NCBI GenBank assembly: GCA_964016885.1 | Contig: OZ024743.1 | Span: 297,786,001-297,850,000, forward strand | Reading direction: 5' to 3' | From: Eledone cirrhosa | Lineage: Eukaryota | DNA length: 64,000 nucleotides | Shown: positions 1 to 64,000 of the stretch, one piece after another | How the letters are laid out: each line of letters opens with the position of its first letter | Numbering within the stretch: position 1 is the first letter of the stretch | Notes under the pieces: model-generated | Databases searched by the model: none | What the model was told of the DNA's origin: nothing | The model's input: the letters and a program-made list of their open reading frames with translations, nothing else | Position numbers and translations under genes: made by a program

Positions 1-143
1 GAAATTGAATTAAATATCCAAATGTTAGTTAATTTTCCGGACAAAATGTTGTCATCGACACGGAAGAATTAGAGTGACATTCAACGATAATATTGTCTAA
101 AACATACATACACTAATTTAAATTGACAACCATTTACTGAACT

Positions 144-216
144 GGGCTTGTGGCGCAATGGATAACGTGCCTGACTACGGATCAGGAGATTCCAGGTTCG
201 ACTCCTGGCAAGCTCG
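144..216 (+). tRNA. trnR-ACG: tRNA-Arg(ACG)
   Basis: 73-nt cloverleaf GGGCTTG..CAAGCTCG, loop CTACGGA, A/B boxes intact, C25T wobble, TTTT downstream. Confidence 0.92.
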
Positions 217-771
217 AAAGATCTTCATTTTGAAGTAGATGTATCAAAATGTTTTTAAATTCATTCTATTTTCACTATATATCTTGCGTATTAGATAGTT
301 ATGTATATATAATTTTGCATTTATTAAAACAATATACATTCTATAGAGAGTTTACTTCATATATTTAACCGATACTTCAAGTTCTGTTATAAATACTTCT
401 ATCTAAACAAATAAAAATCACATCTTTTCTTCTGCTATTGCTACTTGTTCTCATTCACCATATATCGTAGATGAGATAGAGATTCATACATACACTACAA
501 ACTATCATACTAATCACCATAAACAACCTTATTATTGATAATCTAAGAGAAAATCATAGTAAAATAAAACAAGTTAATTGAAATCTACTGTGTTTTATTG
601 AGTAATTGAAATATCAAACAATGATAGTTCGATTAAAATCAAATAAATAAAATAGAAAATACATTATTGTAATTTTCGAAGAAAAACGGTTCGCAATCAC
701 GTCGAAACTTCCCAATAAGCGATGAAATGTAATTACAATTAGTAGCCTATCTTGTCCTGTTCTTATAAAAA

Positions 772-1292
772 CCCTAACCCTAACCCTAACCCTAACCCTA
801 ACCCTAACCCTAACCCTAACCCTAACCCTAACCCTAACCCTAACCCCAACCCTAACCCTAACCCTAACCCCAACCCTAACCCTAACCCTAACCCTAACCC
901 CAACCCTAACCCTAACCCTAACCTCAACCCTAAACCTAACCCTAACCCCAACCCCAACCCTAACCCTAACCCCAACCCCAACCCCAACCCTAACCCTAAC
1001 ACCAACCCCAACCCCAACCCCAACCCCAACCCTAACCCTAACCCTAACCCTAACCCTAACGCTAACCCTAACCCCAACCCTAACCCTAACCCTAACCCTA
1101 ACCCCAACCCCAACCCTAACCCCAACCCTAACCCTAACCCTAACCCTAACCCTAACCCCAACCCTAACCCTAACCCCAACCCTAACCCTAACCCTAACCC
1201 CAACCCTAACCCTAACCCTAACCCTAACCCTAACCCCAACCCTAACCCTAACCCTAACCCTAACCCTAACCCTAACCCTAACCCTAACCCTT
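772..1292 (+). repeat. Interstitial telomeric tract (CCCTAA)n with CCCCAA variants, 521 bp
   Basis: Direct; flanks TTATAAAAA / TACAATTC. Confidence 0.98.
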
Positions 1293-2172
1293 TACAATTC
1301 AAAAGGGAATATTTACAAAATTACATGGAATCATGATGGCAGAATTTCCCTTAGATGCACGTAAAAGACGTGATAATAGAAATATTTCAAACCGAGCCGT
1401 CTTTAAAATATGGTGAGTATATTACTCCAGGCATCATTTGTATTACAGTAAAACTACCATTGACAAAATTAACTTGTGCTAATAAAAGGTAACATTTTCA
1501 CTATGAACGTTACATTTGTAAAACCTCTCTACTCAAATGCTTTCCTATGACGTCACAACATATATATTTTTATATTTAGATTGGACAAATTAGTTTAGCT
1601 TTTCTCACTTTAGTCAAGAAATGAGAACATCGCTAAAGAAGGAAATAAGCTGATATAGTAAGGTAGTGTTTAAGATAGTGTGTAAATAGTGTTGAAATCG
1701 AATGAAGAGGACATTTGGTTAAACACTGAATGTGACTAATAATGGATTGAAATGCTCCAATTTTTACTTTCAGATCTCTAGCATCCCTGTACTTTCCATT
1801 TCTATTTCTTGATAATCAAATGGTCTATTTTATTTTTAACATAGCAAGAAAGAGTTTCAATCTTGTAGTTTCGTTATTGTTTCTTTATATTTGTGAGATC
1901 ATATCTAACAATGTATACAAACTATCTCTGAATATACTTTTAAAAGAATATATTGCATACATGAGTTCATGATAATTAGATGTAGTCATTGACGAGAGGA
2001 AAGAAGCGCTGAGAGTGAGAGAAACTGGAAAACACGCAAAACCAAAGATATTGTTAGACAAATTATTGCCTTTTCAAATGAAAAATAATGAGAATAAAAG
2101 AATCGAGCGTGTAAGGAATTGAATATTAAATAAGACTTACTAGACTAAACTTAAATATTATTGCAAAAACTG

Positions 2173-2254
2173 CGACGAAGATGAGATTCAAACTCATGCG
2201 GCACGATCCCAATGGTTTAGCAGTCCATCGCCTAAACCACTCGGCCACCTCGTC
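2173..2254 (-). tRNA. trnS-GCT: tRNA-Ser(GCT), probably defective
   Basis: 82 nt GACGAGG..CTTCGTCG with long variable arm; T-loop TTTGAAT (C56T), anticodon stem ATGGA/ACCAT mismatch; T5 terminator. Confidence 0.8.
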
Positions 2255-2727
2255 AATTTTGATAAGAAAAGTGGAACTCTTCACATAGAAAACTGAAGTT
2301 TGAAATAAACGTTTATGAATATAATCGCTTGAAAGTTGATAATTTGGTGATAGAAGAATGTCAGCATTCTTATTCTATGATAGTATGGGAGAACGAAAGA
2401 TTACCAACTATTTTAAAGTATGAAAGGAGATAATCACTAAAATTGTTTTAAGTTATTTTATGGTTGTGTTTAAGAAACCTAAGACTGGTTTTAAGGGAAG
2501 ACAGATTGGAATTAAGATTTCCCCCAGACCAACATCGAATGATAACATCTCTTCTATGCTATTACAATTTACATGATTTCCAGTGAAATTGAATTAAATA
2601 TCCAAATGTTAGTTAATTTTCCGGACAAAATGTTGTCATCGACACGGAAGAATTAGAGTGACATTCAACGATAATATTGTCTAAAACATACATACACTAA
2701 TTTAAATTGACAACCATTGACTGAACT

Positions 2728-2800
2728 GGGCTTGTGGCGCAATGGATAACGCGCCTGACTACGGATCAGGAGATTCCAGGTTCGACTCCTGGCAAGCTCG
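2728..2800 (+). tRNA. trnR-ACG: tRNA-Arg(ACG)
   Basis: Array-consensus intact cloverleaf. Confidence 0.94.
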
Positions 2801-3355
2801 AAAGACCTTCATTTTGAAGTAGATGTATCAAAATGTTTTTAAATTCATTTTATTTTCACTATATATCTTGCGTATTAGATAGTTATGTATATATAATTTT
2901 GCATTTATTTAAACAATATACATTCTATAGAGAGTTTACTTCATATATTTAACCGATACTTCAAGTTCTGTTATAAATACTGCTATCTAAACAAATAAAA
3001 ATCACATCTTTTCTTCTGCTATTGCTACTTGTTCTCATTCACCATATATCGTAGATGAGATAGAGATTCATACATACACTACAAACTATCATACTAATCA
3101 CCATAAACAACCTTATTATTGATAATCTAATAGAAAATCATAGTAAAATAAAACAAGTTAATTGAAATCTACTGTGTTTTATTGAGTAATTGAAATATCA
3201 AACAATGATAGTTCGATTAAAATCAAATAAATAAAATAGAAAATACATTATTGTAATTTTCGAAGAAAAACGGTTCGCAATCACGTCGAAACTTCCCAAT
3301 AAGCGATGAAATGTAATTACAATTAGTAGCCTACCTTGTCCTGTTCTTATAAAAA

Positions 3356-3869
3356 CCCTAACCCTAACCCTAACCCTAACCCTAACCCTAACCCTAACCC
3401 CAACCCTAACCCTAACCCTAACCCCAACCCTAACCCTAACCCTAACCCCAACCCTAACCTAACCCTAACCCCAACCCTAACCCTAACCCTAACCTCAACC
3501 CTAACCCTAAACCTAACCCCAACCCCAACCCTAACCCCAACCCCAACCCCAACCCTAACCCTAACCCCAACCCCAACCCCAACCCCAACCCCAACCCTAA
3601 CCCTAACCCTAACCCTAACCCTAACCCTAACCCTAACCCTAACCCCAACCCTAACCCTAACCCTAACCCTAACCCTAACCCCAACCCCAACCCTAACCCC
3701 AACCCTAACCCTAACCCTAACCCTAACCCTGACCCCAAACCTAACCCTAACCCCAACCCTAACCCTAACCCTAACCCCAACCCTAACCCTAACCCTAACC
3801 CTAACCCTAACCCCATCCCTAACCCTAACCCTAACCCTAACCCTAACCCTAACCCTAACCCTAACCCTT
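3356..3869 (+). repeat. Interstitial telomeric tract, 514 bp
   Basis: Direct; same junctions. Confidence 0.98.
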
Positions 3870-4749
3870 TACAATTCAAAAGGGAATATTTACAAAATTA
3901 CATGGAATCATGATGGCAGAATTTCCCTTAGATGCACGTAAAAGACGTGATAATAGAAATATTTCAAACCGAGCCGTCTTTAAAATATGGTGAGTATATT
4001 ACTCCAGGCATCATTTGTATTACAGTAATACTACCATTCACAAAATTAACTTGTGCTAATAAAGGGTAACATTTTCACAATGAACGTTACATTTGTAAAA
4101 CCTCTCTACTCAAATGCTTTCCTATGACGTCACAACATATATATTTTTATATTTAGATTGGACAAATTAGTTTAGCTTTTCTCACTTTAGTCAAGAAATG
4201 AGAACATCGCTAAAGAAGGAAATAAGCTGATATAGTAAGGTAGTGTTTAAGATAGTGTGTAAATAGTGTTGAAATCGAATGAAGAGGACATTTGGTTAAA
4301 CACTGAATGTGACTAATAATGGATTGAAATGCTCCAATTTTTACTTTCAGATCTCTAGCATTCCTGTACTTTCCATTTCTATTTCTTGATAATCAAATGG
4401 TCTATTTTATTTTTAACATAGCAAGAAAGAGTTTCAATCTTGTAGTTTCGTTATTGTTTCTTTATATTTGTGAGATCATATCTAACAATGTATACAAACT
4501 ATCTCTGAATATACTTTTAAAAGAATATATTGCATACATGAGTTCATGATAATTAGATGTAGTCATTGACGAGAGGAAAGAAGCGCTGAGAGTGAGAGAA
4601 ACTGGAAAACACGCAAAACCAAAGATATTGTTAGACAAATTATTGCCTTTTCAAATGAAAAATAATGAGAATAAAAGAATCGAGCGTGTAAGGAATTGAA
4701 TATTAAATAAGACTTACTAGACTAAACTTAAATATTATGGCAAAAACTG

Positions 4750-4831
4750 CGACGAAGATGAGATTCAAACTCATGCGGCACGATCCCAATGGTTTAGCAG
4801 TCCATCGCCTAAACCACTCGGCCACCTCGTC
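4750..4831 (-). tRNA. trnS-GCT: tRNA-Ser(GCT), probably defective
   Basis: Same lesions as copy at 2173. Confidence 0.8.
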
Positions 4832-5304
4832 AATTTTGATAAGAAAAGTGGAACTCTTCACATAGAAAACTGAAGTTTGAAATAAACGTTTATGAATATA
4901 ATCGCTTGAAAGTTGATAATTTGGTGATAGAAGAATGTCAGCATTCTTATTCTATGATAGTATGGGAGAACGAAAGATTACCAACTATTTTAAAGTATGA
5001 AAGGAAATAATCACTAAAATTGTTTTAAGTTATTTTATGGTTGTGTTTAAGAAACCTAAGGCTAGTTTTAAGGGAAGACAGATTGGAATTAAGATTTCCC
5101 CCAGACCAACATCGAATGATAACATCTTTTCTATGCTATTACAATTTACATGATTTCCAATGAAATTGAATTAAATATCCAAATGTTAGTTAATTTTCCG
5201 GACAAAATGTTGTCATCGACACGGAAGAATTAGAGTGACATTGAACGATAATATTGTCTAAAACATACATACACAAATTTAAATTGACAACCATTTACTG
5301 AACT

Positions 5305-5377
5305 GGGCTTGTGGCGCAATGGATAACGCGCCTGACTACGGATCAGGAGATTCCAGGTTCGACTCCTGGCAAGCTCG
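5305..5377 (+). tRNA. trnR-ACG: tRNA-Arg(ACG)
   Basis: Consensus cloverleaf. Confidence 0.94.
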
Positions 5378-5932
5378 AAAGACCTTCATTTTGAAGTAGA
5401 TGTATCAAAATGTTTTTAAATTCATTTTATTTTCACTATATATCTTGCGTATTAGATAGTTATGTATATATAATTTTGCATTTATTAAAACAATATACAT
5501 TCTATAGAGAGTTTACTTCATATATTTAACCGATACTTCAAGTTCTGTTATAAATACTGCTATCTAAACAAATAAAAATCACATCTTTTCTTCTGCTATT
5601 GCTACTTGTTCTCATTCACCATATATCGTAGATGAGATAGAGATTCATACATACACTACAAACTATCATACTAATCACCATAAACAACCTTATTATTGAT
5701 AATCTAAGAGAAAATCATAGTAAAATAAAACAAGTTAATTGAAATCTACTGTGTTTTATTGAGTAATTGAAATATCAAACAATGATAGTTCGATTAAAAT
5801 CAAATAAATAAAATAGAAAATACATTATTGTAATTATCGAAGAAAAACGGTTCGCAATCACGTCGAAACTTCCCAATAAGCGATGAAATGTAATTACAAT
5901 TAGTAGCCTACCTTGTCCTGTTCTTATAAAAA

Positions 5933-6291
5933 CCCTAACCCTAACCCTAACCCTAACCCTAACCCTAACCCTAACCCTAACCCTAACCCTAACCCTAACC
6001 CTAACCCCAACCCTAACCCTAACCCTAACCCCAACCTTAACCCTAACCCTAACCCCAACCCTAACCCTAACCCTAACCCTAACCCTAAACCTAACCCTAA
6101 CCCCAACCCCAACCCTAACCCCAACCCTAACCCTAACCCTAACCCTAACCCTAACCCCAACCCTTACCCTAACCCCAACCCTAACCCTAACCCTAACCCC
6201 AACCCTAACCCTAACCCTAACCCTAACCCTAACCCCAACCCTAACCCTAACCCTAACCCTAACCCTAACCCTAACCCTAACCCTAACCCTT
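5933..6291 (+). repeat. Interstitial telomeric tract, 359 bp (contracted)
   Basis: Direct; same junctions. Confidence 0.98.
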
Positions 6292-7171
6292 TACAATTCA
6301 AAAGGGAATATTTACAAAATTAGATGGAATCATGATGGCAGAATTTCCCTTAGATGCACGTAAAAGATGTGATAATAGAAATATTTCAAACCGAGCCGTC
6401 TTTAAAATATGGTGAGTATATTACTCCAGGCATCATTTGTATTACAGTAATACTACCATTGACAAAATTAACTTGTGCTAATAAAAGGTAACATTTTCAC
6501 AATGAACGTTACATTTGTAAAACCTCTCTACTCAAATGCTTTCCTATGACGTCACAACATATATATTTTTATATTTAGATTGGACAAATTAGTTTAGCTT
6601 TTCTCACTTTAGTCAAGAAATGAGAACATCGCTAAAGAAGGAAATAAGCTGATATAGTAAGGTAGTGTTTAAGATAGTGTGTAAATAGTGTTGAAATCGA
6701 ATGAAGAGGACATTTGGTTAAACACTGAATGTGACTAATAATGGATTGAAATGCTCCAATTTTTACTTTCAGATCTCTAGCATTCCTGTACTTTCCATTT
6801 CTATTTCTTGATAATCAAATGGTCTATTTTATTTTTAACATAGCAAGAAAGAGTTTCAATCTTGTAGTTTCGTTATTGTTTCTTTATATTTGTGAGATCA
6901 TATCTAACAATGTATACAAACTATCTCTGAATATACTTTTAAAAGAATATATTGCATACATGAGTTCATGATAATTAGATGTAGTCATTGACGAGAGGAA
7001 AGAAGCGCTGAGAGTGAGAGAAACTGGAAAACACGCAAAACCAAAGATATTGTTAGACAAATTATTGCCTTTTCAAATGAAAAATAATGAGAATAAAAGA
7101 ATCGAGCGTGTAAGGAATTGAATATTAAATAAGACTTACTAGACTAAACTTAAATATTATGGCAAAAACTG

Positions 7172-7253
7172 CGACGAAGATGAGATTCAAACTCATGCGG
7201 CACGATCCCAATGGTTTAGCAGTCCATCGCCTAAACCACTCGGCCACCTCGTC
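7172..7253 (-). tRNA. trnS-GCT: tRNA-Ser(GCT), probably defective
   Basis: Same lesions as copy at 2173. Confidence 0.8.
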
Positions 7254-7726
7254 AATTTTGATAAGAAAAGTGGAACTCTTCACATAGAAAACTGAAGTTT
7301 GAAATAAACGTTTATGAATATAATCGCTTGAAAGTTGATAATTGTGTGATAGAAGAATGTCAGCATTCTTATTCTATGATAGTATGGGAGAACGAAAGAT
7401 TACCAACTATTTTAAGGTATGAAAGGAAATAATCACTAAAATTGTTTTAAGTTATTTTATGGTTGTGTTTAAGAAACCTAAGGCTAGTTTTAAGGGAAGA
7501 CAGATTGGAATTAAGATTTCCCCCAGACCAACATCGAATGATAACATGTTTTCTATGCTATTACAATTTACATGATTTCCAATGAAATTGAATTAAATAT
7601 CCAAATGTTAGTTAATTTTCCGGACAAAATGTTGTCATCGACACGGAAGAATTAGAGTGACATTCAACGATAATATTGTCTAAAACATACATACACTAAT
7701 TTAAATTGACAACCATTTACTAAACT

Positions 7727-7799
7727 GGGCTTGTGGCGCAATGGATAACGCGCCTGACTACGGATCAGGAGATTCCAGGTTCGACTCCTGGCAAGCTCG
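7727..7799 (+). tRNA. trnR-ACG: tRNA-Arg(ACG)
   Basis: Consensus cloverleaf. Confidence 0.94.
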
Positions 7800-8354
7800 A
7801 AAGATCTTCATTTTGAAGTAGATGTATCAAAATGTTTTTAAATTCATTCTATTTTCACTATATATCTTGCGTATTAGATAGTTATGTATATATAATTTTG
7901 CATTTATTAAAACAATATACATTCTATAGAGAGTTTACTTCATATATTTAACCGATACTTCAAGTTCTGTTATAAATACTGCTATCTAAACAAATAAAAA
8001 TCACATCTTTTCTTCTGCTATTGCTACTTGTTCTCATTCACCATATATCGTAGATGAGATAGAGATTCATACATACACTACAAACTATCATATTAATCAC
8101 CATAAACAACCTTATTATTGATAATCTAATAGAAAATCATAGTAAAATAAAACAAGTTAATTGAAATCTACTGTGTTTTATTGAGTAATTGAAATATCAA
8201 ACAATGATAGTTCGATTAAAATCAAATAAATAAAATAGAAAATACATTATTGTAATTTTCGAAGAAAAACGGTTCGCAATCACGTCGAAACTTCCCAATA
8301 AGCGATGAAATGTAATTACAATTAGTAGCCTACCTTGTCCTGTTCTTATAAAAA

Positions 8355-8881
8355 CCCTAACCCTAACCCTAACCCTAACCCTAACCCTAACCCTAACCCT
8401 AACCCTAACCCTAACCCCAACCCTAACCCTAACCCTAACCGCAACCCTAACCCTAACCCTAACCCCAACCCTAACCCTAACCCCAACCCTAACCCTAACC
8501 CTAACCTCAACCCTAACCCTAACCCTAACCCCAACCCCAAACCTAACCCTAACCCCAACCCCAACCCCAACCCTAATCCTAACCCCAACCCCAACCCCAA
8601 CCCCAACCCCAACCCTAACCCTAACCCTAACCCTAACCCTAACCCTAACCCCAACCCTAACCCTAACCCTAACCCTAACCCTAACCCCAACCCCAACCCT
8701 AACCCCAACCCTAACCCTAACCCTAACCCTAACCCTAACCCTAACCCCAACCCTAACCCTAACCCCAACCCTAACCCTAACCCTAACCCCAACCCTAACC
8801 CTAACCCTAACCCTAACCCTAACCCCAACCCTAACCCTAACCCTAACCCTAACCCTAACCCTAACCCTAACCCTAACCCTT
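8355..8881 (+). repeat. Interstitial telomeric tract, 527 bp
   Basis: Direct; same junctions. Confidence 0.98.
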
Positions 8882-9761
8882 TACAATTCAAAAGGGAATA
8901 TTTACAAAATTACATGGAATCATGATGGCAAAATTTCCCTTAGATGCACGTAAAAGACGTGATAATAGAAATATTTCAAACCGAGCCGTCTTTAAAATAT
9001 GGTGAGTATATTACTCCAGGCATCATTTGTATTACAGTAATACTACCATTCACAAAATTAACTTGTGCTAATAAAGGGTAACATTTTCACAATGAACGTT
9101 ACATTTGTAAAACCTCTCTACTCAAATGCTTTCCTATGACGTCACAACATATATATTTTTATATTTAGATTGGACAAATTAGTTTAGCTTTTCTCACTTT
9201 AGTCAAGAAATGAGAACATCGCTAAAGAAGGAAATAAGCTGATATAGTAAGGTAGTGTTTAAGATAGTGTGTAAATAGTGTTGAAATCGAATGAAGAGGA
9301 CATTTGGTTAAACACTGAATGTGACTAATAATGGATTGAAATGCTCCAATTTTTACTTTCAGATCTCTAGCATTCCTGTACTTTCCATTTCTATTTCTTG
9401 ATAATCAAATGGTCTATTTTATTTTTAACATAGCAAGAAAGAGTTTCAATCTTGTAGTTTCGTTATTGTTTCTTTATATTTGTGAGATCATATCTAACAA
9501 TGTATACAAACTATCTCTGAATATACTTTTAAAAGAATATATTGCATACATGAGTTCATGATAATTAGATGTAGTCATTGACGAGAGGAAAGAAGCGCTG
9601 AGAGTGAGAGAAACTGGAAAACACGCAAAACCAAAGATATTGTTAGACAAATTATTGCCTTTTCAAATGAAAAATAATGAGAATAAAAGAATCGAGCGTG
9701 TAAGGAATTGAATATTAAATAAGACTTACTAGACTAAACTTAAATATTATGGCAAAAACTG

Positions 9762-9843
9762 CGACGAAGATGAGATTCAAACTCATGCGGCACGATCCCA
9801 ATGGTTTAGCAGTCCATCGCCTAAACCACTCGGCCACCTCGTC
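9762..9843 (-). tRNA. trnS-GCT: tRNA-Ser(GCT), probably defective
   Basis: Same lesions as copy at 2173. Confidence 0.8.
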
Positions 9844-10316
9844 AATTTTGATAAGAAAAGTGGAACTCTTCACATAGAAAACTGAAGTTTGAAATAAACG
9901 TTTATGAATATAATCGCTTGAAAGTTGATAATTTGGTGATAGAAGAATGTCAGCATTCTTATTCTATGATAGTATGGGAGAACGAAAGATTACCAACTAT
10001 TTTAAAGTATGAAAGGAAATAATCACTAAAATTGTTTTAAGTTATTTTATGGTTGTGTTTAAGAAACCTAAGACTGGTTTTAAGGGAAGACAGATTGGAA
10101 TTAAGATTTCCCCCAGACCAACATCGAATGATAACATCTTTTCTATGCTATTACAATTTACATGATTTCCAATGAAATTGAATTAAATATCCAAATGTTA
10201 GTTAATTTTCCGGACAAAATGTTGTCATCGACACGGAAGAATTAGAGTGACATTCAACGATAATATTGTCTAAAACATACATACACTAATTTAAATTGAC
10301 AACCATTTACTGAACT

Positions 10317-10389
10317 GGGCTTGTGGCGCAATGGATAACGTGCCTGACTACGGATCAGGAGATTCCAGGTTCGACTCCTGGCAAGCTCG
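10317..10389 (+). tRNA. trnR-ACG: tRNA-Arg(ACG)
   Basis: Cloverleaf, C25T wobble. Confidence 0.92.
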
Positions 10390-10944
10390 AAAGATCTTCA
10401 TTTTGAAGTAGATGTATCAAAATGTTTTTAAATTCATTCTATTTTCACTATATATCTTGCGTATTAGATAGTTATGTATATATAATTTTGCATTTATTAA
10501 AACAATATACATTCTATAGAGAGTTTACTTCATATATTTAACCGATACTTCAAGTTCTGTTATAAATACTGCTATCTAAACAAATAAAAATCACATCTTT
10601 TCTTCTGCTATTGCTACTTGTTCTCATTCACCATATATCGTAGATGAGATAGAGATTCATACATACACTACAAACTATCATACTAATCACCATAAACAAC
10701 CTTATTATTGATAATCTAATAGAAAATCATAGTAAAATAAAACAAGTTAATTGAAATCTACTGTGTTTTATTGAGTAATTGAAATATCAAACAATGATAG
10801 TTCGATTAAAATCAAATAAATAAAATAGAAAATACATTATTGTAATTTTCGAAGAAAAACGGTTCGCAATCACGTCGAAACTTCCCAATAAGCGATGAAA
10901 TGTAATTACAATTAGTAGCCTACCTTGTCCTGTTCTTATAAAAA

Positions 10945-11483
10945 CCCTAACCCTAACCCTAACCCTAACCCTAACCCTAACCCTAACCCTAACCCTAACC
11001 CTAACCCCAACCCTAACCCTAACCCTAACCCCAACCCTAAACCTAACCCTAACCCCAACCCTAACCCTAAGCCTAACCCCAACCCTAACCCTAACCCTAA
11101 CCTCAAACCTAACCCTAACCCTAACCCCAACCCCAACCCTAACCCTAACCCCAACCCCAACCCCAACCCTAACCCTAACCCCAACCCCAACCCCAACCCC
11201 AACCCCAACCCTAACCCTAACCCTAGCCCTAACCCTAACCCTAACCCTAACCCCAACCCTAACCCTAACCCTAACCCTAACCCTAACCCCAACCCCAACC
11301 CTAACCCCAACCCTAACCCTAACCCTAACCCTAACCCTAACCCCAACCCTAACCCTAACCCCAACCCTAACCCTAACCCTAACCCCAACCCTAACCCTAA
11401 CCCTAACCCTAACCCTAACCCCAACCCTAACTCTAACACTAACCCTAACCCTAACCCTAACCCTAACCCTAACCCTAACCCTT
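10945..11483 (+). repeat. Interstitial telomeric tract, 539 bp
   Basis: Direct; same junctions. Confidence 0.98.
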
Positions 11484-12363
11484 TACAATTCAAAAGGGAA
11501 TATTTACAAAATTAGATGGAATCATGATGGCAGAATTTCCCTTAGATGCACGTAAAAGACGTGATAATAGAAATATTTCAAACCGAGCCGTCTTTAAAAT
11601 ATGGTGAGTATATTACTCCAGGCATCATTTGTATTACAGTAATACTACCATTGACAGAATTAACTTATGCTAATAAAAGGTAACATTTTCACAATGAACG
11701 TTACATTTGTAAAACCTCTCTACTCAAATGCTTTCCTATGACGTTACAACATATATATTTTTATATTTAGATTGGACAAATTAGTTTAGCTTTTCTCACT
11801 TTAGTCAAGAAATGAGAACATCGCTAAAGAAGGAAATAAGCTGATATAGTAAGGTAGTGTTTAAGATAGTGTGTAAATAGTGTTGAAATCGAATGAAGAG
11901 GACATTTGGTTAAACACTGAATGTGACTAATAATGGATTGAAATGCTCCAATTTTTACTTTCAGATCTCTAGCATTCCTGTACTTTCCATTTTTATTTCT
12001 TGATAATCAAATGGTCTATTTTATTTTTAACATAGCAAGAAAGAGTTTCAATCTTGTAGTTTCGTTATTGTTTCTTTATATTTGTGAGATCATATCTAAC
12101 AATGTATACAAACTATCTCTGAATATACTTTTAAAAGAATATATTGCATACATGAGTTCATGATAATTAGATGTAGTCATTGACGACAGGAAAGAAGCGC
12201 TGAGAGTGAGAGAAACTGGAAAACACGCAAAACCAAAGATATTGTTAGACAAATTATTGCCTTTTCAAATGAAAAATAATGAGAATAAAAGAATCGAGCG
12301 TGTAAGGAATTGAATATTAAATAAGACTTACTAGACTAAACTTAAATATTATGGCAAAAACTG

Positions 12364-12445
12364 CGACGAAGATGAGATTCAAACTCATGCGGCACGATCC
12401 CAATGGTTTAGCAGTCCATCGCCTAAACCACTCGGCCACCTCGTC
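12364..12445 (-). tRNA. trnS-GCT: tRNA-Ser(GCT), probably defective
   Basis: Same lesions as copy at 2173. Confidence 0.8.
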
Positions 12446-12918
12446 AATTTTGATAAGAAAAGTGGAACTCTTCACATAGAAAACTGAAGTTTGAAATAAA
12501 CGTTTATGAATATAATCGCTTGAAAGTTGATAATTGTGTGATAGAAGAATGTCAGCATTCTTATTCTATGATAGTATGGGAGAACGAAAGATTACCAACT
12601 ATTTTAAAGTATGAAAGGAAATAATCACTAAAATTGTTTTAAGTTATTTTATGGTTGTGTTTAAGAAACCTAAGACTGGTTTTAAGGGAAGACAGATTGG
12701 AATTAAGATTTCCCCCAGACCAACATCGAATGATAACATCTTTTCTATGCTATTACAATCTACATGATTTCCAATGAAATTGAATTAAATATCCAAATGT
12801 TAGTTAATTTTCCGGACAAAATGTTGTCATCGACACGGAAGAATTAGTGTGACATTCAACGATAATATTGTCTAAAACATACATACACTAATTTAAATTG
12901 ACAACCATTTACAAAACT

Positions 12919-12991
12919 GGGCTTGTGGCGCAATGGATAACGCGCCTGACTACGGATCAGGAGATTCCGGGTTCGAATGCTGGCAGGCTCG
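12919..12991 (+). tRNA. trnR-ACG: tRNA-Arg(ACG) variant, possibly defective
   Basis: T-arm CCGGG-TTCGAAT-GCTGG (C61G mismatch). Confidence 0.75.
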
Positions 12992-13546
12992 AAAGATCTT
13001 CATTTTGAAGTAGATGTATCAAAATGTTTTTAAATTCATTCTATTTTCACTATATATCTTGCGTATTAGATAGTTATGTATATATAATTTTGCATTTATT
13101 AAAACAATATACATTCTATAGAGAGTTTACTTCATATATTTAACCGATACTTCAAGTTCTGTTATAAATACTGCTATCTAAACAAATAAAAATCACATCT
13201 TTTCTTCTGCTATTGCTACTTGTTCTCATTCACCATATATCGTAGATGAGATAGAGATTCATACATACACTACAAACTATCATACTAATCACCATAAACA
13301 ACCTTATTATTGATAATCTAATAGAAAATCATAGTAAAATAAAACAAGTTAATTGAAATCTACTGTGTTTTATTGAGTAATTGAAATATCAAACAATGAT
13401 AGTTCGATTAAAATCAAATAAATAAAATAGAAAATACATTATTGTAATTTTCGAAGAAAAACGGTTCGCAATCACGTCGAAACTTCCCAATAAGCGATGA
13501 AATGTAATTACAATTAGTAGCCTACCTTGTCCTGTTCTTATAAAAA

Positions 13547-14079
13547 CCCTAACCCTAACCCTAACCCTAACCCTAACCCTAACCCTAACCCTAACCCTAA
13601 CCCCAACCCTAACCCTAACCCTAACCCCAACCCTAAACCTAACCCTAACCCCAACCCTAACCCTAAGCCTAACCCAAACCCTAACCCTAACCCTAACCTC
13701 AAACCTAACCCTAACCCTAACCCCAACCCCAACCCTAACCCTAACCCCAACCCCAACCCCAACCCTAACCCTAACCCCAACCCCAACCCCAACCCCAACC
13801 CCAACCCTAACCCTAACCCTAGCCCTAACCCTAACCCTAACCCTAACCCCAACCCTAACCCTAACCCTAACCCTAACCCTAACCCCAACCCCAACCCTAA
13901 CCCCAACCCTAACCCTAACCCTAACCCTAACCCTAACCCCAACCCTAACCCTAACCCCAACCCTAACCCTAACCCTAACCCCAACCCTAACCCTAACCCT
14001 AACCCTAACCCTAACCCCAACCCTAACTCTAACCCTAACCCTAACCCTAACCCTAACCCTAACCCTAACCCTAACCCTT
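13547..14079 (+). repeat. Interstitial telomeric tract, 533 bp
   Basis: Direct; same junctions. Confidence 0.98.
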
Positions 14080-14959
14080 TACAATTCAAAAGGGAATATT
14101 TACAAAATTAGATGGAATCATGATGGCAGAATTTCCCTTAGATGCACGTAAAAGACGTGATAATAGAAATATTTCAAACCGAGCCGTCTTTAAAATATGG
14201 TGAGTATATTACTCCAGGCATCATTTGTATTACAGTAATACTACCATTGACAGAATTAACTTGTGCTAATAAAAGGTAACATTTTCACAATGAACGTTAC
14301 ATTTGTAAAACCTCTCTACTCAAATGCTTTCCTATGACGTTACAACATATATATTTTTATATTTAGATTGGACAAATTAGTTTAGCTTTTCTCACTTTAG
14401 TCAAGAAATGAGAACATCGCTAAAGAAGGAAATAAGCTGATATAGTAAGGTAGTGTTTAAGATAGTGTGTAAATAGTGTTGAAATCGAATGAAGAGGACA
14501 TTTGGTTAAACACTGAATGTGACTAATAATGGATTGAAATGCTCCAATTTTTACTTTCAGATCTCTAGCATTCCTGTACTTTCCATTTCTATTTCTTGAT
14601 AATCAAATGGTCTATTTTATTTTTAACATAGCAAGAAAGAGTTTCAATCTTGTAGTTTCGTTATTGTTTCTTTATATTTGTGAGATCATATCTAACAATG
14701 TATACAAACTATCTCTGAATATACTTTTAAAAGAATATATTGCATACATGAGTTCATGATAATTAGATGTAGTCATTGACGACAGGAAAGAAGCGCTGAG
14801 AGTGAGAGAAACTGGAAAACACGCAAAACCAAAGATATTGTTAGACAAATTATTGCCTTTTCAAATGAAAAATAATGAGAATAAAAGAATCGAGCGTGTA
14901 AGGAATTGAATATTAAATAAGACTTACTAGACTAAACTTAAATATTATGGCAAAAACTG

Positions 14960-15041
14960 CGACGAAGATGAGATTCAAACTCATGCGGCACGATCCCAAT
15001 GGTTTAGCAGTCCATCGCCTAAACCACTCGGCCACCTCGTC
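14960..15041 (-). tRNA. trnS-GCT: tRNA-Ser(GCT), probably defective
   Basis: Same lesions as copy at 2173. Confidence 0.8.
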
Positions 15042-15514
15042 AATTTTGATAAGAAAAGTGGAACTCTTCACATAGAAAACTGAAGTTTGAAATAAACGTT
15101 TATGAATATAATCGCTTGAAAGTTGATAATTGTGTGATAGAAGAATGTCAGCATTCTCATTCTATGATAGTATGGGAGAACGAAAGATTACCAACTATTT
15201 TAAAGTATGAAAGGAAATAATCACTAAAATTGTTTTAAGTTATTTTATGGTTGTGTTTAAGAAACCTAAGACTGGTTTTAAGGGAAGACAGATTGGAATT
15301 AAGATTTCCCCCAGACCAACATCGAATGATAACATCTTTTCTATGCTATTACAATTTACATGATTTCCAATGAAATTGAATTAAATATCCAAATGTTAGT
15401 TAATTTTCCGGACAAAATGTTGTCATTGACACGGAAGAATTAGTGTGACATTCAACGATAATATTGTCTAAAACATACATACACTAATTGAAATTGACAA
15501 CCTTTTACTAAACT

Positions 15515-15587
15515 GGGCTTGTGGCGCAATGGATAACGCGCCTGACTACGGATCAGGAGATTCCAGGTTCGACTCCTGGCAAGCTCG
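15515..15587 (+). tRNA. trnR-ACG: tRNA-Arg(ACG)
   Basis: Consensus cloverleaf. Confidence 0.94.
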
Positions 15588-17041
15588 AAAGACCTTCATT
15601 TTGAAGTAGATGTATCAAAATGTTTTTAAATTCATTTTATTTTCACTATATATCTTGCGTATTAGATAGTTATGTATATATAATTTTGCATTTATTAAAA
15701 CAATATACATTCTATAGAGAGTTTACTTCATATATTTAACCGATACTTCAAGTTCTGTTATAAATACTGCTATCTAAAACAAATAAAAATCACATCTTTT
15801 CTTCTGCTATTGCTACTTGTTCTCATTCACCATATATCGTAGATGAGATAGAGATTCATACATACACTACAAACTATCATACTAATCACCATAAATAACC
15901 TTATTATTGATAATCTAATAGAAAATCATAGTAAAATAAAACAAGTTAATTGAAATCTACTGTGTTTTATTGAGTAATTGAAATATCAAACAATGATAGT
16001 TCGATTAAAATCAAATAAATAAAATAGAAAATACATTATTGTAATTTTCGAAGAAAAACGGTTCGCAATCACGTCGAAACTTCCCAATAAGCGATGAAAT
16101 GTAATTACAATTAGTAGCCTACCTTGTCCTGTTCTTATAAAAAGACACATTTGAATCCCCATACAATTCAAAAGGGAATATTTACAAAATTAGATGGAAT
16201 CATGATGGCAGACTTTCCCTTAGATGCACGTAAAAGACGTGATAATAGAAATATTTCAAACCGAGCCGTCTTTAAAATATGGTGAGTATATTACTCCAGG
16301 CATCATTTGTATTACAGTAATACTACCATTGACAAAATTAACTTGTGTTAATAAAAGGTAACATTTTCACAATGAACGTTACATTTGTAAAACCTCTCTA
16401 CTCAAATGCTTTCCTGTGACGTTACAACATATATATTTTTATATTTAGATTGGACAAATTAGTTTAGCATTTCTCACTTTAGTCAAGAAATGAGAACATC
16501 GCTAAAGAAGGAAATAAGCTGATATAGTAAGGTAGTGTTTAAGATAGTGTGTAAATAGTGTTGAAATCGAATGAAGAGGACATTTGGTTAAACACTGAAT
16601 GTGACTAATAATGGATTGAAATGCTCCAATTTTTACTTTCAGATCTCTAGCATTCCTGTACTTTCCATTTCTATTTCTTGATAATCAAATGGTCTATTTT
16701 ATTTTTAACATAGCAAGAAAGAGTTTCAATCTTGTAGTTTCGTTATTGTTTCTTTATATTTGTGAGATCATATTTAACAATGTATACAAAATATCTCTGA
16801 ATATACTTTTAAAAGAATATATTGCATACATGAGTTCATGATAATTAGATGTAGTCATTGACGAGAGGAAAGAAGCGCTGAGAGTGAGAGAAACTGGAAA
16901 ACACGCAAAACCAAAGATATTGTTAGACAAATTATTGCCTTTTCAAATGAAAAATAATGAGAATAAAAGAATCGAGCGTGTAAGGAATTGAAGATTAAAT
17001 AAGACTTACTAGACTAAACTTAAATATTATGGCAAAAACTG

Positions 17042-17123
17042 CGACGAAGATGAGATTCAAACTCATGCGGCACGATCCCAATGGTTTAGCAGTCCATCGC
17101 CTAAACCACTCGGCGACCTCGTC
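17042..17123 (-). pseudogene. trnS-GCT: tRNA-Ser(GCT) probable pseudogene
   Basis: C56T, stem mismatch, plus A-box G9C. Confidence 0.75.
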
Positions 17124-17596
17124 AATTTTGATAAGAAAAGTGGAACTCTTCACATAGAAAACTGAAGTTTGAAATAAACGTTTATGAATATAATCGCTTG
17201 AAAGTTGATAATTTGGTGATAGAAGAATGTCAGCATTCTTATTCTATGATAGTATGGGAGAACGAAAGATTACCAACTATTTTAAAGTATGAAAGGAAAT
17301 AATCACTAAAATTGTTTTAAGTTATTTTATGGTTGTGTTTAAGAAACCTAAGACTGGTTTTAAGGGAAGACAGATTGGAATTAAGATTTCCCCCAGACCA
17401 ACATCGAATGATAACATCTTTTCTATGCTATTACAAATTACATGATTTCCAATGAAATTGAATTAAATATCCAAATGTTAGTTAATTTTCCGGACAAAAT
17501 GTTGTCATCGACACGGAAGAATTAGAGTGACATTCAAAGATAATATTGTCTAAAACATACATACACTAATTTAAATTGACAACCATTGACTAAACT

Positions 17597-17669
17597 GGGC
17601 TTGTGGCGCAATGGATAACGCGCCTGACTACGGATCAGGAGATTCCAGGTTCGACTCCTGGCAAGCTCG
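17597..17669 (+). tRNA. trnR-ACG: tRNA-Arg(ACG)
   Basis: Consensus cloverleaf. Confidence 0.94.
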
Positions 17670-19124
17670 AAAGACCTTCATTTTGAAGTAGATGTATCAA
17701 AATGTTTTTAAATTCATTTTATTTTCACTATATATCTTGCGTATTAGATAGTTATGTATATATAATTTTGCATTTATTAAAACAATATACATTCTATAGA
17801 GAGTTTACTTCATATATTTAACCGATACTTCAAGTTCTGTTATAAATACTGCTATCTAAAACAAATAAAAATCACATCTTTTCTTCTGCTATTGCTACTT
17901 GTTCTCATTCACCATATATCGTAGATGAGATAGAGATTCATACATACACTACAAACTATCATACTAATCACCATAAACAACCTTATTATTGATAATCTAA
18001 TAGAAAATCATAGTAAAATAAAACAAGTTAATTGAAATCTACTGTGTTTTATTGAGTAATTGAAATATCAAACAATGATAGTTCGATTAAAATCAAATAA
18101 ATAAAATAGAAAATACATTATTGTAATTTTCGAAGAAAAACGGTTCGCAATCACGTCGAAACTTCCCAATAAGCGATGAAATGTAATTACAATTAGTAGC
18201 CTACCTTGTCCTGTTCTTATAAAAAGACACATTTGAATCCCCATACAATTCAAAAGGGAATATTTACAAAATTAGATGGAATCATGATGGCAGACTTTCC
18301 CTTAGATGCACGTAAAAGACGTAATAATAGAAATATTTCAAACCGAGCCGTCTTTAAAATATGGTGAGTATATTACTCCAGGCATCATTTGTATTACAGT
18401 AATACTACCATTGACAAAATTAACTTGTGTTAATAAAAGGTAACATTTTCACAATGAACGTTACATTTGTAAAACCTCTCTACTCAAATGCTTTCCTGTG
18501 ACGTTACAACATATATATTTTTATATTTAGATTGGACAAATTAGTTTAGCATTTCTCACTTTAGTCAAGAAATGAGAACATCGCTAAAGAAGGAAATAAG
18601 CTGATATAGTAAGGTAGTGTTTAAGATAGTGTGTAAATAGTGTTGAAATCGAATGAAGAGGACATTTGGTTAAACACTGAATGTGACTAATAATGGATTG
18701 AAATGCTCCAATTTTTACTTTCAGATCTCTAGCATTCCTGTACTTTCCATTTCTATTTCTTGATAAATCAAATGGTCTATTTTATTTTTAACATAGCAAG
18801 AAAGAGTTTCAATCTTGTAGTTTCGTTATTGTTTCGTTATATTTGTGAGATCATATCTAACAATGTATACAAAATATCTCTGAATATACTTTTAAAAGAA
18901 TATATTGCATACATGAGTTCATGATAATTAGATGTAGTCATTGACGAGAGGAAAGAAGCGCTGAGAGTGAGAGAAACTGGAAAACACGCAAAACCAAAGA
19001 TATTGTTAGACAAATTATTGCCTTTTCAAATGAAAAATAATGAGAATAAAAGAATCGAGCGTGTAAGGAATTGAAGATTAAATAAGACTTACTAGACTAA
19101 ACTTAGATATTATGGCAAAAACTG

Positions 19125-19206
19125 CGACGAAGATGAGATTCAAACTCATGCGGCACGATCCCAATGGTTTAGCAGTGCATCGCCTAAACCACTCGGCGAC
19201 CTCGTC
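19125..19206 (-). pseudogene. trnS-GCT: tRNA-Ser(GCT) probable pseudogene
   Basis: C56T, G9C, two anticodon-stem mismatches (ATGCA/ACCAT). Confidence 0.8.
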
Positions 19207-19679
19207 AATTTTGATGAGAAAAGTGGAACTCTTCACATAGAAAACTGAAGTTTGAAATAAACGTTTATGAATATAATCGCTTGAAAGTTGATAATTTGGT
19301 GATAGAAGAATGTCAGCATTCTTATTCTATGATAGTATGGGAGAACGAAAGATTACCAACTATTTTAAAGTATGAAAGGAAATAATCACTAAAATTGTTT
19401 TAAGTTATTTTATGGTTGTGTTTAAGAAACCTAAGACTGGTTTTAAGGGAAGACAGATTGGAATTAAGATTTCCCCCAGACCAACATCGAATGATAACAT
19501 CTTTTCTATGCTATTACAACTTACATGATTTCCAGTGAAATTGAATTAAATATCCAAATGTTAGTTAATTTTCCGGACAAAATGTTGTCATCGACACGGA
19601 AGAATTAGAGTGACATTCAACGATAATATTGTCTAAAACATACATACACTAATTTAAATTGACAACCATTGACTGAACT

Positions 19680-19752
19680 GGGCTTGTGGCGCAATGGATA
19701 ACGCGCCTGACTACGGATCAGGAGATTCCGGGTTCGAATCCTGGCAGGCTCG
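19680..19752 (+). tRNA. trnR-ACG: tRNA-Arg(ACG) isodecoder variant
   Basis: T-arm CCGGG-TTCGAAT-CCTGG, acceptor CAGGCTC; pairing kept by G-U. Confidence 0.9.
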
Positions 19753-20307
19753 AAAGATCTTCATTTTGAAGTAGATGTATCAAAATGTTTTTAAATTCAT
19801 TCTATTTTCACTATATATCTTGCGTATTAGATAGTTATGTATATATAATTTTGCATTTATTAAAACAATATACATTCTATAGAGAGTTTACTTCATATAT
19901 TTAACCGATACTTCAAGTTCTGTTATAAATACTGCTATCTAAACAAATAAAAATCACATCTTTTCTTCTGCTATTGCTACTTGTTCTCATTCACCATATA
20001 TCGTAGATGAGATAGAGATTCATACATACACTACAAACTATCATACTAATCACCATAAACAACCTTATTATTGATAATCTAATAGAAAATCATAGTAAAA
20101 TAAAACAAGTTAATTGAAATCTACTGTGTTTTATTGAGTAATTGAAATATCAAACAATGATAGTTCGATTAAAATCAAATAAATAAAATAGAAAATACAT
20201 TATTGTAATTTTCGAAGAAAAACGGTTCGCAATCACGTCGAAACTTCCCAATAAGCGATGAAATGTAATTACAATTAGTAGCCTACCTTGTCCTGTTCTT
20301 ATAAAAA

Positions 20308-20846
20308 CCCTAACCCTAACCCTAACCCTAACCCTAACCCTAACCCTAACCCTAACCCTAACCCTAACCCCAACCCTAACCCTAACCCTAACCCCAACCC
20401 TAAACCTAACCCTAACCCCAACCCTAACCCTAAGCCTAACCCAAACCCTAACCCTAACCCTAACCTCAAACCTAACCCTAACCCTAACCCCAACCCCAAC
20501 CCTAACCCTAACCCCAACCCCAACCCCAACCCTAACCCTAACCCCAACCCCAACCCCAACCCCAACCCCAACCCTAACCCTAACCCTAGCCCTAACCCTA
20601 ACCCTAACCCTAACCCCAACCCTAACCCTAACCCTAACCCTAACCCTAACCCCAACCCCAACCCTAACCCCAACCCTAACCCTAACCCTAACCCTAACCC
20701 TAACCCCAACCCTAACCCTAACCCCAACCCTAACCCTAACCCTAACCCCAACCCTAACCCTAACCCTAACCCTAACCCTAACCCCAACCCTAACTCTAAC
20801 CCTAACCCTAACCCTAACCCTAACCCTAACCCTAACCCTAACCCTT
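20308..20846 (+). repeat. Interstitial telomeric tract, 539 bp
   Basis: Direct; same junctions; variants shared with tract at 13547. Confidence 0.98.
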
Positions 20847-21726
20847 TACAATTCAAAAGGGAATATTTACAAAATTAGATGGAATCATGATGGCAGAATT
20901 TCCCTTAGATGCACGTAAAAGACGTGATAATAGAAATATTTCAAACCGAGCCGTCTTTAAAATATGGTGAGTATATTACTCCAGGCATCATTTGTATTAC
21001 AGTAATACTACCATTGACAGAATTAACTTGTGCTAATAAAAGGTAACATTTTCACAATGAACGTTACATTTGTAAAACCTCTCTACTCAAATGCTTTCCT
21101 ATGACGTTACAACATATATATTTTTATATTTAGATTGGACAAATTAGTTTAGCTTTTCTCACTTTAGTCAAGAAATGAGAACATCGCTAAAGAAGGAAAT
21201 AAGCTGATATAGTAAGGTAGTGTTTAAGATAGTGTGTAAATAGTGTTGAAATCGAATGAAGAGGACATTTGGTTAAACACTGAATGTGACTAATAATGGA
21301 TTGAAATGCTCCAATTTTTACTTTCAGATCTCTAGCATTCCTGTACTTTCCATTTCTATTTCTTGATAATCAAATGGTCTATTTTATTTTTAACATAGCA
21401 AGAAAGAGTTTCAATCTTGTAGTTTCGTTATTGTTTCTTTATATTTGTGAGATCATATCTAACAATGTATACAAACTATCTCTGAATATACTTTTAAAAG
21501 AATATATTGCATACATGAGTTCATGATAATTAGATGTAGTCATTGACGAGAGGAAAGAAGCGCTGAGAGTGAGAGAAACTGGAAAACACGCAAAACCAAA
21601 GATATTGTTAGACAAATTATTGCCTTTTCAAATGAAAAATAATGAGAATAAAAGAATCGAGCGTGTAAGGAATTGAATATTAAATAAGACTTACTAGACT
21701 AAACTTAAATATTATGGCAAAAACTG

Positions 21727-21808
21727 CGACGAAGATGAGATTCAAACTCATGCGGCACGATCCCAATGGTTTAGCAGTCCATCGCCTAAACCACTCGGCC
21801 ACCTCGTC
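21727..21808 (-). tRNA. trnS-GCT: tRNA-Ser(GCT), probably defective
   Basis: Same lesions as copy at 2173. Confidence 0.8.
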
Positions 21809-22281
21809 AATTTTGATAAGAAAAGTGGAACTCTTCACATAGAAAACTGAAGTTTGAAATAAACGTTTATGAATATAATCGCTTGAAAGTTGATAATTGT
21901 GTGATAGAAGAATGTCAGCATTCTTATTCTATGATAGTATGGGAGAACGAAAGATTACCAACTATTTTAAAGTATGAAAGGAAATAATCACTAAAATTGT
22001 TTTAAGTTATTTTATGGTTGTGTTTAAGAAACCTAAGACTGGTTTTAAGGGAAGACAGATTGGAATTAAGATTTCCCCCAGGCCAACATCGAATGATAAC
22101 ATCTTTTCTATGCTATTACAATTTACATGATTTCCAATGAAATTGAATTAAATATCCAAATGTTAGTTAATTTTCCGGACAAAATGTTGTCATCGACACG
22201 GAAGAATTAGTGTGACATTCAACGATAATATTGTCTAAAACATACATACACTAATTGAAATTGACAACCTTTTACTAAACT

Positions 22282-22354
22282 GGGCTTGTGGCGCAATGGA
22301 TAACGCGCCTGACTACGGATCAGGAGATTCCAGGTTCGACTCCTGGCAAGCTCG
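22282..22354 (+). tRNA. trnR-ACG: tRNA-Arg(ACG)
   Basis: Consensus cloverleaf. Confidence 0.94.
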
Positions 22355-23808
22355 AAAGACCTTCATTTTGAAGTAGATGTATCAAAATGTTTTTAAATTC
22401 ATTTTATTTTCACTATATATCTTGCGTATTAGATAGTTATGTATATATAATTTTGCATTTATTAAAACAATATACATTCTATAGAGAGTTTACTTCATAT
22501 ATTTAACCGATACTTCAAGTTCTGTTATAAATACTGCTATCTAAAACAAATAAAAATCACATCTTTTCTTCTGCTATTGCTACTTGTTCTCATTCACCAT
22601 ATATCGTAGATGAGATAGAGATTCATACATACACTACAAACTATCATACTAATCACCATAAATAACCTTATTATTGATAATCTAATAGAAAATCATAGTA
22701 AAATAAAACAAGTTAATTGAAATCTACTGTGTTTTATTGAGTAATTGAAATATCAAACAATGATAGTTCGATTAAAATCAAATAAATAAAATAGAAAATA
22801 CATTATTGTAATTTTCGAAGAAAAACGGTTCGCAATCACGTCGAAACTTCCCAATAAGCGATGAAATGTAATTACAATTAGTAGCCTACCTTGTCCTGTT
22901 CTTATAAAAAGACACATTTGAATCCCCATACAATTCAAAAGGGAATATTTACAAAATTAGATGGAATCATGATGGCAGACTTTCCCTTAGATGCACGTAA
23001 AAGACGTGATAATAGAAATATTTCAAACCGAGCCGTCTTTAAAATATGGTGAGTATATTACTCCAGGCATCATTTGTATTACAGTAATACTACCATTGAC
23101 AAAATTAACTTGTGTTAATAAAAGGTAACATTTTCACAATGAACGTTACATTTGTAAAACCTCTCTACTCAAATGCTTTCCTGTGACGTTACAACATATA
23201 TATTTTTATATTTAGATTGGACAAATTAGTTTAGCATTTCTCACTTTAGTCAAGAAATGAGAACATCGCTAAAGAAGGAAATAAGCTGATATAGTAAGGT
23301 AGTGTTTAAGATAGTGTGTAAATAGTGTTGAAATCGAATGAAGAGGACATTTGGTTAAACACTGAATGTGACTAATAATGGATTGAAATGCTCCAATTTT
23401 TACTTTCAGATCTCTAGCATTCCTGTACTTTCCATTTCTATTTCTTGATAATCAAATGGTCTATTTTATTTTTAACATAGCAAGAAAGAGTTTCAATCTT
23501 GTAGTTTCGTTATTGTTTCTTTATATTTGTGAGATCATATTTAACAATGTATACAAAATATCTCTGAATATACTTTTAAAAGAATATATTGCATACATGA
23601 GTTCATGATAATTAGATGTAGTCATTGACGAGAGGAAAGAAGCGCTGAGAGTGAGAGAAACTGGAAAACACGCAAAACCAAAGATATTGTTAGACAAATT
23701 ATTGCCTTTTCAAATGAAAAATAATGAGAATAAAAGAATCGAGCGTGTAAGGAATTGAAGATTAAATAAGACTTACTAGACTAAACTTAAATATTATGGC
23801 AAAAACTG

Positions 23809-23890
23809 CGACGAAGATGAGATTCAAACTCATGCGGCACGATCCCAATGGTTTAGCAGTCCATCGCCTAAACCACTCGGCGACCTCGTC
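23809..23890 (-). pseudogene. trnS-GCT: tRNA-Ser(GCT) probable pseudogene
   Basis: C56T, stem mismatch, G9C. Confidence 0.75.
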
Positions 23891-24363
23891 AATTTTGATA
23901 AGAAAAGTGGAACTCTTCACATAGAAAACTGAAGTTTGAAATAAACGTTTATGAATATAATCGCTTGAAAGTTGATAATTTGGTGATAGAAGAATGTCAG
24001 CATTCTTATTCTATGATAGTATGGGAGAACGAAAGATTACCAACTATTTTAAAGTATGAAAGGAAATAATCACTAAAATTGTTTTAAGTTATTTTATGGT
24101 TGTGTTTAAGAAACCTAAGACTGGTTTTAAGGGAAGACAGATTGGAATTAAGATTTCCCCCAGACCAACATCGAATGATAACATCTTTTCTATGCTATTA
24201 CAAATTACATGATTTCCAATGAAATTGAATTAAATATCCAAATGTTAGTTAATTTTCCGGACAAAATGTTGTCATCGACACGGAAGAATTAGAGTGACAT
24301 TCAAAGATAATATTGTCTAAAACATACATACACTAATTTAAATTGACAACCATTGACTAAACT

Positions 24364-24436
24364 GGGCTTGTGGCGCAATGGATAACGCGCCTGACTACGG
24401 ATCAGGAGATTCCAGGTTCGACTCCTGGCAAGCTCG
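24364..24436 (+). tRNA. trnR-ACG: tRNA-Arg(ACG)
   Basis: Consensus cloverleaf. Confidence 0.94.
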
Positions 24437-25891
24437 AAAGACCTTCATTTTGAAGTAGATGTATCAAAATGTTTTTAAATTCATTTTATTTTCACTATAT
24501 ATCTTGCGTATTAGATAGTTATGTATATATAATTTTGCATTTATTAAAACAATATACATTCTATAGAGAGTTTACTTCATATATTTAACCGATACTTCAA
24601 GTTCTGTTATAAATACTGCTATCTAAAACAAATAAAAATCACATCTTTTCTTCTGCTATTGCTACTTGTTCTCATTCACCATATATCGTAGATGAGATAG
24701 AGATTCATACATACACTACAAACTATCATACTAATCACCATAAACAACCTTATTATTGATAATCTAATAGAAAATCATAGTAAAATAAAACAAGTTAATT
24801 GAAATCTACTGTGTTTTATTGAGTAATTGAAATATCAAACAATGATAGTTCGATTAAAATCAAATAAATAAAATAGAAAATACATTATTGTAATTTTCGA
24901 AGAAAAACGGTTCGCAATCACGTCGAAACTTCCCAATAAGCGATGAAATGTAATTACAATTAGTAGCCTACCTTGTCCTGTTCTTATAAAAAGACACATT
25001 TGAATCCCCATACAATTCAAAAGGGAATATTTACAAAATTAGATGGAATCATGATGGCAGACTTTCCCTTAGATGCACGTAAAAGACGTAATAATAGAAA
25101 TATTTCAAACCGAGCCGTCTTTAAAATATGGTGAGTATATTACTCCAGGCATCATTTGTATTACAGTAATACTACCATTGACAAAATTAACTTGTGTTAA
25201 TAAAAGGTAACATTTTCACAATGAACGTTACATTTGTAAAACCTCTCTACTCAAATGCTTTCCTGTGACGTTACAACATATATATTTTTATATTTAGATT
25301 GGACAAATTAGTTTAGCATTTCTCACTTTAGTCAAGAAATGAGAACATCGCTAAAGAAGGAAATAAGCTGATATAGTAAGGTAGTGTTTAAGATAGTGTG
25401 TAAATAGTGTTGAAATCGAATGAAGAGGACATTTGGTTAAACACTGAATGTGACTAATAATGGATTGAAATGCTCCAATTTTTACTTTCAGATCTCTAGC
25501 ATTCCTGTACTTTCCATTTCTATTTCTTGATAAATCAAATGGTCTATTTTATTTTTAACATAGCAAGAAAGAGTTTCAATCTTGTAGTTTCGTTATTGTT
25601 TCTTTATATTTGTGAGATCATATCTAACAATGTATACAAAATATCTCTGAATATACTTTTAAAAGAATATATTGCATACATGAGTTCATGATAATTAGAT
25701 GTAGTCATTGACGAGAGGAAAGAAGCGCTGAGAGTGAGAGAAACTGGAAAACACGCAAAACCAAAGATATTGTTAGACAAATTATTGCCTTTTCAAATGA
25801 AAAATAATGAGAATAAAAGAATCGAGCGTGTAAGGAATTGAAGATTAAATAAGACTTACTAGACTAAACTTAGATATTATGGCAAAAACTG

Positions 25892-25973
25892 CGACGAAGA
25901 TGAGATTCAAACTCATGCGGCACGATCCCAATGGTTTAGCAGTGCATCGCCTAAACCACTCGGCGACCTCGTC
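25892..25973 (-). pseudogene. trnS-GCT: tRNA-Ser(GCT) probable pseudogene
   Basis: C56T, G9C, two stem mismatches. Confidence 0.8.
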
Positions 25974-26446
25974 AATTTTGATGAGAAAAGTGGAACTCTT
26001 CACATAGAAAACTGAAGTTTGAAATAAACGTTTATGAATATAATCGCTTGAAAGTTGATAATTTGGTGATAGAAGAATGTCAGCATTCTTATTCTATGAT
26101 AGTATGGGAGAACGAAAGATTACCAACTATTTTAAAGTATGAAAGGAAATAATCACTAAAATTGTTTTAAGTTATTTTATGGTTGTGTTTAAGAAACCTA
26201 AGACTGGTTTTAAGGGAAGACAGATTGGAATTAAGATTTCCCCCAGACCAACATCGAATGATAACATCTTTTCTATGCTATTACAACTTACATGATTTCC
26301 AGTGAAATTGAATTAAATATCCAAATGTTAGTTAATTTTCCGGACAAAATGTTGTCATCGACACGGAAGAATTAGAGTGACATTCAACGATAATATTGTC
26401 TAAAACATACATACACTAATTTAAATTGACAACCATTGACTAAACT

Positions 26447-26519
26447 GGGCTTGTGGCGCAATGGATAACGCGCCTGACTACGGATCAGGAGATTCCACGT
26501 TCGACTCCTGGCAAGCTCG
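26447..26519 (+). tRNA. trnR-ACG: tRNA-Arg(ACG) variant
   Basis: G52C T-stem mismatch (CCACG). Confidence 0.8.
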
Positions 26520-27974
26520 AAAGACCTTCATTTTGAAGTAGATGTATCAAAATGTTTTTAAATTCATTTTATTTTCACTATATATCTTGCGTATTAGATA
26601 GTTATGTATATATAATTTTGCATTTATTAAAACAATATACATTCTATAGAGAGTTTACTTCATATATTTAACTGATACTTCAAGTTCTGTTATAAATACT
26701 GCTATCTAAAACAAATAAAAATCACATCTTTTCTTCTGCTATTGCTACTTGTTCTCATTCACCATATATCGTAGATGAGATAGAGATTCATACATACACT
26801 ACAAACTATCATACTAATCACCATAAATAACCTTATTATTGATAATCTAATAGAAAATCATAGTAAAATAAAACAAGTTAATTGAAATCTACTGTGTTTT
26901 ATTGAGTAATTGAAATATCAAACAATGATAGTTCGATTAAAATCAAATAAATAAAATAGAAAATACATTATTGTAATTTTCGAAGAAAAACGGTTCGCAA
27001 TCACGTCGAAACTTCCCAATAAGCGATGAAATGTAATTACAATTAGTAGCCTACCTTTTCCTGTTCTTATAAAAAGACACATTTGAATCCCCATACAATT
27101 CAAAAGGGAATATTTACAAAATTAGATGGAATCATGATGGCAGAATTTCCCTTAGATGCACGTAAAAGACGTGATAATAGAAATATTTCAAACCGAGCCG
27201 TCTTTAAAATATGGTGAGTATATTACTCCAGGCATCATTTGTATTACAGTAATACTACCATTGACAAAATTAACTTGTGTTAATAAAAGGTAACATTTTC
27301 ACAATGAACGTTACATTTGTAAAACTTCTCTACTCAAATGCTTTCCTATGACGTTACAACATATATATTTTTATATTTAGATTGGACAAATTAGTTTAGC
27401 AGTTCTCACTTTAGTCAAGAAATGAGAACATTGCTAAAGAAGGAAATAAGCTGATATAGTAAGGTAGTGTTTAAGATAGTGTGTAAATAGTGTTGAAATC
27501 GAATGAAGAGGACATTTGGTTAAACACTGAATGTGACTAATAATGGATTGAAATGCTCCAATTTTTACTTTCAGATCTCTAGCATTCCTGTACTTTCCAG
27601 TTCTATTTCTTGATAAATCAAATGGTCTATTTTATTTTTAACATAGCAAGAAAGAGTTTCAATCTTGTAGTTTCGTTATTGTTTCTTTATATTTGTGAGA
27701 TCATATCTAACAATGTATACAAAATATCTCTGAATATACTTTTAAAAGAATATATTGCATACATGAGTTCATGATGATTAGATGTAGTCATTGACGAGAG
27801 GAAAGAAGCGCTGAGAGTGAGAGAAACTGGAAAACACGCAAAACCAAAGATATTGTTAGACAAATTATTGCCTTTTCAAATGAAAAATAATGAGAATAAA
27901 AGAATCGAGCGTGTAAGGAATTGAAGATTAAATAAGACTTACTAGACTAAACTTAGATATTATGGCAAAAACTG

Positions 27975-28056
27975 CGACGAAGATGAGATTCAAACTCATG
28001 CGGCACGATCCCAATGGTTTAGCAGTGCATCGCCTAAACCACTCGGCGACCTCGTC
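27975..28056 (-). pseudogene. trnS-GCT: tRNA-Ser(GCT) probable pseudogene
   Basis: C56T, G9C, two stem mismatches. Confidence 0.8.
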
Positions 28057-28529
28057 AATTTTGATGAGAAAAGTGGAACTCTTCACATAGAAAACTGAAG
28101 TTTGAAATAAACGTTTATGAATATAATCGCTTGAAAGTTGATAATTTGGTGATAGAAGAATGTCAGCATTCTTATTCTATGATAGTATGGGAGAACGAAA
28201 GATTACCAACTATTTTAAAGTATGAAAGGAAATAATCACTAAAATTGTTTTAAGTTATTTTATGGTTGTGTTTAAGAAACCTAAGACTGGTTTTAAGGGA
28301 AGACAGATTGGAATTAAGATTTCCCCCAGACCAACATCGAATGATAACATCTTTTCTATGCTATTACAACTTACATGATTTCCAGTGAAATTGAATTAAA
28401 TATCCAAATGTTAGTTAATTTTCCGGACAAAATGTTGTCATCGACACGGAAGAATTAGAGTGACATTCAACGATAATATTGTCTAAAACATACATACACT
28501 AATTTAAATTGACAACCATTGACTAAACT

Positions 28530-28602
28530 GGGCTTGTGGCGCAATGGATAACGCGCCTGACTACGGATCAGGAGATTCCAGGTTCGACTCCTGGCAAGCT
28601 CG
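28530..28602 (+). tRNA. trnR-ACG: tRNA-Arg(ACG)
   Basis: Consensus cloverleaf. Confidence 0.94.
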
Positions 28603-30056
28603 AAAGACCTTCATTTTGAAGTAGATGTATCAAAATGTTTTTAAATTCATTTTATTTTCACTATATATGTTGCGTATTAGATAGTTATGTATATATAATT
28701 TTGCATTTATTAAAACAATATACATTCTATAGAGAGTTTACTTCATATATTTAACTGATACTTCAAGTTCTGTTATAAATACTGCTATCTAAAACAAATA
28801 AAAATCACATCTTTTCTTCTGCTATTGCTACTTGTTCTCATTCACCATATATCGTAGATGAGATAGAGATTCATACATACACTACAAACTATCATACTAA
28901 TCACCATAAATAACCTTATTATTGATAATCTAATAGAAAATCATAGTAAAATAAAACAAGTTAATTGAAATCTACTGTGTTTTATTGAGTAATTGAAATA
29001 TCAAACAATGATAGTTCGATTAAAATCAAATAAATAAAATAGAAAATACATTATTGTAATTTTCGAAGAAAAACGGTTCGCAATCACGTCGAAACTTCCC
29101 AATAAGCGATGAAATGTAATTACAATTAGTAGCCTACCTTTTCCTGTTCTTATAAAAAGACACATTTGAATCCCCATACAATTCAAAAGGGAATATTTAC
29201 AAAATTAGATGGAATCATGATGGCAGACTTTCCCTTAGATGCACGTAAAAGACGTGATAATAGAAATATTTCAAACCGAGCCGTCTTTAAAATATGGTGA
29301 GTATATTACTCCAGGCATCATTTGTATTACAGTAATACTACCATTGACAAAATTAACTTGTGTTAATAAAAGGTAACATTTTCACAATGAACGTTACATT
29401 TGTAAAACCTCTCTACTCAAATGCTTTCCTGTGACGTTACAACATATATATTTTTATATTTAGATTGGACAAATTAGTTTAGCATTTCTCACTTTAGTCA
29501 AGAAATGAGAACATCGCTAAAGAAGGAAATAAGCTGATATAGTAAGGTAGTGTTTAAGATAGTGTGTAAATAGTGTTGAAATCGAATGAAGAGGACATTT
29601 GGTTAAACACTGAATGTGACTAATAATGGATTGAAATGCTCCAATTTTTACTTTCAGATCTCTAGCATTCCTGTACTTTCCATTTCTATTTCTTGATAAT
29701 CAAATGGTCTATTTTATTTTTAACATAGCAAGAAAGAGTTTCAATCTTGTAGTTTCGTTATTGTTTCTTTATATTTGTGAGATCATATTTAACAATGTAT
29801 ACAAAATATCTCTGAATATACTTTTAAAAGAATATATTGCATAGATGAGTTCATGATAATTAGATGTAGTCATTGACGAGAGGAAAGAAGCGCTGAGAGT
29901 GAGAGAAACTGGAAAACACGCAAAACCAAAGATATTGTTAGACAAATTATTGCCTTTTCAAATGAAAAATAATGAGAATAAAAGAATCGAGCGTGTAAGG
30001 AATTGAAGATTAAATAACACTTACTAGACTAAACTTAAATATTATGGCAAAAACTG

Positions 30057-30138
30057 CGACGAAGATGAGATTCAAACTCATGCGGCACGATCCCAATGGA
30101 TTAGCAGTCCATCGCCTAAACCACTCGGCCACCTCGTC
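30057..30138 (-). tRNA. trnS-GCT: tRNA-Ser(GCT), anticodon stem intact, C56T
   Basis: ATGGA/TCCAT paired; T-loop still TTTGAAT. Confidence 0.8.
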
Positions 30139-30611
30139 AATTTTGATAAGAAAAGTGGAACTCTTCACATAGAAAACTGAAGTTTGAAATAAACGTTTAT
30201 GAATATAATCGCTTGAAAGTTGATAATTTGGTGATAGAAGAATGTCAGCATTCTTATTCTATGATAGTATGGGAGAACGAAAGATTACCAACTATTTTAA
30301 AGTATGAAAGGAAATAATCACTAAAATTGTTTTAAGTTATTTTATGGTTGTGTTTAAGAAACCTAAGACTGGTTTTAAGGGAAGACAGATTGGAATTAAG
30401 ATTTCCCCCAGACCAACATCGAATGATAACATCTTTTCTATGCTATTACAATTTACATGATTTCCAGTGAAATTGAATTAAATATCCAAATGTTAGTTAA
30501 TTTTCCGGACAAAATGTTGTCATCGACACGGAAGAATTAGAGTGACATTGAACGATAATATTGTCTAAAACATACATACACTAATTTAAATTGACAACCA
30601 TTGACTGAACT

Positions 30612-30684
30612 GGGCTTGTGGCGCAATGGATAACGCGCCTGACTACGGATCAGGAGATTCCAGGTTCGACTCCTGACAAGCTCG
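30612..30684 (+). tRNA. trnR-ACG: tRNA-Arg(ACG) variant
   Basis: G65A T-stem mismatch; first terminator shortened to TTT. Confidence 0.82.
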
Positions 30685-32139
30685 AAAGACCTTCAATTTG
30701 AAGTAGATGTATCAAAATGTTTTTAAATTCATTTTATTTTCACTATATATCTTGCGTATTAGATAGTTATGTATATATAATTTTGCATTTATTAAAACAA
30801 TATACATTCTATAGAGAGTTTACTTCATATATTTAACTGATACTTCAAGTTCTGTTATAAATACTGCTATCTAAAACAAATAAAAATCACATCTTTTCTT
30901 CTGCTATTGCTACTTGTTCTCATTCCCCATATATCGTAGATGAGATAGAGATTCATACATACACTACAAACTATCATACTAATCACCATAAATAACCTTA
31001 TTATTGATAATCTAATAGAAAATCATAGTAAAATAAAACAAGGTAATTGAAATCTACTGTGTTTTATTGAGTAATTGAAATATCAAACAATGATAGTTCG
31101 ATTAAAATCAAATAAATAAAATAGAAAATACATTATTGTAATTTTCGAAGAAAAACGGTTCGCAATCACGTCGAAACTTCCCAATAAGCGATGAAATGTA
31201 ATTACAATTAGTAGCCTACCTTTTCCTGTTCTTATAAAAAGACACATTTGAATCCCCATACAATTCAAAAGGGAATATTTACAAAATTAGATGGAATCAT
31301 GATGGCAGAATTTCCCTTAGATGCACGTAAAAGACGTGATAATAGAAATATTTCAAACCGAGCCGTCTTTAAAATATGGTGGGTATATTATTCCAGGCAT
31401 CATTTGTATTACAGTAATACTACCATTGACAAAATTAACTTGTGTTAATAAAAGGTAACATTTTTACAATGAACGTTACATTTGTAAAACCTCTCTACTC
31501 AAATGCTTTCCTATGACGTTACAACATATATATTTTTATATTTAGATTGGACAAATTAGTTTAGCAGTTCTCACTTTAGTCAAGAAATGAGAACATTGCT
31601 AAAGAAGGAAATAAGCTGATATAGTAAGGTAGTGTTTAAGATAGTGTGTAAATAGTGTTGAAATCGAATGAAGAGGACATTTGGTTAAACACTGAATGTG
31701 ACTAATAATGGATTGAAATGCTCCAATTTTTACTTTCAGATCTCTAGCATTCCTGTACTTTCCAGTTCTATTTCTTGATAAATCAAATGGTCTATTTTAT
31801 TTTTAACATAGCAAGAAAGAGTTTCAATCTTGTAGTTTCGTTATTGTTTCTTTATATTTGTGAGATCATATCTAACAATGTATACAAAATATCTCTGAAT
31901 ATACTTTTAAAAGAATATATTGCATACATGAGTTCATGATGATTAGATGTAGTCATTGACGAGAGGAAAGAAGCGCTGAGAGTGAGAGAAACTGGAAAAC
32001 ACGCAAAACCAAAGATATTGTTAGACAAATTATTGCCTTTTCAAATGAAAAATAATGAGAATAAAAGAATCGAGCGTGTAAGGAATTGAAGATTAAATAA
32101 GACTTACTAGACTAAACTTAGATATTATGGCAAAAACTG

Positions 32140-32221
32140 CGACGAAGATGAGATTCAAACTCATGCGGCACGATCCCAATGGTTTAGCAGTGCATCGCCT
32201 AAACCACTCGGCGACCTCGTC
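32140..32221 (-). pseudogene. trnS-GCT: tRNA-Ser(GCT) probable pseudogene
   Basis: C56T, G9C, two stem mismatches. Confidence 0.8.
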
Positions 32222-32694
32222 AATTTTGATGAGAAAAGTGGAACTCTTCACATAGAAAACTGAAGTTTGAAATAAACGTTTATGAATATAATCGCTTGAA
32301 AGTTGATAATTTGGTGACAGAAGAATGTCAGCATTCTTATTCTATGATAGTATGGGAGAACGAAAGATTACCAACTATTTTAAAGTATGAAAGGAAATAA
32401 TCACTAAAATTGTTTTAAGTTATTTTATGGTTGTGTTTAAGAAACCTAAGACTGGTTTTAAGGGAAGACAGATTGGAATTAAGATTTCCCCCAGACCAAC
32501 ATCGAATGATAACATCTTTTCTATGCTATTACAACTTACATGATTTCCAGTGAAATTGAATTAAATATCCAAATGTTAGTTAATTTTCCGGACAAAATGT
32601 TGTCATCGACACGGAAGAATTAGAGTGACATTCAACGATAATATTGTCTAAAACATACATACACTAATTTAAATTGACAACCATTGACTAAACT

Positions 32695-32767
32695 GGGCTT
32701 GTGGCGCAATGGATAACGCGCCTGACTACGGATTAGGAGATTCCAGGTTCGACTCCTGGCAAGCTCG
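32695..32767 (+). tRNA. trnR-ACG: tRNA-Arg(ACG) variant
   Basis: C40T wobble in anticodon stem. Confidence 0.87.
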
Positions 32768-34221
32768 AAAGACCTTCATTTTGAAGTAGATGTATCAAAA
32801 TGTTTTTAAATTCATTTTATTTTCACTATATATGTTGCGTATTAGATAGTTATGTATATATAATTTTGCATTTATTAAAACAATATACATTCTATAGAGA
32901 GTTTACTTCATATATTTAACTGATACTTCAAGTTCTGTTATAAATACTGCTATCTAAAACAAATAAAAATCACATCTTTTCTTCTGCTATTGCTACTTGT
33001 TCTCATTCACCATATATCGTAGATGAGATAGAGATTCATACATACACTACAAACTATCATACTAATCACCATAAATAACCTTATTATTGATAATCTAATA
33101 GAAAATCATAGTAAAATAAAACAAGTTAATTGAAATCTACTGTGTTTTATTGAGTAATTGAAATATCAAACAATGATAGTTCGATTAAAATCAAATAAAT
33201 AAAATAGAAAATACATTATTGTAATTTTCGAAGAAAAACGGTTCGCAATCACGTCGAAACTTCCCAATAAGCGATGAAATGTAATTACAATTAGTAGCCT
33301 ACCTTTTCCTGTTCTTATAAAAAGACACATTTGAATCCCCATACAATTCAAAAGGGAATATTTACAAAATTAGATGGAATCATGATGGCAGACTTTCCCT
33401 TAGATGCACGTAAAAGACGTGATAATAGAAATATTTCAAACCGAGCCGTCTTTAAAATATGGTGAGTATATTACTCCAGGCATCATTTGTATTACAGTAA
33501 TACTACCATTGACAAAATTAACTTGTGTTAATAAAAGGTAACATTTTCACAATGAACGTTACATTTGTAAAACCTCTCTACTCAAATGCTTTCCTGTGAC
33601 GTTACAACATATATATTTTTATATTTAGATTGGACAAATTAGTTTAGCATTTCTCACTTTAGTCAAGAAATGAGAACATCGCTAAAGAAGGAAATAAGCT
33701 GATATAGTAAGGTAGTGTTTAAGATAGTGTGTAAATAGTGTTGAAATCGAATGAAGAGGACATTTGGTTAAACACTGAATGTGACTAATAATGGATTGAA
33801 ATGCTCCAATTTTTACTTTCAGATCTCTAGCATTCCTGTACTTTCCATTTCTATTTCTTGATAATCAAATGGTCTATTTTATTTTTAACATAGCAAGAAA
33901 GAGTTTCAATCTTGTAGTTTCGTTATTGTTTCTTTATATTTGTGAGATCATATTTAACAATGTATACAAAATATCTCTGAATATACTTTTAAAAGAATAT
34001 ATTGCATAGATGAGTTCATGATAATTAGATGTAGTCATTGACGAGAGGAAAGAAGCGCTGAGAGTGAGAGAAACTGGAAAACACGCAAAACCAAAGATAT
34101 TGTTAGACAAATTATTGCCTTTTCAAATGAAAAATAATGAGAATAAAAGAATCGAGCGTGTAAGGAATTGAAGATTAAATAACACTTACTAGACTAAACT
34201 TAAATATTATGGCAAAAACTG

Positions 34222-34303
34222 CGACGAAGATGAGATTCAAACTCATGCGGCACGATCCCAATGGATTAGCAGTCCATCGCCTAAACCACTCGGCCACCTC
34301 GTC
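34222..34303 (-). tRNA. trnS-GCT: tRNA-Ser(GCT), anticodon stem intact, C56T
   Basis: As copy at 30057. Confidence 0.8.
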
Positions 34304-34776
34304 AATTTTGATAAGAAAAGTGGAACTCTTCACATAGAAAACTGAAGTTTGAAATAAACGTTTATGAATATAATCGCTTGAAAGTTGATAATTTGGTGAT
34401 AGAAGAATGTCAGCATTCTTATTCTATGATAGTATGGGAGAACGAAAGATTACCAACTATTTTAAAGTATGAAAGGAAATAATCACTAAAATTGTTTTAA
34501 GTTATTTTATGGTTGTGTTTAAGAAACCTAAGACTGGTTTTAAGGGAAGACAGATTGGAATTAAGATTTCCCCCAGACCAACATCGAATGATAACATCTT
34601 TTCTATGCTATTACAATTTACATGATTTCCAGTGAAATTGAATTAAATATCCAAATGTTAGTTAATTTTCCGGACAAAATGTTGTCATCGACACGGAAGA
34701 ATTAGAGTGACATTGAACGATAATATTGTCTAAAACATACATACACTAATTTAAATTGACAACCATTGACTGAACT

Positions 34777-34849
34777 GGGCTTGTGGCGCAATGGATAACG
34801 CGCCTGACTACGGATCAGGAGATTCCAGGTTCGACTCCTGACAAGCTCG
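34777..34849 (+). tRNA. trnR-ACG: tRNA-Arg(ACG) variant
   Basis: G65A; terminator TTT. Confidence 0.82.
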
Positions 34850-36304
34850 AAAGACCTTCAATTTGAAGTAGATGTATCAAAATGTTTTTAAATTCATTTT
34901 ATTTTCACTATATATCTTGCGTATTAGATAGTTATGTATATATAATTTTGCATTTATTAAAACAATATACATTCTATAGAGAGTTTACTTCATATATTTA
35001 ACTGATACTTCAAGTTCTGTTATAAATACTGCTATCTAAAACAAATAAAAATCACATCTTTTCTTCTGCTATTGCTACTTGTTCTCATTCCCCATATATC
35101 GTAGATGAGATAGAGATTCATACATACACTACAAACTATCATACTAATCACCATAAATAACCTTATTATTGATAATCTAATAGAAAATCATAGTAAAATA
35201 AAACAAGGTAATTGAAATCTACTGTGTTTTATTGAGTAATTGAAATATCAAACAATGATAGTTCGATTAAAATCAAATAAATAAAATAGAAAATACATTA
35301 TTGTAATTTTCGAAGAAAAACGGTTCGCAATCACGTCGAAACTTCCCAATAAGCGATGAAATGTAATTACAATTAGTAGCCTACCTTTTCCTGTTCTTAT
35401 AAAAAGACACATTTGAATCCCCATACAATTCAAAAGGGAATATTTACAAAATTAGATGGAATCATGATGGCAGAATTTCCCTTAGATGCACGTAAAAGAC
35501 GTGATAATAGAAATATTTCAAACCGAGCCGTCTTTAAAATATGGTGGGTATATTATTCCAGGCATCATTTGTATTACAGTAATACTACCATTGACAAAAT
35601 TAACTTGTGTTAATAAAAGGTAACATTTTTACAATGAACGTTACATTTGTAAAACCTCTCTACTCAAATGCTTTCCTATGACGTTACAACATATATATTT
35701 TTATATTTAGATTGGACAAATTAGTTTAGCAGTTCTCACTTTAGTCAAGAAATGAGAACATTGCTAAAGAAGGAAATAAGCTGATATAGTAAGGTAGTGT
35801 TTAAGATAGTGTGTAAATAGTGTTGAAATCGAATGAAGAGGACATTTGGTTAAACACTGAATGTGACTAATAATGGATTGAAATGCTCCAATTTTTACTT
35901 TCAGATCTCTAGCATTCCTGTACTTTCCAGTTCTATTTCTTGATAAATCAAATGGTCTATTTTATTTTTAACATAGCAAGAAAGAGTTTCAATCTTGTAG
36001 TTTCGTTATTGTTTCTTTATATTTGTGAGATCATATCTAACAATGTATACAAAATATCTCTGAATATACTTTTAAAAGAATATATTGCATACATGAGTTC
36101 ATGATGATTAGATGTAGTCATTGACGAGAGGAAAGAAGCGCTGAGAGTGAGAGAAACTGGAAAACACGCAAAACCAAAGATATTGTTAGACAAATTATTG
36201 CCTTTTCAAATGAAAAATAATGAGAATAAAAGAATCGAGCGTGTAAGGAATTGAAGATTAAATAAGACTTACTAGACTAAACTTAGATATTATGGCAAAA
36301 ACTG

Positions 36305-36386
36305 CGACGAAGATGAGATTCAAACTCATGCGGCACGATCCCAATGGTTTAGCAGTGCATCGCCTAAACCACTCGGCGACCTCGTC
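36305..36386 (-). pseudogene. trnS-GCT: tRNA-Ser(GCT) probable pseudogene
   Basis: C56T, G9C, two stem mismatches. Confidence 0.8.
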
Positions 36387-36859
36387 AATTTTGATGAGAA
36401 AAGTGGAACTCTTCACATAGAAAACTGAAGTTTGAAATAAACGTTTATGAATATAATCGCTTGAAAGTTGATAATTTGGTGACAGAAGAATGTCAGCATT
36501 CTTATTCTATGATAGTATGGGAGAACGAAAGATTACCAACTATTTTAAAGTATGAAAGGAAATAATCACTAAAATTGTTTTAAGTTATTTTATGGTTGTG
36601 TTTAAGAAACCTAAGACTGGTTTTAAGGGAAGACAGATTGGAATTAAGATTTCCCCCAGACCAACATCGAATGATAACATCTTTTCTATGCTATTACAAC
36701 TTACATGATTTCCAGTGAAATTGAATTAAATATCCAAATGTTAGTTAATTTTCCGGACAAAATGTTGTCATCGACACGGAAGAATTAGAGTGACATTCAA
36801 CGATAATATTGTCTAAAACATACATACACTAATTTAAATTGACAACCATTGACTAAACT

Positions 36860-36932
36860 GGGCTTGTGGCGCAATGGATAACGCGCCTGACTACGGATTA
36901 GGAGATTCCAGGTTCGACTCCTGGCAAGCTCG
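36860..36932 (+). tRNA. trnR-ACG: tRNA-Arg(ACG) variant
   Basis: C40T wobble. Confidence 0.87.
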
Positions 36933-38386
36933 AAAGACCTTCATTTTGAAGTAGATGTATCAAAATGTTTTTAAATTCATTTTATTTTCACTATATATGT
37001 TGCGTATTAGATAGTTATGTATATATAATTTTGCATTTATTAAAACAATATACATTCTATAGAGAGTTTACTTCATATATTTAACTGATACTTCAAGTTC
37101 TGTTATAAATACTGCTATCTAAAACAAATAAAAATCACATCTTTTCTTCTGCTATTGCTACTTGTTCTCATTCACCATATATCGTAGATGAGATAGAGAT
37201 TCATACATACACTACAAACTATCATACTAATCACCATAAATAACCTTATTATTGATAATCTAATAGAAAATCATAGTAAAATAAAACAAGTTAATTGAAA
37301 TCTACTGTGTTTTATTGAGTAATTGAAATATCAAACAATGATAGTTCGATTAAAATCAAATAAATAAAATAGAAAATACATTATTGTAATTTTCGAAGAA
37401 AAACGGTTCGCAATCACGTCGAAACTTCCCAATAAGCGATGAAATGTAATTACAATTAGTAGCCTACCTTTTCCTGTTCTTATAAAAAGACACATTTGAA
37501 TCCCCATACAATTCAAAAGGGAATATTTACAAAATTAGATGGAATCATGATGGCAGACTTTCCCTTAGATGCACGTAAAAGACGTGATAATAGAAATATT
37601 TCAAACCGAGCCGTCTTTAAAATATGGTGAGTATATTACTCCAGGCATCATTTGTATTACAGTAATACTACCATTGACAAAATTAACTTGTGTTAATAAA
37701 AGGTAACATTTTCACAATGAACGTTACATTTGTAAAACCTCTCTACTCAAATGCTTTCCTGTGACGTTACAACATATATATTTTTATATTTAGATTGGAC
37801 AAATTAGTTTAGCATTTCTCACTTTAGTCAAGAAATGAGAACATCGCTAAAGAAGGAAATAAGCTGATATAGTAAGGTAGTGTTTAAGATAGTGTGTAAA
37901 TAGTGTTGAAATCGAATGAAGAGGACATTTGGTTAAACACTGAATGTGACTAATAATGGATTGAAATGCTCCAATTTTTACTTTCAGATCTCTAGCATTC
38001 CTGTACTTTCCATTTCTATTTCTTGATAATCAAATGGTCTATTTTATTTTTAACATAGCAAGAAAGAGTTTCAATCTTGTAGTTTCGTTATTGTTTCTTT
38101 ATATTTGTGAGATCATATTTAACAATGTATACAAAATATCTCTGAATATACTTTTAAAAGAATATATTGCATAGATGAGTTCATGATAATTAGATGTAGT
38201 CATTGACGAGAGGAAAGAAGCGCTGAGAGTGAGAGAAACTGGAAAACACGCAAAACCAAAGATATTGTTAGACAAATTATTGCCTTTTCAAATGAAAAAT
38301 AATGAGAATAAAAGAATCGAGCGTGTAAGGAATTGAAGATTAAATAACACTTACTAGACTAAACTTAAATATTATGGCAAAAACTG

Positions 38387-38468
38387 CGACGAAGATGAGA
38401 TTCAAACTCATGCGGCACGATCCCAATGGATTAGCAGTCCATCGCCTAAACCACTCGGCCACCTCGTC
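38387..38468 (-). tRNA. trnS-GCT: tRNA-Ser(GCT), anticodon stem intact, C56T
   Basis: As copy at 30057. Confidence 0.8.
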
Positions 38469-38941
38469 AATTTTGATAAGAAAAGTGGAACTCTTCACAT
38501 AGAAAACTGAAGTTTGAAATAAACGTTTATGAATATAATCGCTTGAAAGTTGATAATTTGGTGATAGAAGAATGTCAGCATTCTTATTCTATGATAGTAT
38601 GGGAGAACGAAAGATTACCAACTATTTTAAAGTATGAAAGGAAATAATCACTAAAATTGTTTTAAGTTATTTTATGGTTGTGTTTAAGAAACCTAAGACT
38701 GGTTTTAAGGGAAGACAGATTGGAATTAAGATTTCCCCCAGACCAACATCGAATGATAACATCTTTTCTATGCTATTACAATTTACATGATTTCCAGTGA
38801 AATTGAATTAAATATCCAAATGTTAGTTAATTTTCCGGACAAAATGTTGTCATCGACACGGAAGAATTAGAGTGACATTGAACGATAATATTGTCTAAAA
38901 CATACATACACTAATTTAAATTGACAACCATTGACTGAACT

Positions 38942-39014
38942 GGGCTTGTGGCGCAATGGCTAACGCGCCTGACTACGGATCAGGAGATTCCAGGTTCGAC
39001 TCCTGACAAGCTCG
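38942..39014 (+). tRNA. trnR-ACG: tRNA-Arg(ACG) variant
   Basis: G65A plus D-loop A20C (A20 is an Arg identity element); terminator TTT. Confidence 0.75.
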
Positions 39015-40469
39015 AAAGACCTTCAATTTGAAGTAGATGTATCAAAATGTTTTTAAATTCATTTTATTTTCACTATATATCTTGCGTATTAGATAGTTAT
39101 GTATATATAATTTTGCATTTATTAAAACAATATACATTCTATAGAGAGTTTACTTCATATATTTAACTGATACTTCAAGTTCTGTTATAAATACTGCTAT
39201 CTAAAACAAATAAAAATCACATCTTTTCTTCTGCTATTGCTACTTGTTCTCATTCCCCATATATCGTAGATGAGATAGAGATTCATACATACACTACAAA
39301 CTATCATACTAATCACCATAAATAACCTTATTATTGATAATCTAATAGAAAATCATAGTAAAATAAAACAAGGTAATTGAAATCTACTGTGTTTTATTGA
39401 GTAATTGAAATATCAAACAATGATAGTTCGATTAAAATCAAATAAATAAAATAGAAAATACATTATTGTAATTTTCGAAGAAAAACGGTTCGCAATCACG
39501 TCGAAACTTCCCAATAAGCGATGAAATGTAATTACAATTAGTAGCCTACCTTTTCCTGTTCTTATAAAAAGACACATTTGAATCCCCATACAATTCAAAA
39601 GGGAATATTTACAAAATTAGATGGAATCATGATGGCAGAATTTCCCTTAGATGCACGTAAAAGACGTGATAATAGAAATATTTCAAACCGAGCCGTCTTT
39701 AAAATATGGTGGGTATATTATTCCAGGCATCATTTGTATTACAGTAATACTACCATTGACAAAATTAACTTGTGTTAATAAAAGGTAACATTTTTACAAT
39801 GAACGTTACATTTGTAAAACCTCTCTACTCAAATGCTTTCCTATGACGTTACAACATATATATTTTTATATTTAGATTGGACAAATTAGTTTAGCAGTTC
39901 TCACTTTAGTCAAGAAATGAGAACATTGCTAAAGAAGGAAATAAGCTGATATAGTAAGGTAGTGTTTAAGATAGTGTGTAAATAGTGTTGAAATCGAATG
40001 AAGAGGACATTTGGTTAAACACTGAATGTGACTAATAATGGATTGAAATGCTCCAATTTTTACTTTCAGATCTCTAGCATTCCTGTACTTTCCAGTTCTA
40101 TTTCTTGATAAATCAAATGGTCTATTTTATTTTTAACATAGCAAGAAAGAGTTTGAATCTTGTAGTTTCGTTATTGTTTCTTTATATTTGTGAGATCATA
40201 TCTAACAATGTATACAAAATATCTCTGAATATACTTTTAAAAGAATATATTGCATACATGAGTTCATGATAATTAGATGTAGTCATTGACGAGAGGAAAG
40301 AAGCGCTGAGAGTGAGAGAAACTGGAAAACACGCAAAACCAAAGATATTGTTAGACAAATTATTGCCTTTTCAAATGAAAAATAATGAGAATAAAAGAAT
40401 CGAGCGTGTAAGGAATTGAAGATTAAATAAGACTTACTAGACTAAACTTAAATATTATGGCAAAAACTG

Positions 40470-40551
40470 CGACGAAGATGAGATTCAAACTCATGCGGCA
40501 CGATCCCAATGGTTTAGCAGTGCATCGCCTAAACCACTCGGCGACCTCGTC
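40470..40551 (-). pseudogene. trnS-GCT: tRNA-Ser(GCT) probable pseudogene
   Basis: C56T, G9C, two stem mismatches. Confidence 0.8.
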
Positions 40552-41024
40552 AATTTTGATAAGAAAAGTGGAACTCTTCACATAGAAAACTGAAGTTTGA
40601 AATAAACGTTTATGAATATAATCGCTTGAAAGTTGATAATTTGGTGATAGAAGAATGTCAGCATTCTTATTCTATGATAGTATGGGAGAACGAAAGATTA
40701 CCAACTATTTTAAAGTATGAAAGGAAATAATCACTAAAATTGTTTTAAGTTATTTTATGGTTGTGTTTAAGAAACCTAAGACTGGTTTTAAGGGAAGACA
40801 GATTGGAATTAAGATTTCCCCCAGACCAACATCGAATGATAACATCTTTTCTATGCTATTACAATTTACATGATTTCCAGTGAAATTGAATTAAATATCC
40901 AAATGTTAGTTAATTTTCCGGACAAAATGTTGTCATCGACACGGAAGAATTAGAGTGACATTCAACGATAATATTGTCTAAAACATACATACACTAATTT
41001 AAATTGACAACCATTGACTAAACT

Positions 41025-41097
41025 GGGCTTGTGGCGCAATGGATAACGCGCCTGACTACGGATCAGGAGATTCCAGGTTCGACTCCTGGCAAGCTCG
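41025..41097 (+). tRNA. trnR-ACG: tRNA-Arg(ACG)
   Basis: Consensus cloverleaf. Confidence 0.94.
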
Positions 41098-42551
41098 AAA
41101 GACCTTCATTTTGAAGTAGATGTATCAAAATGTTTTTAAATTCATATTATTTTCACTATATATCTTGCGTATTAGATAGTTATGTATATATAATTTTGCA
41201 TTTATTAAAACAATATACATTCTATAGAGAGTTTACTTCATATATTTAACTGATACTTCAAGTTCTGTTATAAATACTGCTATCTAAAACAAATAAAAAT
41301 CACATCTTTTCTTCTGCTATTGCTACATGTTCTCATTCACCATATATCGTAGATGAGATAGAGATTCATACATACACTACAAACTATCATACTAATCACC
41401 ATAAATAACCTTATTATTGATAATCTAATAGAAAATCATAGTAAAATAAAACAAGTTAATTGAAATCTACTGTGTTTTATTGAGTAATTGAAATATCAAA
41501 CAATGATAGTTCGATTAAAATCAAATAAATAAAATAGAAAATACATTATTGTAATTTTCGAAGAAAAACGGTTCGCAATCACGTCGAAACTTCCCAATAA
41601 GCGATGAAATGTAATTACAATTAGTAGCCTACCTTGTCCTGTTCTTATAAAAAGACACATTTGAATCCCCATACAATTCAAAAGGGAATATTTACAAAAT
41701 TAGATGGAATCATGATGGCAGACTTTCCCTTAGATGCACGTAAAAGACGTGATAATAGAAATATTTCAAACCGAGCCGTCTTTAAAATATGGTGAGTATA
41801 TTACTCCAGGCATCATTTGTATTACAGTAATACTACCATTGACAAAATTAACTTGTGTTAATAAAAGGTAACATTTTCACAATGAACGTTACATTTGTAA
41901 AACCTCTCTACTCAAATGCTTTCCTGTGACGTTACAACATATATATTTTTATATTTAGATTGGACAAATTAGTTTAGCATTTCTCACTTTAGTCAAGAAA
42001 TGAGAACATCGCTAAAGAAGGAAATAAGCTGATATAGTAAGGTAGTGTTTAAGATAGTGTGTAAATAGTGTTGAAATCGAATGAAGAGGACATTTGATTA
42101 AACACTGAATGTGACTAATAATGGATTGAAATGCTCCAATTTTTACTTTCAGATCTCTAGCATTCCTGTACTTTCCATTTCTATTTCTTGATAATCAAAT
42201 GGTCTATTTTATTTTTAACATAGCAAGAAAGAGTTTCAATCTTGTAGTTTCGTTATTGTTTCTTTATATTTGTGAGATCATATCTAACAATGTATACAAA
42301 ATATCTCTGAATATACTTTTAAAAGAATATATTGCATACATGAGTTCATGATAATTAGATGTAGTCATTGACGAGAGGAAAGAAGCGCTGAGAGTGAGAG
42401 AAACTGGAAAACACGCAAAACCAAAGATATTGTTAGACAAATTATTGCCTTTTCAAATGAAAAATAATGAGAATAAAAGAATCGAGCGTGTAAGGAATTG
42501 AAGATTAAATAAGACTTACTAGACTAAACTTAAATATTATGGCAAAAACTG

Positions 42552-42633
42552 CGACGAAGATGAGATTCAAACTCATGCGGCACGATCCCAATGGTTTAGC
42601 AGTGCATCGCCTAAACCACTCGGCGACCTCGTC
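42552..42633 (-). pseudogene. trnS-GCT: tRNA-Ser(GCT) probable pseudogene
   Basis: C56T, G9C, two stem mismatches. Confidence 0.8.
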
Positions 42634-43106
42634 AATTTTGATAAGAAAAGTGGAACTCTTCACATAGAAAACTGAAGTTTGAAATAAACGTTTATGAATA
42701 TAATCGCTTGAAAGTTGATAATTTGGTGATAGAAGAATGTCAGCATTCTTATTCTATGATAGTATGGGAGAACGAAAGATTACCAACTATTTTAAAGTAT
42801 GAAAGGAAATAATCACTAAAATTGTTTTAAGTTATTTTATGGTTGTGTTTAAGAAACCTAAGACTGGTTTTAAGGGAAGACAGATTGGAATTAAGATTTC
42901 CCCCAGACCAACATCGAATGATAACATCTTTTCTATGCTATTACAATTTACATGATTTCCAGTGAAATTGAATTAAATATCCAAATGTTAGTTAATTTTC
43001 CGGACAAAATGTTGTCATCGACACGGAAGAATTAGAGTGACATTCAACGATAATATTGTCTAAAACATACATACACTAATTTAAATTGACAACCATTGAC
43101 TAAACT

Positions 43107-43179
43107 GGGCTTGTGGCGCAATGGATAACGCGCCTGACTACGGATCAGGAGATTCCAGGTTCGACTCCTGGCAAGCTCG
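43107..43179 (+). tRNA. trnR-ACG: tRNA-Arg(ACG)
   Basis: Consensus cloverleaf. Confidence 0.94.
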
Positions 43180-44633
43180 AAAGACCTTCATTTTGAAGTA
43201 GATGTATCAAAATGTTTTTAAATTCATATTATTTTCACTATATATCTTGCGTATTAGATAGTTATGTATATATAATTTTGCATTTATTAAAACAATATAC
43301 ATTCTATAGAGAGTTTACTTCATATATTTAACTGATACTTCAAGTTCTGTTATAAATACTGCTATCTAAAACAAATAAAAATCACATCTTTTCTTCTGCT
43401 ATTGCTACTTGTTCTCATTCAACATATATCGTAGATGAGATAGAGATTCATACATACACTACAAACTATCATACTAATCACCATAAATAACCTTATTATT
43501 GATAATCTAATAGAAAATCATAGTAAAATAAAACAAGTTAATTGAAATCTACTGTGTTTTATTGAGTAATTGAAATATCAAACAATGATAGTTCGATTAA
43601 AATCAAATAAATAAAATAGAAAATACATTATTGTAATTTTCGAAGAAAAACGGTTCGCAATCACGTCGAAACTTCCCAATAAGCGATGAAATGTAATTAC
43701 AATTAGTAGCCTACCTTGTCCTGTTCTTATAAAAAGACACATTTGAATCCCCATACAATTCAAAAGGGAATATTTACAAAATTAGATGGAATCATGATGG
43801 CAGACTTTCCCTTAGATGCACGTAAAAGACGTGATAATAGAAATATTTCAAACCGAGCCGTCTTTAAAATATGGTGAGTATATTACTCCAGGCATCATTT
43901 GTATTACAGTAATACTACCATTGACAAAATTAACTTGTGTTAATAAAAGGTAACATTTTCACAATGAACGTTACATTTGTAAAACCTCTCTACTCAAATG
44001 CTTTCCTGTGACGTTACAACATATATATTTTTATATTTAGATTGGACAAATTAGTTTAGCATTTCTCACTTTAGTCAAGAAATGAGAACATCGCTAAAGA
44101 AGGAAATAAGCTGATATAGTAAGGTAGTGTTTAAGATAGTGTGTAAATAGTGTTGAAATCGAATGAAGAGGACATTTGATTAAACACTGAATGTGACTAA
44201 TAATGGATTGAAATGCTCCAATTTTTACTTTCAGATCTCTAGCATTCCTGTACTTTCCATTTCTATTTCTTGATAATCAAATGGTCTATTTTATTTTTAA
44301 CATAGCAAGAAAGAGTTTCAATCTTGTAGTTTCGTTATTGTTTCTTTATATTTGTGAGATCATATTTAACAATGTATACAAAATATCTCTGAATATACTT
44401 TTAAAAGAATATATTGCATAGATGAGTTCATGATAATTAGATGTAGTCATTGACGAGAGGAAAGAAGCGCTGAGAGTGAGAGAAACTGGAAAACACGCAA
44501 AACCAAAGATATTGTTAGACAAATTATTGCCTTTTCAAATGAAAAATAATGAGAATAAAAGAATCGAGCGTGTAAGGAATTGAAGATTAAATAAGACTTA
44601 CTAGACTAAACTTAAATATTATGGCAAAAACTG

Positions 44634-44715
44634 CGACGAAGATGAGATTCAAACTCATGCGGCACGATCCCAATGGATTAGCAGTCCATCGCCTAAACCA
44701 CTCGGCCACCTCGTC
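44634..44715 (-). tRNA. trnS-GCT: tRNA-Ser(GCT), anticodon stem intact, C56T
   Basis: As copy at 30057. Confidence 0.8.
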
Positions 44716-45188
44716 AATTTTGATAAGAAAAGTGGAACTCTTCACATAGAAAACTGAAGTTTGAAATAAACGTTTATGAATATAATCGCTTGAAAGTTGA
44801 TAATTTGGTGATAGAAGAATGTCAGCATTCTTATTCTATGATAGTATGGGAGAACGAAAGATTACCAACTATTTTAAAGTATGAAAGGAAATAATCACTA
44901 AAATTGTTTTAAGTTATTTTATGGTTGTGTTTAAGAAACCTAAGACTGGTTTTAAGGGAAGACAGATTGGAATTAAGATTTCCCCCAGACCAACATCGAA
45001 TGATAACATCTTTTCTATGCTATTACAATTTACATGATTTCCAGTGAAATTGAATTAAATATCCAAATGTTAGTTAATTTTCCGGACAAAATGTTGTCAT
45101 CGACACGGAAGAATTAGAGTGACATTTAACGATAATATTGTCTAAAACATACATACACTAATTTAAATTGACAACCATTGACTAAACT

Positions 45189-45261
45189 GGGCTTGTGGCG
45201 AAATGGATAACGCGCCTGAATACGGATCAGGAGATTCCAGGTTCGACTCCTGGCAAGCTCG
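45189..45261 (+). tRNA. trnR-ACG: tRNA-Arg(ACG) variant
   Basis: C13A and C32A (loop ATACGGA). Confidence 0.78.
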
Positions 45262-46716
45262 AAAGACCTTCATTTTGAAGTAGATGTATCAAAATGTTTT
45301 TAAATTCATTTTATTTTCACTATATATCTTGCGTATTAGATAGTTATGTATATATAATTTTGCATTTATTAAAACAATATACATTCTATAGAGAGTTTAC
45401 TTCATATATTTAACTGATACTTCAAGTTCTGTTATAAATACTGCTATCTAAAACAAATAAAAATCACATCTTTTCTTCTGCTATTGCTACTTGTTCTCAT
45501 TCACCATATATCGTAGATGAGATAGAGATTCATACATACACTACAAACTATCATACTAATCACCATAAATAACCTTATTATTGATAATCTAATAGAAAAT
45601 CATAGTAAAATAAAACAAGTTAATTGAAATCTACTGTGTTTTATTGAGTAATTGAAATATCAAACAATGATAGTTCGATTAAAATCAAATAAATAAAATA
45701 GAAAATACATTATTGTAATTTTCGAAGAAAAACGGTTCGCAATCACGTCGAAACTTCCCAATAAGCGATGAAATGTAATTACAATTAGTAGCCTACCTTT
45801 TCCTGTTCTTATAAAAAGACACATTTGAATCCCCATACAATTCAAAAGGGAATATTTACAAAATTAGATGGAATCATGATGGCAGAATTTCCCTTAGATG
45901 CACGTAAAAGACGTGATAATAGAAATATTTCAAACCGAGCCGTCTTTAAAATATGGTGGGTATATTATTCCAGGCATCATTTGTATTACAGTAATACTAC
46001 CATTGACAAAATTAACTTGTGTTAATAAAAGGTAACATTTTTACAATGAACGTTACATTTGTAAAACCTCTCTACTCAAATGCTTTCCTATGACGTTACA
46101 ACATATATATTTTTATATTTAGATTGGACAAATTAGTTTAGCAGTTCTCACTTTAGTCAAGAAATGAGAACATTGCTAAAGAAGGAAATAAGCTGATATA
46201 GTAAGGTAGTGTTTAAGATAGTGTGTAAATAGTGTTGAAATCGAATGAAGAGGACATTTGGTTAAACACTGAATGTGACTAATAATGGATTGAAATGCTC
46301 CAATTTTTACTTTCAGATCTCTAGCATTCCTGTACTTTCCAGTTCTATTTCTTGATAAATCAAATGGTCTATTTTATTTTTAACATAGCAAGAAAGAGTT
46401 TGAATCTTGTAGTTTCGTTATTGTTTCTTTATATTTGTGAGATCATATCTAACAATGTATACAAAATATCTCTGAATATACTTTTAAAAGAATATATTGC
46501 ATACATGAGTTCATGATAATTAGATGTAGTCATTGACGAGAGGAAAGAAGCGCTGAGAGTGAGAGAAACTGGAAAACACGCAAAACCAAAGATATTGTTA
46601 GACAAATTATTGCCTTTTCAAATGAAAAATAATGAGAATAAAAGAATCGAGCGTGTAAGGAATTGAAGATTAAATAAGACTTACTAGACTAAACTTAAAT
46701 ATTATGGCAAAAACTG

Positions 46717-46798
46717 CGACGAAGATGAGATTCAAACTCATGCGGCACGATCCCAATGGTTTAGCAGTGCATCGCCTAAACCACTCGGCGACCTCGTC
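46717..46798 (-). pseudogene. trnS-GCT: tRNA-Ser(GCT) probable pseudogene
   Basis: C56T, G9C, two stem mismatches. Confidence 0.8.
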
Positions 46799-47271
46799 AA
46801 TTTTGATAAGAAAAGTGGAACTCTTCACATAGAAAACTGAAGTTTGAAATAAACGTTTATGAATATAATCGCTTGAAAGTTGATAATTTGGTGATAGAAG
46901 AATGTCAGCATTCTTATTCTATGATAGTATGGGAGAACGAAAGATTACCAACTATTTTAAAGTATGAAAGGAAATAATCACTAAAATTGTTTTAAGTTAT
47001 TTTATGGTTGTGTTTAAGAAACCTAAGACTGGTTTTAAGGGAAGACAGATTGGAATTAAGATTTCCCCCAGACCAACATCGAATGATAACATCTTTTCTA
47101 TGCTATTACAATTTACATGATTTCCAGTGAAATTGAATTAAATATCCAAATGTTAGTTAATTTTCCGGACAAAATGTTGTCATCGACACGGAAGAATTAG
47201 AGTGACATTCAACGATAATATTGTCTAAAACATACATACACAAATTTAAATTGACAAACATTTACTAAACT

Positions 47272-47344
47272 GGGCTTGTGGCGCAATGGATAACGCGCCT
47301 GACTACGGATCAGGAGATTCCAGGTTCGACTCCTGGCAAGCTCG
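47272..47344 (+). tRNA. trnR-ACG: tRNA-Arg(ACG)
   Basis: Consensus cloverleaf. Confidence 0.94.
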
Positions 47345-48798
47345 AAAGACCTTCATTTTGAAGTAGATGTATCAAGATGTTTTTAAATTCATTTTATTTT
47401 CACTATATATCTTGCGTATTAGATAGTTATGTATATATAATTTTGCATTTATTAAAACAATATATATTCTATAGAGAGTTTACTTCATATATTTAACTGA
47501 TACTTCAAGTTCTGTTATAAATACTGCTATCTAAAACAAATAAAAATCACATCTTTTCTTCTGCTATTGCTACTTGTTCTCATTCACCATATATCGTAGA
47601 TGAGATAGAGATTCCTACATACACTACAAACTAACATACTAATCACCATAAACAACCTTATTATTGATAATCTAATAGAAAATCATAGTAAAATAAAACA
47701 AGTTAATTGAAATCTACTGTGTTTTATTGAGTAATTGAAATATCAAACAAGGATAGTTCGATTAAAATCAAATAAATAAAATAGAAAATATCTTATTGTA
47801 ATTTTCGAAGAAAAACGGTTCGCAATCTCGTCGAAACTTCCCAATAAGCGATGAAATGTAATTACAATTAGTAGCCTACCTTGTCCTGTTCTTATAAAAA
47901 GACACATTTGAATCCCCATACAATTCAAAAGGGAATATTTACAAAATTAGATGGAATCATGATGGCAGAATTTCCATTAGATGCACGTAAAAGACGTGAT
48001 AATAGAAATATTTCAAACCGAGCCGTCTTTAAAATATGGTGAGTATATTACTCCAGGCATCATTTGTATTACAGTAATACTACCATTGACAAAATTAACT
48101 TGTGTTAATAAAAGGTAACATTTTCACAATGAACGTTACATTTGTAAAACCTCTCTACTCAAATGCTTTCCTATGACGTTACAACATATATATTTTTATA
48201 TTTAGATTGGACAAATTAGTTTAGCATTTCTCACTTTAGTCAAGAAATGAGAACATTGCTAAAGAAGGAAATAAGCTGATATAGTAAGGTAGTGTTTAAG
48301 ATAGTGTGTAAATAGTGTTGAAATCGAATGAAGAGGACATTTGGTTAAACACTGAATGTGACTAATAATGGATTGAAATGCTCCAATTTTTACTTTCAGA
48401 TCTCTAGCATTCCTGTACTTTCCAGTTCTATTTATTGATTATCAAATGGTCTATTTTATTTTTAACATAGCAAGAAAGAGTTTGAATCTTGTAGTTTCGT
48501 TATTGTTTCGTTATATTTGTGAGATCATATCTAACAATGTATACAAAATATCTCTGAATATACTTTTAAAAGAATATATTGCATACATGAGTTCATGATA
48601 ATTAGATGTAGTCATTGACGAGAGGAAAGAAGCGCTGAGAGTGAGAGAAACTGGAAAACACGCAAAACCAAAGATATTGTTAGACAAATTATTGCCTTTT
48701 CAAATGAAAAATAATGAGAATAAAAGAATCGAGCGTGTAAGGAATTGAAGATTAAATAAGACTTACTAGACTAAACTTAAATATTATGGCAAAAACTG

Positions 48799-48880
48799 CG
48801 ACGAAGATGAGATTCAAACTCATGCGGCACGATCCCAATGGTTTAGCAGTCCATCGCCTAAACCACTCGGCGACCTCGTC
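48799..48880 (-). pseudogene. trnS-GCT: tRNA-Ser(GCT) probable pseudogene
   Basis: C56T, stem mismatch, G9C. Confidence 0.75.
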
Positions 48881-49353
48881 AATTTTGATAAGAAAAGTGG
48901 AACTCTTCACATAGAAAACTGAAGTTTGAAATAAACGTTTATGAATATAATCGCTTGAAAGTTGATAATTTGGTGATAGAAGAATGTCAGCATTCTTATT
49001 CTATGATAGTATGGGAGAACGAAAGATTACCAACTATTTTAAAGTATGAAAGGAAATAATCACTAAAATTGTTTTAAGTTATTTTATGGTTGTGTTTAAG
49101 AAACCTAAGACTGGTTTTAAGGGAAGACAGATTGGAATTAAGATTTCCCCCAGACCAACATCGAATGATAACATCTTTTCTATGCTATTACAATTTACAT
49201 GATTTCCAGTGAAATTGAATTAAATATCCAAATGTTAGTTAATTTTCCGGACAAAATGTTGTCATCGACACGGAAGAATTAGAGTGATATTCAACGATAA
49301 TATTGTCTAAAACATACATACACTAATTTAAATTGACAACCATTGGCTAAACT

Positions 49354-49426
49354 GGGCTTGTGGCGCAATGGATAACGCGCCTGACTACGGATCAGGAGAT
49401 TCCAGGTTCGACTCCTGGCAAGCTCG
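49354..49426 (+). tRNA. trnR-ACG: tRNA-Arg(ACG)
   Basis: Consensus cloverleaf. Confidence 0.94.
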
Positions 49427-49657
49427 AAAGACCTTCATTTTGAAGTAGATGTATCAAAATGTTTTTAAATTCATTTTATTTTCACTATATATCTTGCGTA
49501 TTAGATAGTTATGTATATATAATGTTAGTATCCAAATGTTAGTTAATTTTCCGGACAAAATGTTGTCATCGACACGGAAGATTTAGAGTGACATTCCACG
49601 ATAATATTGTCTAAAACATACCTACACTAATTTAAATTGACAACCGCTGGACGAACT

Positions 49658-49730
49658 GGGCTTCTGGCGCAATGGATAACGCGCCTGACTACGGATCAGG
49701 AGATTCCAGGTTCGACTCTGGACAAGCTCG
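49658..49730 (+). pseudogene. trnR-ACG: tRNA-Arg(ACG) probable pseudogene in local 304-bp duplication
   Basis: G7C and disrupted 3' T-stem (CTGGA). Confidence 0.75.
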
Positions 49731-50617
49731 AAAGACCTTCATTTTGAAGTAGATGTATCAAAATGTTTTTAAATTCATTTTACTTTCATTATATATCTTG
49801 CGTATTAGATAGTTATGTATATATAATTTTGCATTTATTAAAACAATATACATTCTATAGAGAGTTTACTTCATATATTTAACTGATACTTCAAGTTCTG
49901 TTATAAATACTGCTATCTAAAACAAATAAAAATCACATCTTTTCTTCTGCTATTGCTACTTGTTCTCATTCACCATATATCGTAGATCAGATAGAGATTC
50001 ATACATACACTACAAACTATCATACTAATCACCATAAACAACCTTATTATTGATAATATAATAGGGAATCATATTAAAATAAAACAAGTTGATTGAAATC
50101 TACTGTGATTTATTGAGGAATTGAAATATCAAACAATGAGTGTTCGATTAAATTCAAATAAATAAAATAGAAAATACATTATTGTGATTTTCGAAGAAAC
50201 ACGATTCGCAATCACGTCGAAATTTCCCAATAAACGAAGAAATGTAGTTACAATTACTAGCCTACATTGTCCCGTTCTTGTAAAAAGACACATTTGAATC
50301 CCCAAACAGTTTATTGTGGTTTGTATGATTGTTTGTAGTGTATGCATGAATCTCTATCTCGTCTACGATATATGGTGAATGATAACATGTAGAAATAACA
50401 GCAGGATATATGTGAATGTTATTTGATTTAGATAGCAGTATTTATAGCAGAACTTGAAATATCAGTTATATATATAAAGTAAACTCTCTATAGAATGTAT
50501 AATGAAGATAATTGCCAAAATATATATACATAAATATCTAATATCCAAAATATGTAATGAAAAGAAAAATGATTTTTTAAAGAATTATTATTCATCTACT
50601 TCAAAATATCGGTGTTT

Positions 50618-50690
50618 CGAGCTTGTCAGGAAACGAATCTGGATTCTCCTGATCCGTAGTCAGGAGCGTTATCCATTGCACCAGAAGCAC
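50618..50690 (-). pseudogene. trnR-ACG: tRNA-Arg(ACG) pseudogene
   Basis: 5' GTGCTTC, B-box ATTCGTTTC instead of GTTCGACTC. Confidence 0.85.
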
Positions 50691-51144
50691 AGGTTACAAA
50701 CTGACTGTCAATTTAAATTACTGTAGGTATGTTTTAGACAATACAATCGTTGAATGTCACTCTAATTCTTCCGTGTCGATGACAAACTTTTGTCCACAAG
50801 ATTAGCTAACATTTGGATAATGAATTCGATTTCACTGGAAATCAGCTAAATTATAATTGCATAGAAGGGGTGCTACCATTCAATATACGTGAGTCTGAAA
50901 TTTTAATTCCAATCCGTTCTCCCTTAAAACCAGTCTTAGGTTTCTTAAACATAACCAATCTTAGTGATTATTTCCTCCTTAATTTAAAATAGTTGGTAAA
51001 CATTGTTTTTCCCATACTATCATTGATGGAGAATGCTGAAATTCTTCTATGACCAAATTATCAACTTTCAAGCGATTATATTCATAAACGTTTATCTCAA
51101 ATTACAGTTCTATATGTGAAGAATTCCACTTTCGTTTCCAACTT

Positions 51145-51226
51145 GACGAGGTGGCCGAGTGGTTAAGGCGATGGACTGCTAATCCATTGGGATTTTCCCG
51201 CGTGAGTTCGAATCTCATCTTCGTCG
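51145..51226 (+). tRNA. trnS-GCT: tRNA-Ser(GCT), intact
   Basis: All stems pair, variable arm GGGA/TCCC, B-box GTTCGAATC, T5 terminator. Confidence 0.94.
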
Positions 51227-51326
51227 ACGTTTTTGCCATTATATTTAAGTTTAGTCAAGTATCTCTTATTTAATCTTCAATTCATTACACGCTTATTTCT
51301 TTTATTCATCATTATTTATCCTTTAA

Positions 51327-51395
51327 CGGGTCGATAAAATAAAGTACCAGTAATACACTGGAATAATTGCTGGCCTTGTGCCAAAAGTAGAAACA
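51327..51395 (+). mobile_element. 5'-truncated SINE, 69 bp, 16-bp TSD ATTATTTATCCTTTAA
   Basis: Matches 3' end of SINE at 58854; TSD 51311-51326 and 51396-51411; empty site in sister units. Confidence 0.9.
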
Positions 51396-52787
51396 ATTAT
51401 TTATCCTTTAAAGGGGCAATAATTTATCTGTAAATATATTTTTCGTTCTGCGTGTTTTCCAATTTCTCCCAAACTAAGCGCTTGTTTTCTCTCGTCAATG
51501 ACTACATCTAATTATTCTTAACACATGTACGCAATAGATTCTTTAAGAAATATATTCAAAGATATTTTCACAGCTTGTTAGAACTGATCTAACAAATATG
51601 AAGAAACAATAACGAAACTACAAGATTGAAGCTCTTTCTTGCTATGTTAAAAGTAAAATAGATAATTTGATTATCAAGAAACTGAACTGGAAAGTAGAGC
51701 AATACAGGAGTTCGAAAAGTGAAGATCAGAAAAGTTCAATCCGTTATTAGTCACATTCAGCGTTTAGCCAAATGTTCTCTTAATTTGATTTCAACACTAT
51801 TTACACACTATCTTACACACTACCTTACTATATCAGATTATCTCCTTCTTTAGTGATGTCCTCGTTTATTGACTAAAGTGAGAAATGCTAAACTAATTCG
51901 TCCAATCTAAATTTTCAGATATTTATATTGTGACGTCATAGGAAAGCATTTAAGTAGAGAGGTTTTACGAACGTAACATTCATTCTGAAAATGTTACCAT
52001 TTATCAACACAAGTTAATTTTGTTAATGGTAGTTTTACTGTAACTCAATTGATGCCTGGAATAATATACTCACCATCTTTTAAAGACGGCTCGGTTTGAA
52101 ATATTTCTATTATCACGTCTTTTACGTGCATTTAAGGGAAATTCTGCCATCATGATTCCATCTAATTTTGGAAAATTTGCTCTTAAATTCGTTGGCGATT
52201 CAAATGAGTCTTTCTATAAGAACGCTGAAAATTTAGAAACGGGACAAGGTGGGCTAATAATTGTAGTTTTATTTTATCGTTTATTAGGTATTTCGAGATG
52301 AAAGCGAACAGTTTTTCTTCGAAAATTACAATAACGTTGCATTTTCAATTGTATTTATTTGATTTTAATCGAACTATCATTGTTTGATATTACAATTGTT
52401 CGATAGATCACAGTAGATTTCAAATAACTTGTTTAGTTTTACTATAAATTTCTATTAGAATTGCAATAATAAGATTGTTTATTGTGATTTGTATGATTGT
52501 TTGTAGTGTATGCATGAATCTCTATCTCGTCTACGATATATGGTGAATGATAACATGTAGAAATAACAGCACGATATATGTGAATGTTATTTGATTAAGA
52601 TAGCAGTATTTATTGCAGAACTTGAAATATCAGTTATATATATAAAGTAAAGTCTCTATAGAATGTATATTGTTTAGATAATTGCCAGAATATATATACA
52701 TAAATATCTAATATCCAAAATATGTAATGAAAAGAAAAATGATTTTTTAAAGAATTATTATTCATCTACTTCAAAATATCGGTGTTT

Positions 52788-52860
52788 CGAGCTTGTCATG
52801 AAACCAATCTGGAATCTCCTGATCCGTAGTCAGGCGCGTTATCCATTGCACCACAAGCAC
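52788..52860 (-). pseudogene. trnR-ACG: tRNA-Arg(ACG) pseudogene
   Basis: T-arm CCAGA-TTGGTTT-CATGA, B-box destroyed. Confidence 0.87.
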
Positions 52861-53313
52861 AGGTTACAAACTGACAGTCAATTTAAATTACTGTAGGTAT
52901 GTTTTAGACAATACAATCGTTGAATATCACACTAATTCTTCCGTGTCGATGACAAACTTTTGTCCACAAGATTAGCTAACCTTTGGACAATGAATTCAAT
53001 TTCACTGGAAATCAGGTAAATTATAATTGCATGGAAGGGTGTTACCATTCAATTTTCGTGAGTCTGAAATTTTAATTCCAATCCGTTCTCCCTTAAAACC
53101 AGTCTTAGGTTTCTTAAACATAACCAATCTTAGTGATTATTTCCTCCTTAATTTAAAATAGTTGGTAAATATTGTTTCTCCCATACTATCATAGATCGAG
53201 AATGCTGAAATTCTTCTATGACCAAATTATCAACTTTCAAGCGATTATATTCATAAACGTTTATTTCAAATTACAGTTCTATATGTGAAGAATTCCTCTT
53301 TCGTTTCCAACTT

Positions 53314-53395
53314 GACGAGGTGGCCGAGTGGTTAAGGCGATGGACTGCTAATCCATTGGGATTTTCCCGCGTGAGTTCGGATCTCATCTTCGTCG
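53314..53395 (+). tRNA. trnS-GCT: tRNA-Ser(GCT), A58G variant
   Basis: Stems intact; T-loop TTCGGAT. Confidence 0.82.
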
Positions 53396-54367
53396 AAGTT
53401 TTTGCCATGATATTTAAGTTTAGTCAGGTATCTCTTATTTAATCTTCAATTCATTACACGCTTATTTCTTTTATTCATCATTATTTATCCTTTAAAAGGG
53501 CAATAATTTATCTGTAAATATATTTTTCGTTCTGCGTGTTTTCCAATTTCTCCCAAACTAAGCGCTTGTTTTCTCTCGTCAATGACTACATCTAATTATT
53601 CTGAACACATGTACGCAATAGATTCTTTAAGAAATATATTCAAAGATATTTTCACAGCTTGTTAGCCTTGATCTCACAAATATGAAGAAACAATAACAAA
53701 ACTACAAGATTGAAGCTCTTTCTTGCTATGTTAAAAGTAAAATAGACAATTTGATTATCAAGAAACTGAACTGGAAAGTAGAGCAATACAGGAGTTCGAA
53801 AAGTGAAAATCAGAACAGTTCAATCCGTTATTAGTCACATTCAGCGTTTAGCCAAATGTTCTCTTAATTTGATTTCAACACTATTTACACACTATCTTAC
53901 ACACTACCTTACTATATCAGATTATCTCCTTCTTTAGTGATGTCCTCGTTTATTGACTAAAGTGAGAAATGCTAAACTAATTCGTCCAATCTAAATTTAC
54001 AGACATATATATTGTGACGTCATAGGAAAGCATTTGAGTAGAGAGGTGTTACGAACGTAACGGTCATTCTGAAAATGTTACCATTTATCAACACAAGTTA
54101 ATTTTGTTAATGGTAGTTTTACTGTAATACAATTGATGCCTGGAATAATATACTCACCATATTTTAAAGACGGCTCGGTTTGAAATATTTCTATTATCAC
54201 GTCTTTTACGTGAATTTAAGGGAAATTCTGCCATCATGATTCCATCTAATTTTGGAAAATTTGCTCTTAAATTCGTTGGCGATTCAAATGAGTATTTCTA
54301 TAAGAACGCTGAAAATTTAGAAACGGGATAAGGTGGGCTAATAATTGTAGTTTTATTTTATCGTTTA

Positions 54368-55499
54368 CTAGCAGTAAAGCCCGGCGTTGCTTGGGGTCGC
54401 TCAGTAGCTGTGTTAAAGTTACAATGTTAAGTTTCTTTTTTGGCTTAAAAACTGTAGTGTTTACTGTGCAGACTTGCATGTGGTGTTTTTGATTAATATT
54501 CCCTCATCCAACAATATGCCTTATGAAGTTAAGAAAACATAACGATAACCCGAATGTTATAACAAAAGAGGATGCTGGGGATAAAAACTGCACTGGTTAT
54601 TTATTAACAAAGATCGAAAATGTAAACACTGCAACGCAAAGAAAAACATTAGCGTAACCAAATTATCAGTTATGTCTGTCTGCACGCCTATATCACCTCT
54701 CTGCACGACTATCTGTCAGCACGCCTATATCACCTCTCTGCACGACTGTCTGTCTGCACGCCTATATCAACTCTCTGCACGACTGTCTGTCTGCACGCCT
54801 ATATCACCTCTCTGTACGACTGTCTGTCTACACGCCTATATCACCTCTCTGCACGACTGTCTGTCTGCACGCCTATATCACCTCTCTGCACGACTGTCTG
54901 TCTGCACGCCTATATCAACTCTCTGCACGACTGTCTGTCTGCACGCCTATATCACCTCTCTGTACGACTGTCTGTCTACACGCCTATATCACCTCTCTGC
55001 ACGACTGTCTGTCTGCACGACTGTCTGTCTGCACGCCTAACGACGAAATATTTGCTTGTTTTACGTAGTCTTTAAATAGACTTGTTTTCAAGTAAAAATA
55101 TTGTTTTAAAATACTTTTAAATGGAAATGAAGAAAAACGGAAGCTTTGTGTTCGAACTGATGAATTTTGCAGGTCAATATTTTGCTGGCTCGACAACTCT
55201 TCGTGTATTGTGTTAATGTCATTTTTAACGCTGAGAAAGCCAGCGTAATTTTTTACGTAAGACGCTCAATGTAAACAGAACAAAGGGAAATAACTGATAA
55301 CTTACGCTCAAAAATCGATACATTATATTCGATTTCGTCACATAGGGTGGGTCAATTTGAAATATTTTTTTCCGATGTCTTCGCTAGGGCTCAATGTACA
55401 AGTATAGCAATTTCGGTGCAATTCCGTGAGAGATTCTAAGATGAGATGTGTGCCAAAAATCGATAGACAGACAGACAACCACAGTTTTATATATATAGA
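54368..55499 (-). mobile_element. Non-autonomous Helitron, 1132 bp
   Basis: Minus strand 5'-TC(TATATAT..), 3'-CTAG with GC-rich hairpin just upstream, inserted between A and T, no TSD; empty site TCGTTTA|TTAGG at ~60867. Confidence 0.9.
54674..55039 (+). repeat. 37-bp minisatellite x9 plus partial, inside Helitron
   Basis: GTCTGTCTGCACGCCTATATCACCTCTCTGCACGACT. Confidence 0.95.
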
Positions 55500-56004
55500 T
55501 TAGGATGTTTCGACATGAAAGCGAACCGTTTTTCTTCGAAAATTACAATAACGTTGCATTTTCAATTGTATTTATTTGATTTTAATCGAACTATCATTGT
55601 TTGATATTACAATTGGTCGATAGATCACAGTAGATTTCAATTAACTTGTTTAGTTTTACTATAAATTTCTATTAGAATTGCAATAATAAGATTGTTTATT
55701 GTGATTTGTATGATTGTTTGTAGTGTATGCATGAATCTCTATCTCGTCTACGATATATGGTGAATGATAACATGTAGAAATAACAGCACGATATATGTGA
55801 ATGTTATTTGATTTAGATAGCATTATTTATAGCAGAACTTGAAATATCAGTTATATATATAAAGTAAAGTCTCTATAGAATGTATATTGTTTAGATAATT
55901 GCCAGAATATATATACATAAATATCTAATATCGAAAATATGTAATGAAAATAAAAATGATTTTTTAAAGAATTATTATTCATCTACTTCAAAATATCGGT
56001 GTTT

Positions 56005-56077
56005 CGAGCTTGTCATGAAACCAATCTGGAATCTCCTGATCCGTAGTCAGGCGCGTTATCCATTGCACCACATGCAC
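56005..56077 (-). pseudogene. trnR-ACG: tRNA-Arg(ACG) pseudogene
   Basis: B-box destroyed, acceptor mismatches. Confidence 0.87.
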
Positions 56078-56530
56078 AGGTTACAAACTGACTGTCAATT
56101 TAAATTACTGTAGGTATGTTTTAGACAATACAATCGTTGAATGTCACTCTAATTCTTCCGTGTCGATGACAAACTTTTGTCCACAAGATTAGCTAATATG
56201 TGGATAATGAATTCAATTTCACTGGAAATCAGGTAAATTATAATTGCATAGAAGGGTGTTACCATTCAATTTTCGTGAGTGTGAAATTTTAATTCCAATC
56301 CGTTCTCCCTTAAAACCAGTCTTAGGTTTCTTAAACATAACCAATCTTAGTGATTATTTCCTCCTTAATTTAAAATAGTTGGTAAATATTGTTTCTCCCA
56401 TACTATCATAGATGGAGAATGCTGAAATTCTTCTATGACCAAATTATCAACTTTCAAGCGATTATATTCATAAACGTTTATCTCAAATTACAGTTCTATA
56501 TGTGAAGAATTCCACTTTCGTTTCCAACTT

Positions 56531-56612
56531 GACGAGGTGGCCGAGTGGTTAAGGCGATGGACTGCTAATCCATTGGGATTTTCCCGCGTGAGTTCGAATC
56601 TCATCTTCGTCG
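56531..56612 (+). tRNA. trnS-GCT: tRNA-Ser(GCT), intact
   Basis: Same sequence as 51145 copy. Confidence 0.94.
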
Positions 56613-57584
56613 ACGTTTTTGCCATTATATTTAAGTTAAGTCAAGTATCTCTTATTTAATCTTCAATTCATTACACGCTTATTTCTTTTATTCATCATTA
56701 TTTATCCTTTAAAAGGGCAATAATTTATCTGTAAATATATTTTTCGTTCTGCGTGTTTTCCAATTTCTCCCAAACTAAGCGCTTGTTTTCTCTCGTCAAT
56801 GACTACATCTAATTATTCTGAACACATGTACGCAATAGATTCTTTAAGAAATATATTCAAAGATATTTTCACAGCTTGTTAGACATGATCTCACAAATAT
56901 GATGAAACAATAACGAAACTACAAGATTGAAGCTCTTTCTTGCTATGTTAAAAGTAAAATAGACAGTTTGATTATCAAGAAACTGAACTGGAAAGTAGAG
57001 CAATACAGGAGTTCGAAAAGTGAAAATCAGAACATTTCAATCCGTTATTAGTCTCATTTAGCGTTTAGCCAAATGTTCTCTTAATTTGATTTCAACACTA
57101 TTTACACACTATCTTAAACACTACCTTTCTATATCAGATTATCTCCTTCTTTAGTGATGTCCTCGTTTATTGACTAAAGTGAGAAATGCTAAACTAATTC
57201 GTCCAATCTAAATTTACAGATATATATATTGTGACGTCATAGGAAAGCATTTGAGTACAGAGGTTTTACGAACGTAACGTTCATTCTGAAAATGTTACCA
57301 TTTATCAACACAAGTTAATTTTGTTAATGGTAGTTTTACTGTAATACAATTGATGCCTGGAATAATATACTCACCATATTTTAAAGACGGCTCGGTTTGA
57401 AATATTTCTATTATCACGTCTTTTACGTGAATTTAAGGGAAATTCTGCCATCATGATTCCATCTAATTTTGGAAAATTTGCTCTTAAATTCGTTGGCGAT
57501 TCAAATGAGTCTTTCTATAAGAACGCTGAAAATTTAGAAACGGGACAAGGTGGGCTAATAATTGTAGTTTTATTTTATCGTTTA

Positions 57585-58568
57585 CTAGCAGTAAAGCCCG
57601 GCGTTGCTCGGGGTCGCTCAGTAGCTGTGTTAAAGTTACAGTGTTAAGTTTCTTTTTTGGCTTAAAAACTGTAGTGTTTACTGTGCAGACTTGCATGTGG
57701 TGTTTTTGATTAATATTCCCTCAACCAACAATATGCCTTATGAAGTTAAGAAAACATAACGATAACCCGAATGTTATAACAAAAGAGGATGCTGGGGATA
57801 AAAACTGCACTGGAATTTATTAACAAAGATCGAAAATGTAAACACTGCAACGCAGAGAAAAACATTAGCGTAACCAAATTATCAGTTATGTCTGTCTGCA
57901 CGCCTATATCACCTCTCTGCACGACTGTCTGTCTGCACGCCTATATCACCTCTCTGCACGACTGTCTGTCTGCACGCCTATATCAACTCTCTGCACGACT
58001 GTCTGTCTGCACGCCTATATCACCTCTCTGTACGACTGTCTGTCTACACGCCTATATCACCTCTCTGCACGACTGTCTGTCTGCACGACTGTCTGTCTGC
58101 ACGCCTAAAGACGAAATATTTGCTTGTTTTACGTAGTCTTTAAATAGACTTGTTTTCAAGTAAAAATATTGTTTTAAAATGCTTTTAAATGGAAATGAAA
58201 CAAAACGGAAGCTTTGTGTTCGAACTGATGAATTTTGCAGGTCAATATTTTGCTGGCTCGACAACTCTTCGTGTATTGTGTTAATGTCATTTTTAACGCT
58301 GAGAAAGCCAGCGTAATTTTTTACGTAAGACGCTCAATGTAAACAGAACAAAGGGAAATAACTGATAACTTACGCTCAAAAATCGATACATTATATTCGA
58401 TTTCGTCACATAGGGTGGGTCAATTTGAAATATTTTTTTTCCGATGTCTTCGCTAGGGCTCAATGTACAAGTATAGCAATTTCGGTGCAATTCCGTGAGA
58501 GATTCTAAGAGGAGATGTGTGCCAAAAATCGATAGACAGACAGACAACCACAGTTTTATATATATAGA
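57585..58568 (-). mobile_element. Non-autonomous Helitron, 984 bp (duplicate of 54368 copy)
   Basis: Same termini and same unit site; hairpin CCCG-AGCAACGC-CGGG upstream of CTAG. Confidence 0.9.
57890..58107 (+). repeat. 37-bp minisatellite x5 plus partial, inside Helitron
   Basis: Same unit as 54674. Confidence 0.95.
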
Positions 58569-58853
58569 TTAGGATGTTTCGACATGAAAGCGAACCGTTT
58601 TTCTTCGAAAATTACAATAACGTTGCATTTTCAATTGTATTTATTTGATTTTAATCGAACTATCATTGTTTGATATTACAATTGGTCGATAGATCACAGT
58701 AGATTTCAATTAACTTGTTTAGTTTTACGATAAATTTCTATTAGAATTGCAATAATAAGATTGTTTATTGTGATTTGTATGATTGTTTGTAGTGTATGCA
58801 TGAATCTCTATCTCGTCTACGATATATGGTGAATGATAACATGTAGAAATAAC

Positions 58854-59055
58854 TGTTTCTACTTTAGGTACAAGGCCAGCAATTACCCAGTGCATTACTG
58901 GTACTTTATTTTATCGACCCCGTAAGGATGAAAGGCAAAGTCAACCTCGGCGGGATTTGAACTCAGATCGTAAAGGGACGTAACTATGCTGGAAAGCATG
59001 GCGTCCGCCCCTCTACCGATACTGCCAATCCACCGCCTAAAAGTGACAATCCACC
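58854..59055 (-). mobile_element. tRNA-derived SINE, ~200 bp, 12-bp TSD TGTAGAAATAAC
   Basis: Minus strand: A-box TGGCAGTATCGG, B-box GAGTTCAAATCC; TSD 58842-58853 and 59056-59067; empty in other units. Confidence 0.9.
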
Positions 59056-59287
59056 TGTAGAAATAACAGCACGATATATGTGAATGTTATTTGATTTAGA
59101 TAGCAGTATTTATAGCAGAACTTGAAATATCAGTTATATATATAAAGTAAAGTCTCTATAGAATGTATTTTGTTTAGATAATTGCCAGAATATATATACA
59201 TAAATATCTAATATCCAAAATATGTAATGAAAAGAAAAATGATTTTTTAAAGAATTATTATTCATCTACTTCAAAATATCAGTGTTT

Positions 59288-59360
59288 CGAGCTTGTCATG
59301 AAACCAATCTGGAATCTCCTGATCCGTAGTCAGGCGCGTTATCCATTGCACCACAAGCAC
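59288..59360 (-). pseudogene. trnR-ACG: tRNA-Arg(ACG) pseudogene
   Basis: B-box destroyed (ATTGGTTTC). Confidence 0.87.
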
Positions 59361-59813
59361 AGGTTACAAACTGACAGTCAATTTAAATTACTGTAGGTAT
59401 GTTTTAGACAATACAATCGTTGAATGTCACTCTAATTCTTCCGTGTCGATGACAAACTTTTGTCCACAAGATTAGCTAACATTTGGATAATGAATTCAAT
59501 TTCACTGGAAATCAGGTAAATTATAATTGCATAGAAGGGTGTTACCATTCAATTTTCGTGAGTCTGGAATTTTAATTCCAATCCGTTCTCCCTTAAAACC
59601 AGTCTTAGGTTTCTTAAACATAACCAATCTTAGTGATAATTTCCTCCTTAATTTAAAATAGTTGGTAAACATTGTTTTTCCCATACTATCATTGATGGAG
59701 AATGCTGAAATTCTTCTATGACCAAATTATCAACTTTCAAGCGATTATATTCATAAACGTTTATCTCAAATTACAGTTCTATATGTGAAGAATTCCACTT
59801 TCGTTTCCAACTT

Positions 59814-59895
59814 GACGAGGTGGCCGAGTGGTTAAGGCGATGGACTGCTAATCCATTGGGATTTTTCCGCGTGAGTTCGAATCTCATCTTCGTCG
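59814..59895 (+). tRNA. trnS-GCT: tRNA-Ser(GCT), intact
   Basis: One G-U in variable arm; boxes intact. Confidence 0.92.
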
Positions 59896-61372
59896 ACGTT
59901 TTTGCCATGATATTTAAGTTTAGTCAGGTATCTCTTATTTAATCTTCAATTCATTACACGCTTATTTCTTTTATTCATCATTATTTTTCCTTTAAAAGGG
60001 CAATAATTTATCTGTAAATATATTTTTCGTTCTGCGTGTTTTCCAATTTCTCCCAAACTAAGCGCTTGTTTTCTCTCGTCAATGACTACATCTAATTATT
60101 CTGAACACATGTACGCAATAGATTCTTTAAGAAATATATTCAAAGATATTTTCACAGCTTGTTAGCCTTGATCTCACAAATATGAAGAAACAATAACAAA
60201 ACTACAAGATTGAAGCTCTTTCTTGCTATGTTAAAAGTAAAATAGACAATTTGATTATCAAGAAACTGAACTGGAAAGTAGAGCAATACAGGAGTTCGAA
60301 AAGTGAAAATCAGAACAGTTCAATCCGTTATTAGTCACATTCAGCGTTTAGCCAAATGTTCTCTTAATTTGATTTCAACACTATTTACACACTATCTTAC
60401 ACACTACCTTACTATATCAGATTATCTCCTTCTTTAGTGATGTCCTCGTTTATTGACTAAAGTGAGAAATGCTAAACTAATTCGTCCAATCTAAATTTAC
60501 AGATATATATATTGTGACGTCATAGGAAAGCATTTGAGTACAGAGGTGTTACGAACGTAACGGTCATTCTGAAAATGTTACCATTTATCAACACAAGTTA
60601 ATTTTGTTAATGGTAGTTTTACTGTAATACAATTGATGCCTGGAATAATATACTCACCATATTTTAAAGACGGCTCGGTTTGAAATATTTCTATTATCAC
60701 GTCTTTTACGTGCATTTAAGGGAAATTCTGCCATCATGATTCCATCTAATTTTGGAAAATTTGCTCTTAAATTCGTTGGCGATTCAAATGAGTCTTTCTA
60801 TAAGAACGCTGAAAATTTAGAAACGGGACAAGGTGGGCTAATAATTGTAGTTTTATTTTATCGTTTATTAGGATGTTTCGACATGAAAGCGAACCGTTTT
60901 TCTTCGAAAATTACAATAACGTTGCATTTTCAATTGTATTTATTTGATTTTAATCGAACTATCATTGTTTGATATTACAATTGGTCGATAGATCACAGTA
61001 GATTTCAATTAACTTGTTTAGTTTTACTATAAATTCCTATTAGAATTGCAATAAGAAGATTGTTTATTGTGATTTGTATGATTGTTTGTAGTGTATGCAT
61101 GAATCTCTATCTCGTCTACGATATATGGTGAATGATAACATGTAGAAATAACAGCAGGTTATATGTGAATGTTATTTGATTTAGATAGCAGTATTTATAG
61201 CAGAACTTGAAATATCAGTTATATATATAAAGTAAACTCTCTATAGAATGTATATTGTTTAGATAATTGCCAAAATATATATACATAAATATCTAATATC
61301 CAAAATATGTAATGAAAAGAAAAATGATTTTTGAAAGAATTATTATTCATCTACTTCAAAATATCGGTGTTT

Positions 61373-61445
61373 CGAGATTGTCAGGAAACGAATCTGGAAT
61401 CTCCTGATCCGTAGTCAGGCGCGTTATCCATTGCACCACAAGCAC
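61373..61445 (-). pseudogene. trnR-ACG: tRNA-Arg(ACG) pseudogene
   Basis: B-box ATTCGTTTC; acceptor mismatches. Confidence 0.85.
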
Positions 61446-61899
61446 AGGTTACAAACTGACTGTCAATTTAAATTACTCTAGGTATGTTTTAGACAATACA
61501 ATCGTTGAATGTCACTCTAATTCATCCGTGTCGATGACAAACTTTTGTCCACAAGATTAGCTACCATTTGGATAGTGAATTCAATTTCACTGGAAATCAG
61601 CTAAATTATAATTGCATAGAAGGGGTGCTACCATTCAATTTACGTGAGTGTGAAATTTTAATTCCAATCCGTTCTCCCTTAAAACCAGTCTTAGGTTTCT
61701 TAAACATAACCAATCTTAGTGATTATTTCCTCCTTAATTTAAAATAGTTGGTAAACATTGTTTTTCCCATACTATCATTGATGGAGAATGCTGAAATTCT
61801 TCTATGACCAAATTATCAACTTTCAAGCGATTATATTCATAAACGTTTATCTCAAATTACAGTTCTATATGTGAAGAATTCCACTTTCGTTTCCAACTT

Positions 61900-61981
61900 G
61901 ACGAGGTGGCCGAGTGGTTAAGGCGATGGACTGCTAATCCATTGGGATTTTTCCGCGTGAGTTCGAATCTCATCTTCTTCG
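61900..61981 (+). tRNA. trnS-GCT: tRNA-Ser(GCT), acceptor-stem variant
   Basis: Boxes intact; G70T mismatch (CTTCTTCG). Confidence 0.82.
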
Positions 61982-62081
61982 ACGTTTTTGCCGTGATATT
62001 TAAGTTTAGTCAAGTATCTCTTATTTAATCTTCAATTCATTACACGCTTATTTCTTTTATTCATCATTATTTATCCTTTAA

Positions 62082-62150
62082 CGGGTCGATAAAATAAAGT
62101 ACCAGTAATACACTGGAATAATTGCTGGCCTTGTGCCAAAAGTAGAAACA
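62082..62150 (+). mobile_element. 5'-truncated SINE, duplicate of 51327 copy
   Basis: Same sequence and TSD (62066-62081, 62151-62166). Confidence 0.9.
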
Positions 62151-63542
62151 ATTATTTATCCTTTAAAGGGGCAATAATTTATCTGTAAATATATTTTTCG
62201 TTCTGCGTGTTTTCCAATTTCTCCCAAACTAAGCGCTTGTTTTCTCTCGTCAATGACTACATCTAATTATTCTTAACACATGTACGCAATAGATTCTTTA
62301 AGAAATATATTCAAAGATATTTTCACAGCTTGTTAGAACTGATCTCACAAATATGAAGAAACAATAACGAAACTACAAGATTGAAGCTCTTTCTTGCTAT
62401 GTTAAAAGTAAAATAGATAATTTGATTATCAAGAAACTGAACTGGAAAGTAGAGCAATACAGGAGTTCGAAAAGTGAAGATCAGAAAAGTTCAATCCGTT
62501 ATTAGTCACATTCAGCGTTTAGCCAAATGTTCTCTTAATTTCATTTCAACACTATTTACACACTATCTTACACACTACCTTACTATATCAGATTATCTCC
62601 TTCTTTAGTGATGTCCTCGTTTATTGACTAAAGTGAGAAATGCTAAACTAATTCGTCCAATCTAAATTTACAGATATTTATATTGTGACGTCATAGGAAA
62701 GCATTTGAGTAGAGAGGTTTTACGAACGTAACGGTCATTCTTAAAATGTTACCATTTATCAACACAAGTTAATTTTGTTAATGGTAGTTTTACTGTAATA
62801 CAATTGATGCCTGGAATAATATACTCACCATCTTTTAAAGACGGCTCGGTTTGAAATATTTCTATTATCACGTCTTTTACGTGCATCTAAGGGAAATTCT
62901 GCCATCATGATTCCATCTAATTTTGGATAATTTGCTCTTAAATTCGTTGGCGATTCAAATGAGTCTTTCTATAAGAACGCTGAAAATTTAGAAACGGGAC
63001 AAGGTGGGCTTATATTTGTAGTTTTATTTTATCGTTTATTAGGTATTTCGAGATGAAAGCGAACAGTTTTTCTTCGAAAATTACAATAACGTTGCATTTT
63101 CAATTGTATTTATTTGATTTTAATCGAACTATCATTGTTTGATATTACAATTGTTCGATAGATCACAGTAGATTTCAATTAACTTGTTTAGTTTTACTAT
63201 AAATTTTTATTAGAATTGCAATAATAAGATTGTTTATTGTGATTTGTATGATTGTTTGTAGTGTATGCATGAATCTCTATCTCGTCTACGATATATGGTG
63301 AATGATAACATGTAGAAATAACAGCACGATATATGTGAATGTTATTTGATTTAGATAGCAGTATTTATAGCAGAACTTGAAATATCAGTTATATATATAA
63401 AGTAAAGTCTCTATAGAATGTATATTGTTTAGATAATTGCCAGAATATATATACATAAATATCTAATATGCAAAATATGTAATGAAAAGAAAAATGATTT
63501 TTTAAAGAATTATTATTCCTCTACTTCAAAATATCGGTGTTT

Positions 63543-63615
63543 CGAGCTTGTCATGAAACCAATCAGGAATCTCCTGATCCGTAGTCAGGCGCGTTATCCA
63601 TTGCACCACAAGCAC
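63543..63615 (-). pseudogene. trnR-ACG: tRNA-Arg(ACG) pseudogene
   Basis: B-box destroyed. Confidence 0.87.
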
Positions 63616-64000
63616 AGGTTACAAACTGACTGTCAATTTAAATTACTGTAGGTATGTTTTAGACAATACAATCGTTGAATGTCACTCTAATTCTTCCGTG
63701 TCGATGACAAACTTTTGTCCCCAAGATTAGCTAACATTTGGATAATGAATTCAATTTCACTGGAAATTAGGTAAATTATAATTGCATAGAAGGGTGTTAC
63801 CATTCAATTTTCGTGAGTCTGAAATTTTAATTCCAATCCGTTCTCCCTTAAAACCAGTCTTAGGTTTCTTAAACATAACCAATCTTAGTGATTATTTCCT
63901 CCTTAATTTAAAATAGTTGGTAAATATTGTTTCTCCCATACTATCATAGATGGAGAATGCTGAAATTCTTCTATGACCAAATTATCAACTTTCAAGCGAT

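What the first reader, a model, noticed from the sequence alone, without database searches (positions are those of the whole stretch)
2173..63615. Reciprocal degeneration: left array keeps tRNA-Arg, inverted array keeps tRNA-Ser
Seen: all 22 left Ser copies have T-loop TTTGAAT (C56T) and a variable-arm mismatch, most also with anticodon-stem or A-box lesions, whereas most left Arg copies are clean cloverleaves. In the right array all 6 Arg copies have wrecked B-boxes (ATTCGTTTC or ATTGGTTTC), whereas Ser copies keep paired stems and GTTCG(A/G)ATC. Known: C56 of the B-box is critical for TFIIIC binding. Inference: array-level subfunctionalisation of a two-gene unit, which decouples Arg-ACG and Ser-GCT dosage so each can vary through its own copy number.
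Basis: partly seen in the sequence, partly recalled or inferred. Interest (0 to 1): 0.72.

Follow-up and report, generated by a model that had tools for sequence, protein, structure and literature searches.

The report
Paired tRNA arrays with reciprocal pseudogenes
Two neighbouring, oppositely oriented repeat arrays descend from one two-gene tRNA unit; one kept an intact arginine tRNA gene and the other an intact serine tRNA gene, which looks like ordinary loss of redundant genes after duplication, later multiplied by repeat expansion.

Summary
The pattern is real but weaker than its copy counts suggest.

All 6 right Arg-ACG genes have broken B-boxes; 17 of 24 left Arg are clean. Correction: only 3 of 5 right Ser are clean (one A58G, one acceptor-stem mismatch).

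The arrays are two separate clades, 14% apart and 1-2.5% diverse within. The shared lesions are therefore two ancestral inactivations that were amplified, not 28 events, and reciprocity alone is a coin flip.

What exceeds chance: the kept gene has 0-1 changes on its stem against 5-6 expected, while the lost gene matches the neutral expectation. The left Arg locus also shows a mutation excess like that of actively transcribed tRNA genes (18/103 variable sites against 4/112 for left Ser); right Ser does not.

Best reading: an inverted duplication, passive complementary gene loss, then independent expansion. Nothing here supports adaptive dosage decoupling, and expression and other genomic copies were untestable. 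New variant of known tRNA arrays; moderate interest.

The parts
1..50311 (+). Left (L) tandem array; unit 2082-2083 bp (2422-2602 bp where a telomeric tract is inserted); each unit holds tRNA-Ser-GCT (-) and tRNA-Arg-ACG (+) head to head, 473 bp apart; runs off the left edge
   Evidence: mean pairwise distance 1.1% over 22 units; one clade 100/100
144..49426 (+). 23 regular left tRNA-Arg-ACG genes (73 bp; starts 144, 2728, 5305, 7727, 10317, 12919, 15515, 17597, 19680, 22282, 24364, 26447, 28530, 30612, 32695, 34777, 36860, 38942, 41025, 43107, 45189, 47272, 49354); 17 clean
   Evidence: lesions in 12919 (C61G), 26447 (G52C), 30612/34777/38942 (G65A, and the first T4 terminator lost), 45189 (C32A)
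2173..48880 (-). 22 left tRNA-Ser-GCT genes (82 bp), all with A21T, C56T and a variable-arm G:G mismatch; probable pseudogenes; T5 terminator retained
   Evidence: (terminators)
30057..30138 (-). Least damaged left Ser type (also 34222-34303, 38387-38468, 44634-44715): anticodon stem and A-box intact, 57.4 bits
49529..50311 (+). Partial edge unit L24, created with a 304-bp duplication; holds a damaged Arg gene
   Evidence: left-type at 91 and right-type at 6 of the diagnostic sites
49658..49730 (+). Damaged left tRNA-Arg-ACG in the edge unit (G7C, T-stem disrupted; 38.1 bits)
50040..50308 (.). 269-bp loop between the inverted arms; 8.8% from left units and 18% from right units, so left behind by homogenisation; the junction is old
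50305..50311 (.). Inversion junction (left unit position ~654 joined to right unit position ~381); Arg genes converge on it
50310..64000 (-). Right (R) inverted array; units 2085-3283 bp, 4-unit higher-order repeat of about 10.75 kb; runs off the right edge
   Evidence: 98.3% identity at the higher-order offset; mean pairwise distance 2.5%, 14.2% from left
50618..50690 (-). Right Arg-ACG pseudogene, B-box ATTCGTTTC
   Evidence: 26 bits
52788..52860 (-). Right Arg-ACG pseudogene, B-box ATTGGTTTC
   Evidence: 25.8 bits
56005..56077 (-). Right Arg-ACG pseudogene, B-box ATTGGTTTC
   Evidence: 21.3 bits
59288..59360 (-). Right Arg-ACG pseudogene, B-box ATTGGTTTC
   Evidence: 25.8 bits
61373..61445 (-). 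Right Arg-ACG pseudogene, B-box ATTCGTTTC
   Evidence: 32.1 bits
63543..63615 (-). Right Arg-ACG pseudogene, B-box ATTGGTTTC
   Evidence: 26 bits
51145..51226 (+). Right tRNA-Ser-GCT, clean
   Evidence: 62.3 bits; folds as a cloverleaf
53314..53395 (+). Right tRNA-Ser-GCT with A58G B-box lesion
   Evidence: 57.2 bits
56531..56612 (+). Right tRNA-Ser-GCT, clean
   Evidence: 62.3 bits
59814..59895 (+). Right tRNA-Ser-GCT, clean (G:T wobble in the variable arm)
   Evidence: 62.3 bits
61900..61981 (+). Right tRNA-Ser-GCT with C3:T70 acceptor-stem mismatch
   Evidence: 56.7 bits
2708..2727 (+). Inner 5' flank of left Arg (example copy): hypervariable across left units
   Evidence: 6 of 20 sites variable against 0.92 expected, P=0.0004

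Best explanation
An ancestral 2.1-kb unit carrying divergent tRNA-Ser-GCT and tRNA-Arg-ACG genes was duplicated in inverted orientation, probably at the junction near 50,310 (inferred). The two arms then stopped exchanging sequence and were homogenised separately (shown: two clades, no exchange tracts). Redundancy let one gene per arm be lost early: Ser on the left by promoter and structure lesions (C56T, A21T, variable arm), Arg on the right (G53A, A58T, G2T, G65A). The lesions are shown; loss of function is inferred from known TFIIIC contacts and tRNA invariants. The surviving gene in each arm stayed under purifying selection, or at least stayed intact (shown statistically on the stems). Each arm then expanded by unequal exchange, copying the dead gene along as a passenger (shown: nested near-identical units and higher-order repeats). 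New lesions keep arising in the kept genes (7 of 24 left Arg, 2 of 5 right Ser), as in birth-and-death turnover. The left array is probably an active source of tRNA-Arg-ACG. The right array is probably, with less support, a source of tRNA-Ser-GCT. Independent copy number is a by-product, not a shown purpose.
For: Clades and distances: left 1.1%, right 2.5%, between 14.2%; spacer-only tree 100/100, stem 0.144. Left sites carrying the right allele: 12, scattered singly, no tracts. Fixed or stem differences: Arg 6 (5 break pairs or invariants, all on the right; C59T unpolarised); Ser 6 (3 break pairs or invariants, all on the left; 5 of 6 are left-derived against the Ser-GCT reference in PMC10359600, compared by eye). 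Fisher p 0.008 to 0.08. Expected per stem if neutral: 5.2-5.9; P(0)=0.003-0.006, P(<=1)=0.019-0.036. Both genes together: 12-13 changes against 22.3 if both stems were neutral (P=0.013-0.024), matching 11.2 for one neutral stem. Activity proxy defined in PMC6130373: left Arg locus 18/103 variable sites against left Ser 4/112 (p=0.001) and spacer 74/1686; 5' flank 6/20. Repeated in the edge unit left out of that test: 10/103 against 6/406 (p=0.0002). Left Arg variants never reach 4 of 22 copies (0 of 11) against 23 of 74 spacer sites (p=0.03) and 3 of 3 left Ser variants (p=0.003). Old junction: loop 24/272 diverged against 6/406 in the arm. C56 and G53 are TFIIIC contact positions.
Against: Only two independent events, and equal stem lengths are assumed (no spacer outgroup). 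Right Ser shows no within-array mutation excess (5/111; 5' flank 1/19), and 2 of 5 copies are damaged. The dead right Arg gene is also somewhat variable (8/73, P=0.08; 5/103 against 6/404, p=0.05), so part of the Arg signal may be intrinsic mutability or conversion rather than transcription. Dropping the two units with a shared 3-site haplotype weakens the left test to p=0.02. Tolerated changes among left Arg variants are 7 of 11 against 38% expected, only p=0.07. Four left Ser copies still score 57.4 bits. No C56T measurement was seen. No expression data. Polarising lesions by structure is partly circular.
Confidence: 0.6

Rival explanations
1. Largely neutral satellite-like arrays. The tRNAs are supplied from elsewhere in the genome; the 'kept' genes stay intact by chance or by short conversions from functional paralogues, and one or both arrays (especially the right) are silent, as with the Arabidopsis Ser-Tyr-Tyr cluster.
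For: Only two events. The right array tolerates transposon-like inserts, has 2 of 5 damaged Ser and no activity footprint. A three-site, structure-tolerated Arg haplotype is shared by non-sister units 12919 and 19680, so short conversion occurs. Arabidopsis clusters are silent and argued to expand neutrally (PMC7544208, PMC2886086; passages). If the host is a cephalopod (recalled, untested), tRNA-like copy numbers are very high (PMC6962438 passage).
Against: Both kept genes lack stem changes while their partners on the same stems have the neutral number. Conversion should repair dead and live copies alike. The 5'-flank excess at left Arg lies outside the gene and cannot come from paralogue conversion. 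There is no CpG depletion (o/e 0.94 and 1.09) and no CpG transition excess (16/46 against 11/37).
Confidence: 0.22
2. Adaptive dosage decoupling: the split was favoured or is maintained because Arg-ACG and Ser-GCT demand differ, and each array's length is tuned to it.
For: The arrays are separately homogenised and differ in intact copy number within the window (17 Arg, 3 Ser). Copy number correlates with codon use in several eukaryotes (PMC7544208 introduction passage).
Against: The passive route predicts everything seen. The window truncates both arrays, so the ratio means little. Lesion load in the kept genes is about 30-40%. In Entamoeba and Arabidopsis arrays, copy number did not track codon or residue usage.
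Confidence: 0.1
3. Left Ser is hypomorphic rather than dead. C56T (G19:U56 wobble) and A21U reduce but do not abolish transcription, or the genes act as residual TFIIIC or boundary sites, so only right Arg is a true pseudogene and the reciprocity is lopsided.
For: Anticodon, discriminator G73, acceptor stem, T-stem and T5 terminator are intact in 22 of 22 left Ser. Four copies score 57.4 bits. Only 3 variable sites lie in 82 bp. A boundary role is proposed for the human 1q23.3 tDNA repeat.
Against: All 3 left Ser polymorphisms are disruptive and common (minor counts 4, 8 and 11 of 22). Stem changes match the neutral rate. There is no flank hypervariability. The three left Ser types folded all gave non-cloverleaf minimum-energy structures, whereas the clean right type gave a cloverleaf (weak evidence, because clean left Arg also misfolds).
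Confidence: 0.08

Closest known systems
Arabidopsis Ser-Tyr-Tyr tRNA array (PMC2886086, PMC7544208; passages read)
   Same: Multi-gene tRNA unit amplified whole; concerted evolution; intercalated subfamilies; non-functional copies; most divergent sequence at array ends; expansion argued to be neutral.
   Different: One array in the passages seen, with scattered pseudogenes, methylated and silent. Here two inverted sub-arrays have array-wide complementary lesions, no CpG depletion, and an activity-like footprint on left Arg.
Entamoeba tRNA arrays (PMC2652664; passages read)
   Same: Array units undergo fission, so genes once in one unit end up in separate arrays (for example Pro-TGG leaving [SPPPCK]); the outcome is the same partition of isotypes.
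   Different: There the split is by excision and the paper reports no clear pseudogenes. Here the whole unit is kept and the lost gene remains as a decaying passenger.
Human 1q23.3 tDNA VNTR (PMC4041453; passages read)
   Same: Kilobase units with tRNA genes on both strands, about 98% identity, copy-number variable.
   Different: GC-rich 7.3-kb five-gene unit with a CTCF site; 'pseudogene' occurs 0 times in the main text.
Duplication-degeneration-complementation / tandem duplication-random loss (named in listings and passages; models recalled)
   Same: Duplicate a multi-function block, then lose complementary members.
   Different: Here it acts on a nuclear Pol III cassette and is followed by separate amplification of each product. 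Mutual indispensability is untested.
Transcription-associated mutagenesis at tRNA genes (PMC6130373; parts 1-2 of 6 read)
   Same: Excess rare variants in the gene and inner 5' flank, with a conserved mature sequence, seen at left Arg.
   Different: Applied here among paralogous repeat units, not orthologues or populations; not seen at right Ser.

Membership tests
Tandem multi-gene tRNA array | Head-to-tail kilobase units with a fixed set and order of tRNA genes | tested here: met
Tandem multi-gene tRNA array | Units homogenised within an array (concerted evolution, nested or higher-order expansion) | tested here: met
Tandem multi-gene tRNA array | Contains intact genes with A/B boxes and T-run terminators | tested here: met
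   17 of 24 left Arg, 3 of 5 right Ser
Tandem multi-gene tRNA array | Copy-number variation between individuals; expression state | not testable with these tools
   single window; no eukaryotic genome or read collection
DDC-type subfunctionalisation / reciprocal loss | Two copies from one ancestral multi-function unit | tested here: met
   full-length 83-88% homology in inverted orientation
DDC-type subfunctionalisation / reciprocal loss | Complementary degenerative mutations fixed in each copy | tested here: met
   met at sequence level, loss of function inferred
DDC-type subfunctionalisation / reciprocal loss | Retained function constrained in each copy | tested here: inconclusive
   stem tests support both; within-array tests support left Arg only
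DDC-type subfunctionalisation / reciprocal loss | Both copies needed because no other redundant source exists | not testable with these tools
   needs a whole-genome tRNA census
tRNA-derived SINE or TRIM (Helenus/Ajax type) | tRNA-like sequence reduced to promoter boxes, mostly unable to give a tRNA | tested here: not met
   full cloverleaves at 58-62 bits with terminators; family described in PMC10886601 passages
tRNA-derived SINE or TRIM (Helenus/Ajax type) | Paired LTRs, primer-binding site, target-site duplication around each unit | not tested
   units are contiguous, but no dedicated LTR/PBS search was run
Methylation-silenced tDNA cluster (Arabidopsis type) | Heavy CpG methylation (proxy: CpG depletion, CpG transition excess) | tested here: not met
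   CpG o/e 0.94 and 1.09; 16/46 CpG against 11/37 GpC transitions, p=0.65; a proxy only

The most novel reading that the evidence does not exclude
These two arms are the genome's main suppliers of tRNA-Arg-ACG and tRNA-Ser-GCT. An inverted duplication plus reciprocal promoter loss turned one obligatory 1:1 two-gene array into two mutually indispensable single-product arrays whose lengths set each tRNA's dose independently and are selected. This would be fission of a tRNA array caught in progress, with the dead partner still in place as an internal neutral clock and the live gene readable from its mutational scar.
Probability: 0.15. Interest if true: 0.7.

Novelty: new variant of a known kind. 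Interest (0 to 1): 0.42.

Why it matters
If it holds, it shows a simple route by which linked tRNA isotypes in repeat arrays become separable: duplicate, lose complementary genes, amplify. That outcome is known from Entamoeba array fission, but there without the intermediates. The locus is also a convenient natural experiment. Live and dead genes sit 473 bp apart in dozens of near-identical units with diagnostic SNPs, so transcription-associated mutagenesis, the effect of C56T on a metazoan-type promoter, and selection on array copy number can be tested directly. It also warns annotators: ARAGORN of the 22 lesioned left Ser and 2 of the 6 right Arg as genes, and Rfam passes all 22 left Ser.

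Tried and rejected
1. Counting copies as independent evidence (copy-level Fisher p=0.0009): rejected as pseudo-replication.

2. Methylation-driven decay, prompted by C56T and G49A both lying in CpG: no CpG depletion or transition excess.

3. Other RNA or protein genes in the unit. Rfam found only tRNA at gathering score over the whole window. In 45000-60000 and 61200-64000 it found only sub-threshold plastid-UTR overlaps on the tRNAs. The 23 stop-to-stop frames of 70 aa or more in 45000-60000 look like chance or minisatellite translations and were not searched against protein databases.

4. Left-right gene conversion as the source of left T39 (Ser) and A65 (Arg): 12 right-type alleles are scattered with no tracts; unresolved between ancestral state, recurrence and very short conversion.

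5. Sequencing or assembly error: the lesions are identical across units that differ elsewhere, and the window has no N.

6. Folding energies: uninformative, because clean left Arg does not give a cloverleaf minimum, and RNAalifold on 8 of 27 Ser copies showed no covariation.

7. The Ser part had a numbering slip; it was discarded apart from the terminator column and redone.

No listing described reciprocal pseudogenisation between paired nuclear tRNA arrays, or this Arg/Ser array. The library is open-access only, no supplements were opened, and most hits were seen as listings only. PMC13010820 was seen as abstract and outline only; PMC7919458 and 10.64898/2026.09.27.754811 as passages that added nothing.

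9. No sequence collection was searched. Relatives elsewhere and the host's identity stayed unchecked.


Full report
VERDICT. The reciprocal pattern is in the sequence, with corrections. It is best read as two ancestral gene losses after an inverted duplication, later multiplied by repeat expansion. The dosage-decoupling purpose is not supported by anything testable here.

ANATOMY. The window is AT-rich, non-coding eukaryotic DNA (GC 30-37% per 2 kb; no N). It is filled by one repeat unit of about 2083 bp holding tRNA-Ser-GCT and tRNA-Arg-ACG head to head, 473 bp apart. A left array runs from the window start to about 50,311, with 24 Arg and 22 Ser genes. An inverted right array runs from there to the window end, with 6 Arg and 5 Ser genes. 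Rfam finds no other RNA family at gathering score. TTAGGG-type tracts are compatible with an animal; a resemblance of one insert to octopus SINEs is recalled and untested.

OBSERVATION. In addition 18 have A31:A39, 11 have G9C and 8 have C30:C40. Right Arg: 6 of 6 have G53A and A58T, 4 also C56G, and all have acceptor- and T-stem mismatches. Left Arg: 17 of 24 are clean. The degeneration is lopsided: right Arg scores 21-32 bits, left Ser 39-57 bits, and four left Ser copies equal the two damaged right copies.

IS IT MORE THAN CHANCE? I aligned 22 of the 24 left Arg-centred units (the first lacks its upstream part, the last is partial) and all 6 right units (2 partial), with the large inserts removed. 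Distances are 1.1% within left, 2.5% within right and 14.2% between. A tree from spacers alone gives two clades at 100/100 with a connecting branch of 0.144. The array-wide lesions therefore arose once on each stem: there are two events, and their being on opposite sides has prior probability one half.

The informative test is on the stems. Arg has 6 stem differences; 5 break a pair or an invariant base (C11T only weakens a pair to a wobble), all on the right. Ser has 6 fixed differences; 3 are such lesions, all on the left. Against the Ser-GCT reference printed in PMC10359600 (table passage, compared by eye) 5 of the 6 are left-derived and one loop base is right-derived or ambiguous. Fisher p runs from 0.008 to 0.08 with the assignment. 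A neutral stem should carry 5.2-5.9 changes per gene, so 0-1 on the kept side has P=0.003-0.036. The total of 12-13 fits one neutral stem per gene (11.2 expected), not two (22.3; P=0.013-0.024). This assumes equal stems, but each stem has its own control in the partner gene. It also suggests that both losses came early after the split.

ACTIVITY PROXY. PMC6130373 (parts 1-2 of 6 read) reports that active tRNA genes carry excess rare variants in the gene and in the 20 bp upstream. With that paper's windows, the left Arg locus has 18 of 103 sites variable, against 4 of 112 for left Ser (p=0.001) and 74 of 1686 for spacer. The 5' flank alone has 6 of 20 against 0.92 expected, and the gene 11 against 3.9 after GC adjustment (20 region-by-array tests were made). 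The edge unit, not in that test, repeats it: 10/103 against 6/406, though its changes are clustered. Left Arg gene variants stay rare (0 of 11 reach 4 copies; spacer 23 of 74; left Ser 3 of 3), as expected from mutation plus purging.

Against this: right Ser shows no such excess (5/111). The dead right Arg gene is itself moderately variable (8/73, P=0.08). Removing two units with a shared haplotype lowers the left contrast to p=0.02. The tolerated fraction of left Arg variants, 7 of 11 against 38%, is not significant. So activity of left Arg has indirect support; activity of right Ser rests on the stem test and 3 clean copies.

ORIGIN. The junction joins left unit position ~654 to right position ~381, leaving inverted arms around a 269-bp loop. 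In the edge unit the arm spacer is 1.5% from other left units, but the loop is 8.8% from them and 18% from right units, with the step at the arm end. The junction is thus at least about 60% as old as the left-right split. That fits, but does not prove, a fold-back inverted duplication at this spot. No exchange tracts between the arrays were seen; suppression of recombination by 14% divergence and inversion is the likely reason (established knowledge, not tested).

MECHANISM OF LOSS. C56 and G53 are TFIIIC contact positions. C56G lowers yeast TFIIIC binding 370-fold (PMC11811891 passage), and G53 and the template guanine opposite C56 are listed as crucial (PMC11724288 passage). I saw no figure for C56T, so silence of left Ser is inferred; A21T and the stem mismatches would further impair folding and processing (textbook tRNA invariants, recalled). 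C56T and G49A sit in CpG, but there is no CpG depletion or transition excess, so methylation decay is not indicated.

COMPARISON. It is a member of the tandem multi-gene tRNA arrays on every feature I could test. It works like duplication-degeneration-complementation or tandem duplication-random loss, but mutual indispensability, which defines subfunctionalisation, could not be tested. The nearest cases are the Arabidopsis Ser-Tyr-Tyr array (pseudogenes, neutral expansion, silencing), Entamoeba array fission (same outcome by excision, no clear pseudogenes) and human 1q23.3, all seen as passages. Ten searches listed no report of array-wide reciprocal pseudogenisation. The library is open-access only and supplements were not opened, so this is weak evidence of absence.

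SCORES. Best explanation 0.60; neutral or silent arrays 0.22; adaptive decoupling 0.10; left Ser hypomorphic 0.08. Novelty: new variant of a known kind. Interest 0.42: a clean and testable natural experiment, but made of known processes and two events. The bold reading (two indispensable, separately tuned single-product arrays) has probability about 0.15 and interest 0.7 if true.

Noticed in passing
window 770-1291, 3354-3868, 5931-6290, 8353-8880, 10943-11482, 13545-14078, 20306-20845: Telomere-type (AACCCT)n tracts of 360-540 bp in 7 left units, all replacing the same 20 bp (empty site, for example, 16143-16162) and sharing variant patterns: one insertion, amplified with the unit. They cluster at the left end, in the orientation a left-hand telomere would have.
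   Followed up: partly
window 50286-50311: The inversion junction falls within about 5 bp of the right edge of the same 20-bp site that the telomeric tract replaces in other units; possibly a break-prone site. Post hoc and unexplained.
   Followed up: partly
window 50040-50308: Homogenisation of the edge unit with the left array stops almost exactly where the inverted arm ends (differences step up from 50039-50058); cause unexplained.
   Followed up: partly
window 30057-30684, 34222-34849, 38387-39014, 44634-45261: The four units with the least damaged left Ser all have a damaged Arg (G65A plus loss of the first T4 terminator in three; C13A and C32A in one): 4 of 4 against 2 of 18, nominal p=0.002 but only about two independent events. 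A small-scale echo of the reciprocity, probably chance.
   Followed up: partly
window 12919-12991 and 19680-19752: Non-sister units share a three-site Arg haplotype (A51G, C59A, A68G), all structure-tolerated; suggests short gene conversion, perhaps from another isodecoder.
   Followed up: partly
window 54368-55498 and 57585-58567: 1.0-1.1-kb non-coding insert at the same site in two right units, with a 37-bp minisatellite and no clear target duplication; non-autonomous Helitron-like by recalled end motifs.
   Followed up: partly
window 58851-59056; 51315-51398; 62070-62153: 206-bp SINE-like insert with a 12-bp target-site duplication, and 84-bp truncated relatives (88%) in two other right units. 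Resemblance to octopus SINEs is recalled, not tested. All transposon-like inserts seen are in the right array.
   Followed up: partly
window 50312-64000; 26447-40551: Higher-order repeats: a 4-unit, ~10.75-kb period on the right (98.3%), and alternating units identical in their spacers on the left (30612/34777/38942 and 32695/36860), plus the pair 17597/24364.
   Followed up: yes
inner flanks of Arg, left against right: Left-right divergence is raised next to Arg (5' flank 7/20, P=0.007; 3' flank 4/10, P=0.024, against 12% in spacer) and less clearly next to Ser (4/19, 2/10).
   Followed up: yes
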